64,000 bases of DNA, taken from a virus. Lineage: Duplodnaviria; Caudoviricetes. Where the stretch lies: positions 32,001 through 96,000 of the IMG/VR virus record IMGVR_UViG_2585428004_000001. The stretch is one strand, 5' to 3'. Below the pieces are notes generated by a model that was not told the origin of the DNA, did not search any database, and saw nothing but the letters and a program-made list of their open reading frames with translations. Positions 1 through 64,000 of the stretch are shown here, in pieces (within the stretch, counting starts at the first letter, position 1; the number at the start of each line of letters is the position of its first letter). Made by a program: the position numbers and the translations under genes.

Positions 1-166
1 GTAAGTACATTGGCTTTTTAAAAAGTGTTATTAAAAGTGGTGAATATTTTGATGAACATAAACATCATTTCGAATGGTTCTGTAGAAAATATCAAGAATC
101 TACATCGGCAGGAAACGATGTGTTAGTAAATAATAAAAACTACATTTTATGAAGAGGTGAATCGAA

Positions 167-313
167 ATGCCTTATTTGAATGATAAAGGGTATTGTAGGA
201 AATGCAAAAGAATAACATCTCACAGATTTAGTTTAAAAGTAAAATGTCTTAACTGCAAAACTGAATCTACACAAGAGGAATATCGAAAAGGATTAGAAGA
301 AAAGAAAGATTGA
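167..313 (+). CDS. small Zn-ribbon protein (48 aa; not in ORF track)
   Basis: RBS GAGGTG, ATG at 167, MPYLNDKGYCRKCK...KCLNCKTE; two CxxC motifs. Confidence 0.7.
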   Translation: MPYLNDKGYCRKCKRITSHRFSLKVKCLNCKTESTQEEYRKGLEEKKD

Positions 314-345
314 TAAAATGATTATTTTATGAAGAGGTGAGAAAC

Positions 346-492
346 GTGTACAAAATGATGTTTCATTGGGAGAGACAAGATAAAAAAGGTAAATTCACTG
401 TCGAAGCTTTGACTGTGGAAGATTGTATTGAAAGTGCAGAAAAAGAGATTCAAGCATTTGAAGCAGAGATGGTAGATTGGTATGTTGTCTAG
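346..492 (+). CDS. hypothetical protein (48 aa; not in ORF track)
   Basis: RBS GAGGTG, GTG start, open to TAG at 490-492. Confidence 0.65.
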   Translation: MYKMMFHWERQDKKGKFTVEALTVEDCIESAEKEIQAFEAEMVDWYVV

Positions 493-526
493 TTGAATAA
501 AATAACATTTTATGAGGAGCGATAGC

Positions 527-727
527 GTGGAGACATACGAGTATGCAGGGATATATTTATATCACTATGAATGGTTTCTTATAACCGATGAAAGAAAAGA
601 TATTGAGAGACTAGGAGGCAAATCGGAGTTTATGGGTGTTTTAAATAAGTTGGGTAGAGAAGGATGGAGGCTCTCTATAAAGGTATCTGATGAGCATTAT
701 GTATTGATTAGAAAGGTAATGAAATAA
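527..727 (+). CDS. hypothetical protein
   Basis: Track ORF 512..727; RBS GAGGAG favours GTG at 527. Confidence 0.65.
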   Translation: METYEYAGIYLYHYEWFLITDERKDIERLGGKSEFMGVLNKLGREGWRLSIKVSDEHYVLIRKVMK

Positions 728-747
728 CATTCTTACAAGGTGATAAC

Positions 748-936
748 ATGGAAGATATCGAGCGAAAGATATTACAGAAAACAGCAGATATATGGAATAT
801 GTTTTTAGAGTTAGAGCAAACACATCCTTCTGATATTAATGACTTAGGAAATGCAATTCATGACATTCAGAAGATTATTTCAATAAGAATGGCAAGAAGA
901 ACAGATTCAGATTTATTTGTGACAATTAAAAAATAA
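748..936 (+). CDS. hypothetical protein
   Basis: RBS AAGGTG, 62 aa. Confidence 0.7.
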   Translation: MEDIERKILQKTADIWNMFLELEQTHPSDINDLGNAIHDIQKIISIRMARRTDSDLFVTIKK

Positions 937-963
937 TAAATATATATTTTATGAGGTGATAGT

Positions 964-1157
964 ATGGCAAAGACAGTAGAGATTATTGGTTTGAAATTTC
1001 ATCATGGCACTTATACAGAGGGAGTAACAAAGGTAAACGATTGACACATCTGCGTTGCGTAGCGAACAAAATGATAATCATGCACGATAAAGAAGGGTAT
1101 GTAATTCGTGAGATATTTCTATCAGAAGGATTTATGGCTTCTGTAACACATTGTTGA
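964..1157 (+). pseudogene. disrupted small early gene
   Basis: RBS plus ATG 964, stop at 1042-1044; protein-like frame resumes (MIIMHDKEGYVIREIF...) and ends at TGA 1155-1157 inside the next repeat site. Confidence 0.45.
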
Positions 1158-1184
1158 AACTACATTTTATGAAGGAGCAATATT

Positions 1185-1757
1185 ATGAAAACATTTTTTA
1201 CGAGTGACACACATTTTTGGCATAAGAACATCTTAAACTTCGAAAACAGACCATATTCGTCTGTAGAAGAAATGACAAAAGATATGATTAAGAAATGGAA
1301 CGAGCAAGTTGACGATGAAGATATTATCTATCATTTAGGTGACTTGTGTCTAGGAAACTTTGACCAAACAGTTGATGTTCTAAAGCAACTTAAAGGTAAA
1401 ATCATTTTGATAAAAGGCAACCATGATTATTCAAAGCATTATAAGAAAATCAATGAAATGGGATTATTGCATGAATATCATGAGATTGGAATTACTTTAA
1501 ATTATAACAAACAGCAGATGTGGTTAACTCACTATCCATTTGAGATTGGATTGCGACAACGGAAATGGTCTATTCATGGACACATTCATGGAATGGAGTC
1601 AACTTGGGATAATCAGATTAACGTTGGAGTAGATAGCCCACACTTCAAGCATAAGAAGTTTGGAGAACTAATAGCAATTGAAGAACTGTATGAGTTAATG
1701 GAGGGTCGTTTACCTTCAATAGAAGAAAGATACATGAATCAAAAATGGGATAGATAA
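1185..1757 (+). CDS. calcineurin-like metallophosphoesterase
   Basis: SDTHFWH, HLGD, KGNHD, LTHYP and HGHIH motifs. Confidence 0.9.
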   Translation: MKTFFTSDTHFWHKNILNFENRPYSSVEEMTKDMIKKWNEQVDDEDIIYHLGDLCLGNFDQTVDVLKQLKGKIILIKGNHDYSKHYKKINEMGLLHEYHEIGITLNYNKQQMWLTHYPFEIGLRQRKWSIHGHIHGMESTWDNQINVGVDSPHFKHKKFGELIAIEELYELMEGRLPSIEERYMNQKWDR

Positions 1758-1771
1758 GAGGAGGAATTACT

Positions 1772-2107
1772 GTGTTACAAGTTAATCATCAATACTACTG
1801 TTTAGAAAGTGGATACAATCATGAATCATTTGATTCTTGGCAAGACTTTATCGACACATGGGGAAGCGATGTGGACATGGATTACAACCTATTATTCAGA
1901 TGGGATTGGAAGCCTACTGATGAAATTCAGCCAGAACTTTACCCAGAGCGAGTAGAATTATTCTTCATGCATCAACGAAGAGGAGATTACTCATCTGTAT
2001 TCGTCAAAGTCAGCAAAGCTGATGAAGAGGCTATTCGTAAGTTTATAGCGCCACGATGGGAGCATATGAAGAAGTTGTGGACACCATTTGCAGAGGAGGG
2101 GAAATAA
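1772..2107 (+). CDS. hypothetical phage protein
   Basis: RBS GAGGAGG, 111 aa. Confidence 0.75.
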   Translation: MLQVNHQYYCLESGYNHESFDSWQDFIDTWGSDVDMDYNLLFRWDWKPTDEIQPELYPERVELFFMHQRRGDYSSVFVKVSKADEEAIRKFIAPRWEHMKKLWTPFAEEGK

Positions 2108-2109
2108 CG

Positions 2110-2460
2110 ATGGGAGTAGACTACTATTCTTGCGAAGTTTGTAATGATGCATTTTCAGATGCAGGACATTATGGGCATTGCAGTAAATGTGAAGAGAATT
2201 TATGTGGACATTGTTATGATGAGATGCGTAAAAAGTATGGTGAGATTGGTGAGAATCATGAGAAGTCTGGTTTCTTCAGTGAATGTTCACCAAAGTGCTG
2301 TGATGCGTGTAATGGATTAGAAGAAAGAAATAAAAAGATAGATGATGTAAGAGTATTTGTAAGGTGGGTAGCGGAGGATTTACGTGAAAGTAGTCTATCT
2401 ATCGATGATATAGAAGAAATGGCAAAGGATACTCTAACTATTATTGACGAATTAAAGTGA
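2110..2460 (+). CDS. Cys-rich (Zn-binding) hypothetical protein
   Basis: Several CxxC motifs; RBS GGAGGG favours ATG 2110 over the track start 2056. Confidence 0.7.
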   Translation: MGVDYYSCEVCNDAFSDAGHYGHCSKCEENLCGHCYDEMRKKYGEIGENHEKSGFFSECSPKCCDACNGLEERNKKIDDVRVFVRWVAEDLRESSLSIDDIEEMAKDTLTIIDELK

Positions 2461-2542
2461 CAGAGATTGTTATAAACGATAGTCTTCGTACAAATATTGA
2501 AAGGAATTCAGAGGACTATACACTATTACAAGGGAGATACTG

Positions 2543-3259
2543 TTGATGAGCAAATTAATCGATTTAACTAAAAAGGCAAAGGTTGTCTTAGAGAAGAAAG
2601 AGATTTTTGGTGAGAAAGCGCAAGTTGTATATATTACTGACATTTCAGTTTCTATGAGTAGTCTTTATAGCAACGGAACAGTGCAAGAACTAACTGATAG
2701 ATTACTTGGAATCGGCATGAATTTAGACGTTGATAAGAGTATTGATGTGTTCGCATTTGGAAGGAATGCACATGAGGTTGGCTCTGTGACAGAAGGTAAT
2801 CATCAAGGATTCGTAAACAATGTCTTATTACAGAAAGTGTCTTTAGAAGGCTCAACGAACTATGCAGGAGTAATGGATATGGTTGTTAATAAGTATGGGC
2901 AACCTGTTAAGAAGGGATTGCTATCACGAATTATGGGAAGCAAGCACTCTGAAAAGCCAACTGTACCTACACTAGTATTCTTCATTACAGATGGCGATAA
3001 CTTTGATAAGAGAGAAGCAGAAGAGATTATTCGTAAGTCATCTAATCAAGCAATCTTTTGGCAGTTTGTCGGTATCGGTAGAGCAAGCTTTGACTTCTTA
3101 CAGAAACTCGATGATATGTCTGGGAGATTTTTAGATAATGCTGATTTCTTTAATGTTAATGACCTGCGAAGAATTAGCGATGAGGAGTTCATGGATAGAA
3201 TATTAAATGAGTTCCCAGAGTGGATTAACCAAGTAAGAAACAAAGGCATATTAGAATAG
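2543..3259 (+). CDS. vWA domain protein, TerF/Ter-stress-associated type
   Basis: MIDAS DISVSMS, T in GSTNY, FITDGD, FWQFVGIG, DNADFF. Confidence 0.85.
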   Translation: MMSKLIDLTKKAKVVLEKKEIFGEKAQVVYITDISVSMSSLYSNGTVQELTDRLLGIGMNLDVDKSIDVFAFGRNAHEVGSVTEGNHQGFVNNVLLQKVSLEGSTNYAGVMDMVVNKYGQPVKKGLLSRIMGSKHSEKPTVPTLVFFITDGDNFDKREAEEIIRKSSNQAIFWQFVGIGRASFDFLQKLDDMSGRFLDNADFFNVNDLRRISDEEFMDRILNEFPEWINQVRNKGILE

Positions 3260-3269
3260 GAGGATTAGT

Positions 3270-3428
3270 ATGAATAAAGAGACTTTCAAACAAATATTTA
3301 AAGAATTATTAGAAGATGGAGATATCGCTTTATACGTTGAAAGAGAGGTCGACTACGATTCAATCTCTATAAAAACAGAAGTTCACATCGATGGAGAAAA
3401 GGTTTACGAAAGCAAACAACGTTTATGA
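3270..3428 (+). CDS. hypothetical protein (52 aa)
   Basis: RBS GGAGGA, ATG 3270, open frame. Confidence 0.65.
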   Translation: MNKETFKQIFKELLEDGDIALYVEREVDYDSISIKTEVHIDGEKVYESKQRL

Positions 3429-3437
3429 GGTGATAAT

Positions 3438-3605
3438 ATGCAGTGGGGCGACAAGAATAAACCTAAATACCTAAGTCTTATCTTTGGGAAAGATTGGGAT
3501 AAAGATGATTTCAAATTCTTCTCATTTAGAAAAACACCATTAGGATGGTCAATGAATATTTGGAGATTTGCAATCGACTATGATAATTATAAAAACGTTA
3601 AGTAA
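3438..3605 (+). CDS. hypothetical protein (55 aa)
   Basis: RBS GAGGTG, ATG 3438. Confidence 0.6.
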   Translation: MQWGDKNKPKYLSLIFGKDWDKDDFKFFSFRKTPLGWSMNIWRFAIDYDNYKNVK

Positions 3606-3615
3606 GAGGTAGCAT

Positions 3616-3770
3616 ATGAAAAAGGAGACAAAGTAGTTTTTAATCTAGGAGGAAACGATACGACAGTATGGACTGTATCCAGTGATGAGTTTGTTATGGA
3701 TTCAGTAATATATGTCTATCTAGATGGTTATAGAGGGGAAGTTAATATTAAATTCTTAAAGAAAGTTTAA
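3616..3770 (+). pseudogene. small gene frameshifted in an A5 run
   Basis: ATG AAAAA GGA GAC...; adding one A restores MKKGDKVVFNLGG...KFLKKV*. Confidence 0.5.
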
Positions 3771-3779
3771 GGTGGTTAT

Positions 3780-3908
3780 ATGGCACTTAGTATCTATTGT
3801 TCAGAGTGTGATAGACAAGTAGAAATAACAAAGTTCACCGTTTACAAAGAGGGTAGAGACATCTATGTAGAATGTGACTATTGTAACGATAAGGAGGAAG
3901 TAGACTGA
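3780..3908 (+). CDS. small Zn-ribbon protein (42 aa)
   Basis: CSEC...CDYC, RBS AGGTGG. Confidence 0.6.
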   Translation: MALSIYCSECDRQVEITKFTVYKEGRDIYVECDYCNDKEEVD

Positions 3909-4129
3909 TGTGTGCATGTGGAGTAGATAAGAGAGTAGGATGGCGACAGTGCTGTAAGTCCCTAAAGCTGAAGCCAGTTGGATATATTCCGAATCTTCCA
4001 TCAAAGAGAAAGAGGTTGATTCAATTAGAGAAATTGATAAAGTCACATATTGACCTAGATGTCCCTGTTCATAAAGCAATAATGGACGAATACAACAGTC
4101 TATGTAGTCAATTGAAAGAGAGGTGCTAA
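3908..4129 (+). CDS. hypothetical protein
   Basis: TGATG coupling with the upstream gene. Confidence 0.55.
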   Translation: MCACGVDKRVGWRQCCKSLKLKPVGYIPNLPSKRKRLIQLEKLIKSHIDLDVPVHKAIMDEYNSLCSQLKERC

Positions 4130-4130
4130 C

Positions 4131-4241
4131 ATGTGGAAATTTGCTGAAGAACATCCAATAATGTTTTTTGTTCTTGCGGTCATTGCAATCAATGGAATAT
4201 GCAGTATCATTCAAAGTTTTTGCAGAATTTTCTATTACTAG
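4131..4241 (+). CDS. small membrane peptide (36 aa)
   Basis: RBS GAGGTG; hydrophobic stretch. Confidence 0.55.
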   Translation: MWKFAEEHPIMFFVLAVIAINGICSIIQSFCRIFYY

Positions 4242-4255
4242 AAAGGTGGATTTAG

Positions 4256-4375
4256 TTGAAACAGATATTTAAAGTAGGGTGCATGGCACTATTCACAGTA
4301 TTAATCGTAAACCTAATCCTACTATGTGGAGTAGCATGGTTTGTAATTTGGTGCTTACAACAAATTGGATTCTAA
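4256..4375 (+). CDS. small membrane peptide (39 aa)
   Basis: RBS AAAGGTGG, TTG start; hydrophobic stretch. Confidence 0.55.
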   Translation: MKQIFKVGCMALFTVLIVNLILLCGVAWFVIWCLQQIGF

Positions 4376-4378
4376 TCA

Positions 4379-4420
4379 TTAAACAAAACCATTGCAATGT
4401 TGCTGATAGTGTGCTAAAAT
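4379..4420 (+). promoter_or_regulatory. sigA-type promoter whose -35 (TTGCAA) is part of the AAACAAAACCATT motif
   Basis: TTGCAA 4392-4397, 17 bp, TAAAAT 4415-4420. Confidence 0.8.
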
Positions 4421-4457
4421 GATACTATCAGCAATTTGTTTATGTAGGTGAAAATAT

Positions 4458-5504
4458 ATGAATGCAGAACAGTTAAAAGCGTATCTTGTAGAAGATGTAG
4501 AAAGAATTGAAAAGTTATTAGAAGCCGTTGGTTGTCATCGTATCTGGCGTAGTGGGGACGAGATTCGTTCAGCACCACCAGAAGGTAATAACCACACTGC
4601 AGTATCTGTAAATGTGGATAGTCTCTATTGTAAGTATTACAGAGAAAGAGAGACATTTCGTGGAGACATATTCAAATTGATTGGATTGTTTCGTAACGAA
4701 GGGTTTAAAGAGTCGTTTAGGTTTACACGTAATCTCTTCAACTTAAGTGGCAAGTTCACCAAGGAGAAAGAGAAGCGTGACCCATTGCAAGCCTTTAAGT
4801 CTATAAGGAAGCAGAGTAAGATAATCACTGACTTCGATGATGTTGAACTAACTAAATATGGGAAAGAGGTATTAGATGGATTCATAATGTTGCCTCATAT
4901 GTCTTTGTTCCACGAAGGGATAACGTTGCAGTCTCAAGAGTTCTACGACGTTTGCTATCATCCACAGGATGGCAGAGTTTGCTTCCCTCATTACCATCCT
5001 TTAGACAAGGAAGCTATTGTCGGCATCACTGGAAGGACTTTGAAGAGCAAGGCAGAGATGGAGGCTTTTAATATCCCTAAATACTTCAACTTCATTAGAA
5101 ACTATAAAAAGTCCTACTCGTTATATGGGTTTAGCCATGCAATCGAAGAGATTGAGAAGGCTAAGATGATTGTAGTTGTAGAAGGAGAGAAGAGTGTTCT
5201 TAAACTGCATTCAATGAAGCAGGGATATGCAGTGTCAGTTGGTTCTCATGAGATATCTCCAGTGCAGGTTAATTTAATCTTAAAGTACACATCCATGGAT
5301 ACTGAGGTAGTCGTCGCTTTTGATAGTGATGTTATGAAGGATGAACAGTATCTTATTAACTGCTGTAAGAAGTTCTCTAAATACAGAAAAACTAGCTACA
5401 TCATGGACAATCCTAACTTCCCAATATTAGGTGAAAAGGATGCGCCTGTCGATGGCGGTGTTAAGAAATGGAATCATCTATTGAAATATCGAAAGGAGGT
5501 TTAA
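4458..5504 (+). CDS. DNA primase (DnaG-like TOPRIM)
   Basis: VVVEGEKSV, VVAFDSD, FP...GITGRT; replication context. Confidence 0.85.
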   Translation: MNAEQLKAYLVEDVERIEKLLEAVGCHRIWRSGDEIRSAPPEGNNHTAVSVNVDSLYCKYYRERETFRGDIFKLIGLFRNEGFKESFRFTRNLFNLSGKFTKEKEKRDPLQAFKSIRKQSKIITDFDDVELTKYGKEVLDGFIMLPHMSLFHEGITLQSQEFYDVCYHPQDGRVCFPHYHPLDKEAIVGITGRTLKSKAEMEAFNIPKYFNFIRNYKKSYSLYGFSHAIEEIEKAKMIVVVEGEKSVLKLHSMKQGYAVSVGSHEISPVQVNLILKYTSMDTEVVVAFDSDVMKDEQYLINCCKKFSKYRKTSYIMDNPNFPILGEKDAPVDGGVKKWNHLLKYRKEV

Positions 5505-6364
5505 ATAGATTGTTAGAACACACTTTCAAAACTGGCAGAAGATACTTTACAGATGAACAAGGGGAAGTAGTCTTGATTGAATGTGGAAACTGTAAGGATG
5601 TCAAGGGTTTAAACGAGTTTCCCAGACAGTCTACCTGTAAAAAGACAGGTAGAAGGTCGTTTTGTGAAACTTGTCATAAAAATAGGAAAAAGGCTTATTA
5701 TCAAGAAAACAAAGATACTCTCAGATATTACCATGAAAGAAAAGATGATAAAGAGTATATGGACAAGCGAGCGAAGTGGAGAGAGGACAACAAGGAGCAT
5801 CTTTCAAATTACAACAAGCAATATCATAAAGAAAAGAAGGATAAAGTGTCCAAGAGGAAAAGGGATTATTGTAGCAGGGAAGAGGTAAAATCTCATAGAA
5901 CAGAGTATATGAAGCTGTATCGTAAAACAGAAGATGGTAAAGAAGCTTTTAAACGAGGTATGAGTAATAGGAGGATGGCTAAAAACAATACACCTGTAAC
6001 AATTGACTGCATAGTTGCTATTAAGGACTTTAAGAGTTTATTCGGAAATGTATGTTGTTTTACAGGATTAAAGATACTAGAGGAAAGCACTGAGCATATG
6101 CTACCTGTTACTCGTGGAGGTGGCAACACCGAATACAATATTGCTCCATCTGAATTATCTTTGAACAGGTCGAAGAACAATAGAAATATATTCGACTGGA
6201 TAGAGTTACTTGAAGAGGATATTGATTTTTCATTCTTCTATGAAAGTACTATCCCATATCTCGCAGAGAAGATGGGAGTAAGTATAGAGGAGTATGTATT
6301 ATGGTATGAAGAAAGCTATGAAGAGAAATTGGATGTATATCATATGAGCTTGGTAGAGTCGTAA
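5468..6364 (+). CDS. HNH homing endonuclease
   Basis: Zn-finger CGNC...CETC, basic helical linker, EHMLPVTRGGGNTEYNI...NRSK. Confidence 0.8.
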   Translation: MESSIEISKGGLNRLLEHTFKTGRRYFTDEQGEVVLIECGNCKDVKGLNEFPRQSTCKKTGRRSFCETCHKNRKKAYYQENKDTLRYYHERKDDKEYMDKRAKWREDNKEHLSNYNKQYHKEKKDKVSKRKRDYCSREEVKSHRTEYMKLYRKTEDGKEAFKRGMSNRRMAKNNTPVTIDCIVAIKDFKSLFGNVCCFTGLKILEESTEHMLPVTRGGGNTEYNIAPSELSLNRSKNNRNIFDWIELLEEDIDFSFFYESTIPYLAEKMGVSIEEYVLWYEESYEEKLDVYHMSLVES

Positions 6365-6414
6365 TCTTCTGCCAACAATTATTGTAAAACAAAACCATTA
6401 AAACGAGGTGCGAG

Positions 6415-6621
6415 ATGAACAAAGTTTATATTATTAAATTCCAAATGATATTACCAAATGGGAGCATTGACAAGGAAACCAAAACTAAGTATTTCGAAGA
6501 TAAAGGGGAGTTTATCAAGGAGTACCTTAAATTAAAGAAAGCTTGGTATACCTTGGATTTAACAGTGTACAAGGTAGATAAGGTTACAGAATTTGATATC
6601 GATTCAATTTTAGACTTCTAG
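6415..6621 (+). CDS. hypothetical protein
   Basis: RBS GAGGTG preceded by a motif copy. Confidence 0.7.
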   Translation: MNKVYIIKFQMILPNGSIDKETKTKYFEDKGEFIKEYLKLKKAWYTLDLTVYKVDKVTEFDIDSILDF

Positions 6622-6633
6622 GAGGATAGGGCA

Positions 6634-6789
6634 TTGACTGAGGACGAGGCATGGGTAAGAAGAACTGAGATTAACAAAAGGTTTAAGAGATATGGAGTAT
6701 CTTTTCAACCAAGAAAACAGATAGACAAGCTTGTGGAGAAGCTTCACAAAGAAGAAGTGCTTGTCAAAAGAAAGAGGTTAGCAAAGTGA
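6634..6789 (+). CDS. hypothetical protein (51 aa)
   Basis: RBS GGAGGA, TTG start; stop overlaps the tdk start (GTGA). Confidence 0.55.
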   Translation: MTEDEAWVRRTEINKRFKRYGVSFQPRKQIDKLVEKLHKEEVLVKRKRLAK

Positions 6790-7412
6790 CAAAAGTTTAT
6801 TGGCGTTTTGGCTGTATGGATTCTTCCAAGACAGCACGATTATTAATGGATGCACATGAATATAAACAGCGTGGAGAATTCCCATTGCTATTAAAGCCTG
6901 TGGAGGACACACGTTCATCTAAAGGCACAATTGAAAGTCGAGTAGGGTTGTCTGCTCCATGTATGGATATCGATAAGAGTTTCAACATTCAAGGATATGT
7001 ACATGGGCTATTAAATATGAGAGAGATGATTGCTTGTATCTTCGTTGACGAAGCGCAATTCTTAGCACCATTGCAGGTTGTACAACTTCGTATGATAGCT
7101 GACTTATTCCATATTCCAGTTATCTGTTATGGTCTTAAAACTGATTTCAAAGGGATTATGTTTGAAGGTTCTAAGGCATTGTTTGAACATGCGAATCGAT
7201 TCGAAGAAATTAAGACCATCTGCAGAGAAGAGAACTGTAAGAGTAAAGCGATGTACAACGTTCGATTCTTAGATGGTAAGCCGATGTTTGAAGGTGAAAC
7301 AGTTGTAATTGGTGATACGAAGGAAGAGAAGAACAAGTATTACTATGTACCAAAGTGTTCTAAGCATTTCTTTGAAGACTATATGAAGTTCCATAAATCG
7401 AAGGGAGAATAA
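6786..7412 (+). CDS. tdk: thymidine kinase
   Basis: GCMDSSKT P-loop variant, IESRVG, VDEAQF, YGLKTDF, C-terminal Zn Cys residues. Confidence 0.92.
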   Translation: MTKVYWRFGCMDSSKTARLLMDAHEYKQRGEFPLLLKPVEDTRSSKGTIESRVGLSAPCMDIDKSFNIQGYVHGLLNMREMIACIFVDEAQFLAPLQVVQLRMIADLFHIPVICYGLKTDFKGIMFEGSKALFEHANRFEEIKTICREENCKSKAMYNVRFLDGKPMFEGETVVIGDTKEEKNKYYYVPKCSKHFFEDYMKFHKSKGE

Positions 7413-7413
7413 C

Positions 7414-8682
7414 ATGGCACGTTTAACATATCAGCAGTTAGAGTTAATAAAGGAAAAGATGAACGTTAAGCAAATTTGGAGTTTTAGTAAGATGAGTACA
7501 TTCTCACAGTGTACTTGGGCGTACTTTTTACGTTATATCCAAAAGATTCGTGTGAAAGGTGACAACTGCTATACAGTATGGGGAACAAACTCCCATGATA
7601 TCATACAGGGATTCTATGAAGATGAGTTTACTTATGAAGGCATGCTAGTTGAATTGGAGCAGAGAATCCTTGATTATCTAATGGCAGATGATAAGAAGCT
7701 TAAGTTCCCAAATGATAGTGAATGGGAATCATATATTGCTAACATTCGACATTACTTCACTAATACAGAAGTAATTCCATACAAGGTTGTAAATGAGAAG
7801 CCAGTATTAGCAGAATTCAAAGGTATTGAGAAGTATATCTTCCAAGGCTACATAGACTCCGAATATTATGACGAACAGAATAACTTTGTAATCCTTGATT
7901 ATAAAACATCTTCTATGAGCGGATTTACAGGCAAGAAGTTAATTGAGAAGGCTCAACAGCTTATCATCTATGCATTTGGTGTTAGTAAGTTCCGTAAGAT
8001 TCCTATGGAGAAGATTCGAATCAGATACGATATGATGAAATACTGCAATGTAACATTCATGCAGAAGAATGGAAAAGAGAAGACTTCAAAAGCTGAACGT
8101 AGACTTTGGGTTGCTCATATGGCTAATCAAATTCGAAAAGACCTTCAAGATGTTCCAAAAGAGATTGAGAAGGTTAATAAGGAGATTGCCAAGCTTGAGA
8201 GAAAACTTAATCTAAAGAAGACTACAGAAGAAGAGAAGCCTGCTATCAATGCACTAATTGAAGTAGAGAAGCAGAAGATTGTAGAGATAGAGAAGGATTT
8301 ATTCGATGTAGTTACTATTGATGATATGATTACAACGGCTATCAATGAGAATAACTTAGATAACATGCCTCCATTTGTTAAGAATAAGTATAAAGTTGGC
8401 AATTGCTATATTGATGTTGAATTAACACCAGAGGTTCTTGAAGAGGTGGAATCTCAAATTGTTGATACATTAAACAAAATCATTAAAAAAACTGAAGCGG
8501 AGAATCATGAAGAGGCGTTTACCAGAGGTAAAATCGAGAACAGTGATTCATACTACTGTGTGAATCTTTGTGATATGAGAGACCACTGTAAGTTCTATAA
8601 AGAGTTCAAAGAGCATAATGCTATGTTCTTAGAGAAGGAAGCGCCAAGTGACGAGCAAATCCTTGCTATGCTAGGTTTATAG
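7414..8682 (+). CDS. PD-(D/E)XK nuclease (RecB/Cas4-like)
   Basis: SFSKMSTFSQC, GYID...ILDYKT, QLIIYA, C-terminal Cys cluster. Confidence 0.8.
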   Translation: MARLTYQQLELIKEKMNVKQIWSFSKMSTFSQCTWAYFLRYIQKIRVKGDNCYTVWGTNSHDIIQGFYEDEFTYEGMLVELEQRILDYLMADDKKLKFPNDSEWESYIANIRHYFTNTEVIPYKVVNEKPVLAEFKGIEKYIFQGYIDSEYYDEQNNFVILDYKTSSMSGFTGKKLIEKAQQLIIYAFGVSKFRKIPMEKIRIRYDMMKYCNVTFMQKNGKEKTSKAERRLWVAHMANQIRKDLQDVPKEIEKVNKEIAKLERKLNLKKTTEEEKPAINALIEVEKQKIVEIEKDLFDVVTIDDMITTAINENNLDNMPPFVKNKYKVGNCYIDVELTPEVLEEVESQIVDTLNKIIKKTEAENHEEAFTRGKIENSDSYYCVNLCDMRDHCKFYKEFKEHNAMFLEKEAPSDEQILAMLGL

Positions 8683-8689
8683 TGAGATT

Positions 8690-8716
8690 AAGACGTAGAT
8701 TTTTCTACGTCTTTTT
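8690..8716 (+). terminator. intrinsic terminator
   Basis: AAGACGTAGA/TCTACGTCTT stem plus T run. Confidence 0.8.
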
Positions 8717-8759
8717 GCTATAATATAAGGCAACAGGATAGTCTTGAGGAGTTGGAGTC

Positions 8760-8840
8760 ATGAAGAGATGGCAAAGGGTTTTGTTTATCACTGCGATGCT
8801 AGTTGTAGGGATGATACTAGGCGCATCTGGTACGGTCTAA
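8760..8840 (+). CDS. 26-aa hydrophobic peptide
   Basis: RBS GAGGAG; MKRWQRVLFITAMLVVGMILGASGTV; TGCTATAAT upstream. Confidence 0.5.
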   Translation: MKRWQRVLFITAMLVVGMILGASGTV

Positions 8841-8865
8841 ACAGCCGTATATTTTTTAAAAAAGA

Positions 8866-8907
8866 TTAAACAAAACCATTGCAATCTAATGGACTCCATG
8901 TTAAGAT
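8866..8907 (+). promoter_or_regulatory. motif-overlapping sigA promoter
   Basis: TTGCAA 8879-8884, 17 bp, TAAGAT with TG extension. Confidence 0.75.
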
Positions 8908-8937
8908 TACTTATGTAGTAAAGAGGAGGTAATAAAC

Positions 8938-9420
8938 ATGGCAGTAGATAAATTGGAACGTGTGAAAGAGGAAGCGTATCATACTAAAAGTAATCCATTA
9001 GGATATGAAACGTCTCTTATGGATAAAAAGGATTTTGATTATCTTGTAGAGCAGGCTGAGAAGGTCGCTAAGTTAGAATCAGAGATTCAACAGTTGAAAA
9101 CAACGGTTAAAGGCTCTGAGGATGCTTCTCGTCTCGATGATTTAGCGAAGGAGAATGAGCATTTAAGAAATTCTCTTCGAAGAATAAAGGGTAGGAGTAG
9201 TCTTATTGGTAAAGAGATTAAGAACTTCTATTGCAATGGCTATTTTGGAAGGCGATACGACCTAGAATGCAGTATTATTATGGAGGTTGGCATTGACCAT
9301 ATCAAAATCAGAACAACAAGTGGTGAATTTCTCGTCACAAGTTTTGATGGTGATTGGGATGAATATACCGATAAGATGATTGCAGAATGGATAGGGGAGG
9401 TAGAAGATGAAGGTCTGTGA
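8938..9420 (+). CDS. hypothetical coiled-coil protein
   Basis: RBS GAGGAGG, 160 aa. Confidence 0.75.
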   Translation: MAVDKLERVKEEAYHTKSNPLGYETSLMDKKDFDYLVEQAEKVAKLESEIQQLKTTVKGSEDASRLDDLAKENEHLRNSLRRIKGRSSLIGKEIKNFYCNGYFGRRYDLECSIIMEVGIDHIKIRTTSGEFLVTSFDGDWDEYTDKMIAEWIGEVEDEGL

Positions 9421-10237
9421 AGTCTGCGGTGCAACTAGTGAAGAGAAAGTGATTGTAAGCGGAAGAAAGTACAGCCATTCTTTTCTTTGTAAAAGACACT
9501 ATAATCAGTACAGTAATTATGGAAAAATAACTGATGTAAACAAAGATAAGTTAAGAGAAGCGAGACAGTGTAGTGTCTGTGGAAAAGACGAGAGTGCAAG
9601 TAAAGTGTTCAAGGGAGATAAGTTTGGATACAAGTATCTTTGCAAGAAGCATTACGACCAGATGAGTGTTTACGGTAAGATACTAGAACGCACCTCTGAC
9701 TCACAATATACCAACAGTGAAATTAAAACTGACGAAGATACAGTCTATATAACATTGAAGAACAGAAGGTATGAAAAGATTGGCACAGCGATGGTAGACA
9801 TTAAAGACCTAAGTGCCGTTAAAGATAAAAGATGGTCTATGAATAAGGACGGATATGTTGTAACTAGGGTAAGCGGTGAATTAAAATTTCTTCACCATAT
9901 AATCGCAAATCCTAGCTCTATAAAAAACATTGTAGTTGACCATGAGGATAGAAATAAATTAAACAACAAGCGAAGTAACCTTAGGGTTATTGAGAAACAG
10001 AAGAATCACATGAATCATAGTGGTTATAAAAATAACAAGTCTGGATTCACTGGAGTAAGTCAGAATAAGAAAAATGGAAAGTGGATTGCTAGAATTCACA
10101 TCAATAAAAAACCAACTCAGATTGGGACGTTTGATAAAATTGATGATGCAATAGAAGCTAGGTTAAAAGCAGAACTAGAGCATTATGGAAAAGAATTCGC
10201 TCCTCAAAGACATCTATTTGAGAAGTATGGTATATAA
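9407..10237 (+). CDS. HNH-AP2 homing endonuclease with two N-terminal Zn-finger repeats
   Basis: Two CxxC...LCKxHY repeats; VDHEDRNKLNNKRSNLR; SGFTGV...WIARI AP2 domain. Confidence 0.88.
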   Translation: MKVCEVCGATSEEKVIVSGRKYSHSFLCKRHYNQYSNYGKITDVNKDKLREARQCSVCGKDESASKVFKGDKFGYKYLCKKHYDQMSVYGKILERTSDSQYTNSEIKTDEDTVYITLKNRRYEKIGTAMVDIKDLSAVKDKRWSMNKDGYVVTRVSGELKFLHHIIANPSSIKNIVVDHEDRNKLNNKRSNLRVIEKQKNHMNHSGYKNNKSGFTGVSQNKKNGKWIARIHINKKPTQIGTFDKIDDAIEARLKAELEHYGKEFAPQRHLFEKYGI

Positions 10238-10247
10238 GGAGGAAGTT

Positions 10248-13200
10248 ATGAGCGTATATACAGCTATACATTTACATACAGACCTTAGTAATCAGTCGAT
10301 GGTTGAGGTTGTAAATAATTATAAACAGTATATCGATAAGGCAGTGGACATGGGTATGCACTCCATCGCCTTTACGGAACACGGCAATGTTTTATCACAT
10401 TATAACAAGAAGATGTATGCTGAAAAGAATGGACTTAAATATCTTCATGGTTGTGAAATTTACGTCACTATGACGTTAGAAGAAAAGGTTCGTGACAACT
10501 TCCATATGGTGTTACTTGCTCGTAATTTCGAAGGTTTTAAAGAGTTGAATAAGATGGTTTCTACCGCCTTTAATAGAAAGGGTAATTCTTATTACTATAG
10601 TCCTCGTATCTCTTGGGAAGATATCAAGAATACATCTGACAACATCATTATTTCGACAGCATGTCTTGGTGGAGTTATCTGGCAGTTACATAAGAATCGA
10701 ACAGGTAGCGCTAATTCACAAGTGATGCTTGCAGAAGTGGTTCAATGGATGACAGAGAATAAGCATAGAGTGTTCCTTGAAGTCCAACCACATTACCATG
10801 TTGAGCAGATTCAATACAATAAGATGCTACTGAATATCTCTGAGAGAACAGGTATTAGACTAGTAGCAGGTTCTGATACACATGCTTTAAATCCAGAGTA
10901 TGACAAGGCTCGTAAAGTCTTACAGAAGGCTAAGCGAATCAAGTTTACAGATGAAGATAGTTTTGATTTAAGCTTCCATTCATATGATAGAATGGTAGAG
11001 ATGTTCAAACGACAAAGTATCTTTACAGAGGCTCAGATTCATGAAGCATTACAGAACACAAATGTTATTGCTGATATGGTAGAGCCATGGGAGATAGATT
11101 ACAGCAAGAAGTATCCTAAGTTATACGACAATCCAGAGGAAGTGTTCCAGAAGAAGATTTCAGAAGGTATTGTTAAACGAGGAATCGACAAGCTACCCAA
11201 TCATGAGAAGATTGTTTATGCAGAGCGAATTCAGCATGAACTGGAAGTATACAAAGCCAATGAAGCGATAAATTATATGCTTCTTGAAGATGACGTTAAG
11301 TCATATGCTCGTAGTAAAGGCGTTCGTTATGGATTTGGTCGTGGCTCAGTAAGTGGAAGTATCATTGCTTATCTAATGGAAATTACTCATATGAACTCAA
11401 TTGACCGAAAGTTAAACTTTGCACGATTCATGAGTAAAGAGCGTATCTCTCTAGCAGATATCGACACTGACTTTCCACCATCACAAAGACCAATTGTACA
11501 GGATTACTTGTTAAACCATCCTAAGTTGCACTGTGCGAAGATTATCACTTATAACAAAATTGAGTTACTTGGTGCAATTCGAGATGTTGGTCGAGGACTT
11601 GATATGTCGTTAAATGAAGTAGATGATATTGCAAAAGGTATAGAAGAAAGCGAACAGTATTATCGTGACAAATACCCAGAGTTATTCTACTATGTAGACT
11701 TAATCCAAGGTACAATTGTGAGTATAGGAGCGCATGCCTGTGGTATTGCTGTATCTCCAATTCCTCTAGATGAGAACATGGGGTTAATCACAGTAATCGA
11801 TAATAAAACAAAAGAGCCTGTTACACTTACTCAAATCAATATGAAGGAAATCGATGCTCAGAACTTCGTAAAGCTTGATATCCTTGGTCTTGATACAGTA
11901 GAGACAATCAGTAACACAGTTGATTTAGCAGGGTTAAAATGGGAAGATATCCTTCCAGAGAACATCGATACAGAAGATGAAAAGGTTTGGAACAGCGTTA
12001 TTGACGATAACATTGGTATCTTCCAGTGGGAGTCAGACTTTGCTCATCAAATCTATAAAGATTTGTTCTCAAACGAAACCATTGCAAAAATCAAAGCGGT
12101 GCATCCTAAGTTCTCATACATGGACTTATTCTCACTAGGGAATGCAATCCTTCGTCCTGCAGGCGCTTCGTATCGTGATTCTGTGGTACAAGGTGAGTTC
12201 TATGACAATGGTCATGAAGCATTGAATAAATTCCTTGCTCCAACACTAGGGCGACTTGCATATCAAGAGCAAATCATCGACTTCTTAGTTCAGTTCTGTG
12301 GCTATAGCGGTGGTGAGGCTGACTTAGTAAGACGTGGTATTGGTAAGAAGGACAAGGCATTGCTAGACACATTGATTCCAGAAATCAAGGCAAGATTCAT
12401 ATCTAGTATGATTAAGAGATATCAGACTCGTAATGTGGTAGCTGAACAAATCTCTGAGCCATTCATTCAAGTAATCTTAGATGCTTCCAACTATGGATTC
12501 TCTATCAATCACTCAGATGCTTACTCAGCAATGGGATATGTTATGGCATGGTTACGATACTACTATCCATTAGAGTTCATCACAGCAAACCTAAATGTAA
12601 ACATTGGTAAGCAAGATAAGACTACTAAGCTAGTAGAGTTTGCGAAGTCAAAAGGTATAGCATTGAATGGTATCAAGTTCAGATACTCTCGTTCTGGATA
12701 CATGTTTGATAAAGATACAAACTCAATCTACCAAGGTATTGAGCCGATTAAGTACCTCAACTCTGCTATGGCTGATGGGCTATATGAGTTAAGAGACAGA
12801 GAGTATGAAAGCTTCATTGACCTGCTTATTGATATCAAGGATGGTACAAGAACTGTAGACTTGGCATCTTTAACAGAAGAAGAAGTTACTGCAGATGATT
12901 GGGATGTTTATGCAACAGGTGAAGAGCCTCCAACTATAACAGTACATCATGTAGACTTTGGCAATGCTAAATCAATTGGCTACAAAGAGTTTCTTTTACA
13001 AGACTTGTCCAAGGAAGAACTGAAGGAATTGAACAAGTTAGAGAAGCATGGTGGAGTTAGATATGTTGGAACACCAGTAGCAATCAACTCACGTCAAATG
13101 CAAATCTTAATAGCACTTAACTTCTTTAGTGAGTTTGGTGGCAATAGAAAACTTCTTAAGATATTTGAATTCTTTGAGAAGACTTATAGCCCTAAACATA

Positions 13201-13625
13201 AGCTAAAGACTAAGAGAGAGCGTTATACAAAAACATTGCAATTTGAGCAAGATACGATTGATGAAAGCTTATCACTGGTAGAACAGTGTACATCAGAATT
13301 AGAGTTCCTTGGTCATATTGAGACAATCAATGCAGAGATGCCTGCGAATATCTTAATCATGACAGAGGTATTGAAGCATAAGACATATACTCGTGCCAAG
13401 GCGTACCAGTTCTCAACAGGGGAGACAAGAGAGTTTAAAATGGGTAGCAGAATCTATGCTCAAGTACCATTTGAAGAGCGTGATGTTATCCAGATTGTAA
13501 ATGCCGATGTCAAACCAAAGAATAAGAAAATCAATGGTCACTGGCAACCATCTCCTACAGAGAAGGAAGTATGGCTCAAGGAAATCACGTTTATCAGAAA
13601 GGGAGTAGATAGTAGTGGCGAGTAA
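10248..13625 (+). CDS. dnaE: DNA polymerase III alpha subunit (DnaE-type)
   Basis: PHP motifs HLHTD, FTEHG, SDTH; GRGSVSGS, DIDTD, KLDILGL, YQEQ, YGFSINHS; RBS AGGAGG favours ATG 10248. Confidence 0.95.
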   Translation: MSVYTAIHLHTDLSNQSMVEVVNNYKQYIDKAVDMGMHSIAFTEHGNVLSHYNKKMYAEKNGLKYLHGCEIYVTMTLEEKVRDNFHMVLLARNFEGFKELNKMVSTAFNRKGNSYYYSPRISWEDIKNTSDNIIISTACLGGVIWQLHKNRTGSANSQVMLAEVVQWMTENKHRVFLEVQPHYHVEQIQYNKMLLNISERTGIRLVAGSDTHALNPEYDKARKVLQKAKRIKFTDEDSFDLSFHSYDRMVEMFKRQSIFTEAQIHEALQNTNVIADMVEPWEIDYSKKYPKLYDNPEEVFQKKISEGIVKRGIDKLPNHEKIVYAERIQHELEVYKANEAINYMLLEDDVKSYARSKGVRYGFGRGSVSGSIIAYLMEITHMNSIDRKLNFARFMSKERISLADIDTDFPPSQRPIVQDYLLNHPKLHCAKIITYNKIELLGAIRDVGRGLDMSLNEVDDIAKGIEESEQYYRDKYPELFYYVDLIQGTIVSIGAHACGIAVSPIPLDENMGLITVIDNKTKEPVTLTQINMKEIDAQNFVKLDILGLDTVETISNTVDLAGLKWEDILPENIDTEDEKVWNSVIDDNIGIFQWESDFAHQIYKDLFSNETIAKIKAVHPKFSYMDLFSLGNAILRPAGASYRDSVVQGEFYDNGHEALNKFLAPTLGRLAYQEQIIDFLVQFCGYSGGEADLVRRGIGKKDKALLDTLIPEIKARFISSMIKRYQTRNVVAEQISEPFIQVILDASNYGFSINHSDAYSAMGYVMAWLRYYYPLEFITANLNVNIGKQDKTTKLVEFAKSKGIALNGIKFRYSRSGYMFDKDTNSIYQGIEPIKYLNSAMADGLYELRDREYESFIDLLIDIKDGTRTVDLASLTEEEVTADDWDVYATGEEPPTITVHHVDFGNAKSIGYKEFLLQDLSKEELKELNKLEKHGGVRYVGTPVAINSRQMQILIALNFFSEFGGNRKLLKIFEFFEKTYSPKHKLKTKRERYTKTLQFEQDTIDESLSLVEQCTSELEFLGHIETINAEMPANILIMTEVLKHKTYTRAKAYQFSTGETREFKMGSRIYAQVPFEERDVIQIVNADVKPKNKKINGHWQPSPTEKEVWLKEITFIRKGVDSSGE

Positions 13626-13866
13626 AAAGAGACCTGTTATGTTTATCCCATCTAACTTTACAGTTGCAGAGAAAGTTAGAATTAGCTTTGAAGACTGCAA
13701 TATCAAAATGCACGATGGCATTGAAATGCTATATGCAAACATGTACAAAGACCATTTTGAAGGTGACCTTTACTATAAAGGTTGGGATATCTATACCGAA
13801 GATAACCCAGTAGTATTTTTAGACAAAATTGAATCAGTTATTTTACAGGAGGAACGATTAGTATGA
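13615..13866 (+). CDS. hypothetical protein
   Basis: Overlap-coupled ORF, 83 aa. Confidence 0.7.
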   Translation: MASKKRPVMFIPSNFTVAEKVRISFEDCNIKMHDGIEMLYANMYKDHFEGDLYYKGWDIYTEDNPVVFLDKIESVILQEERLV

Positions 13867-14198
13867 CAACTAAAACAATTACATTATCAGAGAAGAGATT
13901 TGAAGAAATCAAAAAAGGCACAGTATTAAAGTTTGAAAATGACTTGTTTATCGTAGCAGAAATTGAAGGTGCTAAAAACGTAGACCCTGTCAACGATGCT
14001 TTATTTAGTCCAAGTTCTATTAGAAGCACACCATATTTCAGACAAGAGCGAGTGGAGGCTAAGTACAACTTAGTAAGCTTTATGAGTGGTTCTCGATTCT
14101 ATGGTGAAAACACTTCTTTACAAGAACTTATTCGAAAAATCACCAATCGTACTCGTAAGTTTCAAGTAGTAGATAAAATTGAATTTATCGAAGGTTAA
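13863..14198 (+). CDS. hypothetical protein
   Basis: RBS GGAGGA, 111 aa. Confidence 0.75.
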   Translation: MTTKTITLSEKRFEEIKKGTVLKFENDLFIVAEIEGAKNVDPVNDALFSPSSIRSTPYFRQERVEAKYNLVSFMSGSRFYGENTSLQELIRKITNRTRKFQVVDKIEFIEG

Positions 14199-14250
14199 AC
14201 AAATCCATTAAGATATAATATTAAACAAAACCATTGCAAAGGGGATAGTT

Positions 14251-15171
14251 ATGAATACAGCAGACCTGCAGTACAACGGCATTATTAAAGAGATTATAGA
14301 GAATGGCAAATGGGATAAGGATGTGAGAGCAAAGTGGGCTGACGGCTCACCTGCTCCCACTAAGTCCATTCTGAATGTATCAATGACATTTGATAATGGT
14401 TCAGATATTCCATTAATTACTTCAAAGAGAGTCGCTGTTAAATCAGCACTGGTTGAAATGTTTTGGATTTGGCTTAAGAAGTCCAATGTTGTCCAATATC
14501 TTCGTGATATGGGTTCAACGATTTGGGATGAATGGGAGAAGCCAGATGGCACAATCGGACGTGCGTACGGATGGCAATTAGCCAATAAGCGCAGAAAGGT
14601 TAAGGCAGATGAACTATTCTTTGAAATGTGGAATAATGGCGAAATATCAAGTGCTATTCCTATCTTTGAAAAAGACGATAAACCATTTACTCATGTAATG
14701 CTAGACCAAGTAGACTATCTTCTTTACATCCTTAAGAAGAATCCTTATTCACGAAGAATTAAGACTACTCTATGGTGTGTAGAAGACTTAGATGACATGG
14801 CTTTAGAGCCTTGTGTGTATGAAACTCACTGGCAATTATGGGATGATAAGTTACATCTTACAGTCAATATTCGCAGTAATGATATGGCTCTAGGCAATCC
14901 ATTTAATATCTATCAATATGCAATTCTACATCGAATGATTGCACAAGTAACTGGTTATAAGGTTGGTACAATCCACTTCAATATTGACAATGCTCATATC
15001 TATGACAGACACCTTGAAGCGTTAGAAGGGCAATTAGAGATGCCTACATTTGAAGTCCCAGATATCTGGATTAACCCAGAGGTTACAAGCTTCTATAAAT
15101 TCACTGTAGATGATGTGAAGGTAATAGATTACAAGCATGGTGAGACAATCAGAATGGAGGTAGCTATCTGA
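14251..15171 (+). CDS. thyA: thymidylate synthase
   Basis: IWDEW, GRAYG, NPYSRR, MALEPC, IRSND, GNPFN, AHIYDRH. Confidence 0.95.
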   Translation: MNTADLQYNGIIKEIIENGKWDKDVRAKWADGSPAPTKSILNVSMTFDNGSDIPLITSKRVAVKSALVEMFWIWLKKSNVVQYLRDMGSTIWDEWEKPDGTIGRAYGWQLANKRRKVKADELFFEMWNNGEISSAIPIFEKDDKPFTHVMLDQVDYLLYILKKNPYSRRIKTTLWCVEDLDDMALEPCVYETHWQLWDDKLHLTVNIRSNDMALGNPFNIYQYAILHRMIAQVTGYKVGTIHFNIDNAHIYDRHLEALEGQLEMPTFEVPDIWINPEVTSFYKFTVDDVKVIDYKHGETIRMEVAI

Positions 15172-16211
15172 TGATTAAGATGATAGCTTGTGTAGACAGC
15201 AATATGGGAATTGGCAAGGATAATGAACTCCTTGTCCATCTCCCAGAAGACCTAAAGCATTTCAAAGAAACAACTACTGGAAGAGTATGTATCTTTGGTA
15301 GAACAACATTTGAATCACTGCCTATCAAGCCACTTCCAAATAGAAAGAACGTTGTACTAACAAGAGACAAGGACTTCTCTCATATAGGATGCAAGACAGT
15401 TCACAGCGTTGAAGAAGTAATTCAATTATCAAAGACTACTGATGTGTTTATATGTGGTGGAGCAAATGTATATAAGCAATTTATGCCACATGTTGATGAA
15501 TTAATTATCTCTCATATGAAAGCTAGTTTTGATGCTGATACATTCTTTCCAGATATAGATAAATCTATATGGGAAGATTACGATTCTGAAAGCATAGTCG
15601 ATAAAGTAGAATTTGAGATTGTTAAATACCGTAGAAAATCAAATAACCCAGAAAGAGGTAAGTCTATGACAATTACAACAGCAGATATTAAAGGAAAATC
15701 AATTAAGGAGTTAGTTATGGAACACGGAGAGAAAGCAGTATTAGAGGCAGTGTCACAGAAGATTCGTGGATTTGAAGTAGTGAAAGATGAGCATCGTAAG
15801 AATAAAGGCGTAGAGATTCAAAAGCCAAAAAGAGGAACTAGTCGCAGTGCAGGATATGACTTCTTCTCACCTATAGATGTTACGATTGGGGTCGGAGAAC
15901 AGAAGATGATTTGGTTAGATGTAAAGGCTTATATGCAGTCGAATGAGGTTCTTTTAATAGATGTTCGTTCTTCTCAAGGTAAACCAAGAATTCGTCTGGC
16001 AAATACGATTGGAGTTATCGATTCTGACTACTACGGAAATGTAAAGAACGATGGTAACATTGGTATCATGTTAGAGAATCATGGCTCTCAACCATATGTA
16101 ATTAAAACTGGCGATAGAATCGCCCAAGGCATCTTCACTGTCTATCTAGTTGCAGATGAAGACGAGTGCATCAACGAGACACGAAAGGGTGGCTACGGCT
16201 CTACTAACTAG
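15171..16211 (+). CDS. dihydrofolate reductase fused in frame to trimeric dUTPase
   Basis: DHFR motifs GIGKDNEL, GRTTFES, PLPNRKN, CGGANVY, DTFFP; dUTPase motifs SAGYD, RSS, GVIDSDYYG, GDRIAQ, RKGGYGST. Confidence 0.9.
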   Translation: MIKMIACVDSNMGIGKDNELLVHLPEDLKHFKETTTGRVCIFGRTTFESLPIKPLPNRKNVVLTRDKDFSHIGCKTVHSVEEVIQLSKTTDVFICGGANVYKQFMPHVDELIISHMKASFDADTFFPDIDKSIWEDYDSESIVDKVEFEIVKYRRKSNNPERGKSMTITTADIKGKSIKELVMEHGEKAVLEAVSQKIRGFEVVKDEHRKNKGVEIQKPKRGTSRSAGYDFFSPIDVTIGVGEQKMIWLDVKAYMQSNEVLLIDVRSSQGKPRIRLANTIGVIDSDYYGNVKNDGNIGIMLENHGSQPYVIKTGDRIAQGIFTVYLVADEDECINETRKGGYGSTN

Positions 16212-16221
16212 TATTAACTTC

Positions 16222-16252
16222 AAAGACTATGTCGAAATGGCATAGTCTTTTT
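16222..16252 (+). terminator. intrinsic terminator
   Basis: AAAGACTATG/CATAGTCTTT stem plus T run. Confidence 0.8.
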
Positions 16253-16263
16253 CAATATATTTG

Positions 16264-16292
16264 TTGACTTATCAAATCTACTGTATTACTAT
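16264..16292 (+). promoter_or_regulatory. sigA promoter
   Basis: TTGACT-17-TACTAT. Confidence 0.7.
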
Positions 16293-16328
16293 ATAAGTGT
16301 TACAGTAAATGGATAAAAGAGGGAAGTT

Positions 16329-16464
16329 ATGAAGGTTAAAAGGTGCTAAAAGGATAGCAGTAGAATATGCTTTCATGTTTGATGGCACAAATGCTACACT
16401 AAGCAATCTAAGAATGAGCGTTGATGAAGCAATGGATATTATGAGAGATAAGGGGTGTCGTTAA
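16329..16464 (+). pseudogene. frameshifted small gene
   Basis: RBS plus ATG 16329 stops after 6 codons; shifted frame KGAKRIAVEYAFMFDG...DKGCR* ends on the next ATG. Confidence 0.4.
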
Positions 16465-16850
16465 TGTACTGGTATGAATACAGATTAAGAGGATTTAGCC
16501 TTGGCTGTCAGCCAAAGGACTTTGTAGATGTTAATCATGAGCATGGTAGATTTGGAGCAGTAGCTTACAATCGTGAATTAACAGATGAAGAAGTTGAAAG
16601 ATATGAGTTGACTAAGATTGAGCCAAAGGAGAACAAGTTGAAGGTTCTTGCAAAAGAGATGGTCTGGGTTAACGATGAACTAGATAAAGAGAACCTTTAT
16701 GAATGGGATAGAGATGAGTTTAAAAAGAAAGCCGATGAAATTCAAATGAAGGTTATCTCTGGTAATTATAGCATTGATTTATTTATTCAATACATGAATG
16801 AGTATCGAAATTTGAGCCTTGGAGAATACAATGAATGGATTAAAAGCTAA
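16455..16850 (+). CDS. protein with DarA C-terminal-like (polyvalent-protein) domain
   Basis: YEYRLRGFSLGCQPKDF...RFGAVAYNRELTDEEVERYEL pattern; probable start 16464. Confidence 0.6.
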   Translation: MSLMYWYEYRLRGFSLGCQPKDFVDVNHEHGRFGAVAYNRELTDEEVERYELTKIEPKENKLKVLAKEMVWVNDELDKENLYEWDRDEFKKKADEIQMKVISGNYSIDLFIQYMNEYRNLSLGEYNEWIKS

Positions 16851-16875
16851 TAAAACTCAGATTTTAATAACTATT
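16848..16875 (+). repeat. 28-bp element TAATAAAA-N6-TTTTAATAAYTATT, copy 1
   Basis: TAATAAAA CTCAGA TTTTAATAACTATT. Confidence 0.8.
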
Positions 16876-16900
16876 AAGCTAAAGGGCAGGAGATGAAATT

Positions 16901-17254
16901 ATGGGAATTTACTATCATGGAACAACTCTTAAAAATAAAGATAATATCATAAGACAAGGGTTTATAATCGGAGAACTCAAATCATCTCACTCAATCGGAA
17001 ATGGCATTTACCTCACAGACTTAAAAGATATGGCGTTAAAGTACGGAGAGGATATTGTAACGGTGGAGATAGATGATAGCAAAATTATTGAGTTTGAAAA
17101 TTATGGTCAGATTCAAAACTATATTTATGAAAAAACAGGGAATATTGAAGTTAAATACTTGAAAAACTGTTTGTTGTCTGACGACAAAATAGGAGTTAAG
17201 CATGAAGATATGGTTGTAATATATGATACACACGAGATTAATATCATTGGATAA
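16901..17254 (+). CDS. ADP-ribosyltransferase-fold protein
   Basis: YYHGT...IIRQGF...GNGIYLT...A..YG pattern of PARP/ART-like domains. Confidence 0.65.
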   Translation: MGIYYHGTTLKNKDNIIRQGFIIGELKSSHSIGNGIYLTDLKDMALKYGEDIVTVEIDDSKIIEFENYGQIQNYIYEKTGNIEVKYLKNCLLSDDKIGVKHEDMVVIYDTHEINIIG

Positions 17255-17277
17255 AATATATAAGGAGGACGACACGG

Positions 17278-17454
17278 ATGTATAAGCTGATTGTAACTTA
17301 TAATTCACCAAAGCTAGAAAAGGAAGTTGTAGAAGAATTTACCTTTAAAACAAAAGATGAATTTAATGAAGGTTATAAGGATATTGTGATTCAAAATTAT
17401 AAATTAGGCGTGGAGTATGTGAAATATGATTTTGAGTTCACATTGAAAGTGTGA
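17278..17454 (+). CDS. hypothetical protein (58 aa)
   Basis: RBS AAGGAGG, ATG 17278. Confidence 0.65.
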   Translation: MYKLIVTYNSPKLEKEVVEEFTFKTKDEFNEGYKDIVIQNYKLGVEYVKYDFEFTLKV

Positions 17455-17513
17455 TTGACATAGTGTGGCTATGATGCTACACTATTGATATTACTTAAAC
17501 AAAACCATTAAAA
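17455..17513 (+). promoter_or_regulatory. sigA promoter with downstream motif copy
   Basis: TTGACA-17-TACACT; motif 17497-17509 before the RBS. Confidence 0.75.
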
Positions 17514-17526
17514 TAGGAGGAGCAAG

Positions 17527-19761
17527 ATGACTACAATTAAAGGTACAGCTAAATTACAAAGAGTAACGTTTTCAAAAGGAGATTTTGTGATTGGAGGATT
17601 CAAACCAATCGATGTAGAAGGGGATGTTGAGGTTAATCCCAAGTATGGCACTTTCTCTATGAAAGGCAACATGCCTGCCATGATTGAAGATGCAGAGTAT
17701 TACTTTGAGGCGGAAGCAGGACAACGTCATCCTCAGTATGGATTAGGATATGATTTAATCTTCATCAGACAGAATGTAAATCTTGATGTAAATAGCCCAG
17801 AATCAGTAAAGGAGTTCTTGGAAATTGTCTTAACCAAGAGACAGGTAAATGCCCTGTATGAAGCATTTGACAACCCTATCGAGGTCATTGAAAGAAAGGA
17901 TGTTCAAGAGCTTACTAAAGCAAAGGGGATTGGTCTTGCTTATGCTAGAAAAATCATTGAGCATTATGAATCACAAAAGGATTACTCACATGCATACATT
18001 GAACTAGGAAAGCATGGACTGAAGCCTAAGACAATTAAGAAGATTGTTGACCACTATGGCTCACCAGAACTGGCTGTAGAGAAGATTTCAGAGAATCCAT
18101 ATTCATTAATTGAAATTGATGGCTTTGCATTTAAGAAGTGTGATGAGATATTCATTAATATGGGCGGAGATAAGAACTCTGAGGTTCGAATCAAGGAATT
18201 CTTAATATATGTACTGAAAGAAGAGGCTAGTAAAGGTCACACATGGATGACTCCAATGAACCTAATCATTGCAACAAATGAGTATATCCCTACTGTAGAC
18301 AAGGCTCTTGTTGGAAGAATGATGTTGGCAGACAAAGAAACATTTTACTTTTCAGAGGATAAGGGTAAAATTTCACTTACCGCATTTGTTTTACTTGAGA
18401 AATTAGTAGCAGGGCAGTTAGGGAGAATTCTTTCTGCAGAAAACACCTTTGATTACAAGGGTTGGGAAGATGTTGTAGATACGATAGAAGATACTCAAGG
18501 ATGGAAATTCACAGAGCAACAACGTGATGAAGCCATGGTTATGATGCTTGAGAATAACATCTCTATCCTGCAAGGTTATGGTGGTACTGGTAAAACAACC
18601 ACTCTAAAAGCAGTAGCTGATGTTCTTGAACAGAAAGGGTACTTGTATGCCCAATGTGCCTTAAGTGGTAAAGCTTCTTCGAATCTAGCGCTGGTAACAG
18701 GGAAGGATGGTAGTACAATTCATAGATTGTTAAACTATATCCCATTCAAAGGATTCTACTATAATCAGAACAACCCTTTACCATATGACATCATCATTCT
18801 GGACGAGGTCTCCATGGTAGATGCCAAGCTATTTGCTAGTTTACTATTAGCAATTCGCACAGGAGCAAAGCTAATCATGCTAGGGGATAGTCAGCAGTTA
18901 GAGTCAATTGGCGTTCCAGTTATGATGCCTATGATTCAATCTGGTGTCATTCCTACAATGACTCTTACACAAATCCACAGACAGGCTCAAAAGTCTGCCG
19001 TTGTAACAGACAGTATTGCCATTCGACAAGGTGTACAAGTTGTTAAAGAGCGACTTGGTCGTGTCACTCATGGTGAACTGCAGGATTTAGAGTATGAGTT
19101 AGTATTAGATGATGACAAAATCTTCTTAGAAGTAATGAAAGAGTTTCATAAACATATTCAGAATAATGACATCATGGATGTACAAATACTTACTCAACAA
19201 AGAGAGAAGGGTAAGACATCTTGTTTACTTCTTAATAAGTCATGTCAGAAGATATATAACCCAGAAGCACAAGGTAAGAAGTATGTTCAGATTGGTAAAG
19301 AGGACACTGGATACATTCTGCGTAAAGGCGACAAGGTTATCAATGTTAGAAACAACTATCAAGCTGTAGATGAGAATGATAGAGAGTGTCCTGTATTCAA
19401 TGGAAACGTTGGTATGCTAATAGACTTTGATATCGATGAGAACGATGATGAGTACATGTTAATAGACTTTGAGGGAATTGGTCTTGTAAAAGTATACGAG
19501 GAATTCTACAACTCTATTGAATTAGCATATGCAATCACAGTCCATAAATCACAGGGTTCTTCAAGCAAGATTATTATTGTGGCTCTACCATACCATTACA
19601 CTCTTAATAGTCGTCAGTTATTCTATACTGCTATTACTCGTACAAGAGAGCATTGTGTTGTTGTGGCAACTAAGAAAACAATCTCTAGTGCAATTTCTAA
19701 GGACGTAGTATCGAAGAAACGAACATATCTGGCAGGTTATTTAAAGGAAATGGTAGCCTAA
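17527..19761 (+). CDS. recD2: RecD2-like SF1B helicase
   Basis: HhH motif, NPYSL, GYGGTGKTT, STIHRLL, DEVSM, GDSQQL, HRQAQ, AYAITVHKSQGS. Confidence 0.93.
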   Translation: MTTIKGTAKLQRVTFSKGDFVIGGFKPIDVEGDVEVNPKYGTFSMKGNMPAMIEDAEYYFEAEAGQRHPQYGLGYDLIFIRQNVNLDVNSPESVKEFLEIVLTKRQVNALYEAFDNPIEVIERKDVQELTKAKGIGLAYARKIIEHYESQKDYSHAYIELGKHGLKPKTIKKIVDHYGSPELAVEKISENPYSLIEIDGFAFKKCDEIFINMGGDKNSEVRIKEFLIYVLKEEASKGHTWMTPMNLIIATNEYIPTVDKALVGRMMLADKETFYFSEDKGKISLTAFVLLEKLVAGQLGRILSAENTFDYKGWEDVVDTIEDTQGWKFTEQQRDEAMVMMLENNISILQGYGGTGKTTTLKAVADVLEQKGYLYAQCALSGKASSNLALVTGKDGSTIHRLLNYIPFKGFYYNQNNPLPYDIIILDEVSMVDAKLFASLLLAIRTGAKLIMLGDSQQLESIGVPVMMPMIQSGVIPTMTLTQIHRQAQKSAVVTDSIAIRQGVQVVKERLGRVTHGELQDLEYELVLDDDKIFLEVMKEFHKHIQNNDIMDVQILTQQREKGKTSCLLLNKSCQKIYNPEAQGKKYVQIGKEDTGYILRKGDKVINVRNNYQAVDENDRECPVFNGNVGMLIDFDIDENDDEYMLIDFEGIGLVKVYEEFYNSIELAYAITVHKSQGSSSKIIIVALPYHYTLNSRQLFYTAITRTREHCVVVATKKTISSAISKDVVSKKRTYLAGYLKEMVA

Positions 19762-19768
19762 AAATATA

Positions 19769-19862
19769 TTAAACAAAACCATTGCAACGGATTTCTGTTT
19801 ATGGTATAATAGTTCTTGTTGGTAGATAATTTCTTTTATACCATTAAACAAAACCATTGAAA
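19769..19862 (+). promoter_or_regulatory. nrd operon promoter: motif/-35, -10, inverted repeat, second motif, RBS
   Basis: TTGCAA 19782-19787, 17 bp, TATAAT 19805-19810; second motif 19846-19858. Confidence 0.85.
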
Positions 19863-19874
19863 AAGAGGTGTGAA

Positions 19875-20243
19875 ATGAGAGTAGTTTATGCATCAATGAC
19901 AGGAAATGTACAGCGCTTTGTAGCTAATCTGGACTTTCCTAAGGCACAGATTGTAAAAGGGCAAGACTTAATAGTAGATGAACCTTTCGTTCTCATTACT
20001 TACACAACTGGCTTTGGTCAAGTTCCTGTGGAGGTAAAAGAGTTTCTACAACATAACAGCAAGAATATGGTTGCTGTAGTGGGCAGTGGCAACAGAAATT
20101 GGGGCAAGATGTTCTGTAAAGGCGCTGTCGATATAGCAACTAACTATAACATTCCACTACTTCATAAGTTTGAAATAAGTGGATTGCCAGAAGATGTAGA
20201 AACAGTCACATCAAAGATAAGAAACATACGAAAGGATGATTGA
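19875..20243 (+). CDS. nrdI: class Ib RNR flavodoxin
   Basis: YASMTGNVQRFV, TYTTGFGQVP, GSGNRNWG, KFEISG; RBS favours ATG 19875. Confidence 0.93.
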   Translation: MRVVYASMTGNVQRFVANLDFPKAQIVKGQDLIVDEPFVLITYTTGFGQVPVEVKEFLQHNSKNMVAVVGSGNRNWGKMFCKGAVDIATNYNIPLLHKFEISGLPEDVETVTSKIRNIRKDD

Positions 20244-20246
20244 GTT

Positions 20247-22343
20247 TTGGCAAGATGGATAGAACTTAATAATGAAGTTACAGTCAAAGATGAAGATGGT
20301 CAATTTCAATACCACAAAGATAAGGAAGCTGTTCGCTCATACTTTGTTGACCATATCAACAAGAACATGCAGTATTTCCACGACCTAGAAGAGCAGTTAG
20401 AGTATTTAGTGGAGAATGATTACTACGACAAGTCTATTCTTGATAAGTACAAGATGCGACAAATCAGAGAAGTCTATAAGCTTGTATATGGTGAGAAGTT
20501 CCGATTCAAATCATTTATGAGTGCATTCAAGTTCTACAATGATTATGCACTGAAAACAAACGATGGTGAGAACATTTTAGAGCGATATGAGGACAGAATT
20601 GCTATCACAGCATTGTTCCTAGCAGATGGAGATTACCAGTTAGCTAAGCGAATTGCTAGACAGCTAATTAAACAAAACTATCAACCTGCAACACCTACAT
20701 TCTTGAATGCAGGACGAAGTAGAGCAGGGCGATTAGTATCATGCTTCCTATTACAAATGCCAGATAGCACAGAAGGTATTATGTATATCACTGAAGCTTG
20801 CGCACAGTTATCACGATTTGGTGGTGGCGTAGCAATTAACTTGTCTCTATTACGAGCAGGGGATGAATCAATTAAAGGCATTGACGGAGCATCAACATCA
20901 ATTGTTGGTATCGCTAAGATTCTAGAAGGCATATTCTCAAAATTCAATCAGCTTGGACAACGAAGTGGTGCAGGGGCTGTTTACTTAAATGTATTCCACA
21001 GCGATATCTTAGACCTGTTAAATACGAAGAAAATCAATGCTGACGAGAAAGAACGTTTAAAAACACTATCTATTGGTGTCATTGTTCCTAGTAAGCTATA
21101 TGAATTAGCTGAAAGAGATGAAGAGTGGTTTAGCTTCTATCCTCATAGTGTTTATAAAGAGTATGGTAAACATTTAGATGACATGAAGATGGATGAAATG
21201 TACGATGAGTTACTAAACAATCCTAATGTTCGTAAGAAGCCTATGGGTTCTGCTCGTGCATTCTTTGAAGAAATTGGTCGTACACAAATTGAATCTGGTT
21301 ATCCATACCTTCTAAATCGTGATGTAGCTAACAAAGTACACATGTTAAAGGATATTGGCGACATCAAAATGTCGAATTTATGTGTGGAAATACTACAATT
21401 GCAGACCGAGTCAGACATTCAATCTTACAAGGGTACTGATACATTCGGAAATGATATCTCATGTAACTTAGGTTCTTTAAACATCGTTAATGTAATGGAG
21501 AACAAAGATATCAAAGAATCTGTAAAGGTTGCTATGGATGCTTTAACGACAGTTGCTCGTAAGACAGCTATTGATGAAGTCCCTACAGTCAAGAAAGCAA
21601 ACGATGAGTTCCACAGTGTTGGATTAGGTGCAATGAACCTTCATGGATACTTAGCTAAGAATCATATTCCTTATGAAAGTAAAGAGGCTAGAGACTTTGC
21701 AAATGTATTCTTCATGATGATGCGATTCTATGCATTAGAGCGTTCAAATGAGATTGCTATGGAACATGGAGCATTCAAGCACTTTGAGAAGTCAGAGTAT
21801 GAAAAAGGTACAGCATTGCAAATGTATGTAGATAAATCATTTGCTCCTAAAACAGAAAAAGTTAAAGAGTTATTCAGTGGTATTTATATACCTACACAAG
21901 AAGACTGGAAGCGACTAAACGAGTCTATCATGGAACATGGTATCTATTCAGCTTACCAATTAGCAATCGCTCCTACTGGTTCAATCTCATATGTTCAAGG
22001 GGCTACACCAAGTGTAATGCCAATCACACAGCGTATTGAGAAAAGAACATATGGTAACTCGACAACTATTTATCCAATGCCATATCTATCTAACCAGACT
22101 TACTGGTTCTTGAAAGAGGCTTACAACATGGATATGTTTAAGCTAATCGACCTTATGGCTGTAATTCAGCGCCACGTTGACCAATCAATTTCAACAACTC
22201 TATTTGTAGACGGAGAGGAAATCACTGACGGTGACTTGGCTCGTTACTACATTTATGCCCATAAAAAAGGCTTAAAGACACTTTACTACACAAGAACTAA
22301 GAAGGCTTCAACTGATGACTTCTGTACGTCTTGTACAGTTTAA
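20247..22343 (+). CDS. nrdE: class Ib ribonucleotide reductase alpha subunit
   Basis: PATPTFLNAG, SCFLL, SNLCVE, APTGSIS, KTLYY, C-terminal CxxC. Confidence 0.96.
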   Translation: MARWIELNNEVTVKDEDGQFQYHKDKEAVRSYFVDHINKNMQYFHDLEEQLEYLVENDYYDKSILDKYKMRQIREVYKLVYGEKFRFKSFMSAFKFYNDYALKTNDGENILERYEDRIAITALFLADGDYQLAKRIARQLIKQNYQPATPTFLNAGRSRAGRLVSCFLLQMPDSTEGIMYITEACAQLSRFGGGVAINLSLLRAGDESIKGIDGASTSIVGIAKILEGIFSKFNQLGQRSGAGAVYLNVFHSDILDLLNTKKINADEKERLKTLSIGVIVPSKLYELAERDEEWFSFYPHSVYKEYGKHLDDMKMDEMYDELLNNPNVRKKPMGSARAFFEEIGRTQIESGYPYLLNRDVANKVHMLKDIGDIKMSNLCVEILQLQTESDIQSYKGTDTFGNDISCNLGSLNIVNVMENKDIKESVKVAMDALTTVARKTAIDEVPTVKKANDEFHSVGLGAMNLHGYLAKNHIPYESKEARDFANVFFMMMRFYALERSNEIAMEHGAFKHFEKSEYEKGTALQMYVDKSFAPKTEKVKELFSGIYIPTQEDWKRLNESIMEHGIYSAYQLAIAPTGSISYVQGATPSVMPITQRIEKRTYGNSTTIYPMPYLSNQTYWFLKEAYNMDMFKLIDLMAVIQRHVDQSISTTLFVDGEEITDGDLARYYIYAHKKGLKTLYYTRTKKASTDDFCTSCTV

Positions 22344-22348
22344 AAAGA

Positions 22349-22437
22349 TTAAACAAAATCATTGCAATAATTTAGATGGTATGTTACTATAAGAGAGGGT
22401 TGTTTCATTGCTCAACCCTCTTAAACAAAACCATTAA
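22349..22437 (+). promoter_or_regulatory. motif/-35, -10, hairpin, second motif, RBS
   Basis: TTGCAA-17-TACTAT; GAGGGTTG/CAACCCTC hairpin; motif 22423-22435. Confidence 0.8.
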
Positions 22438-22451
22438 GAGGAGGATATCCA

Positions 22452-23036
22452 TTGAATCATAATAAAAAAGGTCAATCTTATGTCATTGACAGCAGATTTA
22501 GATTAACGGAAGCAGAAGGGGTAGTTGAGTATTGTCGAGTACGATTCTTACAGACAGGTAACACTCAAGTAATTCCTCACAAGATTGTAGAAACAGGTGA
22601 GTTTGAAGACTTGTCACTTGTAAAAGTATTGAAGGCAGAACTTTCTCAAGAAGAATCAGACACTTTTAGAGAACTTTTAAAGGATGCACCAATGATAACT
22701 CTACCGATTATAGAGAAGTCAAATGCTCAAGTTATTGGCTCATCTACAACGCATATAGAACCTGTTACTACTACACTAGTGCATAAAGGTGAACCTTCAA
22801 AACCTGTGACATTAGAACTGAAAACTGATAACCTTTCAAACTCTGTAACATTAGTTGACAATGTTATTAAGCCAAAAGAGTTCGTTGCTATTGCTACAAG
22901 CCCAAAGGGTAAAGAGATTAAAGTAACAGACCTTGAAGCCTTCTGCAAAGTGAATAAGCTTGATTTAGAAGCTGTACAATCAGTTCTTGAAGGCAAACAG
23001 AAGACACATCGTAAATGGAGGTTCACTCAAGCATGA
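22452..23036 (+). CDS. hypothetical protein with a C-terminal NUMOD1-like DNA-binding module
   Basis: C-terminal SPKGKEIKV..LEAFCK..KLD...GKQKTHRKWRF; no HNH or GIY-YIG motif seen. Confidence 0.6.
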   Translation: MNHNKKGQSYVIDSRFRLTEAEGVVEYCRVRFLQTGNTQVIPHKIVETGEFEDLSLVKVLKAELSQEESDTFRELLKDAPMITLPIIEKSNAQVIGSSTTHIEPVTTTLVHKGEPSKPVTLELKTDNLSNSVTLVDNVIKPKEFVAIATSPKGKEIKVTDLEAFCKVNKLDLEAVQSVLEGKQKTHRKWRFTQA

Positions 23037-24031
23037 CAATGACACCACGAATTCATCGAGCAGTAAACTGGAATAAGCAAATTGATGGTTATACACTGGC
23101 GTTCTGGAATCAAAATATACAGCAGATGTGGACAGATACAGAATTTGTACCATCAAAAGACCGCAACGATTGGAACAAGTTGGCGCCTAAAGTACAGGAT
23201 GCTTATAAGTTTGTACTATCTGGATTAACAACATTAGATACGAAGCAATATGAAACAGGTATCCCTGCTATCAAGGCTCATATCCCAGACTTACAACGTA
23301 GAGCAGTGCTTTCATTTATGGAGTTTATGGAATCCATGCATGCGAAAAGTTATAGTACAATCTTTACAACACTGCTTCCAGAAACAGAAGTTGATTATCT
23401 ATTGGATGTATGGGTAGAAGAGAATCCTTATCTACAGTATAAAGCAGAACATATCTCTTATTACTATGAGAACATCACTGACAATAAGAGCCTATATCTT
23501 GCTCTAGTAGCATCTGTATTCTTAGAAAGCTTCTTATTCTACAGTGGATTCTTCTTACCACTATGGTTAGCAGGGCAAGGTAAAATGGTTGCTTCTGGTG
23601 AGATTATCAACAAAATCATCCAAGATGAATCAATCCATGGGGTATACATTGGATTACTTGCTCAAGAAGCATATGAAGCATTAACACCTCAAGAGAAAGA
23701 AGAAGCTGACTACGAAGCTGATATGCTTTTAGAAGAACTTATGGAAAATGAGTTCAAGTATACAGAAAGCATTTATACTGAGATTGGTCTTGCTCATGAG
23801 GTTAAAGCCTTCTTGCACTATAATGCAAACAAAGCATTAATGAACTTAGGCAAGTCACCTAAATACGAAGATAAGAAGATTAACCCTATCGTATTAAATG
23901 GCTTGAATACTGAATCTGGAACACACGATTTCTTCTCTACAAAAGGTAGTGGTTATCAGAAGGCGAAACACCGCCCATTAACAGATGATGACTTTGCATT
24001 CCCTTGGTTAGATGAAGAGGACGACATTTAA
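23033..24031 (+). CDS. nrdF: class Ib ribonucleotide reductase beta subunit
   Basis: LTTLDT, MESMHAKSYS, LESFLFYSGF, DESIHG; ATGA overlap at 23033. Confidence 0.96.
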   Translation: MTMTPRIHRAVNWNKQIDGYTLAFWNQNIQQMWTDTEFVPSKDRNDWNKLAPKVQDAYKFVLSGLTTLDTKQYETGIPAIKAHIPDLQRRAVLSFMEFMESMHAKSYSTIFTTLLPETEVDYLLDVWVEENPYLQYKAEHISYYYENITDNKSLYLALVASVFLESFLFYSGFFLPLWLAGQGKMVASGEIINKIIQDESIHGVYIGLLAQEAYEALTPQEKEEADYEADMLLEELMENEFKYTESIYTEIGLAHEVKAFLHYNANKALMNLGKSPKYEDKKINPIVLNGLNTESGTHDFFSTKGSGYQKAKHRPLTDDDFAFPWLDEEDDI

Positions 24032-24058
24032 AACTAAACAAACAGAATGGAGAATACG

Positions 24059-24325
24059 ATGAAATTAATTAAATTTGAACAATCAGACTGCACACCTTGT
24101 AAGATGTTAAAAGAGTTTATGGAAGGATTAGGAGTTGAGGCTGACAAAGTAGTTAACCTTACAACTGCTACAGAAATGGAAGACTTCATGTTGGCAAGTA
24201 AGCATGGTATTGAGAAGACTCCAGTTCTTCTAATTGAAGACGACAATGGTAAAGAGATTGCTCGCTATAAAGGTGTAGGTCAAACTGGAGTTAAAGCAAT
24301 CCTTGTTCAACGTGGCTTAATATAA
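24059..24325 (+). CDS. thioredoxin/NrdH-like redoxin
   Basis: CTPC motif, cis-Pro TP; follows nrdF. Confidence 0.85.
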   Translation: MKLIKFEQSDCTPCKMLKEFMEGLGVEADKVVNLTTATEMEDFMLASKHGIEKTPVLLIEDDNGKEIARYKGVGQTGVKAILVQRGLI

Positions 24326-24392
24326 AACAAAACCATTAAAATAGGGGAGCTTATCTCCCCTTGTACATAACAAACAAGGAGGATTACCAATC

Positions 24393-24689
24393 ATGGCAAG
24401 AAGAACAATTCGACAAAACGTAGAGTCAATTTTAAGCAGGAATGAACGTGCAAGAGGGGATGACAAAGCCCTATTAGTAGCTTATTGGAAAGAAATCGAT
24501 GGCATTAACTTCAATAACTTTGAAGCAGAGTTTGTCCAAAAGGGAACTATGGCAGAGTCTATTCGTAGACAACGTCAATTAATTCAAGAGGATGGTCGCT
24601 TCTTGCCAAGTGAGGAAATCATCGAGAAGCGCAAGGGAAGAGAGTTTGCCATGAGAGCATCCATTCTTCATAAAAGAGAAGCAATCTAA
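24393..24689 (+). CDS. hypothetical phage protein
   Basis: RBS AGGAGG, 98 aa. Confidence 0.75.
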   Translation: MARRTIRQNVESILSRNERARGDDKALLVAYWKEIDGINFNNFEAEFVQKGTMAESIRRQRQLIQEDGRFLPSEEIIEKRKGREFAMRASILHKREAI

Positions 24690-24702
24690 AGGAGGATTTA
24701 CA

Positions 24703-24957
24703 TTGATTAAATTAATGAAGTGTAGATGCATAGAGGGTATCCGTGTAAGAAAGAATGGCACTTTTACCTTTGGCAAGGCTTATTGGGGAAGAGTTGCAAA
24801 AGATGGAAGTGTAATGATGTTAAGCGATGAGAAGCAGTGGATTAGAGTATTTGAGCCTAAGATGAATACAGCTTTCCAACCTGTTCTTAACTTTAGACTT
24901 CTATACAATAAGTTCCCAAAGAACAAAAAAGAACTAAAAGAATTAATCAGAAACTAA
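24703..24957 (+). CDS. hypothetical basic protein
   Basis: RBS GGAGG. Confidence 0.7.
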   Translation: MIKLMKCRCIEGIRVRKNGTFTFGKAYWGRVAKDGSVMMLSDEKQWIRVFEPKMNTAFQPVLNFRLLYNKFPKNKKELKELIRN

Positions 24958-24984
24958 AACATACAAATCAGGAGGCAATTTATT

Positions 24985-26016
24985 ATGACAAACAGAACAG
25001 TTAAGGTATTAGATTCAATTAAGGTAAAGTTATTCACTCACACAGATTTAGATGGTATTGGTTGTGAAGTAGTAGGTCGTTTAGCATTTAAGCAAATTGA
25101 TGTAGAGCATTGTGACTATCATAACGTAGATGACAAGGTTAAGAACTTCTTAACAACTGGTGAGCATAAACGTTACGATATGGTTATTATCACTGATATC
25201 TCAGTTAAAGAGCCAGTTGCAGATATGATTCAATCTACAATTGCTGAGAAGGTTGTTCTTCTAGACCATCATGAGACAGCTAAATGGATGAATCACAAGT
25301 ATGAGTGGGCTAACGTTAGAGTAGAGGGTCGTAAAGGCAAGGATTCTGGAACAAACCTATTATTCGAACATCTATCAATGCACTATGGTATGTTCCGCAA
25401 TGAGAAGTATTACGATGCTCTATCAATCTTCGTTGAAAAGGTTCGTAGATACGATTGTTGGGAATGGAAGACAGCCTACAATGACACAGATGCATTGTTA
25501 TTAAACAATCTGTTGTATCTAATTGGTAGAAAGTCATTTGCAAATAAGTTCTATAATAAGTTCATGTACTCATCTCGATTTGTTTACATGAGTGGTGATT
25601 GGACTGAGATGTTCGATAGTGCTGATAAAGCTGTTCTTGAAGTGGATAGAGAGAAAGCTAAAGCATACTTCGATAAGAAAGAGAAGCAAATGTTTACTGC
25701 TAATCTATTAGGACATAAAGTAGGGGTAGTATTCGCAGAGCAATATATCTCTGAATTAGGCAACATCTTAAATGAGCGACATAAGGACTTAGACCTTATT
25801 GCAATCGTTGATATGGGTAGTAAGAAGGTCTCTTACAGAACAATTCACGACCATGTAAATGTATCTGCACTAGCTAAGACATTTGGTGGAGGCGGTCATG
25901 TAAAAGCCTCTGGTAGCGAGTTTGAAGTATCTCTTCAGAAACATATGTTTAAGTTAATCTTCGGCATTGGAGCGCTTTCAAAAGTTCGAAAATTGGTTGA
26001 CATGTTCACTAAATAA
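24985..26016 (+). CDS. DHH/DHHA1 phosphoesterase (nanoRNase NrnB-like)
   Basis: HTDLDG, ITDIS, LDHH, SYRT, GGGGH. Confidence 0.88.
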   Translation: MTNRTVKVLDSIKVKLFTHTDLDGIGCEVVGRLAFKQIDVEHCDYHNVDDKVKNFLTTGEHKRYDMVIITDISVKEPVADMIQSTIAEKVVLLDHHETAKWMNHKYEWANVRVEGRKGKDSGTNLLFEHLSMHYGMFRNEKYYDALSIFVEKVRRYDCWEWKTAYNDTDALLLNNLLYLIGRKSFANKFYNKFMYSSRFVYMSGDWTEMFDSADKAVLEVDREKAKAYFDKKEKQMFTANLLGHKVGVVFAEQYISELGNILNERHKDLDLIAIVDMGSKKVSYRTIHDHVNVSALAKTFGGGGHVKASGSEFEVSLQKHMFKLIFGIGALSKVRKLVDMFTK

Positions 26017-26077
26017 TGGTATCATTTAGAGTGAGGTAGGAATCTTTTTACTTCACTCTAAAACAAAACCATTGAAA
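25997..26077 (+). promoter_or_regulatory. sigA promoter, hairpin and motif copy
   Basis: TTGACA-17-TATCAT; TAGAGTGA/TCACTCTA hairpin; motif 26061-26073. Confidence 0.75.
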
Positions 26078-26123
26078 TTTTGAGTGAGGAGGATGATGTG
26101 TAAATAACAAAAGGAGAATGAAG

Positions 26124-26291
26124 ATGAACGTAACTAAAGAATGGACAACTACAGAGTTGATGGAGTTTTTAAACACATACAATAGAGTTCTTAAAACAAA
26201 CCCACAGAATGCAATGCGATTGAAGTCACTGTATGTGAGCGCATTTGATGAGTTATCTAAACGTAGCAAGCTTTTAGCTATGCTGTACTAA
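26124..26291 (+). CDS. hypothetical protein (55 aa)
   Basis: RBS AAGGAG, open frame. Confidence 0.6.
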   Translation: MNVTKEWTTTELMEFLNTYNRVLKTNPQNAMRLKSLYVSAFDELSKRSKLLAMLY

Positions 26292-26389
26292 GGAGTGGGT
26301 TACTGATTATGAAATTTATTGTTATGACTATTATAGGAATGCTGTTATTTATATCAAGTTGGTGTGTTAGAGACTAAGGAGGGCTAAAG

Positions 26390-26671
26390 ATGAAAGTAGC
26401 GATTTGTGAGGCGAAGAGTAATTATACGATTGAAGCAGGTGATTTAATTATTGCAAAGCATATCAAAGGACATATTCTAAACTATTTAGTTATCAAGGAG
26501 AGAGATGAGTTAATGCCTAAGTATAGACTTCTAAATGTAGACTCATCTTTTATAATGGCTACCTTTTCTTCTGGGAGAACGAGTGACGTTGTAACATATG
26601 TTACTAAGAGTCTTAAATGCGAAATCTTGAGTGTCATTCCTGCAAGCAAACTACAATTAGGATTAAAGTGA
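26390..26671 (+). CDS. hypothetical protein
   Basis: RBS AAGGAGG. Confidence 0.7.
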   Translation: MKVAICEAKSNYTIEAGDLIIAKHIKGHILNYLVIKERDELMPKYRLLNVDSSFIMATFSSGRTSDVVTYVTKSLKCEILSVIPASKLQLGLK

Positions 26672-26675
26672 CAAC

Positions 26676-26703
26676 TAATAAAAGTTAAGTTTTAATAACT
26701 ATT
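26676..26703 (+). repeat. 28-bp element, copy 2
   Basis: TAATAAAA GTTAAG TTTTAATAACTATT. Confidence 0.8.
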
Positions 26704-26719
26704 ACAGAAGGGTAGGAGT

Positions 26720-26995
26720 ATGACGATGGGGAGTCCAATAGACGATATGCTTGCTAAGCAAAGAGAGATTGATGAAAAGCTATCTCCAAGCAAATATGAA
26801 ATGCGTTATATTACTGACTATGCAAGAGTGATTTATGACAAGGCTCAACTTGTAAACAATGCTTCTGAAATGGCTCACCAAGGATTGATTGATTTTGAAC
26901 TTGCTCAAAAAATCATGGATACGCAAAAGGAAAACATTAAAAGTGATATTAAGTATCTGCAAATTTACTTAGGAATTGACGAAAAGGATAATTAA
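26720..26995 (+). CDS. hypothetical protein
   Basis: 91-aa ORF with RBS. Confidence 0.7.
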   Translation: MTMGSPIDDMLAKQREIDEKLSPSKYEMRYITDYARVIYDKAQLVNNASEMAHQGLIDFELAQKIMDTQKENIKSDIKYLQIYLGIDEKDN

Positions 26996-27022
26996 ACAAA
27001 TCCATTAAAAGGAGGTGATACG

Positions 27023-27271
27023 TTGAAACTACAAGACCTTAATAAAGTATTTGAAGAGGCTAGAAAGGTTAATGCAAGTTACGCTGGAATAATAGTATTG
27101 CCAACAGAAGAGGCTATTATCTTCAGTAGCAAAGTATTCGATTACAAACAAGAATACATTAATGACGTTTACAATGAAAACCTGCAATTAAAGCATGCTA
27201 AGCATGTTCAGATTGTTGATTGTGCTTATGGTAAGACTTATCACGATATTCAAGTTAAATTGAAACGATAG
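27023..27271 (+). CDS. hypothetical protein
   Basis: RBS AGGAGGTG preceded by a motif variant. Confidence 0.7.
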   Translation: MKLQDLNKVFEEARKVNASYAGIIVLPTEEAIIFSSKVFDYKQEYINDVYNENLQLKHAKHVQIVDCAYGKTYHDIQVKLKR

Positions 27272-27342
27272 GAGATGCCTATGAGAAAGAGAAGAATGAA
27301 AGCACGAAAGAGAGATTTTATCCTAGGAATGTTCGAAGGAGT

Positions 27343-27534
27343 ATGGGACTTCTTATTCATAGTGATATTTGGGTGGTGGATGGGTTGAAAACAGAATTTA
27401 CTAGAGAAGAGTTAACATCTATGTTCAATGCTCTTATTAAACAAAGCGCTTCAAATATGGCGGTTGACAAGAACTTAGAGAGCGCTACTAAGAAAGTAAT
27501 GAATCTAATAACAATTATGGATTCAACAAAATAA
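27343..27534 (+). CDS. hypothetical protein (start uncertain, possibly TTG 27385)
   Basis: Track ORF; a 35-aa ORF 27281-27388 overlaps its 5' part. Confidence 0.5.
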   Translation: MGLLIHSDIWVVDGLKTEFTREELTSMFNALIKQSASNMAVDKNLESATKKVMNLITIMDSTK

Positions 27535-27551
27535 GAAAGGATGGGTAGTTC

Positions 27552-28121
27552 GTGAGTCGATTCTTAATCAACTATGATGAATTACCCATTTCAGTAAATA
27601 ACTATATTAAACCGAGTGCAAGTGTTATAGGCGGTAAGGCAATCGTGCATATGTACGAAACAAGAGAGAGCAAGGATTGGAAAAAGAGATTCCAAGCTTA
27701 TTTAAAGCGAGAAGTAGTTAAGCAGAAATGGGATAAGGATTCAACATCAAAAGGACATTGGTATCTAGACTGCGTATTCTATCAAGCTAGAACCAATCAA
27801 GATAATAATAACTATTATAAAATTCTATGTGATGCTCTTAGTGGCATTGCAATAGAAGATGACAAGAATATCTTGGTTCGAACACAACGAATATTCTACG
27901 ATTCGAAACAGCCAAAATTCGTTGCTGTATTGAGGCAAGTTGACTATAGAGGCGTATGGAAAGATGAGGAACACTATTCTAAATTCTTTGCAGATAACTG
28001 TATGCAATGTAAGAAGAATCATGAGAAGTGTACGATTCTAAAGAAGGCAAAGGAAGGTCGTATACAGACTGAATTGAAACAAGAGAATATGTTCCAGACT
28101 TGTGAGAAAAGGAAGGTATAG
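27552..28121 (+). CDS. RusA-like Holliday junction resolvase
   Basis: PISVNNY, DNNNYYKILCDALSGIAIEDDK. Confidence 0.8.
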   Translation: MSRFLINYDELPISVNNYIKPSASVIGGKAIVHMYETRESKDWKKRFQAYLKREVVKQKWDKDSTSKGHWYLDCVFYQARTNQDNNNYYKILCDALSGIAIEDDKNILVRTQRIFYDSKQPKFVAVLRQVDYRGVWKDEEHYSKFFADNCMQCKKNHEKCTILKKAKEGRIQTELKQENMFQTCEKRKV

Positions 28122-28142
28122 TTCGTCTATAGCTTCCTTTTT
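28111..28142 (+). terminator. intrinsic terminator
   Basis: GGAAG.TATAG/CTATA.CTTCC stem plus T run. Confidence 0.65.
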
Positions 28143-28212
28143 ATTATTTACTTATTTACTGTAACACTGTATAATGGTTACATAAGACTTATACCATACA
28201 CGGAGGATATAT

Positions 28213-28710
28213 ATGAAGAAAAAGATACTGATAGGGATTTTAATTGTAATCGCTGTCATAGGGGTTACCCTTGGGTTCTTAGTGAACAAAGCAAGCAATA
28301 TGAAGAATGAATTTACAAGCTTTAGAGAAGAGTTGGATAAGGACTTCTTTCCATTAATAGAGGATACTCATACGTACTTTGAAATTGTAATCAAAAAAGG
28401 CGAGTCTCATGGATTGGAGAGTTGGTATATTACAGGGGATGGAATGACTGAAAACCTCAAATACAATACGAGAATAAAAGAGATAAGAGATAAAATTATA
28501 AACAAAGATATTGAGAATAAAGATGCACTTGAATTGAAGAAGAATGTTCTAAACACACTGTCCTTAACAGAGTCAGCTTTAAAGGATGTAAACACCTTCT
28601 ACAAAAATGAAAACTCTCATTTATTATGGGATAAATTAAACGAAGATTTGGATAAGTTAACCAAGAACATAGATGAACAGAACAAGATATTAGGAAAATA
28701 TTACAAATAG
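28213..28710 (+). CDS. membrane-anchored hypothetical protein (moron-like)
   Basis: N-terminal KKK plus TM helix; own TGnTATAAT-like -10 upstream. Confidence 0.75.
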   Translation: MKKKILIGILIVIAVIGVTLGFLVNKASNMKNEFTSFREELDKDFFPLIEDTHTYFEIVIKKGESHGLESWYITGDGMTENLKYNTRIKEIRDKIINKDIENKDALELKKNVLNTLSLTESALKDVNTFYKNENSHLLWDKLNEDLDKLTKNIDEQNKILGKYYK

Positions 28711-28731
28711 AAGTTAGTAAAGGAGCAAGTC

Positions 28732-29157
28732 ATGATAACTGAACACAAAATAAACATTGAACTAACAGAAGAAGTATATGAGACTTGTTCCCATGCGATA
28801 CAGACTAAGATGTGTTACAACAATGTGTTCAATGTCATGGGTTATTTCATGGATAAGTTTAGAAGTGGTGAGTGGAAAGTAGCATATGGTTATTACACTG
28901 TAATTGAAAACATCATGGCAAGACATGCTTTCATTGTGGTGACTGAAACTGGAGATGCTATTGACCCAACTGCTCCAACACTGTCATCTGGATATGAAGA
29001 TAGGAAGTATATCTCATTTGCATTACTAGATGTAGATGAGTATCTAGACCTTATAGGAAAAGAAGATAGAGAGCCTGCGCTTTACATGTCTCTAAGAGAG
29101 AAAGACAAGGAAGCACAAGAATGGGGTAGAGGACAAAACCTATTCATGTGTTCTTAA
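28732..29157 (+). CDS. hypothetical protein, possible transglutaminase/papain-like fold
   Basis: CYNN...RHAF...IDPT spacing of Cys, His and Asp. Confidence 0.6.
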   Translation: MITEHKINIELTEEVYETCSHAIQTKMCYNNVFNVMGYFMDKFRSGEWKVAYGYYTVIENIMARHAFIVVTETGDAIDPTAPTLSSGYEDRKYISFALLDVDEYLDLIGKEDREPALYMSLREKDKEAQEWGRGQNLFMCS

Positions 29158-29172
29158 TATAAAAATAAAAAG

Positions 29173-29201
29173 AAGAGGAGTCATTAAGACTTCTCTTTTT
29201 T
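29173..29201 (+). terminator. terminator ending the left arm
   Basis: AAGAGGAGTC/GACTTCTCTT stem plus T run. Confidence 0.8.
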
Positions 29202-29559
29202 GGCATTCGTACAATCGAAGTTTCCGCATCGATTGTACCCAATAGATTGTGTGTTTAGTGACACCGATTACCAGTATCTCTGATAAGGATTGTAACATTT
29301 AACTATTACCAATGTAAATATGTTTTTCATATTTGTGAACTTTTTTCAATCGTTATAGAAAATGCGTTCACAATTAATGTGATTTTAGTCACACATCATT
29401 GACAACATTTTCCATCACATCTCAAAAGACAAGAATACTTTTCATAAAGAGACATGATACTTGAAGCATTCAAGCTCAACAACATTTATAAAAATCCATT
29501 TCATCTCATAATTATGAGTAATGTTAAGTAATTGAGATGGGATTTTCTTACATTTTACA

Positions 29560-29587
29560 ACTGCCGATAATAAAGCTTATGTAAACT
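29560..29587. other. dif-like Xer recombination site
   Basis: ACTGCCGATAA TAAAGC TTATGTAAACT; 11-6-11 layout; right arm identical to the B. subtilis dif arm TTATGTAAACT. Confidence 0.8.
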
Positions 29588-29611
29588 AATTAAAAGTAAG
29601 TTCTAAAACAA

Positions 29612-29731
29612 AGTAAAAGCCTCCTGCGTTAACAGGAGACTGTTTTTATAATATGCATATTCTATTAATTGTTCAATTATCTAACTATCCCTAACCTTGC
29701 GCAACCAGAGCGTCCTCTGGTGAATCGATTC
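29612..29731 (-). ncRNA. putative orphan small RNA
   Basis: Minus-strand TTGTAT-17-TATAAT (29766-29738, TG-extended); terminator CTCCTG/CAGGAG plus T run near 29640-29614; no credible ORF. Confidence 0.45.
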
Positions 29732-29849
29732 CCAAACATTATATCATTTATGAGAGGAGTATACAATCCCCTTTTTACTGTATTAATCTTCCAGTGGTGG
29801 AGTGTGATATTTCTTGCAATGTTCAGAATAGACATGTTACAATTAGCAT

Positions 29850-29986
29850 ATAATAAAAAGAACTCGATGCGCTAACATCGAGCCTTCTTACAACTAATCA
29901 TAGCAGAGTGGTTAGTTCATCTAATAATTATTTGGAATCAGAAGAAGAACCATCGGCTTGGTCGGCAGAGTGGTTCTTTTTCTTTT
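29850..29986 (+). ncRNA. putative type I antitoxin antisense RNA
   Basis: TTGCAA-18-TACAAT (TG-extended) at 29814-29843; terminator AGAACCA...TGGTTCT plus T run; overlaps the 3' end of the toxin-like ORF. Confidence 0.55.
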
Positions 29987-30068
29987 CCTGTTTTTCTAGG
30001 AACTTCACTGTGATGAATTGTGTCACACCTCTAGTTATTCCTTCGATAATCCAGTTAAAGAAATCCAT
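29928..30068 (-). CDS. putative type I toxin peptide (46 aa; not in ORF track)
   Basis: RBS GGAGGTGA; MDFFNWIIEGITRGVTQFITVKFLEKQEKKKNHSADQADGSSSDSK; TGGTATAAT upstream; terminator 29883-29854. Confidence 0.65.
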   Translation of the reverse strand: MDFFNWIIEGITRGVTQFITVKFLEKQEKKKNHSADQADGSSSDSK

Positions 30069-30238
30069 ATAGGTCACCTCCCTTCTCTTAAATTACAAGA
30101 AAAGGTAGATAATCCTTCCACCCTGCCAAAAGTTGTTAATTAATTATACCATAATATACTAAGACGTACTAGATATTCCAAGACATTTAAGCGTATGGTA
30201 CAATAGTAACGATTCGTCATTTAGATTTAGTTCTACAC

Positions 30239-30270
30239 AAGAGCATCCTTTTGAGTCAAGGATGCTCTTG
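30239..30270. terminator. stem-loop between the TA locus and rap
   Basis: CAAGAGCATCCTT/AAGGATGCTCTTG. Confidence 0.6.
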
Positions 30271-30376
30271 AATTTACATAATATTCAGAAATATCTTGAA
30301 AAATAAAACTCCTCCTCTTCATATCTAAATTCTATTATATAATTGAAGAAAAACATATATGGATGAGGAGGATACT

Positions 30377-31471
30377 ATGAACGTTTCAGTCAAAGGGAAT
30401 GAACAGATTACTAATTTGTTAAACGACTGGTATGTAGAAATTCGTTCAAGGAATATTAACAGTGCTCACCGCTTAAAGTTAGAAATCGACAAAAAGATTG
30501 ATGATGTAGAAAATGACCAGTATCTACTATTATATTACTCTTTATTAGATTTTAGATATCAATATGTAATTGACAACCTAGGTGTCTCTGAAAATAGCTT
30601 TGATAAAATTGAATCCTTTGAAATTCCTACAGATAGCTTTCTATCCTATTATTATCATTTCTTTAAAGCAATTCATGCTAGTGGAATTGGCAACTACATG
30701 ATTGCGAGAGAGCATTTTGATAAGGCTGAGTTACTTTTAGAAACTATACCAGATGAAGTAGAAAAAGCTGAGTTTTATTATAAATTAGGAGCGTTTCATT
30801 TTGACATCTGCGAATCTCTTCAATCATTTAAGTACACAACTAAAGCGAAAGAGATGTTCTTACAACAAGGAAACTATGAGCGTAATATTGGTTTCTGCGA
30901 GAATCTTTTAGGAATGTCATGCGTTAGATTGAATGAATGGGCGTTGGCAGAGGAACATCTTGTTAAAGCAATGGATATATTCCAGAAGCTTAAAGAGGAT
31001 ACGTATATCTTGATGGTTCGCCACAACCTAGGATTTATGTATTCAAGTCAAAACCTTTCGGAATTAGCTATTAGATATTTGTCTGAGGTAACAAGTCAAA
31101 ATCCTAGACATATTAAAGCCCTGTACCTTGAATCCAAAGAACGCTACAAATTAAATGAATTAAACATTGCAGAAGAACTTGCCAATAAAGGGCATAGTAT
31201 TTGTTGTGAATTAGGAAACATAGAGTATAGACATCATTTCTCTATTCTCAGAAATCTTATTAAAGATACATCTGCAGAAGAGTTAGAGACTGTAGTTTTG
31301 GAAGGAGTTTCTTATTTCAAAGACGAAGAATTATATGATTATATCCAAGAAAACCAAGAATATTTAGCTACTAAGTTTTACAAGGAAGATAATCACCTTA
31401 AAGCAAGCAAATACTTCTACCTAAGTTCACAGGCACGGCACAAGTCTAAGGAAAGGGAGGCTTTAAAATGA
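30377..31471 (+). CDS. rap: Rap-family TPR regulator (response regulator aspartate phosphatase)
   Basis: LLNDWYVEIR, LLLYYSLLDFR, YYYHFFKA, EKAEFYYKLG, TPR repeats; RBS favours ATG 30377. Confidence 0.9.
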   Translation: MNVSVKGNEQITNLLNDWYVEIRSRNINSAHRLKLEIDKKIDDVENDQYLLLYYSLLDFRYQYVIDNLGVSENSFDKIESFEIPTDSFLSYYYHFFKAIHASGIGNYMIAREHFDKAELLLETIPDEVEKAEFYYKLGAFHFDICESLQSFKYTTKAKEMFLQQGNYERNIGFCENLLGMSCVRLNEWALAEEHLVKAMDIFQKLKEDTYILMVRHNLGFMYSSQNLSELAIRYLSEVTSQNPRHIKALYLESKERYKLNELNIAEELANKGHSICCELGNIEYRHHFSILRNLIKDTSAEELETVVLEGVSYFKDEELYDYIQENQEYLATKFYKEDNHLKASKYFYLSSQARHKSKEREALK

Positions 31472-31602
31472 AGAAAATAGCATTAGGCTTAATGGGCATT
31501 CTAACAGTTTTAACTATCACAGTTAGCGCTTATAGCTCAACAGATGGCACTCAGAACATAACTACTGTTATGAGAATGGAACACGGAGACCATGGCGGTT
31601 GA
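31468..31602 (+). CDS. phr: Phr-type secreted signalling pro-peptide (44 aa; not in ORF track)
   Basis: ATGA overlap with rap; MKKIALGLMGILTVLTITVSA signal peptide; C-terminus RMEHGDHGG. Confidence 0.88.
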   Translation: MKKIALGLMGILTVLTITVSAYSSTDGTQNITTVMRMEHGDHGG

Positions 31603-31609
31603 TAGCCCT

Positions 31610-31639
31610 AAAGCCACTCTTAATACTAAGAGTGGCTTT
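31610..31639. terminator. bidirectional terminator between rap-phr and the late arm
   Basis: AAAGCCACTCTTA/TAAGAGTGGCTTT. Confidence 0.8.
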
Positions 31640-31669
31640 ATTTGTCTCGTGTCGTAAATTTTCAGAGGT

Positions 31670-32155
31670 CTATTTGGAAGATATATACTTTAGGAGATCA
31701 TACAATTGGTTAGGAGTCATATCGATTCCATAAGAACCACCTTTGATACATAACTCTTCTAGAACTCCTGCTTCTTCCAGAACAGCAAAGACCAGTTCAG
31801 AGCATATATAGTTATTAGGATTATTAAATCTATTCTTCCCTTTCAATCTCAATAACTTGCTAATCATGTACCAGATGATTTGCATGTAATCATACTTCTT
31901 ACCTACCATCTTTGAACCCATAGCAACTACCTTGCTTCTCTCTTCCTTATTGAGACCTAAGTCAATTACTTCTATTATATTAAACTGAGTCTTATCAAAT
32001 GGAACGATAGCTACTCTTGTATCAAAGTCAGCTTCTAAAATATGAGTTCCAGACATAGCAATTGCCACATGACTGAATGTTCCCTTGTCAAATAATCTAA
32101 CAGCTTTTGATATAAAGCTTTTACCTTGTAAAAATACTACGTCACCTTGTTTCAC
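31670..32155 (-). CDS. permuted papain-like NlpC/P60 enzyme (YaeF/YiiX, C92-like)
   Basis: GDVVF, FSHVAI, GKKYD, YICSELV (His before Cys). Confidence 0.82.
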   Translation of the reverse strand: MKQGDVVFLQGKSFISKAVRLFDKGTFSHVAIAMSGTHILEADFDTRVAIVPFDKTQFNIIEVIDLGLNKEERSKVVAMGSKMVGKKYDYMQIIWYMISKLLRLKGKNRFNNPNNYICSELVFAVLEEAGVLEELCIKGGSYGIDMTPNQLYDLLKYISSK

Positions 32156-32180
32156 TTGGATATCTCCCTTCTATACAAAT

Positions 32181-32210
32181 AAATGGAGAGGCGCATTCAC
32201 CTCTCCATTT
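32181..32210 (-). terminator. stem-loop/terminator
   Basis: AAATGGAGAGG/CCTCTCCATTT. Confidence 0.6.
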
Positions 32211-32226
32211 CAATGGTTTCGTTTTA

Positions 32227-32508
32227 TTATTTGCGCTTACGATACTTTAGCAATAGCATGAATTCAGTTGTACATAGGCTTAATGCAATCGTATTTGTAA
32301 TCATAAATGCTCCTGCTGTGTGTAGCACGAACCACATATAGATAGCATAAGATTCCATGAACGCTACTCCAAGGCAGATAGAACCTAAGTACATGACACT
32401 GAAATCATCTACTGATTTTGTTTTAATGAATTTAATGATTTGAGGAATATATCCAAAACTTAGGATTAGTCCTCCGATTAGCTGTAAAATGTTGAATAGT
32501 TCTGTCAA
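32227..32508 (-). CDS. PQ-loop (SemiSWEET-like) 3-TM membrane protein
   Basis: YIPQIIKFIKTKSVDDFS; three hydrophobic segments. Confidence 0.8.
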   Translation of the reverse strand: MTELFNILQLIGGLILSFGYIPQIIKFIKTKSVDDFSVMYLGSICLGVAFMESYAIYMWFVLHTAGAFMITNTIALSLCTTEFMLLLKYRKRK

Positions 32509-32585
32509 ATTAATTCTCCTCTGCTATATCATGATGAATGGGTATGAGCATGGCTTTAGCCACACTCATATAAGTTTATTTCTTA

Positions 32586-33608
32586 TTACTTTACAGTTAC
32601 GAACTCTGGGTTAGCAGTGATGTAGAAGTATGCACATTTGTACATCTTAGAACCATTAACAGTTAACTCTTCAAGGATTGTAAATGCATCACCTTGTTTA
32701 ACAATCTTCTCTTTAGCGTTCCAGTCTGGAGCAGAGTATACCCATAATTCTGGTGTAGTTACCACAACTAATCGACCTACATTGCTAAGCTGTCTACGAG
32801 CAAAACGAAGGAATGAAGAGTCATTCTTAACCCAAGAGTTACCTAGGTTCAGCCAACCATCTTGCTCTGCCCACACTACATAAGAATCTGGTTTATTTAG
32901 TTGACGAATGATTTCGCCACTTGTGCTTGGAGTCTTGCGAAGGTTAACACCAGTTCCAGTGATATAAGCAATACCTAATCCTTGAGTTCCTGCATCACCA
33001 TTGTCTACTGGAGGAGTTACCGTTCCGCCACCTACTGTTCCACCGCCAGAAGTTCCACCGCTGTAGTTAACTCCCAAGTAAGCGCAAATAGCTTTTGTGT
33101 AAGCCTTAGCTAGTAATCGCAACACTTCATCCTTACGAATGTGAGTCATATCTGTTGCATTATCAATGAATCCATTCTCTGTTAATACCGCAGGCATTCC
33201 AGTTTCACGAAGTACAGCATAGTTAGCTGTTTTAATTCCTCGGTCTTTGAATCCTAGAGGTTTTAACACTTTCATACCTTCAGCATGAACTAAATCTTGT
33301 AATCGATTTGTACTTGCATCGTTACGGTTGTATACGAATGTCTCGTAACCTGTACCGCCACCAGAGTTCAAGTGATTTGAAATAAACACTTTCGCTCCAT
33401 GAGCATCAGCTTTATCAGCACGAGCAGATAATTCTACGAAGAAGTCTGAATTACGAATTAAAAGTGTTGAAACACCATTTGCTCGTAGTTCTTCGTCCAT
33501 CATTAGAGTAAGTTTTAATGCACGTTCTTTTTCTAGCAATCCATTACCAACTGCACCAGAATCTTTGCCACCATGTCCTGCATCTAAAGCTACTAAATTG
33601 TTTGTCAT
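32586..33608 (-). CDS. endolysin, N-acetylmuramoyl-L-alanine amidase (Amidase_3) with SH3b-like cell-wall-binding domains
   Basis: DAGHGGKDSGA, E, FISNHLN, AVLTENGFIDN; Gly-rich linker; VNLRKTPS. Confidence 0.92.
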   Translation of the reverse strand: MTNNLVALDAGHGGKDSGAVGNGLLEKERALKLTLMMDEELRANGVSTLLIRNSDFFVELSARADKADAHGAKVFISNHLNSGGGTGYETFVYNRNDASTNRLQDLVHAEGMKVLKPLGFKDRGIKTANYAVLRETGMPAVLTENGFIDNATDMTHIRKDEVLRLLAKAYTKAICAYLGVNYSGGTSGGGTVGGGTVTPPVDNGDAGTQGLGIAYITGTGVNLRKTPSTSGEIIRQLNKPDSYVVWAEQDGWLNLGNSWVKNDSSFLRFARRQLSNVGRLVVVTTPELWVYSAPDWNAKEKIVKQGDAFTILEELTVNGSKMYKCAYFYITANPEFVTVK

Positions 33609-33720
33609 AAAATCTCCTTCTCTTGCCTTCTGGCAAGCTTTTATTTTTATATATATAATGGAAGAAACTCGATTGGAGAACCCTCATTAATATCAATCAT
33701 TGCAATGGTTTTGTTTAATG

Positions 33721-34362
33721 TTATTTTGTATAAGTGATGCGTAGTTTTGGGGCTAAGCTTCCATCCCACATACCACTAAATATTCCATAGTATTCTCCTG
33801 CTCCACTATTAGCAAAGACAGAGACACCTTTGTAATATCCATCTCTTATACCTGCTCCTAATGAGTTAGGTAGTGTAATCCATTGGGACTGTCCACGAGA
33901 TGTAAACTTCTGTGTTTTAGCCCCATACTCAGAATGACTAAATAAGTCTGGTTCATTTGCGTGATTATGATAGCCGACATACAGCGTACCGCCTGCGTAA
34001 TAATACCAGTGTTCATTATGAAGGAATAACTCTACTCTATCGATTCTAGCACCTTGAAGTTCATCTTTGATTCTAGAACCATTATCGAATCCAATTAAAG
34101 ACCTCATAATTCCCCAAGGTTCATAAACATATCGACCTTGGCAAATCTTATCGGCACGATAGTCAGTTCTTCGTGTGCCTGCTTCACGATAAGTTTGAGT
34201 GAATGAACAGTCCCAAGTCTTAGATTGCTGTTGATTACTTATATTATTCCATCCTTGACCATTGGATGTCTTAACATCTGCGTTAATCCAACTCGAACCA
34301 TTGTATTTTTTTACACTGGCATCTATCCAGTTAGAACCATTCCATTTCTTTACTTTTCCCAT
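33721..34362 (-). CDS. minor tail/fibre-associated protein
   Basis: VKKWNGSNW repeats; structural operon. Confidence 0.65.
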   Translation of the reverse strand: MGKVKKWNGSNWIDASVKKYNGSSWINADVKTSNGQGWNNISNQQQSKTWDCSFTQTYREAGTRRTDYRADKICQGRYVYEPWGIMRSLIGFDNGSRIKDELQGARIDRVELFLHNEHWYYYAGGTLYVGYHNHANEPDLFSHSEYGAKTQKFTSRGQSQWITLPNSLGAGIRDGYYKGVSVFANSGAGEYYGIFSGMWDGSLAPKLRITYTK

Positions 34363-34375
34363 CTAATGCCCCTTC

Positions 34376-35737
34376 CTACACTTGAATCCAAACATCCCCA
34401 ACGGAAGCACCAGAAGGAGCATCTGAACGAATGTGAAGTCTCTTTCCTTGGATTTTGATTTGATTAAAGAAGTGAACAGAAGATTCATTTCTATCGGTTG
34501 CAAAGAAGAATCTATCATTGTGCCAGTCATATAGTCCCATTTGTCTTGTATTGTTATTCATATAAAAGCCCATACCTCTGTCGTTATCATCCGCTCTAAA
34601 CTTAAGGTCAGTCTCTTTTGTTTTACTATTGAACTCCATTCCATGTTCAGAAGTGATTACTCCATCGTATCGAACTTTCATATCTCCATAGTATTGTGAG
34701 CGCATAACCAAGCTACCACTCTCGTTAACGAATACACGACCAATTTCACCATTTCCACCTTCTGCGAATACAAGGTCTCCAGAGTTCATAGAACCTGCAG
34801 GCGCACGAAGGATAATATCTTTACCTTGTGTCATGATAAGATTTTCTTTAAAGTTAGGTTCTACATCGACTCTAGCAAATGAACTAGCTTGAAGTCCATC
34901 TAATTTATCAGCATCTAATCCACTTTCTGCACCAACGTTTCCTGTGTGCCATACTGAATGGTTATATTCTCCATCATTAAAAATCAGCATCTTCTTTGTG
35001 TTGGTGTGGATAATTGTTTTTGCCTTTGTGTCACCAAGAACAACATCATTGCTTGTAGTAACTTTACCAATGTTCAAGTCAGTTCCACCAGTATTTTTAC
35101 CAAAGAATGACTTGTTGTTTGCTACAGAAACACTACCTGTTAATGAGCCACCAGACAACTTAAGATAAGAACTATCATGATTATGACTAGTCATATCTGA
35201 TTTAAGCTTAGCGATATCTGCATCATTAGAAGTTACTTGAGTCTGAAGACCATCTACTTCTGTTTGAACCTCATTCACTGCATTTACAATGCTAGTTTTT
35301 ACAGTAGTTTTTAAGCTTGTCAATGAACCAACATTCTTGTTGATATCAGCAATTGCATCATTTGTTGCTTTGCCGCCTGCACTCCATGTACCAATTGTAG
35401 AACCTACGATTGCCCTTTGATGAGTATCGTTTCCTGTGTGGTCATAGAAAGTTTGTAGAACAACTGTGTCAACAGTATCTACTTTCATAAGATATACTGT
35501 CGTAGCTACCATACCAGATGGAGCATTTGTACATCCTTTAACACGATATAAGCCATTGTCTTTAATCGTGTTTAGATTAATACCTTGTAACAGTTTACCT
35601 TTAAGGAACATTTCATCAAAATCTGATACGATGCCACTAGCACCCATGATTTTAACTTGTCCTGCTTGCGTTTCATAGTGGAAAGTATCATAGTCTGTTC
35701 CATTATGAAAATTTGCTCTTGTTTTCTTGATTGCCAA
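34376..35737 (-). CDS. tail fibre protein
   Basis: gp37/pyocin-knob-like NLNTIKDNGLY..NAP, YLKLSGGSLTG, GLDADKLDG, GDVWIQV. Confidence 0.8.
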   Translation of the reverse strand: MAIKKTRANFHNGTDYDTFHYETQAGQVKIMGASGIVSDFDEMFLKGKLLQGINLNTIKDNGLYRVKGCTNAPSGMVATTVYLMKVDTVDTVVLQTFYDHTGNDTHQRAIVGSTIGTWSAGGKATNDAIADINKNVGSLTSLKTTVKTSIVNAVNEVQTEVDGLQTQVTSNDADIAKLKSDMTSHNHDSSYLKLSGGSLTGSVSVANNKSFFGKNTGGTDLNIGKVTTSNDVVLGDTKAKTIIHTNTKKMLIFNDGEYNHSVWHTGNVGAESGLDADKLDGLQASSFARVDVEPNFKENLIMTQGKDIILRAPAGSMNSGDLVFAEGGNGEIGRVFVNESGSLVMRSQYYGDMKVRYDGVITSEHGMEFNSKTKETDLKFRADDNDRGMGFYMNNNTRQMGLYDWHNDRFFFATDRNESSVHFFNQIKIQGKRLHIRSDAPSGASVGDVWIQV

Positions 35738-35766
35738 GGCAAAGTCATCTCCTTTTGTTTAGTCTT

Positions 35767-36150
35767 CTATTCTATTTCAAATACAACATGAATTTCTTGT
35801 TGCAATTCCTCATCCCATAACTGTTCAATAGAACTTACGATTCTATCCTCTACAGTGTCATAGATATGGAACATATCTCTATTAGTAGAAGAGATTACTC
35901 CTTGAACAATCTTTTGAGACTTTGTATTAGAAATATCTTGAACGATTACGATATCATTTTTCCCGATGTAAGAAGATAAGTTCTGAGGTATAATACAATC
36001 AGAATTACTTCCATTAATCTCGACAATCGCTTGAAGACCATTGACCTCTATTACTATTCCAGTAAATGACTTTGTGAAGTTTATATTTTTTAGCCTCTCG
36101 CCTGCTAATATCTGAATAGATTCTATAAGACTTTGTTGAACATCATTCAT
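35767..36150 (-). CDS. small baseplate/tail protein (OB-fold-like)
   Basis: Paralogue of the upstream gene. Confidence 0.65.
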   Translation of the reverse strand: MNDVQQSLIESIQILAGERLKNINFTKSFTGIVIEVNGLQAIVEINGSNSDCIIPQNLSSYIGKNDIVIVQDISNTKSQKIVQGVISSTNRDMFHIYDTVEDRIVSSIEQLWDEELQQEIHVVFEIE

Positions 36151-36422
36151 GTAGTTTCACCAATTTTACACTGAACAAACTTATGTGTATTGTCATTGTA
36201 TAAATCCTGTACAACTACAATGTCTCCAACCTTAATCTGTGTATGCATATGTTCAAGTAGCTTGCACTCTGTGTCACTACCATAAACTTCTACAGTACAA
36301 TCAAATCCATTCACTTTCTTAACCTTCCCAACATGGGAGGAGGTGTAAGAGGTCTTGCTGAGTTTCTCACCAACAATAATGTCGATGGCTTCAAGTAAGC
36401 TGTCTTGAACACTCTTCTTCAT
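36147..36422 (-). CDS. small baseplate/tail protein (OB-fold-like)
   Basis: SLLEAIDIIV...G.V..VNG...GDIVVVQD shared with the next gene. Confidence 0.65.
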   Translation of the reverse strand: MKKSVQDSLLEAIDIIVGEKLSKTSYTSSHVGKVKKVNGFDCTVEVYGSDTECKLLEHMHTQIKVGDIVVVQDLYNDNTHKFVQCKIGETT

Positions 36423-36435
36423 CCTCTACACCGCC

Positions 36436-37125
36436 TTAGTCAAGTAACTCAATCCATAATAAGCCTTGTTGTGGCGTTGTTGGAGCAGTTGCACTAACAA
36501 TGGTCTTATCAAATAAGAACCAGTATGTTGCATTTGTTGGCGCTGTTCCTGCAGTAGTATCCTTTGCACAATAGAATATATTCCCATTGTAACTAACTGC
36601 ATCTCCCATTACATATGCTGTTGTTGCACCGTATAACCCTCTATAATGGGTATTTAATCCAACGTCACCCTTATCTCCTTTTGTGGAGATTTTCTGCCAG
36701 TTTGCCGTGTTAGTAGGTACAATGCCTTTTGCATCTTTTGTACAAAGATAAAGGTCTCCATTGTACGTTACCATGTTTTGAAACTTGTACTGCGTTGAAG
36801 TGTTATAAACTCCCTTATGAACGAAGTCGTTGACATAAGTTGCCCATAAAGCTTGCTTAGCTTCAATGAACTCCATTACTTCTTGCGTAAAGAATGTCTC
36901 TACATTTACTAGAGCATCAGCAAATTTATTCCAAGTTTCTGGTGTGATGATATAGTTTCCTAATGAAATCACTAGGTTATTCAATTCTGTTTGCTCTGTA
37001 GCATTCAGAGTAGGCTTCATCTTCAACTCTTGGAATCGTTTTGCTTGTGCAACTTTACTTGGAGGTAAATCAAAGAGTTCAACGAAACTATCGATTTGCT
37101 CTGGGAATGTGCTTCGATTTGCCAA
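36436..37125 (-). CDS. baseplate protein with CBM5/12-like repeats
   Basis: Two Y...Y...D/MV.YNG..Y.C.....P.N..YW repeats; short collagen-like GDKGDVG. Confidence 0.7.
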   Translation of the reverse strand: MANRSTFPEQIDSFVELFDLPPSKVAQAKRFQELKMKPTLNATEQTELNNLVISLGNYIITPETWNKFADALVNVETFFTQEVMEFIEAKQALWATYVNDFVHKGVYNTSTQYKFQNMVTYNGDLYLCTKDAKGIVPTNTANWQKISTKGDKGDVGLNTHYRGLYGATTAYVMGDAVSYNGNIFYCAKDTTAGTAPTNATYWFLFDKTIVSATAPTTPQQGLLWIELLD

Positions 37126-37144
37126 AGCTACCCTTCCTTTCTCA

Positions 37145-37219
37145 TTGCAATGGTTTTGTTTAATATCTCCTTAATCAACTCTACTACCCTATTCTACCAC
37201 ATTTAAAAAACGGTGTCAA
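37145..37219 (-). promoter_or_regulatory. sigA promoter with downstream motif copy
   Basis: TTGACA-17-TAGAAT (37219-37191); motif 37161-37149. Confidence 0.75.
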
Positions 37220-37242
37220 TAAATTTTAATGAATTTGTTTTA

Positions 37243-39321
37243 CTAAATTCTATCAAAATTTACATTAAAACTTTCCAATGCTTTTCCTTGTACGGCTTTA
37301 GAGTTATCGAAGATAGCCTCTGCATTTAATGCCGTTGTACCTCTATGGTCGTATCCTGCGATAGAACCAGTATCAATCTCGTCTCCAGTAAGATTTAATC
37401 TAATGGACTTTACGTAGTTGACTGCATTGGCTGTAAAATCATTTATGAACGCATCATAAGTTGTGAACGCTGTGTTAGCAATGATAGCATCTTTCACTGC
37501 CTCTCCTCCACTCTTAGTAGAGGATTTAATAGAGTTCATTACAGACTTCATATCTTTCCCATCAACAATCTTCTTATCAAGGTACTTCATGATAACATAT
37601 CCTGCACTGTAACTATCACTAGTATCTTCCCAATAATTATCTTTTAGCATTCTTGTTGCAAGGCTAATGAGATTGTTTAACTTTGTATTGTTGATTACTC
37701 CATTGTCTACTATAGAAAACTTTAATCGTTCATCAGCACCATGAAGTAATTCTGCACTACCCTCTGTAAACCAAGTAGGCATAAGTCTTGTCTTCTCTAC
37801 CCCAAACACATCGTTCATAAGTAAATGGACTACTTCGTGACCTAAGATGCGGTCGCTGTACTCTTCTTTTCCTGCTCCAGTATTACCATTGTCGTCCCCA
37901 TTTGATTTAAAGTCTGCTAGGTCAATGGTTAACACCTGTCTCTTAGTTCCCATATATCCTGCAACATAGGCTGTTACTCCATGCTTTTCTCCATTTTCGA
38001 ATCTAACAGTTACATCTGCACCAGAACCAACTAAGCCATAGTAGTTCTTTATGCGTTGCTCAGATAGCGACAGCCATCCTTTATTCATAATCCCATCTTC
38101 TACTATAGTAGCAATCTCTCTTGCCTCTGTAAGTGAACTGTCCACTTCAATAGTGTCATAGTACATCTTATGAGCATTAATGGTCATATTATCCTTAACT
38201 CCTAGACCTGTAGAGATAGAATCTATAATGTATCGTTCTACCTTTTTGGAAACGAAGTTATAAACTTCTATAATGTCATTTCCATCTAGGAAGTAAACTG
38301 GAACAGAAGTGATAGCTAACTGCTCTTGGAAATTGCTTGCTTTAAACAACTCATATCTGGCACTAGATTCACATTGAGAAAGAGTAGTTAACTTTGTATC
38401 TACAACAACTTTCTTTCTAACCTTAATCTTTGACTCATGGAATGGAGAGTCTTCTTTTGCTAGACTAACCTCTGCTTTTGGAGTAAGACCTGTTTTGTCA
38501 TCCATTCTACCAATAACAACTACCTTATTCTTAACATTCTTATAAGTGTAGTTCTCACCAAAGGTAGTGATGTGATTTGATTCACCATTAAATACCCAAG
38601 AAACAGGTTCTCCATCTTCTCTCTGTATTTGCATCTTTCTGAATACGAAAGTGCCATCTACATCGTAGTATGCTTCCCAATCCATATACAAATCTCTTAG
38701 AGTCTCGATTATATCTAAGACAGTGTCTCCTTCATTAAACTCTAGCTTATATGGAACTGTTAGTGTAGTGAACTGTATGTCTGCCTTCCATTCCCCATAC
38801 AGATGTAAGATTTCTGTTATAGCTGTATGGATTGGCGTATCTGCATCAATTACAATCTTATTCTCTAATTGCTCCATTTCCCATCTCATCATATTATCCT
38901 GTAGTGCAATGGTTGTAGTACGATTCTCTGGGGATATATCTACACTAGGTTCAGTAATATAGAATGTTCCCAAACAGAAGTGTGTTATCGTTCCATCTGA
39001 TGATGTTAAGTCTTCAATCCCTGCATACACTCTAATTCTATTGGTCATCCATAGTAGGCTTCCCTCTGTTGGTCTCAAAGAATCAAGTAGCACAAAGGAC
39101 AGATTGCCTGTCCTTCTGATTAAGCTACTATTTGAGATACTTATATCTCCACCTGTAGAGAGACCTTGAATGGTTTCAATAGTATTCATTTCTTCATCTA
39201 ATACCTCTACAGTGATATACAGCTTTCTAATTGACTGAAGATGGAGGTCTGCGTAGTTAGCGATGTTTGGTATATTCTTACCAGACATAACGATGTTACC
39301 TTTAATATAATTATCAGCCAC
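37243..39321 (-). CDS. baseplate hub/Tal-like protein with a C-terminal flagellinolysin-like zinc metallopeptidase
   Basis: N-terminal hub-like region (YYDVDGTFVF, VKNKVVVIG); C-terminal DRILGHEVVH...TWFTEGSAELLHGADERL...YSAGY. Confidence 0.8.
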   Translation of the reverse strand: MADNYIKGNIVMSGKNIPNIANYADLHLQSIRKLYITVEVLDEEMNTIETIQGLSTGGDISISNSSLIRRTGNLSFVLLDSLRPTEGSLLWMTNRIRVYAGIEDLTSSDGTITHFCLGTFYITEPSVDISPENRTTTIALQDNMMRWEMEQLENKIVIDADTPIHTAITEILHLYGEWKADIQFTTLTVPYKLEFNEGDTVLDIIETLRDLYMDWEAYYDVDGTFVFRKMQIQREDGEPVSWVFNGESNHITTFGENYTYKNVKNKVVVIGRMDDKTGLTPKAEVSLAKEDSPFHESKIKVRKKVVVDTKLTTLSQCESSARYELFKASNFQEQLAITSVPVYFLDGNDIIEVYNFVSKKVERYIIDSISTGLGVKDNMTINAHKMYYDTIEVDSSLTEAREIATIVEDGIMNKGWLSLSEQRIKNYYGLVGSGADVTVRFENGEKHGVTAYVAGYMGTKRQVLTIDLADFKSNGDDNGNTGAGKEEYSDRILGHEVVHLLMNDVFGVEKTRLMPTWFTEGSAELLHGADERLKFSIVDNGVINNTKLNNLISLATRMLKDNYWEDTSDSYSAGYVIMKYLDKKIVDGKDMKSVMNSIKSSTKSGGEAVKDAIIANTAFTTYDAFINDFTANAVNYVKSIRLNLTGDEIDTGSIAGYDHRGTTALNAEAIFDNSKAVQGKALESFNVNFDRI

Positions 39322-40264
39322 TAATTACCCCTCCATCATCATCGAATGTCATTTTCTGCATATGAGCAGGAGCGATAAGGTCATTCTTAATCATTGCTCC
39401 AAAGTCAAGTTTACCAATCTCAAGGAAGTCGAATGAGATGTTTGCCAAGTCTCTTAACAGGTCTCCTTCTTTATGCTGTACGTTTGCATTCTGTGTTACA
39501 ACTAACATCAGTACACCACTATCCATACGAAGGACTTTTGCTTTGCCATTATTTAAGAAGTCCACCCAATCTTGACGATTGACTTGTTCAGCAAGCTTAT
39601 CAATTGCTCCTCCTGCCAGTGCCACTGTATTATTAGATAAAGGTAATACAGATAAGTTTCCACTTCTGTAATTACTATTGCCAAAGACAACAATAGGGAA
39701 CTGACCATCGATTGGTTGGTTTACACTTGATGATTGATTGTATGTGATATCGCCAAGTTGAATGTCATATTCAAATCGCTTGTTCTCATACTTATCTGTT
39801 AAAAAAATCCCCTCATACTCTGATTTAACTTCGTCAGAGATAAGCTTATCTCCTAGCACTTCATTTGCCACTGGAACGATTGCATACTGATATAAAGCGC
39901 CATTCTCTGTGTATCTATCTACATAGTCATACACATTGTATTCTGGGTCATAGTCGAATTCTGCTACAGCCTCCCACTTAAATGTCCCTACAACAGAGCG
40001 ATATAGAAGAATCTTCGTCACTTTAAATCCATCAGCGCCAATCGAACCTGCATCTAAATCACCTGTGAACTTGGCATCCATAAGCGTTTGCAATGTCCAG
40101 TTAGTAGGCTTAGCTGTGCTGTCAACAACATTAGTATCTAATGTAACGAACGCTTCATCGTATATACCCTCGTTTAACTGTAATTCATCCATATGGTCTG
40201 TACAAATAGGAGTATCCCAGACACACCCTTCTGCATAGCCAAAGAAATTGTAGTCTATAATCAC
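39314..40264 (-). CDS. distal tail/baseplate protein
   Basis: Position after the TMP; beta-rich. Confidence 0.65.
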   Translation of the reverse strand: MIIDYNFFGYAEGCVWDTPICTDHMDELQLNEGIYDEAFVTLDTNVVDSTAKPTNWTLQTLMDAKFTGDLDAGSIGADGFKVTKILLYRSVVGTFKWEAVAEFDYDPEYNVYDYVDRYTENGALYQYAIVPVANEVLGDKLISDEVKSEYEGIFLTDKYENKRFEYDIQLGDITYNQSSSVNQPIDGQFPIVVFGNSNYRSGNLSVLPLSNNTVALAGGAIDKLAEQVNRQDWVDFLNNGKAKVLRMDSGVLMLVVTQNANVQHKEGDLLRDLANISFDFLEIGKLDFGAMIKNDLIAPAHMQKMTFDDDGGVISG

Positions 40265-40277
40265 GTTATCACCTCTC

Positions 40278-41363
40278 TTATAGGATTTTTATAGACAAGT
40301 CTATTCGATGTTCAATCGCTTTTGCATATAGCATAAACGGTGAATCGTATGGAATGGTAACGACATTAGAGCAATGTCTAGATACAACTCGACCATACTT
40401 CTTAACTGCAATTACTTTGTTTGAATACTTCCAGAATTCAATTGCAATTCCTGTATTATCTACAGGGCTTAAATCCAAGAATTTTGTACCGTTTGGAATC
40501 TTCTTGCACCATACTTTCATTACAAAGTCTGATGCTCTATTCATCCCTAAACCTTTGAAGATAACAGGCTTCCCTTTGGGAACAATAACCCATTCATCCC
40601 CTTCGTATTTATAATCTTCCTTGATTTGACCTTCTGATTTTTCTGTCCGTGCGCCACTAGTTACTTGAGTACCTAATAACTGCTTTAAGTTAGCTGTTAC
40701 TTTAACTACTCCTTCATCTGAATCATTTCTGGTATTGATAACACCGTTGACACTAGGAACGATATATAAAGGGATAAACCTTTCTCTGTGAGTCCACACT
40801 ACTCCATTGACAGTTTCAATTGAACACTCAATAAAGTAACCCTTCCCCTTCTCTAACCCTCTTACAACCTCAGTTAAGGAGTTTGGTGCGCTAGGAACTC
40901 TGATTGGATAGTTCTCAATTAAATCTTCATTCTCATCGAAAAGACTAAATCGATAAGTCTTAACTGACTCTCCTTCACTCTGAGAATAGATGGCGATGAA
41001 TGTTACATCTGAGTTGTAAACATATCCTTGACCATCAATATTATCAATGTCTAATACAGGATTACTAAAAGTTTTAAACTGCACTTCGTTTGAATAAGGA
41101 GACTGGTCTCCATCAGAAGAGATTGCTCGTATCTTGGCTTTATATGACTTCCCATTCAGAAGGATATTAGGTGGAACATGATGAACCTTCTCATACGAAG
41201 AATATTCAAAGCTGTATACAATCTCATTTGTCTTAGTATCTGTGACAACCAGTTGATTCTTTAGAGACTGTTTACTACCTGTGTAAGTATAATAGATACT
41301 TGCTCCTTTAGTGGCATCAAACGGTTGAATAACCAAAAGACTTGGTTTAATATCTACTACCAC
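40278..41363 (-). CDS. baseplate protein with FN3/Ig-like repeats
   Basis: L.NGKSYKAKIRA and LEKGKGYFIE FN3-like strands. Confidence 0.65.
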   Translation of the reverse strand: MVVDIKPSLLVIQPFDATKGASIYYTYTGSKQSLKNQLVVTDTKTNEIVYSFEYSSYEKVHHVPPNILLNGKSYKAKIRAISSDGDQSPYSNEVQFKTFSNPVLDIDNIDGQGYVYNSDVTFIAIYSQSEGESVKTYRFSLFDENEDLIENYPIRVPSAPNSLTEVVRGLEKGKGYFIECSIETVNGVVWTHRERFIPLYIVPSVNGVINTRNDSDEGVVKVTANLKQLLGTQVTSGARTEKSEGQIKEDYKYEGDEWVIVPKGKPVIFKGLGMNRASDFVMKVWCKKIPNGTKFLDLSPVDNTGIAIEFWKYSNKVIAVKKYGRVVSRHCSNVVTIPYDSPFMLYAKAIEHRIDLSIKIL

Positions 41364-41386
41364 TAGAACACCTCATTTCTTATTAC

Positions 41387-41428
41387 ATTTTATCATTTAA
41401 ACATTATAATTGCAATGGTTTTGTTTAA
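41387..41428 (-). promoter_or_regulatory. motif-overlapping sigA promoter
   Basis: TTGCAA 41415-41410, 17 bp, TAAAAT 41392-41387. Confidence 0.8.
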
Positions 41429-41452
41429 GAGGAGTTTTATAGACTCCTCTTA
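41426..41452 (-). terminator. stem-loop after the tape measure gene
   Basis: TAAGAGGAGT/ACTCCTCTTA. Confidence 0.6.
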
Positions 41453-41463
41453 AACCTTTCCAT

Positions 41464-44400
41464 TTACTTTTCCTTGCTCTTTTGAAGAGCAATTTTTGGA
41501 AGAGACAAGATAGCTTCTTCAAGTCCATTGGCATTCTTGACGTTAGGGAACTCAAGTTTGCCAAGGTGAATGCTAACTGATTTACTTTGACTACTATTAT
41601 TGGCTTGACCAAAACTCGGAATCTTGGCAATCAGTATTTCAGCGAAGGCTTTAGCCATGCTATCACCAATTCCCTCAAACGCTTTTGCTAGTTCTTTATT
41701 CAAATCTTCAACCTTGCCACCTACTGGAGTCTCTGGAGAAATGATGTTCTCTAGGATGTCACCATTCTCTTTGATGTACTTGCTATAAGCATCAACCAGT
41801 TCGTTTAGGTACTCCTCTTTGATTTTAGGGAAGTCACCTAACATAGAATCATAAGCACCTGTTAAATCATCAATAGCTTCTTTGAAGTCTTCGATGTTTT
41901 CGAACTGCCCTTTCTCAGCATCTTCAAGGATTTTGTCAAGCTTGTTAATGTATTCCTCACGAGCCTTTTGCTCTGCCTCTTGAAGTTTAAGTTCAGCATC
42001 AGCAATCTCTTGCTCTGTTTCCTTAATTTTATCAGCATCTGCTGTGTACTCCCAATCCCAAGTACCATCAGCTTGCTTCTTAAGGGCTTGGATATTCTTT
42101 TCTTTGTTCAAGTTCTCTAACTTCTGTTGAAGTTCGATAATATCCAATTGCTTATTAAGGTAGTCCATTTCAAATCGACTTAGCTTTTCTTGTTTATCAA
42201 GGAGTGCCATCTTCTCATCGAACTCTTGAGTTTTCAAATCAGATATCTTCTGGTACATCTCTTCAAGGGCAATCTCTCTTTCGAGTCCAGTTATCCAGAG
42301 GTCATGATAGTCCTTGAACTGTTTGATAGTTTTACCTTCGAACATTCCTCTTTCAAGCTTGCCCATAGTTGTATCGAATGAATTAGACATGATATTCTTA
42401 TTCATTTCGATAAGCTGTAAATTACTATCTTCTAACAGTTTGTTATACTCTTCAACCTCTTTATTGATAAGATTCCACTCGAAGCCACCTTCCTCATACA
42501 TAACAAGTTGTTTCTTTAAGTTGGCAAGCGTATTTTGAAGTTCTGAGTTTCTAGATTTTTCAACATTCAACATGCTGTCCATAAGAGCGCCTTTAGCTTC
42601 GAATTTATCTCCACCTAAAGATTTAAGCACCTTCATAGAGTAATCTAGACTCTTGCTATACTTATCGTACTCTTTAATTGCCTTATCAAGTAAGCTGAAT
42701 TCGAACTCAAATCTCTCTTTGACAGTTTCTTTAATCTTGTTTTGAGAATCGATATTCTCCTTCTCCATATTGGTGATTTGTTGCTTTATCTTATCCTCTT
42801 GTTCATCAGTTAACGTTGAATCCTTTAACTGATTCTTGAGTTCAAGCATTGCATCATTGTTCGCTTTAATGGATGCTTTGTAAAATTTCTCTTGCAATTT
42901 AAGATTGTCAATAATGTACTGATTTGTTAGGCTTTCTCTTTTCTCTGGGAATAAATCCATAAAAGCGTCATACTTTTCTGCTAGTAACTCTTGCTCTAGA
43001 CGTAAGTAATCAAAAGCCTCAGTAAGTCTTCCTGCAAACTTATCTAAGTCAGTACTACTATTAGATATATTATTGAATTCTCCTAGGATTTGTTCAAAGT
43101 TAGTAGATAATCCTGCAGTGTAGTTTTGTGACATCTTTAGCATCTGGTTATACTTATTAGCTTCAATAGTAAGCTGTAAATTAGCAACCCCTGCTTGTCT
43201 ATCAACGTTCTTCTTAGCAAATGCATCCATAGCTTGCTGAACTTCTTCTTCAAGTCTGATTCTATCTTTGGCAGACTGTTCAAATTGATTGTCTCGACCA
43301 AAGTCTAATCCAACACCATTTGATGATACGAGGTCTGAAAGGTCAGTCCCACTCATTAAACCTTCTTTTAGATTCTTGATATTGTTATCAAGTCTACTTA
43401 GGTTTGTATCTACAACTCGTCCAAATTCATCCATATCATGTGTTACACGACTAAATTCGATATCATTAATCGCTTTTTGATATTTAATGATGGAATCAGC
43501 TTGAGATAAAATCTCTTTACCTAGCTTGTCTAGTGTAGACTTCAATGATGTACCATTCTTATCATAAGCAACGTTAGCTTTAGAAAGTTGGTTAAACTCA
43601 TTGATTAGGGAAGACATGCTACTCTTAGCATTATTCATAGCTTGTTCGTTTGCATTAAGAGCCAGTTCTGTGTCGTTACCAGAGATGAATCCAAGTGTCT
43701 TAGAGTAAATGTTGTCTGTGTTATTAACACTAGTTAATAGAGCATCTATTCTCTTAAGGACTCCCTCGAAAGACTTCATTTCTTCTGCGATTTTAGCCTG
43801 TTCAATCTTATCAGTAATATCAGATACTTGATTGCCAATGTCCTGCATCTTATCATCGATTCCCTGTAACTCATTCTTAAGAGATTTCCAAGTGTTTAAT
43901 AACTCTTCTGCCTCTTTAGCTTGGTCTCCAGAAAGACTCTTGGCATGACCAAGATTGCCAATTGTATTGGTATTAGTATTGGTACTAAAACCATATCCTC
44001 TCAGCTTGTTTAAAACCTCATCTATATGGCTTTCCTTCTGACCTTTAAGAGTTCGAAGTTCACCCTGTTCTTGCTTTAGGAGTTGAATTTGTTGACTATA
44101 TAGGCTAATCATTTTCTCATAGTCATCTTTAACTGACTTAAGAGTTCTATCAAGGTCTTTGATTGAGTTATCTAATACAGCAACATTATCATCTGTATTC
44201 CAGTATCTCCATACATTCTCATTTACCTTTGCAGGAGGAGTATTATTGGTAGACTCAGACTTATTTATAACTCCATTAGTGTTGGCAGGGCTTGCACTTG
44301 TATTCATGGATTTAAAGGATTTACTGATAGAAGCATTACCCTTAGATACACTCTTAGCAGTTCCATCCTTGCCCGCTACATCAACGTTAACAGTTTTACT

Positions 44401-47400
44401 CCAACTTCTACTAAAGAAGTTAATGACCTTATCTAACCATTTGATACCAGTAACTTCTACATCAACATTCGTTTTCTTACTAGCAGGAATGTCTTTAACT
44501 TTAGTTCCTAATTCTTTAGCGGCATCACTAGCTTTTTTAATGGCTTTCTCATTGGCTTCCATTGCGCCTTTACCTTCACCAGTTTTACGAATCTGACCTT
44601 CCATAGCATTTACAGCTTTTTGTCCAGAATCTACAGAAGCTTGAGCCTTTTCATTTTCCTTCTTAACTAACTCATTTAACCCATTACGAATCTTGCCACT
44701 GTCGTTGACGTGCTGAACACTGTAGTTACCATATTTCTTTTGAGCCTCTGGAACATTCTTAAGAATCTCTTGGAACTGGTCATTTGTAAGCTTAGTATTT
44801 CCTGTTAAGGTAGTTTGTGCTGAACTTGTCCTGCCAAGAGCATCCTTCAATCTGTTATGTTCAACATACATTGCTGTTAACGTAGAGACTTGGTCTTGTT
44901 GCTTAACTTTAACGTTAGCCATGTTGTCTCCTAGTTTTAACAACTCTGCACCTTGCTTCTGGATTGCAGTTTGAGATTGCTTATATGCCTTCTCTTGGTT
45001 TTTAAGAGTAGCCTCTACATCTTTACCTCTACCTTCAACATATGAAAGTTGGCTTGCCCAATATTGATATTGTTGCATGTTCTCTGGCTTAATGTTGCCA
45101 TTCGCATCTTTCAGCTTTTCAATTTCTTGTTTCGCTCTATCAGCCGATGCTGATAATTGGTCTTGCTCAAATCTTAAACCTGCAATTTGCTCTTGAGCCT
45201 TTTGAGCCTTTGAAACATCTCCAACAATTTTTTCAGTGATATTAACAGCTTCTTTTGCTTTAAGTTTCTCCATCGCTTCATCAATAGCTTTAAGTTGTCC
45301 TTGGATATGACCAGTATCATTCATACTAATCTTAAGGTCTGCTCCAAGTTTGAATTTCTCTACTTGAGCATTAACCTCGTCTGCGAATGCCTTAAATTCT
45401 TCTGGAGACATGTATCCTTGAATACCTTCTGTGTTTGCATCAGTATCTGTTGCTTCAAACTTCTTATGAAGTCCACTCATAGTGCTTTGACCTTTTTCCA
45501 TGTCGCCATTCATAAGAAGGTTTTTGTCATTGAATTTTTTATTCAATTCATCCTGCTTATCGATTGCCTCTTGTTGAGTTTCAACCAGTCCATCAAAGAA
45601 TGAACCCATCTTCTCGAACACAGGAACTCCCATGATGTCTAATAAGATTAAGGCATCTCCAAGTAAAGGAACTAATGAGATAGCTTTCCCTAAAGTTTTT
45701 GCAAAACCTTTCAACTTGCCATCTGCTCTATCCGCAGCTTCTGAGCCTCGGTCTAAGTTCGATGCTAAATCCCCTGCAGTATCAGCGATATCTGCTCCTC
45801 TGTTTCTTCGGCTACTTCTTGTTTCGCCTCCAACATCATTAGGGTTTCTATTGCGGTCACGGTCGATATCAACGTCAACACTGCCACGATTGCCACCAAG
45901 GTTACTTGCTGAGTTTGCAGTCTGCTGTCTACGTTGAGACTCGGTTAAATCATCTGTATCTCTTCTCAGTCCTCTAAGAGCGTTACCTACATCTTTTGCA
46001 TTTTGTATTGCTCTTCCAAAGCTAGTCATTACAGCATCTCCAAATCGGAGCGCACCATTTGTTAAAGCGTGGAATGCTACACCTAATGCAACGAGTTTAA
46101 CAGCACTCATTACTTCATCATTTTGTAACATACTGCTGATGCCTTGTAAAGCACTAGAAAGACCACCAAGGATTTTAGACATCATACCATCAGATTCGCC
46201 AATGGTATTCATCAATTCCATCCAAGCGTTCTTCACTTCTGCTACTTGGAATCGAACAGATTCTTTCTGTTTCCCAAATTCTTCGTAAGCTGAACCTTCT
46301 GTACCCTTACCCATCTCTGCATTAGCCTCTGAGATAGATTTCTTAACTGTACCCCATTGGTCAAGGATACCAGTGACAATATTGGAATGCTCTTTACCTG
46401 CTAGGTAGAATAGAGATGTTGCTTGGTCTTCTTGACTTAATTCTCCCCATTTGCCTTTTAGCTTATCTAAAGCATCTGTCAGACTTGACGTGTCTTTCAA
46501 GTTAATCCCAATGTTATCGAAGAAGGCAAACTTTTTCTTCTGGTCTTTCGTCATCTGAGACTGAATTAAATTGTAGTTTAATGATACAGTCTTTAATGCT
46601 GTACCAATTCTTTCCCCACCTTGACGTGTAGCTTCTTGCGCACCAGTGATTAAACCTGTTAACTCTTCGAATGAAACCCCTGCAGTTTTTACTGTAGTAG
46701 CAGAACGCATGTAGGCTTTACCTAGTTCTTCCATCTCAACAGCGTTATTGTTGGCAGTTTCGTTCATTACGTTGATGATGTCGTTAGCTTTAAGACCATC
46801 TGTTTCAAATGCCTTTAAAGGAACAGACATCCATTTAACCATTAAGTCTGGGTCAATGTTACCTACGAAAGAACCGATAAGAGATGTTTTAGCTAATTCT
46901 TGAGATTCAGCGAATGTTTCCCCTGCTGTTACCCAAGTTTCCACTGCTTTCATATAGTTATCAGCAGTTACACCTAGTTCAGAAGCAGTATCATAAGATT
47001 CTTTTTTGAATGACTTAAGTGAATCTGCAGATGCATCAGCAACTTTTGCTACACGCATATAAGCTTCATCAATTAACACCATTTGCTCAAGGATTTCTCG
47101 ACCTGCTTGCTCCCCTGCCATAAATGCTGAATAAGGGTCAACTAAGCCACCTGCTTGAGCGCCACCAAATGCTTGGTCTTTTTCACGAGCCTCTTGACGT
47201 AAACGATTCAGTCGCTGTTGTTCTTGTTGCGCTCTTTCAATCTGAGCAATTTCTTGTCTTCTCTCTTGAGTAAGTGCGCCTGCCGTTTCAAGTTCTTGTC
47301 GTAATGCATTAAGCTTTCTTTCTTCATCTCGAATTGCATCTTGAATTACACCTGCTTCACGTTGCCCTGCATAAATTAGGTCACGTTGAAGTTGAGCAAT

Positions 47401-48894
47401 ACTACGTTGGAGCGCTTCTTGTCTTTGTAGCTTTTCATTAATCTGGTCATGCTCAGCTTGGATTCGAGATGCCTCTTGAACACGTTCTCTTTCAGCTTGA
47501 TTAACCTGCTCTTGAGTTCGTAACTGGTCTCTCATTGCATCTGTTACTCGACCTTCGAACGTATAAACTAATTCAGTCTCACGTTGCATCTGCCTCATAG
47601 CAGTTAATTGATTTTCTAAGATTTCAAGCTTTGCTCTGTCAGCATTAGATACATTGCCACCGTTATCCATTCTCTCTTTAATCTGCAAGATTTGCATTTC
47701 TAGAGCATGGACTTTTCTAAGGTTGTCCTGCATATCACGTAGAGCCTCTGCTTCTACCCTTTGTGCCTCAGTGGCTTGCTGTTTTGCTTCAATTCTCTGT
47801 CTCTCAAGTTGTCCAATTCGTCTAATGTTTTCTAACTCTTCTTGCTGAGTAGAATTCATTCTTTCACTTAAATTGTACTTCTCTTGAATTGAATTTTGAA
47901 TTCTTTCATGATGAGTTAGCTGAGATTGCAATGCTTCTTTCTCAGCTTCTGTAGCACTAAGCATCTTAGTTTGAAGCTGTTGCTTTTTATTCTCCAATTG
48001 AGCAACCCTTGATATAGCCTGTTCAATCTCTTTCTGCTCTTCTTTTACCTTTTGAGCATTTAAAGCCTGTTCTTTCATAGCTCTATTCACTTCTTGAACA
48101 CGTTGTAATTCTTGGATACTATTATCTTCAAGAGCATTCATTTTATGCTTTTCATTATACATCTGTGAAAGCACGTCTCTTTGCTGTCTTTGAATCTGTA
48201 ACTCTTGATTCATTATTTGAGATTGCTTTTCATCTGCTCCCATCAGTTGTATTTCAAGCTGATGAATTCGCTTCATTACATTTTCAATCTCTTTTAAATC
48301 AGCCAGTCTGTTATTGGTAACACTTGTGTCAATGCCACCATCTGGTCGTTCAGTTCTAACAACTGTATCTCCATTGTCATTAGTGCTAGTTGTTTTCTTT
48401 GTAACAGCATAGCTACCATCTTTTAATTGTTTGGAGATTTCTTGAATCTTACTGTACTTTGCAATTGTAGTGTTAAGTTCAGCATTCGTATCCTTGACAG
48501 CATTCTTATTGCCATCCATGGCTTGCTCAGCCTTTTTAGCACCGTCAATAAGGTCTTTCATTGTCTTGTTCATTTCATCAAGATTGAACCCAACCTTAAC
48601 TTCACGAACCTTTTTCAAGTCTGCATCAAGCTGACTGATTTTATCCTGTAGCTTTTCAATTCCTAGTAAAGCCTGCTTATATTCTACATCAAGCTTGACC
48701 TTGAACGCCTCTTCCCCCAAGGCGCTCTTAATCTTAGCTTTTGCAGAGCGTAGACTATTGCCATCAATATCGATATTGATTTTAGCATCAAAACTATTCT
48801 TTACACCTTTCCATCGTTCAGCTAACTGCTGTTGCAGTTCTCTTACTGTAGGAAATTCAACTTGTACCTCAATACCAATCTTATTTCTAGACAC
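41464..48894 (-). CDS. tail tape measure protein (2476 aa)
   Basis: Long coiled coil; TP901-type core (NETANNNAV..ELGKA..RSA..AG...GERIGTALKT). Confidence 0.9.
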   Translation of the reverse strand: MSRNKIGIEVQVEFPTVRELQQQLAERWKGVKNSFDAKINIDIDGNSLRSAKAKIKSALGEEAFKVKLDVEYKQALLGIEKLQDKISQLDADLKKVREVKVGFNLDEMNKTMKDLIDGAKKAEQAMDGNKNAVKDTNAELNTTIAKYSKIQEISKQLKDGSYAVTKKTTSTNDNGDTVVRTERPDGGIDTSVTNNRLADLKEIENVMKRIHQLEIQLMGADEKQSQIMNQELQIQRQQRDVLSQMYNEKHKMNALEDNSIQELQRVQEVNRAMKEQALNAQKVKEEQKEIEQAISRVAQLENKKQQLQTKMLSATEAEKEALQSQLTHHERIQNSIQEKYNLSERMNSTQQEELENIRRIGQLERQRIEAKQQATEAQRVEAEALRDMQDNLRKVHALEMQILQIKERMDNGGNVSNADRAKLEILENQLTAMRQMQRETELVYTFEGRVTDAMRDQLRTQEQVNQAERERVQEASRIQAEHDQINEKLQRQEALQRSIAQLQRDLIYAGQREAGVIQDAIRDEERKLNALRQELETAGALTQERRQEIAQIERAQQEQQRLNRLRQEAREKDQAFGGAQAGGLVDPYSAFMAGEQAGREILEQMVLIDEAYMRVAKVADASADSLKSFKKESYDTASELGVTADNYMKAVETWVTAGETFAESQELAKTSLIGSFVGNIDPDLMVKWMSVPLKAFETDGLKANDIINVMNETANNNAVEMEELGKAYMRSATTVKTAGVSFEELTGLITGAQEATRQGGERIGTALKTVSLNYNLIQSQMTKDQKKKFAFFDNIGINLKDTSSLTDALDKLKGKWGELSQEDQATSLFYLAGKEHSNIVTGILDQWGTVKKSISEANAEMGKGTEGSAYEEFGKQKESVRFQVAEVKNAWMELMNTIGESDGMMSKILGGLSSALQGISSMLQNDEVMSAVKLVALGVAFHALTNGALRFGDAVMTSFGRAIQNAKDVGNALRGLRRDTDDLTESQRRQQTANSASNLGGNRGSVDVDIDRDRNRNPNDVGGETRSSRRNRGADIADTAGDLASNLDRGSEAADRADGKLKGFAKTLGKAISLVPLLGDALILLDIMGVPVFEKMGSFFDGLVETQQEAIDKQDELNKKFNDKNLLMNGDMEKGQSTMSGLHKKFEATDTDANTEGIQGYMSPEEFKAFADEVNAQVEKFKLGADLKISMNDTGHIQGQLKAIDEAMEKLKAKEAVNITEKIVGDVSKAQKAQEQIAGLRFEQDQLSASADRAKQEIEKLKDANGNIKPENMQQYQYWASQLSYVEGRGKDVEATLKNQEKAYKQSQTAIQKQGAELLKLGDNMANVKVKQQDQVSTLTAMYVEHNRLKDALGRTSSAQTTLTGNTKLTNDQFQEILKNVPEAQKKYGNYSVQHVNDSGKIRNGLNELVKKENEKAQASVDSGQKAVNAMEGQIRKTGEGKGAMEANEKAIKKASDAAKELGTKVKDIPASKKTNVDVEVTGIKWLDKVINFFSRSWSKTVNVDVAGKDGTAKSVSKGNASISKSFKSMNTSASPANTNGVINKSESTNNTPPAKVNENVWRYWNTDDNVAVLDNSIKDLDRTLKSVKDDYEKMISLYSQQIQLLKQEQGELRTLKGQKESHIDEVLNKLRGYGFSTNTNTNTIGNLGHAKSLSGDQAKEAEELLNTWKSLKNELQGIDDKMQDIGNQVSDITDKIEQAKIAEEMKSFEGVLKRIDALLTSVNNTDNIYSKTLGFISGNDTELALNANEQAMNNAKSSMSSLINEFNQLSKANVAYDKNGTSLKSTLDKLGKEILSQADSIIKYQKAINDIEFSRVTHDMDEFGRVVDTNLSRLDNNIKNLKEGLMSGTDLSDLVSSNGVGLDFGRDNQFEQSAKDRIRLEEEVQQAMDAFAKKNVDRQAGVANLQLTIEANKYNQMLKMSQNYTAGLSTNFEQILGEFNNISNSSTDLDKFAGRLTEAFDYLRLEQELLAEKYDAFMDLFPEKRESLTNQYIIDNLKLQEKFYKASIKANNDAMLELKNQLKDSTLTDEQEDKIKQQITNMEKENIDSQNKIKETVKERFEFEFSLLDKAIKEYDKYSKSLDYSMKVLKSLGGDKFEAKGALMDSMLNVEKSRNSELQNTLANLKKQLVMYEEGGFEWNLINKEVEEYNKLLEDSNLQLIEMNKNIMSNSFDTTMGKLERGMFEGKTIKQFKDYHDLWITGLEREIALEEMYQKISDLKTQEFDEKMALLDKQEKLSRFEMDYLNKQLDIIELQQKLENLNKEKNIQALKKQADGTWDWEYTADADKIKETEQEIADAELKLQEAEQKAREEYINKLDKILEDAEKGQFENIEDFKEAIDDLTGAYDSMLGDFPKIKEEYLNELVDAYSKYIKENGDILENIISPETPVGGKVEDLNKELAKAFEGIGDSMAKAFAEILIAKIPSFGQANNSSQSKSVSIHLGKLEFPNVKNANGLEEAILSLPKIALQKSKEK

Positions 48895-48927
48895 TTAATC
48901 TAACACCTCTCTTTGCAATGGTTTTGT

Positions 48928-49971
48928 TTAACCTTCTTTGTTTTGATTCTTTTTCTCTCTAAGCTTCTTCATCTTCTCACGAATTTCAGCTTTAGATTTA
49001 GGCTTAACATAGTGTTTCTGAGTAGTAGAAACATCACTGTGATTCAAGAACTCTTGAGCCATTGTTAAATCACCAGTTTCTTCAACAATAAGATTACCTT
49101 TTGTTTTTCGTAAACAGTGAGGATGTAAATCTGTTAATCCCAGAATTGTACCCATCTTTCTTACTCGCATATAGATTGAAGTCTGAGACATCTTTCTATA
49201 CTCTCCATTGTATTTAATGACGAAGAAAGCATCACACTCAAGGTTATCCATGCTCTTGCGCATCTCTAACCACTGCTCAATCAGTTTCTTTGTGCCTTCC
49301 TCAAAGGTAACCTCTACTCGTTTACCACGTTTCTCACGGATGTCTACAAACATCATTTCCTCTAAGTCTAGGGAAGATATAGTTAACTTAGAAATTGCTC
49401 CATTTCTATTTGCTGATTCAATAGCGATATTCCAAATCAATAGGTCTTGGAAGTCAAACTTTCTACCCTTTGGTTTCTGAATATCTTCTACAAGAACCTT
49501 GGAGATAACATCAACTTGCTCTTGGGTTAAGAAATAGTGGTTAATAAGGCGCTCGTCATTAGCACCCTTCATTCTATCTAGTTTCTTGTCAAAAGGATGA
49601 ATGTCAATAATTCCCCTCTTAACTGCCCATACATAGTATGTAGAAACAGCAGAAAGCTTTGTGTTAATAACCTTCTTGTTATTTCCAAGCGTATCTTGAC
49701 AGAATCCAATGAACCCTTCCATGATATCTACGCCATTCTCCATTAACTCATCGTCATGAATGAAGATGTTCTCCCATTCTTCTTCTAAGTAAACAAGAAA
49801 TTGATTAAAGTAGTTTTGATACACTTTGTACGTTGTATCTTTTACATCTTTATTTTTAATGATGTTCGACTTCAGATACTTGTCGTAAGCCTTTATATTC
49901 TTAGGGTTAATTCTAGCTTTCTTTTCTTTTGTAAAATATCGCTTATAAACCCTCTTTAGTTGTTCTGCCAC
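48928..49971 (-). CDS. tyrosine recombinase (XerC/D/integrase family)
   Basis: R (SANRNGA), K (EKRGK), HxxR (HPHCLRK), H (LNHSD), Y (TQKHY) all present; SAM-like N-terminal domain. Confidence 0.9.
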   Translation of the reverse strand: MAEQLKRVYKRYFTKEKKARINPKNIKAYDKYLKSNIIKNKDVKDTTYKVYQNYFNQFLVYLEEEWENIFIHDDELMENGVDIMEGFIGFCQDTLGNNKKVINTKLSAVSTYYVWAVKRGIIDIHPFDKKLDRMKGANDERLINHYFLTQEQVDVISKVLVEDIQKPKGRKFDFQDLLIWNIAIESANRNGAISKLTISSLDLEEMMFVDIREKRGKRVEVTFEEGTKKLIEQWLEMRKSMDNLECDAFFVIKYNGEYRKMSQTSIYMRVRKMGTILGLTDLHPHCLRKTKGNLIVEETGDLTMAQEFLNHSDVSTTQKHYVKPKSKAEIREKMKKLREKKNQNKEG

Positions 49972-50015
49972 TTATATTCACCTCTTATTTTAAGATGTCA
50001 CAGTAGCCTCCTTAA

Positions 50016-50510
50016 TTAAATAACCTTTACTTCCCAACCTTGTCTGCGCAACTCTTGTGCGAGCGCTTGATACAAGCTTTTATCCAATTCAGTAGTAGAT
50101 TGTTCCATATAGTGAGCGCCATTTCTATCCCATAAAGAACCGCTTGTGCCTTCCTCAACCCACATTGGGATATAGTCTGACACGTCTTCTTCATAATCAA
50201 CATCAGCATGTTGATTCCAGTTGTCCTCTTCTGTTTCATAAGCGCCAATCTTTTCTGTATCCATATAGATTTCAAACGTTGCATACTTTGTCCCCAATTT
50301 AAAGTTGCCAATGGTTACACTGTTCATCAGTTCGTTGGTTCTCTCATATGCATAATCACCTTTTGGCATATATGCTTGATAGACCTTTTTATCAACCATC
50401 TCTTTAACAACCTTTGTACACAAATCTGCTATTGTTCCTTGGATGGACTGATAAATATCTCTCTTTAGCTGAACTTGCAGAGCAGAGACATCTTTAAATA
50501 TCTTACTCAT
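50016..50510 (-). CDS. tail completion protein (HK97 gp10-like)
   Basis: YERTNELMNS...WVEEGT...HYMEQS pattern; tail operon. Confidence 0.6.
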   Translation of the reverse strand: MSKIFKDVSALQVQLKRDIYQSIQGTIADLCTKVVKEMVDKKVYQAYMPKGDYAYERTNELMNSVTIGNFKLGTKYATFEIYMDTEKIGAYETEEDNWNQHADVDYEEDVSDYIPMWVEEGTSGSLWDRNGAHYMEQSTTELDKSLYQALAQELRRQGWEVKVI

Positions 50511-51126
50511 ATTCAGTCTTTGTTACTACAGTTGGAATCTCAGTTGCTGTCACCGTAATCTCAGACTGTACTCCACTAATCTTTGACTCTACATCTGCAA
50601 CTGCAACTGCAACTCGTTTATCCAGTTCTTCTGTTGAAGCTTCTACTTTTCTAGCAATATCAGCTAATTCTGGATTTCGTTTTGCCTGTTCTACAATCAT
50701 AGTAGGAATTGAATTGATGATTTCAGTTTGAGCAAGCATGCTGTCTGCTTTAGCAATCTCATCTTTAATATGTTCTACATATAGCTTATTTACTTCTGAT
50801 ACGATTTGAGATACAAACTTCTGTGCAAGTAAGAAGTGAAGAGATGGGTTTTCAATAACATCTTCTAATTCTTCATCTGACATACCTTCAAGACTAATGT
50901 TTGTTAACATAGGGAATAGATGTTTTAAAACTACCTTTCCACTAAGTCGTAATGTTTGACTGTCTACAAGGTTAGGATTCTCTCCTCGTTGTAAGTCAAG
51001 GATTAAATCTGCATCCTGCATAGTAGGTTCATATATTTCAATCATTCCCTGTGGGGATTTGAAGACCTCACGAATCTTTCGCTTCTCTCCTTGTGGTACA
51101 TGTAATTCTGATAATTTAATAGCCAA
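50503..51126 (-). CDS. putative tail assembly chaperone
   Basis: RBS AAGGAG favours TTG 51126; the track's 5' extension runs through two motif copies. Confidence 0.6.
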   Translation of the reverse strand: MAIKLSELHVPQGEKRKIREVFKSPQGMIEIYEPTMQDADLILDLQRGENPNLVDSQTLRLSGKVVLKHLFPMLTNISLEGMSDEELEDVIENPSLHFLLAQKFVSQIVSEVNKLYVEHIKDEIAKADSMLAQTEIINSIPTMIVEQAKRNPELADIARKVEASTEELDKRVAVAVADVESKISGVQSEITVTATEIPTVVTKTEYE

Positions 51127-51142
51127 GATATCCAATCTCCTT

Positions 51143-51235
51143 TTTAATGGTTTTGTTTTAAACCGACTTTTAATTGCAATGGTTTTGTTCAATCATTGGT
51201 AATACTAGATTAACATAAAGAGAGACTAGTGTCAA
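51143..51235 (-). promoter_or_regulatory. sigA promoter followed by two tandem motif copies
   Basis: TTGACA-17-TAATCT (51235-51207); motifs 51190-51178 and 51158-51146. Confidence 0.75.
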
Positions 51236-51265
51236 TACTAGCCTCTCTTTTTTTAATGGTTTTTT

Positions 51266-51293
51266 TAATAAAATCCATATTTTAATAATTATT
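51266..51293 (+). repeat. 28-bp element, copy 3
   Basis: TAATAAAA TCCATA TTTTAATAATTATT, overlapping the holin stop codon. Confidence 0.8.
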
Positions 51294-51780
51294 TTGATTC
51301 TTCGTCTTTTACGAATTTACCATCTTTAAACTTAGCACGAATACCGACAGTGTCGTTAATCTGCTCCATGCGGTCAACTAAGAACTTTGGGACTGGTACT
51401 CCTAAGTTTGCTAGGTTCTCAAGAATTGAACTTCCTTCAACATAAATGTAAAACCAAACAGATGCAGTTCGTAAAATAGGGTTCTCTTTGAAAAATACCA
51501 TATCCAGTAGGTTACATAATAAGATTACGATTAAGTAACCTAGTTTTGTTCCAAACCCTTTTCTTAATCTGTGACTAGAAAACTTCTTGTCAATAAAGAA
51601 TCCTTTTAGAACACCTGTGACAATATCGATTAGGATACACCAGATTAACACCTGCAATGCAGTATCCCATCCTCCTAACCAATATGTTATTCCTGTCATT
51701 CCTGCTGTGAAGTACATTGCGAACTCATTTGTGTATTTCGCTACCCCTTCAATATGACGAGCCAAAGCTTCTGTTTTCAA
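51289..51780 (-). CDS. holin (toxin secretion/phage lysis holin family)
   Basis: LGGWDTAL, IDIVTG, SSHRLRKG, EGSSILENL..LGVPVP; RBS favours TTG 51780. Confidence 0.88.
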   Translation of the reverse strand: MKTEALARHIEGVAKYTNEFAMYFTAGMTGITYWLGGWDTALQVLIWCILIDIVTGVLKGFFIDKKFSSHRLRKGFGTKLGYLIVILLCNLLDMVFFKENPILRTASVWFYIYVEGSSILENLANLGVPVPKFLVDRMEQINDTVGIRAKFKDGKFVKDEESK

Positions 51781-51855
51781 TACTTTTGACACCCTTTCAT
51801 TATGAATTTGACATAATAATTGCGATGTCAATTTACCCCAGTCCCCTCTGGGAGA

Positions 51856-52023
51856 TTACTCTGACCTCTGTTGTTGACTCTGCATTAACTGTTGTTTCTC
51901 TATTTCAGATTGCATTAACAACGACTTAAGCATAATGTTTTCTGACGTTAGCTTATGGACGGTTTCTTCGTATTGCTTTATTACTATATCTGCACTGACA
52001 TTAATATTTTGTTGATTTTCCAA
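51856..52023 (-). CDS. small coiled-coil protein (55 aa; not in ORF track)
   Basis: RBS AAGGAGG, TTG start. Confidence 0.65.
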   Translation of the reverse strand: MENQQNINVSADIVIKQYEETVHKLTSENIMLKSLLMQSEIEKQQLMQSQQQRSE

Positions 52024-52061
52024 TAAGAAAGCGCCTCCTTTCAGTCTATTTTCCTTATTAC

Positions 52062-52103
52062 ATTATAAATCACAAACAATTAAATTGCAATGGTTTTGTT
52101 TAA
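52062..52103 (-). promoter_or_regulatory. motif-overlapping sigA promoter for the holin unit
   Basis: TTGCAA 52090-52085, 17 bp, TATAAT 52067-52062. Confidence 0.8.
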
Positions 52104-52633
52104 GATTGTTCAGTTTCTTCTTTAGGAGTCTCTAATGGCTTATCCCAATCTACTGCAACAATCTCCGTATGAGTCTTTGCATCTGCAATTTTTCTTTTTA
52201 ATAAACTGTACTTAAATAGTTGAGTTCTTTTATGCTTGAAAGCCTCTCTGTACACTTGATTGAGCCATTCGTCTCTTGTATGCTCGGTATAATCTACATC
52301 TTCAGTTTTCCATTGTACTGTTTGTGATTCTTTATCAAAGAACAGCAGTTCAAGAGCCTGCCCATAAAAATTGACTTGGTCATCTAGTTTCATTCTATAA
52401 ATATGACCATTGGTAGATTTAAATCCTGTAACAATAACCTCGTCACATTTCTCAGATAGCATATCGCTCTTCAGTTTCTTATGGTGACCTAGAATATACT
52501 CCTCTGTGATTTGGGAGAGAACTGCCCCCTCCCTTTTCGCCAATGTCGTAATAAGTTCATTCTTTTGTTCCATGGTCATTCTGTCGAAGCCAATGTCTAC
52601 TAATAGTTTTTCAATTTGAGAATCGAAAATCAC
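52100..52633 (-). CDS. tail fibre assembly/chaperone protein (DUF4376-like)
   Basis: C...I..GF....Y.M...DQ.N...W...I..A......V.W pattern; follows the fibre gene. Confidence 0.65.
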   Translation of the reverse strand: MIFDSQIEKLLVDIGFDRMTMEQKNELITTLAKREGAVLSQITEEYILGHHKKLKSDMLSEKCDEVIVTGFKSTNGHIYRMKLDDQVNFYGQALELLFFDKESQTVQWKTEDVDYTEHTRDEWLNQVYREAFKHKRTQLFKYSLLKRKIADAKTHTEIVAVDWDKPLETPKEETEQS

Positions 52634-52645
52634 TTAATCATCTCC

Positions 52646-55600
52646 TTATCTGTTATTTAATTGGTTTTTTAGATATCTCACTTGTTCCGATAATTCTTGA
52701 ATTGCCTTCCATGCAAGAGTAGTCATACCATAGTTATCAACTGTCTTCTTGTCTGCTCCTTGTACTAAGAATGGTGCTTCCTCCGCAATCAATCCAATAC
52801 TTACTCTTTCATCTTCGCTCTGAGAAGTGTATCGATATTGCTTTGGAGTGGCAGAGTTAATGATATCAAGTGCGCTACCATCAAACTTATCAATATCTTT
52901 CTTATAATCCCTAGACGAAACTGTATCCCAGATTCCTGCAAGATGCGCCCAATCAGTGTCCGCAAAATTACGGAACTCAAAACGACCCACGTTATGTTGC
53001 CATTTTATCGAGCCACCATCTCCAAATCGTATGAATCGGTTCACGCTGTCGCCCCAGAATGACATGAAGCGATATCCTTGCCAGAACAAGTCAAGACCGC
53101 CATATGGCGCTTTTAATTCCATTACTCCTCTTGTACCTTTTCCAACAGGAACTAATAATCTAACTTGACCATCTGCATCCTTGATAGACCATGTAGCTTC
53201 AGAGCCTGCGCTTGAACCAGTGAGGATATTACCATACTGGTCAAACTTTACAGAGCCAGCATTTGGGAAGTCTAATGCTACACCATTAGCATCTGTCTTC
53301 TGGATATGTGGGCGACCCTTTAGAATTAAGTCTCCTCCATTCGGCTCTAACGTTATCTTCCCAACAGACCATACGTTTAAATTGTTTTGAGCAAGGTCTG
53401 TAGCGTGGCTATAGTAAGAAATCTTTCCATATCCACTTTTACCCAATGCAGATATTGATAAATAATCTGGTGTAATCGTATTCTGATATACTCCATTTCT
53501 TACCCTTATAATACCTTCATCTATCCAAGTCTCAGTGCTATCAACCTTAGACTTGGAAGCTATAGAGCCACCACTCATATAAGAGAAAGAGTTAGTCCCA
53601 TCTGTCCGTACATAAATACCTCTTAATTCTCCAGTAGTTATCTTGGAAGCATCAATTTCCATAGCTTTGAACTTGGCGATAAAAGCACTATCTGCAAATA
53701 AGTTGTTAATATTAATTTGTCTAGCAGTAACAGAGTCTGTCTTAATCTTGCCACCGTCAATAACAGTTACATTGCTCTCTGTAGTTGTAACAGAGTCAAT
53801 CTTATTTTGAGCATTGTTAGCTAACGACTTAGCTGTTTCATTAATCTTTTTGATTAACTGAGCCAGTCTGTCATAATAGTCGTCAAACTGCGCACGGAAT
53901 GTAGCACCAACAACAGTAGAAGTAGTGGTCATATTTGTAAGTATTCCACCAGTTCCATTAAGAGCAGTGTTCAGAGTGTTATAAGCATTAACGTAGTTTG
54001 TCTTCTCTGTTGTAATCCCATATGTCGTAGCTAAAGCCTCGTATTGTGGCTTTTCAGCTACCATTGTAGCCCATTCCTTTTTCAATTGGACTTTTTCTAC
54101 AGGAGTAATTTTACTATCAGAGGACATATCTGCGATAGCACTTTTAGCCTCTTGAGCCTTCGTGTCTGCGTTAGTACCAATAGTTCTAGACAATTCATTA
54201 ATCTTTTTGATTAATTGAGCCTTTTTGTCATAATAGTCGTCAAAGGTATTTCTGAACGTAGTTCCATTAATATCGCTTGTCACTGTTGTATTAGTAAGGA
54301 ATGGAGAGATAAATGTATTCAATGCATTGTAAGCATTAACATAATTTGTCTTCTCTGTCGTTACTCCATATGTTGTGGAAAGCGCCTCATACTGTGGCTT
54401 CTCAGCAGAAATCGTTGCCCACTCTTTCTTGAGCTGTTGCTTTTCGATTGGAGTAAGCTTACTATCGTTTGCCATGTCAGCAATAGCATTTTTGGATTCT
54501 TGAGCCTTTTTGTCAGCATCGTTAGCTAATATTCTAGCAGTCTCATTAATCTTTTTGATTAGCTGAGCCTTTTTATCATAGTAGTCATCAAAAGTGCTTC
54601 TAAATGTCGCTCCGTTGATATCACTTGTGGTAGTCATATTAGAAATAATAGGAGTAACTGCTGTATTCAAGGCATTATAGGCATTAACATAGTTTGTTTT
54701 CTCAGTAGTAATTCCATAAGTAGTAGACAGTGATTCATACTGAGGTTTCTCAGCAGTAATAGTTGCCCATTCCTTTTTCAATTGGAATTTCTCTACTGGA
54801 GTGACTTTATTATCGTTAGACATATCAGCGATAGCTTTCTTAGACTCTTCTGCCTTTTTGTCTACATCAGAAATAATTTGGTCAATATCCCCTTGAGATA
54901 ATCCCCAAGATGTTGCAACGTTCCCCTCCTCAATTTTTAAATTGTTGACACGAATCCAAGCATAACCATTTGAGCCTGTTAAGTCTCGTTTTGTCGCACC
55001 TGCTATAAGGATATAAGCGTTGTCATCATCTCTATCTGCTTTAAAGGTCAGTTTCACTTTATAATAGTATACCGTTGCTCCAGTATAAACTGGTGCTACT
55101 TGTGGGAAATCTGTGACTTTAATGTCTCCAAGTCTGCGATTGCCACCTTCTACTGTGTACATGAGGTACATGTAGTCAAGGATATCTCCCAACTCACTTG
55201 TAGCGACATTCATAGATAGAGTATACTCTTGTCCTTTTTTAACAGAGAACTTTCTTCCGTTACCTTGAAGACCTACAGTAGCGCCTTTAGGAACAGCCAG
55301 TTGAGCGCCTGCATCATCTTTTGTTTCTACGTAAAGACTTCTTCCAATTGGAGCGATGATTCCATAAGCACCAACCTTGCCATAAGCTCCCCAACGAGAC
55401 CAACCACTAGCACTTAAGAACTCTGTACCAGATACTAACTGATTTCCACCGATAACCATTCCATCAATCTTATTATTAGCACTGTCGCCAATAGATTTAG
55501 ATGTTTCATTTACCTTTCTGATTAACTTGGATTTTTTATCATAGTAATCATCAAAGACACCTCTAAAGGTTGTTCCATTGATAGCGCTTGTTACTTGCAT

Positions 55601-58600
55601 ATCTTTTAAGTAACCATTAGTTCCATTAAGAGCGGTATTCAATGCATTGTAAGCATTGATGTAGTCAGTTTTCTCTGTTGCAACAGCGTAGCTGTTTGCC
55701 AAAGCTTCATAAGAAGGTTTTTCACTAACCATTGTCGCCCATTCTTTTTTCAATTGAACTTTTTCAACTGGAGTTAACTTACTGTCGCTCGACATATCGT
55801 CAACTCTATTAGTTACATCTTGAGCCTTTTTATCGGTATCGGAAACCATTTTGTCAATATCTTCTTTGGCATTAGACCAATCAGCTAGAACATCTCCAAA
55901 GTTTACTAAAGAACCTGCAAATGTCGCATCTACTGTTGTAGCCCCATTTGTAGCAAGGGTGATTCTAGCCTCTTTAAGAGTTCCTGTATATCCTGTTGTA
56001 TCAAATTTAACGAACACACGAACCCATTTACCATTTGTAACAGTAGCCTGTTCTCCTATTGCGTAGAAGGTCTTGTCTGTTCCATTTTGGTCATAAATAA
56101 ATCTCATGTAGACACGAGGATTTTCTTTAGGAGTAACAAGTGTTTTTACATTGATAAAAGCAGAAGCATAACCTTTAGCTTTTTCAAATGGTTCTAATGC
56201 TAAGTTTTGAATGATAAACGCTGATGGACTTGTAACTTGAAGACCTTTTAAAATCCCAAACCCTTCAAGACCTGTGACATCCACAATCTTTGTTGTTGTG
56301 AGATTTGTAATTCCTTCCCATCCTGTATTACCAAGAGCAAACGTTGAGTTTAAGACATGGTTTCTATTTCTTACTGAGAATTCATTAATTCTTTTATCCA
56401 TGTCTTCTGGAGCAGGCGAATGGTCTAATGGCTTATTACCTTTATACAGAGCCACCCAATCAACTGTAGCTGACGTTGTATTCTGTGGGTAATTATATAA
56501 GCTTAATTTTCTTTCGTTCCCTGCTGTTGTAGCCAATGCTTTGAATGTCACATAAGTTACGCCATCTACATAAGTTTCAGTTGCATAACCAACTCTATTT
56601 GCAGAGCCATTCATCCAAACTCCAAACTGCTGTCCTGCAGAAATAGTACCTTTGATTACAAATGTATATTCTTGACCTGCAATCCAGTCTTCAGAAAGCG
56701 TATACGTGCTTACAAGATAACCTGTAGTTGAATAGTCTGTACCAGAATCCAAGATTAAGTTTCTTGAACTAATGTTCAATCCATCAATCTTATTCTTGGC
56801 ATCAGTACCTGCATTGACTTTATCCTTCATACTAGAGTCCAAGCTGTTAAACGTCACTAAACTTGTGATATCCAAATGTTCTCCAAGGATTTTAATACCC
56901 TCTTGACTTGCGTTAAGAGAAGCCATAACATTACCTTTTTTAACAACATTGATTGCAACTTCATCAGAAGTCTGTTGAATCTGAGTACCTTGTGCAACCA
57001 CAGTATCCTCTAAGTCATCTAAGTTGCCCTGCATATTAGTTACAGTTTGAGTAATCTTATCTGTTTCAATCTTAATCTCAGACTTAGCTTGAGTAACAGC
57101 ATTGCTTATCTTTCCATCAGCTTCTATTTTTGTGTAAACATTTTCAGCCTCTGCTTTCAAGTTAATACTATCTTTCATCTGTGTAATAGATGTGTTATGG
57201 CTTGAGATAGTGTTTCCTTGACTCGTCACTGTATTTGTTAAGTTAGTGACATTCTGAGAAATCTTATCTGTTTCAAGCTTGATTTCAGATTTAGCCTGTG
57301 TAACAGCAGTTGAAACCTTGCCATCAGCCTCTGTCTTTTTATAAACATCATTACTATTGGCTTTTAAGCTAATTTCTTCTGCTTGCTGTATAATTTCAGT
57401 CTCTGCATTAGAAACCCTAGATTCTACTTCAATTGAATCTTCTGGAGAGATATTGTGTTGACTAGCTTTATTACCTGCTTCAAGCATAATATCCTTTATT
57501 TCTACTGATCCTGTGAATGCTCTGGCTGTTGCATATGCTTTTGCACTTGCGATTGGCTTATTAGCGACAGTGTGAGTCTTCGCTAATCTTGTCCAGTCAT
57601 AAGTGCCTTCTTGAACTACATTGTTTCTAATAGAAAGATAGCTTTTGGAATTGTCAGTATGAGTTATTTCAACTTCAAATCCAATCCAATAACTTGCTGT
57701 TCCATTACTTGCTAAATTAGTCGCTTTAATAGAGTAGCTAATTGTAATCTGCTTCCCTACAAACTCTTTCAACTTATCTGATACAGAGAAGTTAACAGTA
57801 GTGTCTTTCCCATTCAAGGCAGATAACTTCTGACTAGACCTATTCAGCATGTTGCTTCCTCCAAGAGCGACGTCATCAATGCTCTTATTAACATCCTCTT
57901 GAGTTACCTTAGTTGAGATTTGGTTTGCTTGAACTGTAAGTTGAGATTCTGCCGTTTGTAATCTACCATTCGTCTTATCTAGTTCAGTCTGCTTTGCTCT
58001 TAAATTAATAGCTTCTGTATTAAGATTAATTTGAGTTTCAGCATCTGCAACTCGACCATTTAAGCCATCGTATTCTGATTTAGTAGCTTTTAAATCAATC
58101 TCATCAGTTAACTGATTAATACTAGTCTGTTGCTCATTAACAATATCATTTAAAGCATTGTATTCAGTCTTCTCTACCTTTTGGTTAATCTGGTCTGAAT
58201 GCTGAATGATTGTACTTTCAGCAACCTCTAATCGACCTGTATACTTATTAAAGTCTTCAGTCTTAACCAGTAACTTAATCTCATCTTTCATGACATTAAT
58301 AGAGCCTTCGTTGGCAGTAACCTTATTGCCCATGTTGGTAACGGTAGTGCTTTCTGCCTTTAATAGAATGGCATCTGCATTCTGCTTGATTTGAGTCTCA
58401 GCTTCTACAAGTCGAGTTTCATTCTTGTCACCAACACCGATTACACTAGTCAACTTATCAACTTGTGAAGAAAGTTTTACTCCAAGAGAAACCTGCTCCA
58501 CTGCTCCACTATGTTCATAATGAAGGATTTCAACTGTATTCCATCCTGCTCTGAATGTTAAAGGAACAGATAGTCCAGTAGAACTTGTAGTTCTCTCATA

Positions 58601-59401
58601 CATCTTTGCACCATTCATGTATATAACAGCACCATCATCATTTGTTACATTTAGTGTAACCGTCTTGGCAACCTTCATATATACATTTGTGAAATAGTGA
58701 CCAATGTAATAGTCTCCTGTAAATGGTTTGATTATAGAGTTATCATCGTAATCAATAATTACACTTGGCTGTTTTCCTTTAATATGATTAAAAGAAGGAA
58801 TAGCCCCTGCAGAACCTATGTTGATGTCATACTTTCTAGCAACCCATCGATTTAAGCCAACAGCACCGTCAAACTCTGTTTTAGTAATTTTAGAACCTAA
58901 TTCACCTTTTACATTGGTAATCTCAGTTTCAACAGTTTCTACTCTTCCCTTAACACCTTCAAAAGCGCTTAAGTCAGCTTTGTCGTTAAGTCTTCCAGTA
59001 ACCAACTGGTACTCTTCGTTGTACTTATCGATATTAACCTTGTCTAGGAGTTCTCCTTCTAGCTTCTGATAGTTTGCTTCATAAGCTTCTTTATCGACAA
59101 GTTTATTAACTTGCTCGTCAACATACATCTTCTCTACTTTATCTAAGAGGTCACCTTGAACCTTTCCTAGTTCTGTTTGTACATTACCAGTAATAGTTAC
59201 TAGTTCATTTTGCGTACCTTCAATACCATCAAAGCGATTGTCAACATCGGCTTCTAGTGCGTTGCCATTAGCTATCAACTCATTAATAGCTGAGACAATG
59301 TCTGTTTTCGATGCTGTCAATAGTTTCTCTAAATCGCCAACGGATTTAACAGATGCATATTTCCAAACTCCATCTTCTAAATATCTAATTACTCTAGCCA
59401 T
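52646..59401 (-). CDS. giant modular tail fibre/receptor-binding protein (2251 aa)
   Basis: PA14-like domain (TNDDGA..GWNTVEI), RNL..S...LE.GNKA CBM-like modules, four helical repeats, C-terminal S74-like chaperone (SSRDYKKDI...GLIAEE). Confidence 0.85.
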   Translation of the reverse strand: MARVIRYLEDGVWKYASVKSVGDLEKLLTASKTDIVSAINELIANGNALEADVDNRFDGIEGTQNELVTITGNVQTELGKVQGDLLDKVEKMYVDEQVNKLVDKEAYEANYQKLEGELLDKVNIDKYNEEYQLVTGRLNDKADLSAFEGVKGRVETVETEITNVKGELGSKITKTEFDGAVGLNRWVARKYDINIGSAGAIPSFNHIKGKQPSVIIDYDDNSIIKPFTGDYYIGHYFTNVYMKVAKTVTLNVTNDDGAVIYMNGAKMYERTTSSTGLSVPLTFRAGWNTVEILHYEHSGAVEQVSLGVKLSSQVDKLTSVIGVGDKNETRLVEAETQIKQNADAILLKAESTTVTNMGNKVTANEGSINVMKDEIKLLVKTEDFNKYTGRLEVAESTIIQHSDQINQKVEKTEYNALNDIVNEQQTSINQLTDEIDLKATKSEYDGLNGRVADAETQINLNTEAINLRAKQTELDKTNGRLQTAESQLTVQANQISTKVTQEDVNKSIDDVALGGSNMLNRSSQKLSALNGKDTTVNFSVSDKLKEFVGKQITISYSIKATNLASNGTASYWIGFEVEITHTDNSKSYLSIRNNVVQEGTYDWTRLAKTHTVANKPIASAKAYATARAFTGSVEIKDIMLEAGNKASQHNISPEDSIEVESRVSNAETEIIQQAEEISLKANSNDVYKKTEADGKVSTAVTQAKSEIKLETDKISQNVTNLTNTVTSQGNTISSHNTSITQMKDSINLKAEAENVYTKIEADGKISNAVTQAKSEIKIETDKITQTVTNMQGNLDDLEDTVVAQGTQIQQTSDEVAINVVKKGNVMASLNASQEGIKILGEHLDITSLVTFNSLDSSMKDKVNAGTDAKNKIDGLNISSRNLILDSGTDYSTTGYLVSTYTLSEDWIAGQEYTFVIKGTISAGQQFGVWMNGSANRVGYATETYVDGVTYVTFKALATTAGNERKLSLYNYPQNTTSATVDWVALYKGNKPLDHSPAPEDMDKRINEFSVRNRNHVLNSTFALGNTGWEGITNLTTTKIVDVTGLEGFGILKGLQVTSPSAFIIQNLALEPFEKAKGYASAFINVKTLVTPKENPRVYMRFIYDQNGTDKTFYAIGEQATVTNGKWVRVFVKFDTTGYTGTLKEARITLATNGATTVDATFAGSLVNFGDVLADWSNAKEDIDKMVSDTDKKAQDVTNRVDDMSSDSKLTPVEKVQLKKEWATMVSEKPSYEALANSYAVATEKTDYINAYNALNTALNGTNGYLKDMQVTSAINGTTFRGVFDDYYDKKSKLIRKVNETSKSIGDSANNKIDGMVIGGNQLVSGTEFLSASGWSRWGAYGKVGAYGIIAPIGRSLYVETKDDAGAQLAVPKGATVGLQGNGRKFSVKKGQEYTLSMNVATSELGDILDYMYLMYTVEGGNRRLGDIKVTDFPQVAPVYTGATVYYYKVKLTFKADRDDDNAYILIAGATKRDLTGSNGYAWIRVNNLKIEEGNVATSWGLSQGDIDQIISDVDKKAEESKKAIADMSNDNKVTPVEKFQLKKEWATITAEKPQYESLSTTYGITTEKTNYVNAYNALNTAVTPIISNMTTTSDINGATFRSTFDDYYDKKAQLIKKINETARILANDADKKAQESKNAIADMANDSKLTPIEKQQLKKEWATISAEKPQYEALSTTYGVTTEKTNYVNAYNALNTFISPFLTNTTVTSDINGTTFRNTFDDYYDKKAQLIKKINELSRTIGTNADTKAQEAKSAIADMSSDSKITPVEKVQLKKEWATMVAEKPQYEALATTYGITTEKTNYVNAYNTLNTALNGTGGILTNMTTTSTVVGATFRAQFDDYYDRLAQLIKKINETAKSLANNAQNKIDSVTTTESNVTVIDGGKIKTDSVTARQININNLFADSAFIAKFKAMEIDASKITTGELRGIYVRTDGTNSFSYMSGGSIASKSKVDSTETWIDEGIIRVRNGVYQNTITPDYLSISALGKSGYGKISYYSHATDLAQNNLNVWSVGKITLEPNGGDLILKGRPHIQKTDANGVALDFPNAGSVKFDQYGNILTGSSAGSEATWSIKDADGQVRLLVPVGKGTRGVMELKAPYGGLDLFWQGYRFMSFWGDSVNRFIRFGDGGSIKWQHNVGRFEFRNFADTDWAHLAGIWDTVSSRDYKKDIDKFDGSALDIINSATPKQYRYTSQSEDERVSIGLIAEEAPFLVQGADKKTVDNYGMTTLAWKAIQELSEQVRYLKNQLNNR
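53830..55800 (-). repeat. four intragenic repeats (DMS.D.K.TP.EK.QLKKEWAT...FDDYYD)
   Basis: Three tandem copies (~350-bp period, ~53830-54850) and one at ~55500-55800. Confidence 0.85.
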
Positions 59402-59423
59402 TAATTATATATCCACACTCTCC

Positions 59424-59528
59424 TTTTAATGGTTTTGTTTAATAACAATATAAGAGAAGTACTCATCTCTTATATATTTTAATGGTTTTGTTCTAGTTAA
59501 TTATACTATTATAAGTAGGATTGGTCAA
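59424..59528 (-). promoter_or_regulatory. tail fibre promoter: promoter, motif, hairpin, motif, RBS
   Basis: TTGACC-17-TATAAT (59528-59500); motifs 59493-59481 and 59440-59428; ATATAAGAGA/TCTCTTATAT hairpin between them. Confidence 0.8.
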
Positions 59529-59539
59529 CCCTACTTATC

Positions 59540-59567
59540 TAATAAAATCGTGATTTTAATAACTATT
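59540..59567 (+). repeat. 28-bp element, copy 4
   Basis: TAATAAAA TCGTGA TTTTAATAACTATT. Confidence 0.8.
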
Positions 59568-59580
59568 TTTTTTAGATACA

Positions 59581-59624
59581 AAAAAAAGGAGACTGTCGCC
59601 TCTTGTGAGAAAACAGCCCCCTTT
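59581..59624 (-). terminator. terminator after the major tail gene
   Basis: Imperfect hairpin followed by a T run on the minus strand. Confidence 0.55.
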
Positions 59625-59634
59625 TGTCAGCTAA

Positions 59635-60393
59635 TTACTCACCAATGATTTTGTAAGTAGCCATGTTTTTGTTTTTGTCTGGGAACAAGTCGAATGTGAT
59701 TTCTAACTTAGTTGGTTCAGTCGCAGACATTGTGATTGTGAAATTAGATTGTGGACGAGCCATTGGGTACTCGATTTGGATGAATTCATCCTTACCAGAT
59801 TCTTTCTCACGGATTAACGCATCTGCAACGATACGAACAGCTTTAGGGAACTTATCAGCAGAGATATTGATTACTTTTGCTTGAGTATCTTTTACTAAGA
59901 AGTAAACAGCGTAAGCATCTCCTTCTACAGCATCAGTACCGAAAGTAACGTCAGAACCAGTTACAGAGAATTGAGAAGCAGTTGGAGCAGTTTCAACTTC
60001 TGTTAAAGGTTGTCCAATATGTTCTACTTCGTCAGCGCCAACTTTAATTACAGCTACAGAGCCTTTTAATGGTGCGCCACCTAAACTAGCTTTCTTAGTA
60101 GAGCCAACCTTAACGATTTCACGTTTTGCAACGTTTGTTTCTCCAGTTACGATTTCAGAACCTGCAACTAAAGCAATCCACTTAAGGTCGAATACTTCCA
60201 TCTCAACTTTTAATGTACTCTGACGGTCAGAGTCCCATGCGATTGCGTTAGTACCTTTAGACTTTGCGAAAGTACGCTCAGAAGTCCATTCATTTGTAGA
60301 AACGTTTGCGTAGTCAGAGAATAAATCTGGTACGTTTGTAGCTTTGTCAAACAATGTGATGTTTGCACAGTCTTTAATTCCGTAAATTGCCAT
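59635..60393 (-). CDS. major tail tube protein
   Basis: YGIKDCAN...NFTITMSA.EP..ITFDL; own terminator; tail operon. Confidence 0.75.
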   Translation of the reverse strand: MAIYGIKDCANITLFDKATNVPDLFSDYANVSTNEWTSERTFAKSKGTNAIAWDSDRQSTLKVEMEVFDLKWIALVAGSEIVTGETNVAKREIVKVGSTKKASLGGAPLKGSVAVIKVGADEVEHIGQPLTEVETAPTASQFSVTGSDVTFGTDAVEGDAYAVYFLVKDTQAKVINISADKFPKAVRIVADALIREKESGKDEFIQIEYPMARPQSNFTITMSATEPTKLEITFDLFPDKNKNMATYKIIGE

Positions 60394-60470
60394 CTTATAG
60401 ATGCACCTCTTCTTGTATTATTTTGCAATGGTTTTGTTTAACATTGCATTTGTGATTAAAGGGATTACCT

Positions 60471-61238
60471 TTAATTTCCGATTTTAAGTGTTTCTAGCCA
60501 GTGCTTGATATCATCTTTAACATCAAACTTCTCGCTAAGTTTGTACTGCATTGCAGTACGATAAGTGTCCATTCCAATAATACTTTTGTAAGCATTGTAG
60601 AATTGGAAGTAAGTCATCTCATCTATCTCTCTTGGAGCGATGTATGATGTCCCACCAAAGGATACATAGTTTGCTATATCTTGCAAATGAACAGCATCCT
60701 TTTCAGCCTTTCTTCTTCTACCCTTTTGTAGCTTCTCCCAGATATCTTTCTGTCTCTTGGTCATATTCTTAGGAGGCTTTTCAACCTCAATGTCCTTTCG
60801 ACCTAAGACACCTTGGATAACCTTTCTTAGATTTTCAAACTCATTCTTATCAATAAGATAAGATTTGTTTACAACGATTTTCTGTCTCTTTTCAAGGACT
60901 TTAATATCATCTGCTCTAAGGAAATAGGACAGGCTGTGTTTTAACACTTCTAATGCACCTTCACTATTGAAAACTGCCTTGTCTAGAATGGTAGTACCTT
61001 CGTCTCCTTTTAAGAAGAACAGTTCGAAGATACTCCATTTTCTAACAAGTTCTTCCTCATTGTCAGCGCCAGTGAAGACAGCATCTGTCGTAAGGATATA
61101 GGGCATTATCAACGATTGGAACAAGTCCTCTCCCATATCTACAACCTCTTTCATCGAAGGTTGATAGACATATGTCTGGCTATCTTCGTCAACCAGAATT
61201 GGTCTGCCCATAAATACTCTCATTTTATCTACAGTCAT
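60471..61238 (-). CDS. phage structural/assembly protein
   Basis: Morphogenesis operon, 255 aa. Confidence 0.65.
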   Translation of the reverse strand: MTVDKMRVFMGRPILVDEDSQTYVYQPSMKEVVDMGEDLFQSLIMPYILTTDAVFTGADNEEELVRKWSIFELFFLKGDEGTTILDKAVFNSEGALEVLKHSLSYFLRADDIKVLEKRQKIVVNKSYLIDKNEFENLRKVIQGVLGRKDIEVEKPPKNMTKRQKDIWEKLQKGRRRKAEKDAVHLQDIANYVSFGGTSYIAPREIDEMTYFQFYNAYKSIIGMDTYRTAMQYKLSEKFDVKDDIKHWLETLKIGN

Positions 61239-61255
61239 CTCTTATAACCTCCAGA

Positions 61256-61780
61256 CTAACTAAAGTCTGATACAGTAAAGCTAACTGTATATCCACCAAA
61301 TTTGTTATTGTGAAACCATAATTCGTTGGCATATCGAAGTTTCAACTTACCCATGTTGCCAATATCTGTTGCACCTTCAAATAGTTTCTCGATTTCACCT
61401 AACATTAAATCTTGACGAATTCCACTGTCTGTTTTCATTAAGTCAGTGTGCGTGAAAATATAAAAATATACTTCCCCTGCTTGATAGTCGTCATAGATAT
61501 TAAATCCTTCTTGGAGTCTTCTGAATCCACTAAGACCTATAGTAATAAATGATTTCTTCATTTCAACAGGGTCTGGTACAAACCTAAATGGATAAACCCT
61601 GTCATACATTAGAGACATTCTCTGGTCTTCAGATATATCCCTAAATAATGCATCTGTTTCATTAAACAGTAATAGCTTTGTGAGCGTTTCAGATTCCAAA
61701 ATCTTATTCAGTATCATCATTTTATACTGAGGTATCTTTTGGATAGCAGACTCTCCACGATTCTTTACAGACTTTGTCAT
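61256..61780 (-). CDS. putative tail terminator/neck protein
   Basis: Position; 174 aa. Confidence 0.6.
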   Translation of the reverse strand: MTKSVKNRGESAIQKIPQYKMMILNKILESETLTKLLLFNETDALFRDISEDQRMSLMYDRVYPFRFVPDPVEMKKSFITIGLSGFRRLQEGFNIYDDYQAGEVYFYIFTHTDLMKTDSGIRQDLMLGEIEKLFEGATDIGNMGKLKLRYANELWFHNNKFGGYTVSFTVSDFS

Positions 61781-61794
61781 CTAATCACCCTCTC

Positions 61795-62814
61795 TTAATA
61801 TGGACTAATAATTTTTACCGCCTTAGAAGCAAGTACACCATCTGCTGTTTTGCCAACGATAGTAATCTGCGAACCAACCTTTTGGAAGTTGGATACAATT
61901 CTAATAGAAATGCCTTTTGTACTTTGTTCAACAATCGTTGCTATTGCGCTATCATCCATGACAGTCCACTCAGTAACACCTTCTTCTGGCACGAGCTGAC
62001 CATTTTCATAGACACTAGCTTCATATTTCACAGTAGAACCAATCTTGGCTTTATCAGAACCAGTGATAACCAACGTTTTCTCTATAGGATTTGGCTTTTC
62101 TTCCTCACCAGTAGATGGCTTTTCTCCATTAATATAGTAATCTGCAATACCAAGTTCGACATTGTCCCTAGTTGGGTCTACAAAGTCTTCCTCAAGTAAG
62201 AACTGAATCATCCCATTACGAGACATCCATTCCTTAAACATGACTTGATATACAGCTCCACTAATGAATACCCTTTGACCAAGTTTAATTGACCTCGTCT
62301 GTGGATTGTCTTGCATGTACATTAACATTTTAGCGTTTACAATCCATGAGTGATGACCAGATGTACTAAGACCAAGTGTATATAATGTATTGTTCTTGAT
62401 TACAGCAGGATGACCATCGCCATCTTTTCCACTGACCTTACCATCAATCATCCACTTGATTCTTCCATTTGATGGTCTGATTTTGGTTTGCTTATGAGTT
62501 GGAACAGACTTTTCTTCATCAGAGAATATTAACCATTCTCTTTCTCGCCACTTCATAATTGAACCAACTTTTAAATTACTCTCATTCTTTACAACCATAT
62601 ACTTATCATCTGACAAGTCTTTATTGTTGTTTTGGTTTTGGTCATTGATTACTGCGAATTGTTTTACGCCATCAATTTCAACCTCTTCCTTTGCAAGAGT
62701 ATTCTCAAACCATAATTCAAAAGACCTCGACATTTTCTTGAAATTTCTCTCATATCGAGTTCCACCTTTGGCATCCATTCGACTTCTAAATGTTGAGTAA
62801 CTCACTCTTACCAC
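61795..62814 (-). CDS. putative head-closure/neck protein with C-terminal Ig-like domain
   Basis: Position; ITGSDKAKIG..YEA...W.V Ig-like tail. Confidence 0.6.
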   Translation of the reverse strand: MVRVSYSTFRSRMDAKGGTRYERNFKKMSRSFELWFENTLAKEEVEIDGVKQFAVINDQNQNNNKDLSDDKYMVVKNESNLKVGSIMKWREREWLIFSDEEKSVPTHKQTKIRPSNGRIKWMIDGKVSGKDGDGHPAVIKNNTLYTLGLSTSGHHSWIVNAKMLMYMQDNPQTRSIKLGQRVFISGAVYQVMFKEWMSRNGMIQFLLEEDFVDPTRDNVELGIADYYINGEKPSTGEEEKPNPIEKTLVITGSDKAKIGSTVKYEASVYENGQLVPEEGVTEWTVMDDSAIATIVEQSTKGISIRIVSNFQKVGSQITIVGKTADGVLASKAVKIISPY

Positions 62815-63242
62815 CCCTCTAACGAGAAGTCTTTGTAAGTGTAAGAAACAGCGTACTCACGAATTTCATCTTTAAGCTTTTCATCAATCTTTGATATTTC
62901 TTTAAGATATCCTGTACCCTGCACAGCTTTATAGTCTCTGTCACCAATTTCTTTGCTCATTAAATCTGCATTATATAACTTAGAAGACAACCATGCCTTC
63001 TTCATCCCTAATGCTAAGATGTGCTGTTCCTGTGTAGTTAAGTCTTCATGAAACTCACCTACACCATTTTCCTCAGTGATTAATTCCAAATTCTTGGTAC
63101 ACTGTGGAAAGTGTAGGCTTCTAGCTTCATCAAGATAACCAAAGAGGACTTCATTCAATTCCTCGTCAGAGACAAGTTTCAATGTGTAGTCATCTATCAT
63201 TCCTAGGAACTTCCTGTTAATAGACATGAAAGATGTCGCCAT
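62808..63242 (-). CDS. putative head-tail adaptor
   Basis: Position; helical, 144 aa. Confidence 0.6.
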   Translation of the reverse strand: MATSFMSINRKFLGMIDDYTLKLVSDEELNEVLFGYLDEARSLHFPQCTKNLELITEENGVGEFHEDLTTQEQHILALGMKKAWLSSKLYNADLMSKEIGDRDYKAVQGTGYLKEISKIDEKLKDEIREYAVSYTYKDFSLEGW

Positions 63243-63253
63243 TGCAACACCTC

Positions 63254-63898
63254 CTAGATTCTTAAGTCTTCGTCAACCTCTGTCGCTTCAGCATCTTCGA
63301 AGATTTCGTCACCAACATGCTTTCTAATAACCTGCATCTTTTGGTAGTCACCAAATTCACCAAGTTTAAATAGACCTACAGCAGTTTCGATAATCTTCTT
63401 AACTAGCTTCGAATCGGAAGTTTCCATGACGTGCTTGAATTTTTGTGTATTTGATTTAAGAATGAATTCTTTAATATCAGACGAGTCTACCTGTCCACGT
63501 TTCCACTCTGGACTAAGAGCGAAATACTCATCATACTTCTTATCTAATCCAAGATAAACAAGTACATCTTCTAATTCATACTCTCCACCAACAACCTCTG
63601 TAATCAGTAAGCTGAATCCTTCTAAAATCTTTCTGTTAGAGTTTAGAATTACACGAAGGTCGCCAACAGTAATATAGTCTTCATCCCCACGACTTTCCAT
63701 ATCTAATGCTGTTTGCATTTTTGGATTGTCATAGACAAAGCGCCACAGCTCATTATTCACTACGATTACCTCTGTATTGCGGTCAATATTTACACGCTTT
63801 CTACGTTGAGGCTTCTCGTCTCGTTTATTTAACTCTGGACGATTATTTCTATTGTTATTTCTTCGATTTGAATGGTTATGTTTTTCCATCTTTTGCAC
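63254..63898 (-). CDS. phage morphogenesis-region hypothetical protein
   Basis: 214 aa; motif copy upstream; probable start ATG 63889. Confidence 0.65.
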   Translation of the reverse strand: MQKMEKHNHSNRRNNNRNNRPELNKRDEKPQRRKRVNIDRNTEVIVVNNELWRFVYDNPKMQTALDMESRGDEDYITVGDLRVILNSNRKILEGFSLLITEVVGGEYELEDVLVYLGLDKKYDEYFALSPEWKRGQVDSSDIKEFILKSNTQKFKHVMETSDSKLVKKIIETAVGLFKLGEFGDYQKMQVIRKHVGDEIFEDAEATEVDEDLRI

Positions 63899-64000
63899 TC
63901 TCCCACTATTTTTGCAATGGTTTTGTTTAATAAAGGAAAGAAGGAGTCGTCTAGGTACTCCTCCCCTCCCTTATATAGATTGTATCACAATGACAATGTC

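Follow-up and report, generated by a model that had tools for sequence, protein, structure and literature searches.

A genome-wide intergenic dyad of SPbeta-like Bacillus phages separates tiny genes and may double as protein-binding site and crossover point

The attC sites of integrons are imperfect palindromes of 57-141 bp with R and L boxes that adopt a single-strand fold in which some bases are extrahelical. The pdif sites of plasmid dif/pdif modules measure 28 bp and carry 11-bp XerC and XerD arms of defined sequence, and the arms of known recombinases are 11-13 bp long. Phage SPbeta carries the SPBRE elements, reportedly first described in Lazarevic 1999. In PMC10516654, SPBRE are the SPbeta operators bound by MrpR, a repressor with a recombinase fold. 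In Cluster K mycobacteriophages, the SAS and ESAS are cluster-conserved motifs that recur where translation of some of the genes begins, in part with inverted repeats just upstream (PMC3203893). Promoter-early stem-loops (PeSLs) of T4-type phages are short repeated intergenic motifs flanking small, mostly orphan genes in hyperplastic regions; PMC2839356 describes insertions, deletions and replacements between close phages that map to these motifs, and exchange that appears to proceed by short homology without an identified recombinase.

The window, by which we mean the whole 64,000-nucleotide stretch of phage DNA analyzed here, begins with tiny genes that have a palindromic site between each, six sites in all, as a sequence-only reading had reported. 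All six quoted strings were located (133-150, 313-330, 497-513, 721-738, 936-952 and 1154-1170; coordinates are those of the window unless called genome positions). Their start-to-start distances are 180, 184, 224, 215 and 218 bp, so the proposed spacing of about 180-220 bp becomes 180-224 bp when measured. The short inverted repeats were also correctly placed directly before ribosome-binding sites: a Shine-Dalgarno (SD) sequence follows each of the six by 2-4 nt, and an ATG or GTG comes 14-17 nt later. Upstream stop codons, said to fall often within the site, touch or lie inside five of the six (150-152, 311-313, 725-727, 934-936 and 1155-1157), the first being the stop of a 111-aa gene.

The proposed common form, ATAAAA-N5/6-TTTTAT, describes only part of the array, as the canonical 5-6-5 geometry (TAAAA-N6-TTTTA) is confined to sites 1 and 2, and sites 3-6 are eroded or degenerate. 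Site 1 (ATAAAA-ACTACA-TTTTAT, with TAAAA-N6-TTTTA at 134-149) and site 2 (ATAAAAT-GATT-ATTTTAT, a 7-4-7 arrangement equivalent to 5-6-5) are both followed by the SD GAAGAGGTGA. Site 3 (ATAAAA-TAACA-TTTTAT) is near-canonical, its 5-nt spacer between TAAAA and TTTTA being off the peak spacing of the family. The left arm is damaged in the remaining three: site 4 (ATGAAATAACATTCTTAC) contains the stop codon of gene 3 and precedes the SD AAGGTGA, site 5 (ATAAATATATATTTTAT) precedes GAGGTGA, and site 6, delimited as 1153-1170 (GTTGAA-ACTACA-TTTTAT), shares its centre with site 1 and lies 5' of a metallophosphoesterase gene. A longer unit, a direct repeat of about 28 nt, was found at 133-160, 313-340 (82%) and 1153-1180 (75%). 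As an example of the dyad family the window is modest, two of its array copies being intact and four eroded, and since four of the six sites are eroded, any function that they have here may be dispensable.

The five small units all lie on the plus strand, each with a site and an SD in front, which is the co-oriented, promoterless and site-bounded layout of integron cassettes, and no terminators were found within the array. One small open reading frame per interval, as originally proposed, holds for the first four intervals; the fifth unit (964-1157) has two short overlapping frames (964-1044, 26 aa, and 1041-1157, 38 aa), is possibly a frameshifted, decaying gene, and gave no family match in Pfam and PHROGs searches. 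Gene 1 (167-313, 48 aa) encodes a zinc-ribbon-like protein (CxxC...CxxC) with only sub-threshold Pfam/PHROGs matches and no tblastn match in six related genomes. Genes 2 (346-492, 48 aa, starting with GTG 7 nt past the SD) and 3 (527-727, 66 aa) are ORFans, the latter being its own sole match among 5.8 billion proteins and having no tblastn match in phages. Gene 4 (748-936, 62 aa) belongs to phrog_13916, a widespread family of small phage proteins, and a metagenomic homologue (74% identical) likewise ends in a dyad, ATAAAA-TGATGT-TTTTAT. The right border of the array is conserved: the metallophosphoesterase gene (1185-1757, plus strand; Pfam PF00149, E 4.7e-10) is 84-88% identical in the related genomes G001, G003 and G007, and homology to the G003 locus starts within site 6 (genome position 33160). 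Paralogy among the small genes was rejected, as every array gene is a singleton in an all-against-all blastp, and so was import from 2S-4-like phages, as tblastn with the five cassettes gave no match in 2S-4, G002, G001, G003, G004 or G007.

The array had also been expected to continue left of the window, which proved mostly wrong. The four upstream junctions, before the genes that start at genome positions 31034, 31363, 31554 and 31817, have plain ribosome-binding sites without the motif, and a single canonical copy lies at genome position 30837, 1.3 kb left of site 1. Just upstream of the array, the phage encodes a DnaB helicase and a protein of the AAA_24 (Sak4-type) kind; the SPbeta record describes the product of yorG as a Sak4-like ssDNA annealing protein. 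The DnaB and AAA_24 genes, together with those for an MrpR-like protein (MrpR_N_CB, E 1.2e-18), a 3D-domain protein, NrdI and, next to the tape-measure gene, a recombinase, constitute an SPbeta-like content, and judged by this content the genome that carries the array (G000) is SPbeta-like.

The array sites are not specific to the array; they belong to a genome-wide intergenic dyad family of SPbeta-like Bacillus phages, of which sites 1 and 2 are exact, intergenic 5-6-5 members in a phage with SPbeta-type content. Across six related genomes, TAAAA-N6-TTTTA occurs in 86 copies, 78 of them intergenic, against 3-14 copies at spacings N2-N5 and N7-N11, and no N6-like peak appears in these genomes when the same arms are everted or placed in direct arrangement. 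SPbeta alone has 34 copies at N6 and 0-3 at other spacings. The present phage has 10 canonical copies; with spacings of N5-7 there are 11, of which 10 are intergenic, against 2.95 expected. Two of the canonical dyads, at 16851-16866 (centre CTCAGA) and 26679-26694 (centre GTTAAG), form a 28-bp subfamily, TAATAAAA-N6-TTTTAATAACTATT. Two others lie in the late region, which is transcribed on the minus strand, at 51269-51284 (centre TCCATA) and 59543-59558 (centre TCGTGA, shared with phage 2S-4). Most copies lie 0-8 nt past a stop codon and 11-25 nt ahead of the next start, and some adjoin promoters or follow minus-strand genes. The conserved arm comprises 5-8 bp of A/T only, and among 120 sites there are 89 different centres, six of them common to three lineages; none is used twice within a genome, an absence that carries no statistical weight given the few sites per genome. 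Dyad junctions show no significant tendency to flank unusually small genes. A description of the motif was not found in the main texts of the papers searched; palindromes and intergenic elements go unmentioned in the Tsamsa and Tyrovirus papers, and the SPbeta life-cycle paper has unrelated mentions only.

Evidence on gene swapping came from comparisons among these phages. A megablast of window positions 1-6000 against phages gave no match, and two 17-mer scans of viral contigs returned mostly chance matches. Contigs of three sequencing runs showed no joints and no differences with respect to the window, two of them covering only 2506-3841, and such contigs are uninformative on rare circles or deletions. 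Between genomes, 35 pairs of sites have identical centres, where 2.85 were expected (at most 10 in 300 shuffles), although these pairs amount to about 20 independent families, many coming from three site families in four close relatives. In 21 of the 35 pairs, neither 76-nt flank is similar. The ACTACA centre of site 1 recurs in G001, G003, G004 and G007 with different gene neighbours, the site lying between different genes in G000, G001, G003 and G004, and an ACTACA-centred site also precedes MrDarsey gp99.

The earlier proposal had been that gene gain, loss or reordering in relatives would break at the sites, and the results diverge between lineages. When 2S-4 was compared with G002, a homology block ended within 20 nt of 9 of 19 dyad junctions versus 15 of 136 others (p<0.001), or versus 9 of 76 when only nearby junctions served as the control (p=0.001); the reciprocal comparison was not significant (3/11 dyad versus 18/141 other junctions). 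Furthermore, an 837-bp indel with three ORFs falls exactly between the dyads at 2S-4 positions 32722 and 33559. There, G002 has a single hybrid dyad, with the switch located within the shared AATTTTAT. Dyads with different centres were joined in this event through only 8 nt of identity, which fits a slippage or microhomology deletion and shows no same-centre rule. In the clade of the present phage, breakpoints were no more frequent at dyads (7/67) than at plain junctions (203/1661) over ten ordered, non-independent pairs, nor with the looser N5-7 pattern (7/48 versus 155/952), and 8 of 10 breakpoints between L012 and L014 lie at junctions without a dyad. Where site-bearing junctions do coincide with breakpoints, homology switches inside the site or at its edge. 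The idea of a cassette capture and shuffling system stands in part: the small genes behave as replaceable and relatives keep the site beside unrelated genes, but the clade has no breakpoint excess and the motif is genome-wide.

Our preferred reading, to which we assign a probability of roughly 45%, is that the six sites are local copies of an SPbeta-like junction dyad that binds a dimeric protein and doubles as a crossover point through short-homology exchange. The two intact and four eroded dyads would separate five tiny, mostly orphan genes in what is probably a co-transcribed early or replication operon. Each dyad would be a double-stranded DNA site for a symmetric protein, situated 3' of a stop codon and 5' of the ribosome-binding site that follows. 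As the sole conserved stretch among fast-changing accessory genes, it could also act as a crossover point, recombination inside it replacing the gene on one side while keeping the site; such exchange would be most effective between copies with the same centre. We consider the general short-homology recombination of the phage a more likely route than a dedicated integrase; a Sak4-like annealing protein is encoded nearby. The observations establish the dyad family, its rigid geometry and intergenic position, the persistence of sites beside swapped flanks and one indel exactly from site to site; protein binding, action at the DNA level and the recombination route are inferred.

A purely compositional origin, in which AT-rich stretches between stop codon and ribosome-binding site look palindromic by accident, might draw on a G+C content of 36%, the frequent TAA or TGA stops in left arms, four imperfect sites of six, and the right half ACATTTTATGA, which on its own is not enriched with at most one mismatch (7 versus 4.0 expected, 7 being reached in 11 of 100 shuffles). 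It is contradicted by the N6 peaks in the six genomes and in SPbeta, by identical 16-30-nt copies in otherwise unrelated contexts and genomes, and by shuffles, which give far fewer matches: the strict ATAAAA-N4-7-TTTTAT has three matches in the 64-kb window versus 0.24 expected, and TAAAAW-N3-5-WTTTTA has five versus 0.65, with at least that many in none of 100 shuffles in either case. Accident is extremely improbable, and the notion that the motif is no commoner than AT-rich DNA near ribosome-binding sites would predict falls with it. An intercistronic RNA element, either an AU-rich dyad that binds a translational regulator in a polycistronic mRNA or an endonuclease processing site 5' of a strong SD that stabilizes the downstream fragment, with gene swapping as a side effect, appears quite unlikely. 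In the array, a separate copy stands 2-4 nt ahead of a strong SD at every cistron of the operon, which is the layout of per-cistron translational control, and most family members lie downstream of a stop codon and upstream of the SD that follows it. Phage SP82 is said to offer a precedent in intercistronic cleavage followed by an SD-like 5' stabilizer. Start-associated sequences with upstream inverted repeats in Cluster K mycobacteriophages are regarded in PMC3203893 as probably acting on translation. However, the six sites fold weakly, with stabilities no better than those of shuffled sequence (-0.4 to -3.9 kcal/mol, z -0.77 to +0.96), and flank positions show little pairing beyond composition (p 0.14 to 1.0 at four of five positions), position -3 alone being nominally over (41 paired versus 32.5 expected, p 0.019). 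The central spacer pair does covary (31 versus 19.8 expected, p=0.002), a signal that may be exaggerated by orthologous sites counted more than once. When read in the direction of transcription, the spacers are strand-symmetric in composition (A 196, T 196, C 135, G 109). About one third of the family has no SD next to it; these copies lie past stops at a distance from the following gene, ahead of promoter -35 boxes or where two convergent units meet. The alternative raised in the sequence-only reading, an operator for a dimeric regulator, gains from the rigid spacing, the lack of compensatory pairing and the strand symmetry, all of which fit a dimeric DNA-binding protein. Other candidates were discarded. 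Window positions 1-8000 have 33 sigma-A promoter-like sites versus 32.0 expected, none at a constant position in the sites, and in five relatives the extended motif WACATTTTATGARG (at most two mismatches) occurs no more often than the same motif reversed as a control, which speaks against a genome-wide promoter class. As terminators the sites lack a G/C stem, with three terminator-like sites versus 2.9 expected and none in the array. The local HTH_3 protein (genome positions 31076-31351, 0.8 kb upstream) was rejected as the binder because it has no homologue in dyad-carrying relatives.

Dedicated site-specific exchange, in which a phage protein of the tyrosine-recombinase fold would recognize the AT arms and carry out strand exchange over the 6-base centre, so that same-centre copies in two genomes behave as heterospecific lox- or dif-type sites do and accessory genes are swapped at fixed addresses, is in our view rather unlikely. 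The likeness to tyrosine-recombinase sites noted at the outset survives in the rigid 6-nt centre between inverted arms; it is weakened by arms of 5-8 bp of pure A/T and by the array having no recombinase gene adjacent to it. The diversity of centres, the six centres common to three lineages and the same-centre copies that persist beside unrelated flanks would suit a system of addresses, as would the breakpoint enrichment and the exact indel between 2S-4 and G002. Nevertheless, that indel joined different-centre sites with its switch in an arm, the clade of the present phage lacks a breakpoint excess, and the absence of repeated centres within genomes is statistically weightless. Candidate enzymes exist: the phage encodes the MrpR-like recombinase-fold protein and two proteins that match PF00589, one about 21 kb from the array (genome positions 11288-11782) and the other about 49 kb from it (81000-81530), and no serine recombinase was found in it. 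A recombinase gene adjoins the tape-measure gene in this phage and in 2S-4, a position with a role that the Tyrovirus paper (PMC9703825) describes as unexplained for gp50. Directly 3' of this structural recombinase gene, Tsamsa and 2S-4 have a palindrome of another kind, which contains GC and has a core of 6 bp, and the present phage has no dyad at the corresponding place. The published Tyrovirus 'attP' was rejected as a dyad by way of the palindrome in Tsamsa and 2S-4, the comparison being with the sequences of these two. In its fullest form, which we regard as doubtful, each SPbeta-like genome would carry 10-35 lox-like joints with the same AT arms and an own 6-base address, read by an extra protein of the tyrosine-recombinase fold. 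Co-infecting or resident relatives would then swap accessory and anti-defence genes only at same-address joints, the system would be phage-borne and distinct from integrons, and the array would be a stack of partly decayed slots.

If dyads are real crossover joints, they would explain how small accessory genes turn over in large temperate Bacillus phages while operons stay unbroken. With 34 dyads in SPbeta, a prophage of the genetically tractable B. subtilis 168, the crossover idea is directly testable.

It is important to consider how the locus compares with the systems described above. The array was originally likened to an integron, and it does share with integron cassettes the promoterless, co-oriented small genes with a site at or after each stop, and the replaceability of neighbouring genes. 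The integron analogy fails in that no intI, other recombinase gene, attI or Pc is adjacent, promoter-like sites are at chance level, and the site, unlike attC, is an AT dyad of 16-18 bp that folds weakly and occurs genome-wide, including in the late region. The dyads resemble dif/pdif and other Xer-type core sites in their inverted arms around a 6-bp centre, which the N6 peak of the family reproduces and which only sites 1 and 2 show within the array; in both cases sites bracket exchangeable gene modules, and identity of the centre could address a partner site. The dyad arms, 5-8 bp of A/T, do not match the 11-bp XerC/XerD consensus, and the exact indel joined different centres. As with SAS and ESAS, the motif is repeated at the starts of a subset of genes; according to PMC3203893, though, the SD forms part of SAS, an asymmetric 13-mer, and ESAS has 17-bp arms around a variable 4-13-bp spacer, whereas the dyad has a rigid N6 and is also found elsewhere than at gene starts. 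Like the dyads, SPBRE recur between genes in this group of phages (PMC10516654), as asymmetric elements of ~15 bp in MrpR-bound promoters. Identity of the dyad with the MrpR operator was rejected: the motif common to the MrpR-bound SPbeta promoter regions examined (7 of 7) is an asymmetric, non-palindromic, A-rich 13-mer, AAAAAATATGTAT. This 13-mer looks more like another repeat of the present phage, the 13-bp box AAACAAAACCATT. PeSLs, as portrayed in PMC2839356, have a length of about 50 bp, in which a sigma-70 promoter is joined to a stable terminator hairpin that contains G/C; in contrast, the dyad is a rigid 16-bp AT unit inside an operon, without promoter signal or stable hairpin. Indels and replacements that end in the repeats, a feature of PeSL exchange, are at background level in the clade of the present phage and are seen between 2S-4 and G002, and like PeSLs the array sites are short motifs that recur between genes and lie on either side of small, mostly orphan ones.

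The six sites quoted in the sequence-only reading are real and lie at window 133-150, 313-330, 497-513, 721-738, 936-952 and 1154-1170, at distances of 180 to 224 bp. A Shine-Dalgarno (SD) sequence follows each site after 2 to 4 nt and an ATG or GTG after 14 to 17 nt, and the repeat unit amounts to ~28 nt once the SD is counted. Chance is hardly credible as their origin: the window holds three strict palindromes against 0.24 expected and five of a slightly wider form against 0.65. The right half of the motif by itself is not enriched. Only sites 1 and 2 are canonical by the standard of the wider family (TAAAA-N6-TTTTA, hereafter the dyad); the spacer of site 3 is 5 nt long, and the left arms of sites 4 to 6 are eroded. 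The proposed leftward continuation of the array was not found, as the four upstream junctions are plain ribosome-binding-site junctions and a single canonical copy lies at position 30837 of the whole record (genome 30837). One small ORF per interval had also been proposed, which holds for four intervals (48, 48, 66 and 62 aa) but not for the fifth (window 964-1157), where two short frames (26 and 38 aa) overlap; they have no homologue and may represent a frameshifted, decaying gene. Relatives of three of the four ORFs, like those of the two short frames, were undetectable, and the fourth ORF is a member of a widespread small phage family. A homologue of this fourth gene with 74% identity, located on a metagenome contig, ends in ATAAAA-TGATGT-TTTTAT (L111:3160-3190); the dyad there overlaps the stop codon and accompanies the gene's 3' end.

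The source record (119,986 bp with terminal repeats, 36% G+C; window at 32001-96000) is SPbeta-like in gene content, and the SPbeta record carries the same kinds of genes. Upstream of the array are genes for an AAA_24 (Sak4-type) protein, a DnaB helicase and a TerC-family membrane protein (genome 29399-30055), and downstream those for a metallophosphoesterase (window 1185-1757) and a vWA-TerF-like protein (window 2546-3259); further genes encode an MrpR-like recombinase-fold protein, NrdI, a 3D-domain protein, a DHFR-dUTPase fusion and a Rap-like TPR protein. The TerC, metallophosphoesterase and vWA-TerF-like genes, a tellurite-resistance-type set within the phage replication module, flank the variable region, and their order varies among relatives, the phosphoesterase gene of G001 lying 12 kb from the vWA gene. 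The Rap/AimR-like receptor (window 30377-31468; 364 aa, RapH_N domain plus TPR repeats) suggests a peptide-signalling lysis-lysogeny switch. Two proteins match the tyrosine recombinase family PF00589. One, encoded beside the 2476-aa tape-measure gene (window 48928-49971, minus strand), keeps an HxLR motif and has the C-terminal motif TTQKHY; the other (genome 10886-11929) has HTMK in place of the expected HxxR, and its activity is uncertain.

The array sites are members of a genome-wide family. Scanning TAAAA-Nx-TTTTA with x from 2 to 11 in the source phage, its relatives G001 to G004 and Bacillus phage 2S-4 yielded 86 copies at x = 6 (78 intergenic) and 3 to 14 at every other spacing, and controls with everted or direct arms gave no comparable peak. 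In phage SPbeta (NC_001884) the N6 count is 34, against 0 to 3 at the remaining spacings, and shuffles upheld the excess in each genome. Dyads usually lie 0 to 8 nt past a stop codon and 11 to 25 nt ahead of the next start; about one-third are placed otherwise, past stops distant from the next gene, directly 5' of the -35 box of a promoter, or within the late region on the minus strand. 2S-4, Tsamsa and MrDarsey, too, have dyad junctions in short rows of two or three amid tiny genes. A 28-bp subfamily, TAATAAAA-N6-TTTTAATAACTATT (window 16848-16875, 26676-26703, 51266-51293 and 59540-59567; genome 30833-30860), keeps a single orientation on the genome, though transcription flips between the two arms, and its additional tail is asymmetric.

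The rigid spacing, invariant arms and orientation independence of the dyad favour a symmetric DNA-binding protein over an element acting in RNA, which we consider quite unlikely. The six array sites fold no better as RNA than shuffled sequence. Among 78 non-redundant canonical sites, pairing did not exceed column composition at four of five flank positions and was nominally over at position -3 (41 paired against 32.5 expected, p 0.019). The sole clear signal comes from the central pair of the spacer (31 against an expected 19.8); this pair could not close in a hairpin, and the signal may be inflated by repeated orthologous sites. Spacer composition is symmetric when oriented by transcription. 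The same features suit the suggested alternative of operators for a dimeric regulator. The MrpR-like protein (genome 12809-14029, L127:12809-14026; 406 aa; MrpR_N_CB E 1.2e-18, MrpR_C_cat E 1.1e-7), conserved in 2S-4 and G002 as well as in two or more of G001, G003 and G004, is probably the master repressor of the source phage. Seven MrpR-bound SPbeta promoter regions yielded an SPBRE-like motif, an A-rich 13-mer that is asymmetric and dissimilar to the dyad. It resembles a second repeat of the source phage, likewise asymmetric, AAACAAAACCATT (AAACAAAAGTATTGCA in relatives), found at window 4379-4420 and 48925-48940, genome 28975 and 38390 and many more positions, which often provides the UP/-35 portion of sigma-A-like promoters and would be a better candidate than the dyad for the operator of the MrpR-like protein. 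The run of small genes that includes the array also encodes, 0.8 kb to its left, a 91-aa HTH_3 (Cro/XRE-type) protein (genome 31076-31351, L118:11076-11348), with no homologue among the six relatives.

Our preferred reading, to which we give a probability of about 0.45, is that the dyad is a DNA joint bound by a putative symmetric protein, whose conserved sequence would double as a short-homology crossover point. The TerC-vWA-metallophosphoesterase region is strongly mosaic among relatives, with site-bearing junctions retained while the adjoining genes differ; five cassettes separate the conserved gene cl5 from the phosphoesterase gene in the source phage, and one in G003. In that comparison, homology of the downstream gene starts at the spacer or right arm, and that of the upstream gene passes through the site. 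Furthermore, 35 inter-genome site pairs, corresponding to ~20 site families, share an identical 6-nt centre (2.85 expected), and in 21 of the 35 neither 76-nt flank is similar. This persistence of centres with changed flanks makes a crossover role likelier. Between 2S-4 and G002, homology blocks end within 20 nt at 9 of 19 dyad junctions against 15 of 136 others (9 of 76 nearby controls), and the reciprocal G002 comparison was not significant. A recent indel whose flanks are 96% identical runs exactly from dyad to dyad in 2S-4, and its G002 counterpart is a hybrid dyad that switches within the common 8 nt AATTTTAT. The sequence-only reading's gene exchange at the sites finds partial support in comparisons across the wider family and none in the phage's own clade, where breakpoints show no excess at dyads (7/67 against 203/1661; 7/48 against 155/952 with a looser pattern). 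Also against a recombination role, the two dyads joined by the clean indel differ in their centres, eight of the ten breakpoints between L012 and L014 fall at plain junctions, and dyads have no preference for flanking small genes. A dedicated site-specific system is unlikely. The remaining weight belongs to other readings, such as a self-copying mini-element.

Among known systems, integrons resemble the array only in their arrangement of co-oriented promoterless cassettes, and the integron label fails because the adjacent integrase and attC structure are absent. Xer/pdif-type sites have the 6-bp centre of the dyad but 11-bp arms, which it lacks. The putative attP of Tyrovirus is described as an 11-6-11 site immediately downstream of the structural recombinase gene (PMC9703825); Tsamsa and 2S-4 carry a different, GC-containing palindrome there, and the source phage has no dyad after that gene. 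The SAS/ESAS of Cluster K mycobacteriophages resemble dyads in being associated with gene starts (PMC3203893). The PeSLs of T4-type phages differ from dyads in anatomy, since dyads have neither promoter nor stable hairpin. PeSLs, however, are repeats of hyperplastic regions with orphan genes and indels at the repeats, with no known dedicated recombinase, and are a close functional analogue of the dyads (PMC2839356).

Follow-up and report, generated by a model that had tools for sequence, protein, structure and literature searches.

The window analysed here is a 64,000-nt stretch of a 119,986-bp genome that has the traits of a temperate plasmid, namely actin-like (ALP_N), Rep-like and Xer-like genes, two LexA boxes and circular plasmid relatives. 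Two gene arms converge within it, and copies of the 13-mer AAACAAAACCATT are scattered over both of them (Table 1). The initial annotation had counted 19 exact copies; a program found the same number, ten on the + strand (4381-26061) and nine on the - strand (33704-63916), compared with a mean of 0.01 in shuffled sequences, 0/100 of which reached 19, and the enrichment therefore stands. The ~7 one-mismatch copies first reported were an undercount, as the window holds 10, making 29 copies with at most one mismatch against 0.38 expected.

Table 1. Boxes of the window, with their type, strand and surroundings (window positions unless stated otherwise; hexamers are given as -35, spacing, -10).
Type	Position	Strand	Surroundings
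Exact, -35 type	4381..4393	+	TT plus GCAA gives TTGCAA, 17 bp, TAAAAT; before Toprim gene 4458-5504
Exact, junction	6387..6399	+	22 nt 3' of the stop of ORF 5468-6364; SD 5 nt on, ATG 6415
One-mismatch (TC), putative	8472..8484	+	within PD-(D/E)XK nuclease ORF 7414-8682
One-mismatch, AAACAAAACCCTT	8774..8786	-	sole antisense copy in the window
Exact, -35 type	8868..8880	+	TTGCAA, 17 bp, TAAGAT; before ORF 8938-9420
One-mismatch, putative	12071..12083	+	within dnaE (10185-13625)
One-mismatch, AAACAAATCCATT	14197..14209	+	preceding T and first two A's form the TAA stop of ORF 13863-14198
Exact, junction	14223..14235	+	SD 3 nt on; thyA ATG 14251
Exact	17497..17509	+	~7 nt past start site of TTGACA-17-TACACT promoter; SD 5 nt on; RecD2-like helicase ATG 17527
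Exact, -35 type	19771..19783	+	TTGCAA, 17 bp, TATAAT
Exact, leader	19846..19858	+	~+29 of the promoter at the 19771 box; SD 6 nt on; ORF 19857-20240 downstream (best fit to NrdI-like match)
One-mismatch (TC), -35 type	22351..22363	+	TTGCAA, 17 bp, TACTAT
Exact, leader	22423..22435	+	~+26; directly 3' of 5' hairpin; SD 2 nt on; ORF 22452-23036
Exact, junction	24325..24337	+	overlaps stop of ORF 24047-24325; then hairpin, then ORF 24393-24689
Exact	26061..26073	+	~+29 of TTGACA-17-TATCAT promoter
One-mismatch, junction	26994..27006	+	overlaps stop of ORF 26720-26995; SD 2 nt on; start 27023
One-mismatch	32212..32224	-	after ORF 32227-32508; terminator-like hairpin 32210-32181 directly 3'
Exact	33704..33716	-	between ORF 33721-34362 and amidase gene 32586-33608
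Exact	37149..37161	-	~+23 of TTGACA-17-TAGAAT promoter; before ORF 36436-37125
Two-mismatch variant	37228		upstream of the -35 of the promoter serving 37149..37161
Exact, -35 type	41414..41426	-	TTGCAA, 17 bp, TAAAAT; before ORF 40278-41363
Exact, junction	48917..48929	-	overlaps stop of Xer-like recombinase gene 48928-49971; SD 7 nt on; tape-measure gene start 48894
Exact	51146..51158	-	SD 3 nt on
One-mismatch (GAAC...)	51178..51190	-	few nt past TTGACA-17-TAATCT promoter (by eye)
Exact, -35 type	52089..52101	-	TTGCAA, 17 bp, TATAAT; overlaps stop of ORF 52100-52633
Exact	59428..59440	-	SD 2 nt on; before 2251-aa tail-fibre gene (start 59401)
One-mismatch	59481..59493	-	at start site of TTGACC-17-TATAAT promoter
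Exact	60427..60439	-	between ORFs 60471-61238 and 59635-60393
One-mismatch, putative	63871..63883	-	first codons of ORF 63254-63898
Exact, leader	63916..63928	-	~+44; SD 11 nt on; promoter -35 lies in another exact box, genome 96006, just past the window end

The 13-mer is the core of an asymmetric block of 19-20 bp, TWAAACAAAACCATTRMAA, rather than a complete 13-bp motif as originally described; the first position 3' of the 13-mer is a conserved R, and the flanks beyond the block are without conservation. The whole genome contains 39 exact 13-mers and 58 copies at one mismatch or fewer, while in a 5.6-Mb bacterial assembly with an identical 120-kb contig 39 of the 41 exact copies are on that contig, the reversed-pattern control giving 3 matches in this assembly. 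Genome-wide, 53/58 copies point in the direction of the next gene and 0/39 exact copies lie in well-supported coding sequence, in a genome that is ~90% coding by the ORF set used. Within the window, the strict strand rule put forward initially holds for 28 of the 29 copies, the exception at 8774 being probably a chance match given the 0.38 one-mismatch copies expected. Similarly, all 19 exact copies are outside well-supported genes as claimed, but the single exception named (12071) has to be extended to three one-mismatch copies in ORFs (8472, 12071 and 63871).

The polarity flip assigned to the dif-like site was recovered in the 27006-32212 interval, the zone in which the gene arms converge. 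A second flip, however, lies at ~110-112 kb of the genome, where the gene arms diverge, indicating that box polarity follows the gene arms. The dif-like site has no apparent relation to the boxes other than its position where the arms converge. The second flip is near the Rep-like region, and the convergence zone contains the dif-like site. Two inverted box pairs (genome 108362/108382 and 111893/111914) resemble bivalent operators.

Predicted sigma-A-type promoters are distributed along both arms, and box placement was analysed relative to promoters, stop codons and SDs. In 13 of the 58 copies the box TTG is the first half of a sigma-A-type -35 hexamer, the -10 following exactly 17 bp on, while a spacing of 16 bp from the box TTGNNN was found in none and one of 18 bp in a single copy. 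A second classification placed 13 copies at the -35, 3 in the spacer or -10, 10 downstream of the start site, 1 upstream and 10 at SD-adjacent junctions, leaving 21 others, and the two placement rules concur on 11/13 of the -35-type sites. These 21 copies, which the rules used assign to no predicted promoter and no SD-adjacent junction, count against an operator network. An SD follows within 16 nt 3' of the box in 20/58 copies, at a distance of 2-14 nt. Junction copies sit in the narrow space that separates a stop codon from the ribosome-binding site after it; in some exact copies the 5' TAA of the box is itself the stop codon of the upstream gene. Several copies lie in leaders, 3' of 5' hairpins. 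Some strong intergenic promoters have no box, one example being upstream of the Rep-like gene (genome 110045), and the mrpR operon promoter has imperfect copies only.

These placements bear on what might read the box. A polar replication/segregation signal (KOPS/SRS-like) directed away from the origin and towards the dif-like site would fit the location of both polarity flips, and strand alone cannot separate it from a transcriptional signal because replication and transcription are co-oriented. KOPS/SRS motifs are 8-mers, however, compared with 19-20 bp here. The boxes also keep a fixed register to -10 hexamers, to stop codons and to SDs, and exact copies are absent from well-supported coding sequence, so that such a signal is barely credible. 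Reading by a host factor, with the box as a UP-element plus -35 module or a global-regulator site, is consistent with the 13 copies that are genuine -35 regions of promoters, and an A-tract upstream of a -35-like TTGNAA does resemble strong Bacillus promoters. Against it, 31/58 copies have no nearby predicted promoter under the rules used, and the element accounts for all but 2 of the 41 copies of the host assembly. At the central dinucleotide of the box, elements within the same host group carry either CC or GT/TT, and the CC box of this genome recurs in a B. velezensis plasmid. A host reader is thus highly improbable.

The junction copies might instead act in mRNA, as a translational regulator site, a processing site or a ribosome stand-by site 5' of the SD. 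Strict co-orientation with genes, the tight box-SD contact and the leader copies that follow 5' hairpins would equally suit this explanation. Against it, the -35-type copies precede the start sites of their promoters, the inverted pairs contain a copy read in sense by no gene, and a constant 17-bp distance to -10 hexamers is a property of DNA. Moreover, contact on the 5' side is equally tight, with the box TAA often serving as upstream stop codon, so that genome compaction accounts for the box-SD spacing, and we give an RNA-level role only a slim chance.

Near-identical, oriented and intergenic copies with a conserved R are also reminiscent of phage RNA polymerase promoters. If the box were all or part of a promoter read by transcription machinery specific to the phage, the purine directly 3' of ATT would be the first base of transcripts with a short, SD-containing leader, in line with the 20/58 copies closely followed by one, and the box presumably fits the late-promoter consensus of phage AR9. 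However, sigma-70 region 2 and region 4_2 had no match in a six-frame search, and sigma, RNA polymerase and NusG families were absent from Pfam scans of 148/163 ORFs. The exact sigma-A -10 register of 13 copies and the spread of others over spacers and past start sites are typical of operators rather than of a single promoter class, and sigma-A-type promoters on both arms make an extra polymerase unnecessary. We therefore consider a phage-specific promoter rather unlikely.

The genome encodes one MrpR/SroF-family gene (12800-14029), ~19 kb before the window. Family membership of its product is established by Pfam (MrpR_N_CB 68 bits and MrpR_C_cat 32 bits, with a cut-off of 27 bits) and by a match to MrpR in PDB 8a0a (E 7e-14), and its AF2 model (pLDDT 87.5) best matches 9rd5, 'Phi3T SroF bound to DNA' (E 2.7e-14). 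According to PMC10516654, MrpR binds dispersed SPBRE boxes in SPbeta, and phi3T SroF is described as a monomer on an asymmetric A-tract box, of which it reads 24/26 bp (10.1101/2025.11.27.690993).

Comparison with relatives, proposed initially as a check, showed that box positions are kept at orthologous genes while the box sequence is altered. Among 96 orthologous gene pairs shared with a B. wiedmannii phage-plasmid, an upstream box is present in both members of 23 and in neither of 56, in this genome only for 7 and in the relative only for 10 (Fisher p 8e-9), and all boxes of the relative have GT or TT where this genome has CC. In the elements with CC boxes one MrpR helix reads WRNINQR (3/3), and those with non-CC boxes have other helices in its place (12/12); in phi3T SroF the aligned helix is the base-reading alpha13. 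MrpR is 42% identical to its B. wiedmannii orthologue, the 11th lowest of the 96 shared proteins. The WRNINQR/CC elements form a single clade in a quick tree (SH-aLRT 100), and the co-variation may therefore be one event common to all element genes.

Another co-inherited protein would accordingly be expected to give an equal pattern, co-inherited genes being inseparable by clade-level co-variation. The boxes could then be operators of a different element-encoded DNA-binding protein, with MrpR acting elsewhere. Further DNA binders are indeed encoded (two tyrosine recombinases, three HTH_3, MerR, HU and two HTH_36), and candidates include the YopP-like recombinase beside mrpR, an unannotated protein and an HTH_36/DnaD-like protein, the HTH_36 protein at genome 109136-109816 being just 35% identical to its B. 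wiedmannii orthologue. The Pfam scans covered all but the 15/163 ORFs shorter than 60 aa and many scanned ORFs have no family, so another box reader is conceivable. However, the two other recombinases match Phage_integrase and not the MrpR models. Xre-type and MerR proteins are usually dimers on palindromes, and those encoded here are conserved (71% and 97% identity to B. wiedmannii orthologues, respectively) despite the box change. In addition, it is MrpR specifically that has changed at an alpha13 position which, in the phi3T structure, contacts bases. A different reader thus seems possible but unlikely.

We consider it reasonably probable that the boxes form an operator/stoperator-like network of the element's MrpR/SroF-family repressor. 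In this mechanism, an element-encoded repressor, most likely the sole integrase-fold protein of that family, would read TWAAACAAAACCATTRMAA on DNA as an asymmetric operator. Bound to boxes that overlap a sigma-A-type promoter at its -35, in its spacer/-10 or within the 45 nt after its start, it would prevent initiation at the majority of predicted co-oriented promoters of replication, nucleotide, tail and lysis genes for as long as the element persists as a plasmid prophage. Junction copies between stop codon and ribosome-binding site may be polar roadblocks that stop elongation (stoperator-like) or auxiliary binding sites. That MrpR binds the box and represses by binding is what we infer from these patterns. 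The initial proposal of one element-encoded protein using an asymmetric, oriented site is partly supported by box placement, the single MrpR-family gene and the co-variation in relatives, whereas the option of 'licensing' (activation) is unlikely because box-linked promoters already carry near-consensus -35 and -10 hexamers.

The element is linked to the MrpR (YopR, SroF) systems of SPbeta and phi3T by a candidate repressor homologous to theirs (Pfam MrpR models, 8a0a, 9rd5). Like SPBRE, the boxes are asymmetric, A-tract-rich and scattered across the large genome of a Bacillus phage, where they occupy sigma-A promoters or immediately precede SDs and are oriented with genes; the 11 SPBRE copies derived from the SPbeta sequence, at the ten genes named in PMC10516654, are all oriented with their gene (11/11), and 3 directly precede an SD. 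Upstream of an operon of small genes here are LexA boxes, an arrangement shared with the Sar antirepressor. On the other hand, the protein is only 24% identical to SPbeta MrpR and has an extra N-terminal region of ~95 aa, and the box has no detectable similarity to SPBRE (motif-profile p 0.77), with 0 exact copies in SPbeta. There are ~58 copies instead of 11, usually on the -35 and not in the spacer/-10, and the prophage is of plasmid type rather than integrated. Boxes also extend through tail and lysis genes, which in SPbeta depend on YonO, and the scans of 148/163 ORFs found no RNA-polymerase-type family here.

The L5 site contains a -35-like hexamer. Cluster A mycobacteriophages (L5 gp71) likewise have >20 asymmetric sites in promoters and short intergenic spaces and a monomeric reader, as the candidate here would be. 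Their site orientation is strikingly correlated with transcription direction (PMC9283540), as for the boxes here. By contrast, the candidate reader here has an integrase fold rather than being an HTH-plus-stoperator-domain protein, and its hosts belong to the Firmicutes and have AT-rich genomes. Elongation arrest that depends on site orientation is established for L5, whereas the stoperator role here is putative. The P1 plasmid prophage is silenced by C1 through many single asymmetric operators across the genome (~20 sites), a few of which are paired as inverted 'bivalent' sites; it is not known to have transcription-oriented junction copies. Dispersed single sites, a plasmid prophage and inverted pairs (two here) are common to both, while the repressor fold and host are unrelated.

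Most likely, then, a single integrase-shaped repressor would keep the whole virus silent via some sixty boxes in a 120-kb Bacillus phage-plasmid. If this reading is true, one repressor would silence both arms of the phage-plasmid through a single box type.

The asymmetric 13-mer AAACAAAACCATT (hereafter the box) occurs 19 times without mismatch in the window, with 10 copies on the + strand (4381-26061) and 9 on the − strand (33704-63916), against a mean of 0.01 in dinucleotide-preserving shuffles. This is the number of exact copies given by the initial annotation, whose figure of about seven one-mismatch copies was right in kind but low, as 29 copies at ≤1 mismatch (the exact ones included) are present and 0.38 are expected. 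The strand rule it proposed, with all + copies early and all − copies late, is broken in the window by a single copy, 8774(−). As had been described, none of the 19 exact copies falls within a well-supported gene, but the one exception it allowed (12071) proved to be one of three one-mismatch copies within ORFs, the others being 8472 and 63871.

The window covers bases 32001-96000 of a virus record of 119,986 bp that has direct terminal repeats and is rated complete. In this whole record, 39 exact copies and 58 copies at ≤1 mismatch were counted. They lie on the + strand from 462 to 58994, on the − strand from 64212 to 109924 and on the + strand again from 111893 to 115588, and these blocks track the three gene-orientation blocks of the genome. 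A genome-wide check for an excess of antisense or in-ORF copies supported the claimed orientation with transcription: by an automatic rule 53 of the 58 copies are co-oriented with the next ORF, the other five being two inverted-pair partners, a likely chance match, a copy at an operon end and a copy beside a doubtful 50-aa ORF. Polar motifs of the KOPS/SRS type are short skewed sequences found all along both replichores, within coding regions too, and this reading was rejected given that none of the 39 exact copies lies in well-supported coding sequence despite a coding density of about 90%. Conservation extends over a block of 19-20 bp, TWAAACAAAACCATTRMAA, from 2 bases 5' of the 13-mer through 4-5 bases 3' of it. 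Nothing outside this block is conserved among the box flanks, which argues against a mobile-element origin, and a methylation or restriction motif was discarded in view of the box length. In G001, a 5.6-Mb bacterial assembly with a 120-kb contig identical to this genome, that contig holds 39 of the 41 exact copies (reversed-pattern control: 3), indicating that the motif is a property of the element and not of the host.

A subset of the copies keeps a fixed register with a promoter. The box TT and the next four bases (TTGCAA, TTGACA or TTGAAA) are followed exactly 17 bp later by a −10-like hexamer in 13 of the 58 copies, while such a hexamer is found at 16 bp in 0 copies and at 18 bp in 1, and none of the copies continuing as TTA has one at 17 bp. 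Six of the −35-type copies defined by this rule fall in the window (see table). A second rule assigned 13 of the 58 copies to the −35, 3 to the spacer or to formation of the −10, 10 to the first 45 nt downstream of a predicted start site, 1 to an upstream position, 10 to gene junctions with a ribosome-binding site (SD) ≤16 nt away, and left 21 as other, with 11 of 13 −35-type sites being common to both rules. Relative to predicted sigma-A-type promoters, 27 of the 58 copies fall between −70 and +45; strong intergenic promoter candidates free of the box also exist, such as those at genome 116578 and in front of the Rep-like gene (genome 110045). That the box can sit at the −35, in the spacer, at the start site or in the leader indicates operator-like behavior, unlike that of one promoter class or of an activator site. 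An activator role is further unlikely because the −35-type promoters already match the consensus at 5-6 of 6 positions in both hexamers.

The junction copies, located between a stop codon and the next SD, are packed tightly on both sides: the SD follows 2-14 nt 3' of the box, and in at least five window copies the upstream stop codon is made up of the preceding T and the first two A's of the box. Their possible roles are those of roadblocks, of auxiliary binding sites or of elements acting at the RNA level, and what argues for the first two is the DNA-level relatedness of the junction copies to the promoter copies and to both inverted box pairs. Two leaders contain a short hairpin without a U-run between their promoter-type box and their SD-adjacent box, and these hairpins may be 5' stabilizers. 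Separately, a variant, AAACAAATTCATT, recurs upstream of −35-like hexamers rather than at the −35.

Coordinates of box classes and of other features of the element
Feature	Coordinates	Strand	Details
−35-type copies, 17-bp register rule	window 4381, 8868, 19771, 22351, 41414, 52089		
Copies overlapping the upstream stop codon	window 14197, 24325, 26994, 48917, 52089		
Inverted box pairs	genome 108362/108382 and 111893/111914		
AAACAAATTCATT variant	genome 7014	+	8 nt before TTGACA; about −56
AAACAAATTCATT variant	genome 19215	+	about 19 nt before TTGCAA; about −67
AAACAAATTCATT variant	window 37228-37240	−	8 nt before TTGACA; about −56
Leader hairpin	window 22395-22422		
Leader hairpin	window 59445-59465	−	
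mrpR	genome 12800-14029		409 aa
Promoter and box sites before mrpR	genome 11957-12717		operon promoter TTGACT-17-TATAAT at 11978; GT-type box at 12672; degenerate box at 12705
LexA-type boxes	genome 19254-19304		tandem; promoter TTGCAA-17-TATGAT
LexA-box operon	genome 19335-20714		four small genes
HNH_3 + AP2-domain endonuclease ORF	window 9407-10237	+	overlaps dnaE start
DHFR-dUTPase ORF	window 15171-16211	+	346 aa; DHFR 1-155, dUTPase 216-343
dif-like sequence	window 29558-29588		gene-free convergence zone
RapH_N + TPR protein gene	window 30359-31471	+	370 aa; convergence zone
Xer-like tyrosine recombinase gene	window 48928-49971	−	inside tail module

Recognition by a polymerase or sigma factor of the element itself was considered and judged unlikely. 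A six-frame genome search gave no match to the sigma domains Sigma70_r2 and r4_2, and no sigma, RNA polymerase or NusG family was found in the 148 of 163 ORFs scanned by Pfam. For a YonO-type polymerase, no unannotated ORF of that size is present and no polymerase family was found. The late-promoter consensus of phage AR9 would fit the box, and this reading was set aside because no polymerase genes were found.

The favored reader is an MrpR homologue encoded before the window. It exceeds the Pfam cut-off of 27 bits for both MrpR models (MrpR_N_CB, E 1.2e-18 and 68 bits; MrpR_C_cat, 32.2 bits) and matches the solved MrpR structure, PDB 8a0a, with an E of 7e-14, while the nearest fold to its AF2 model (pLDDT 87.5) is 9rd5, 'Phi3T SroF bound to DNA'. 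The promoter of the mrpR operon has two one-mismatch boxes, one near −56 and the other near +8, and directly before mrpR are a GT-type box and a degenerate box, the latter lying within a TTGCAA-17-TAAGAT promoter, in its spacer; this arrangement suggests that mrpR is autoregulated via weaker sites.

In SPbeta, MrpR has been described to bind SPBRE, the repeated element of SPbeta, at ten promoter regions and to repress at least PaimR and PyosX (PMC10516654). We derived the SPBRE letters from the SPbeta sequence instead of the published logo and recovered 11 copies, exactly at the genes named in that report, all 11 pointing with their gene. Most of them lie in the spacer or −10 of a sigma-A promoter and three directly 5' of an SD, and this promoter/SD-adjacent dichotomy is common to SPBRE and to the boxes here. 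The phi3T homologue SroF is reported to bind as a monomer, recognizing 24 of the 26 bp in an asymmetric A-tract box by way of helix alpha2 in its CB domain plus helices alpha13 and alpha18 in its CAT domain, and to be released by the LexA-controlled antirepressor Sar (preprint 10.1101/2025.11.27.690993). A monomer on an asymmetric site explains a non-palindromic box, and the present system resembles the MrpR/SroF systems both in the core-binding and catalytic-like domains and in a long asymmetric box dispersed between genes at promoters. The element differs from SPbeta in having 58 copies against 11, mostly at the −35, which reach through the late genes, and in being a plasmid prophage. The box and SPBRE are not measurably alike in sequence: SPbeta has no exact copy of the box and only 3 with one mismatch, and the p of the motif-profile similarity is 0.77; a different box specificity is expected from the 24% identity of the MrpR homologue to SPbeta MrpR. 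By descent, the reader is likely to belong to the MrpR/SroF family. The genome has only two LexA-type boxes between genes, and the promoter carrying them precedes an operon whose fourth product has 178 aa and a net charge of −18; the locus may be an antirepressor module under SOS control, comparable to Sar in phages of the SPbeta family.

Close phage relatives were not found by megablast with dnaE, the best match at the protein level having 46% identity. A 17-mer scan of viral contigs gave single matches only, judged to be chance, and that of genome contigs gave single matches together with several on a single scaffold; as this scaffold matches the present genome at 100% identity, it has no comparative value. 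As a single-sequence query the MrpR homologue retrieved no related loci; an alignment query retrieved 9 viral and 11 metagenome loci, and whole-genome searches around G001 (105 and 401 genomes) brought in just three more, G094, G458 and G042, the last with stop codons. Plasmids of B. wiedmannii and B. velezensis, circular and 130-138 kb long, encode MrpR homologues of 35-47% identity, as do IMG/VR and metagenome contigs. Plasmid pJ2_2 (L153), whose MrpR-like gene is an orphan with non-phage surroundings, was left out of the comparison, and a clear box was not seen in G458 or at loci L169, L172 and L173. In G458, another Bacillales genome, two tandem MrpR-like genes without the N-terminal extension (L175, G458:C15:14404-16312) have no clear box nearby.

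Each of the other relatives has a box variant of its own within the frame AAACAAAA-NN-ATTG(A/C)(A/C)A. The central dinucleotide is CC in this genome, the B. velezensis plasmid (29 copies at ≤1 mismatch, strand-polarized) and L163; GT and TT together in the B. wiedmannii plasmid (69 copies, of which 65 are co-oriented), L162 and L166; and GT in L157, L160, L161, L167 and L168, with other variants in L154, L155/L156 and G094. In the B. wiedmannii plasmid (L149-L151, NZ_CP032366.1), 13 of 34 GT copies but 3 of 34 TT copies are −35-type (Fisher p 0.009), the TT copies being mostly at junctions, and the two may represent two affinity classes. This plasmid shares 96 reciprocal-best gene pairs with our genome (mean identity 61%), of which 23 have an upstream box in both, 17 in one only and 56 in neither (Fisher p 8e-9), a positive outcome for box positions in the proposed check of conservation in related phages. 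Retained positions with a changed center in every copy are what co-evolution of the sites with a trans-acting reader would be expected to produce.

When the base-reading residues of phi3T SroF were mapped via profile alignment to chain 9rd5_H, the alpha13-equivalent helix was found to be WRNINQR in all 3 CC elements and different in all 12 non-CC elements, where the position of phi3T K233 is E, N, D or Q. It is plausible that an arginine in alpha13 reads the GG opposite the central CC, while other residues would go along with GT, TT or GA. The MrpR proteins of this genome and of the B. wiedmannii plasmid share 42% identity, which ranks 11th lowest among the 96 pairs, and the Xre-type HTH (71%) and MerR (97%) proteins changed little. 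However, a quick tree places the CC/WRNINQR elements in one clade; few events may therefore underlie the co-variation, and another co-inherited protein, which may be the box reader instead, would fit such clade-level co-variation equally. In that tree a further MrpR homologue with the WRNINQR helix, P0028, falls outside this clade. The co-variation and the positional conservation lend indirect support to direct binding of the box by the MrpR homologue, and we regard it as fairly probable, on these sequence grounds, that the box network is the operator system of an element-encoded repressor. The earlier proposal that one phage-encoded protein acts on both arms through the box is retained in its silencing form, in agreement with operator-like placement, one MrpR-family gene and positions kept in relatives, but licensing or activation is unlikely with promoters so near consensus.

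The phage P1 C1 repressor network works like the system proposed here. For mycobacteriophage L5, more than 20 asymmetric sites oriented with transcription, in promoters and short intergenic spaces, are described as bound by a monomer (PMC9283540), and more than 20 asymmetric, transcription-oriented sites in promoters and short intergenic spaces are likewise found here. With regard to the L5 repressor gp71, Pfam scans gave only generic HTH_3 proteins, and the fold of the favored reader differs from that of gp71 (HTH plus stoperator domain), so the likeness to L5 would be convergent. In the literature searched, 24 publications use the word 'stoperator'; all but three of them concern phages of actinobacteria by title, with none on Bacillus by title or abstract, and searches with box sequence strings gave 16 matches, all of them unrelated. 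A tentative joint reading, which we hold to be rather doubtful as a whole, is that an integrase-fold monomeric repressor independently evolved an L5-like strategy in Bacillus phage-plasmids, shutting dozens of sigma-A promoters and halting elongation at junctions in an orientation-dependent manner, with an alpha13 recognition code setting immunity groups across 115-150-kb elements.

The gene content by Pfam combines phage and replication functions (DnaE, primase-like, RecD2-like, RNR, ThyA, DHFR-dUTPase, tape-measure, fiber, amidase, holin and TerL) with plasmid-prophage traits, namely an actin-like ALP_N protein, Rep-like DnaA_N/HTH_36 proteins, an Xer-like recombinase and a Rap-like TPR protein. 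The dif-like sequence and the Xer-like recombinase (80% identity to its B. wiedmannii orthologue) suggest dimer resolution of a circular plasmid form. The RapH_N/TPR gene, in a box-free stretch and without a B. wiedmannii counterpart, may be a Rap-Phr-type quorum-sensing cassette, and the HNH_3/AP2 ORF is probably a homing endonuclease. DHFR and dUTPase are fused in a single ORF, and the B. wiedmannii orthologue (163 aa) has DHFR only. TerC, vWA-TerF-like, PARP catalytic, DarA_C, YdaS_toxin and Copine-like domains were also found among ORFs of ≥60 aa.

If MrpR-type proteins read the boxes, one protein would silence a 120-kb plasmid prophage through about sixty sites, which would be the largest operator set proposed for the MrpR repressor family and, judged by titles and abstracts, the first report of a stoperator-like arrangement in phages other than those of actinobacteria. 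For Bacillus genetics, the short 20-bp box could be used as a transferable control part, either alone or along with a promoter. The change of the box center across the family, together with one protein helix, represents a directly testable recognition code that could predict mutual immunity among Bacillus cereus-group and B. velezensis phage-plasmids.
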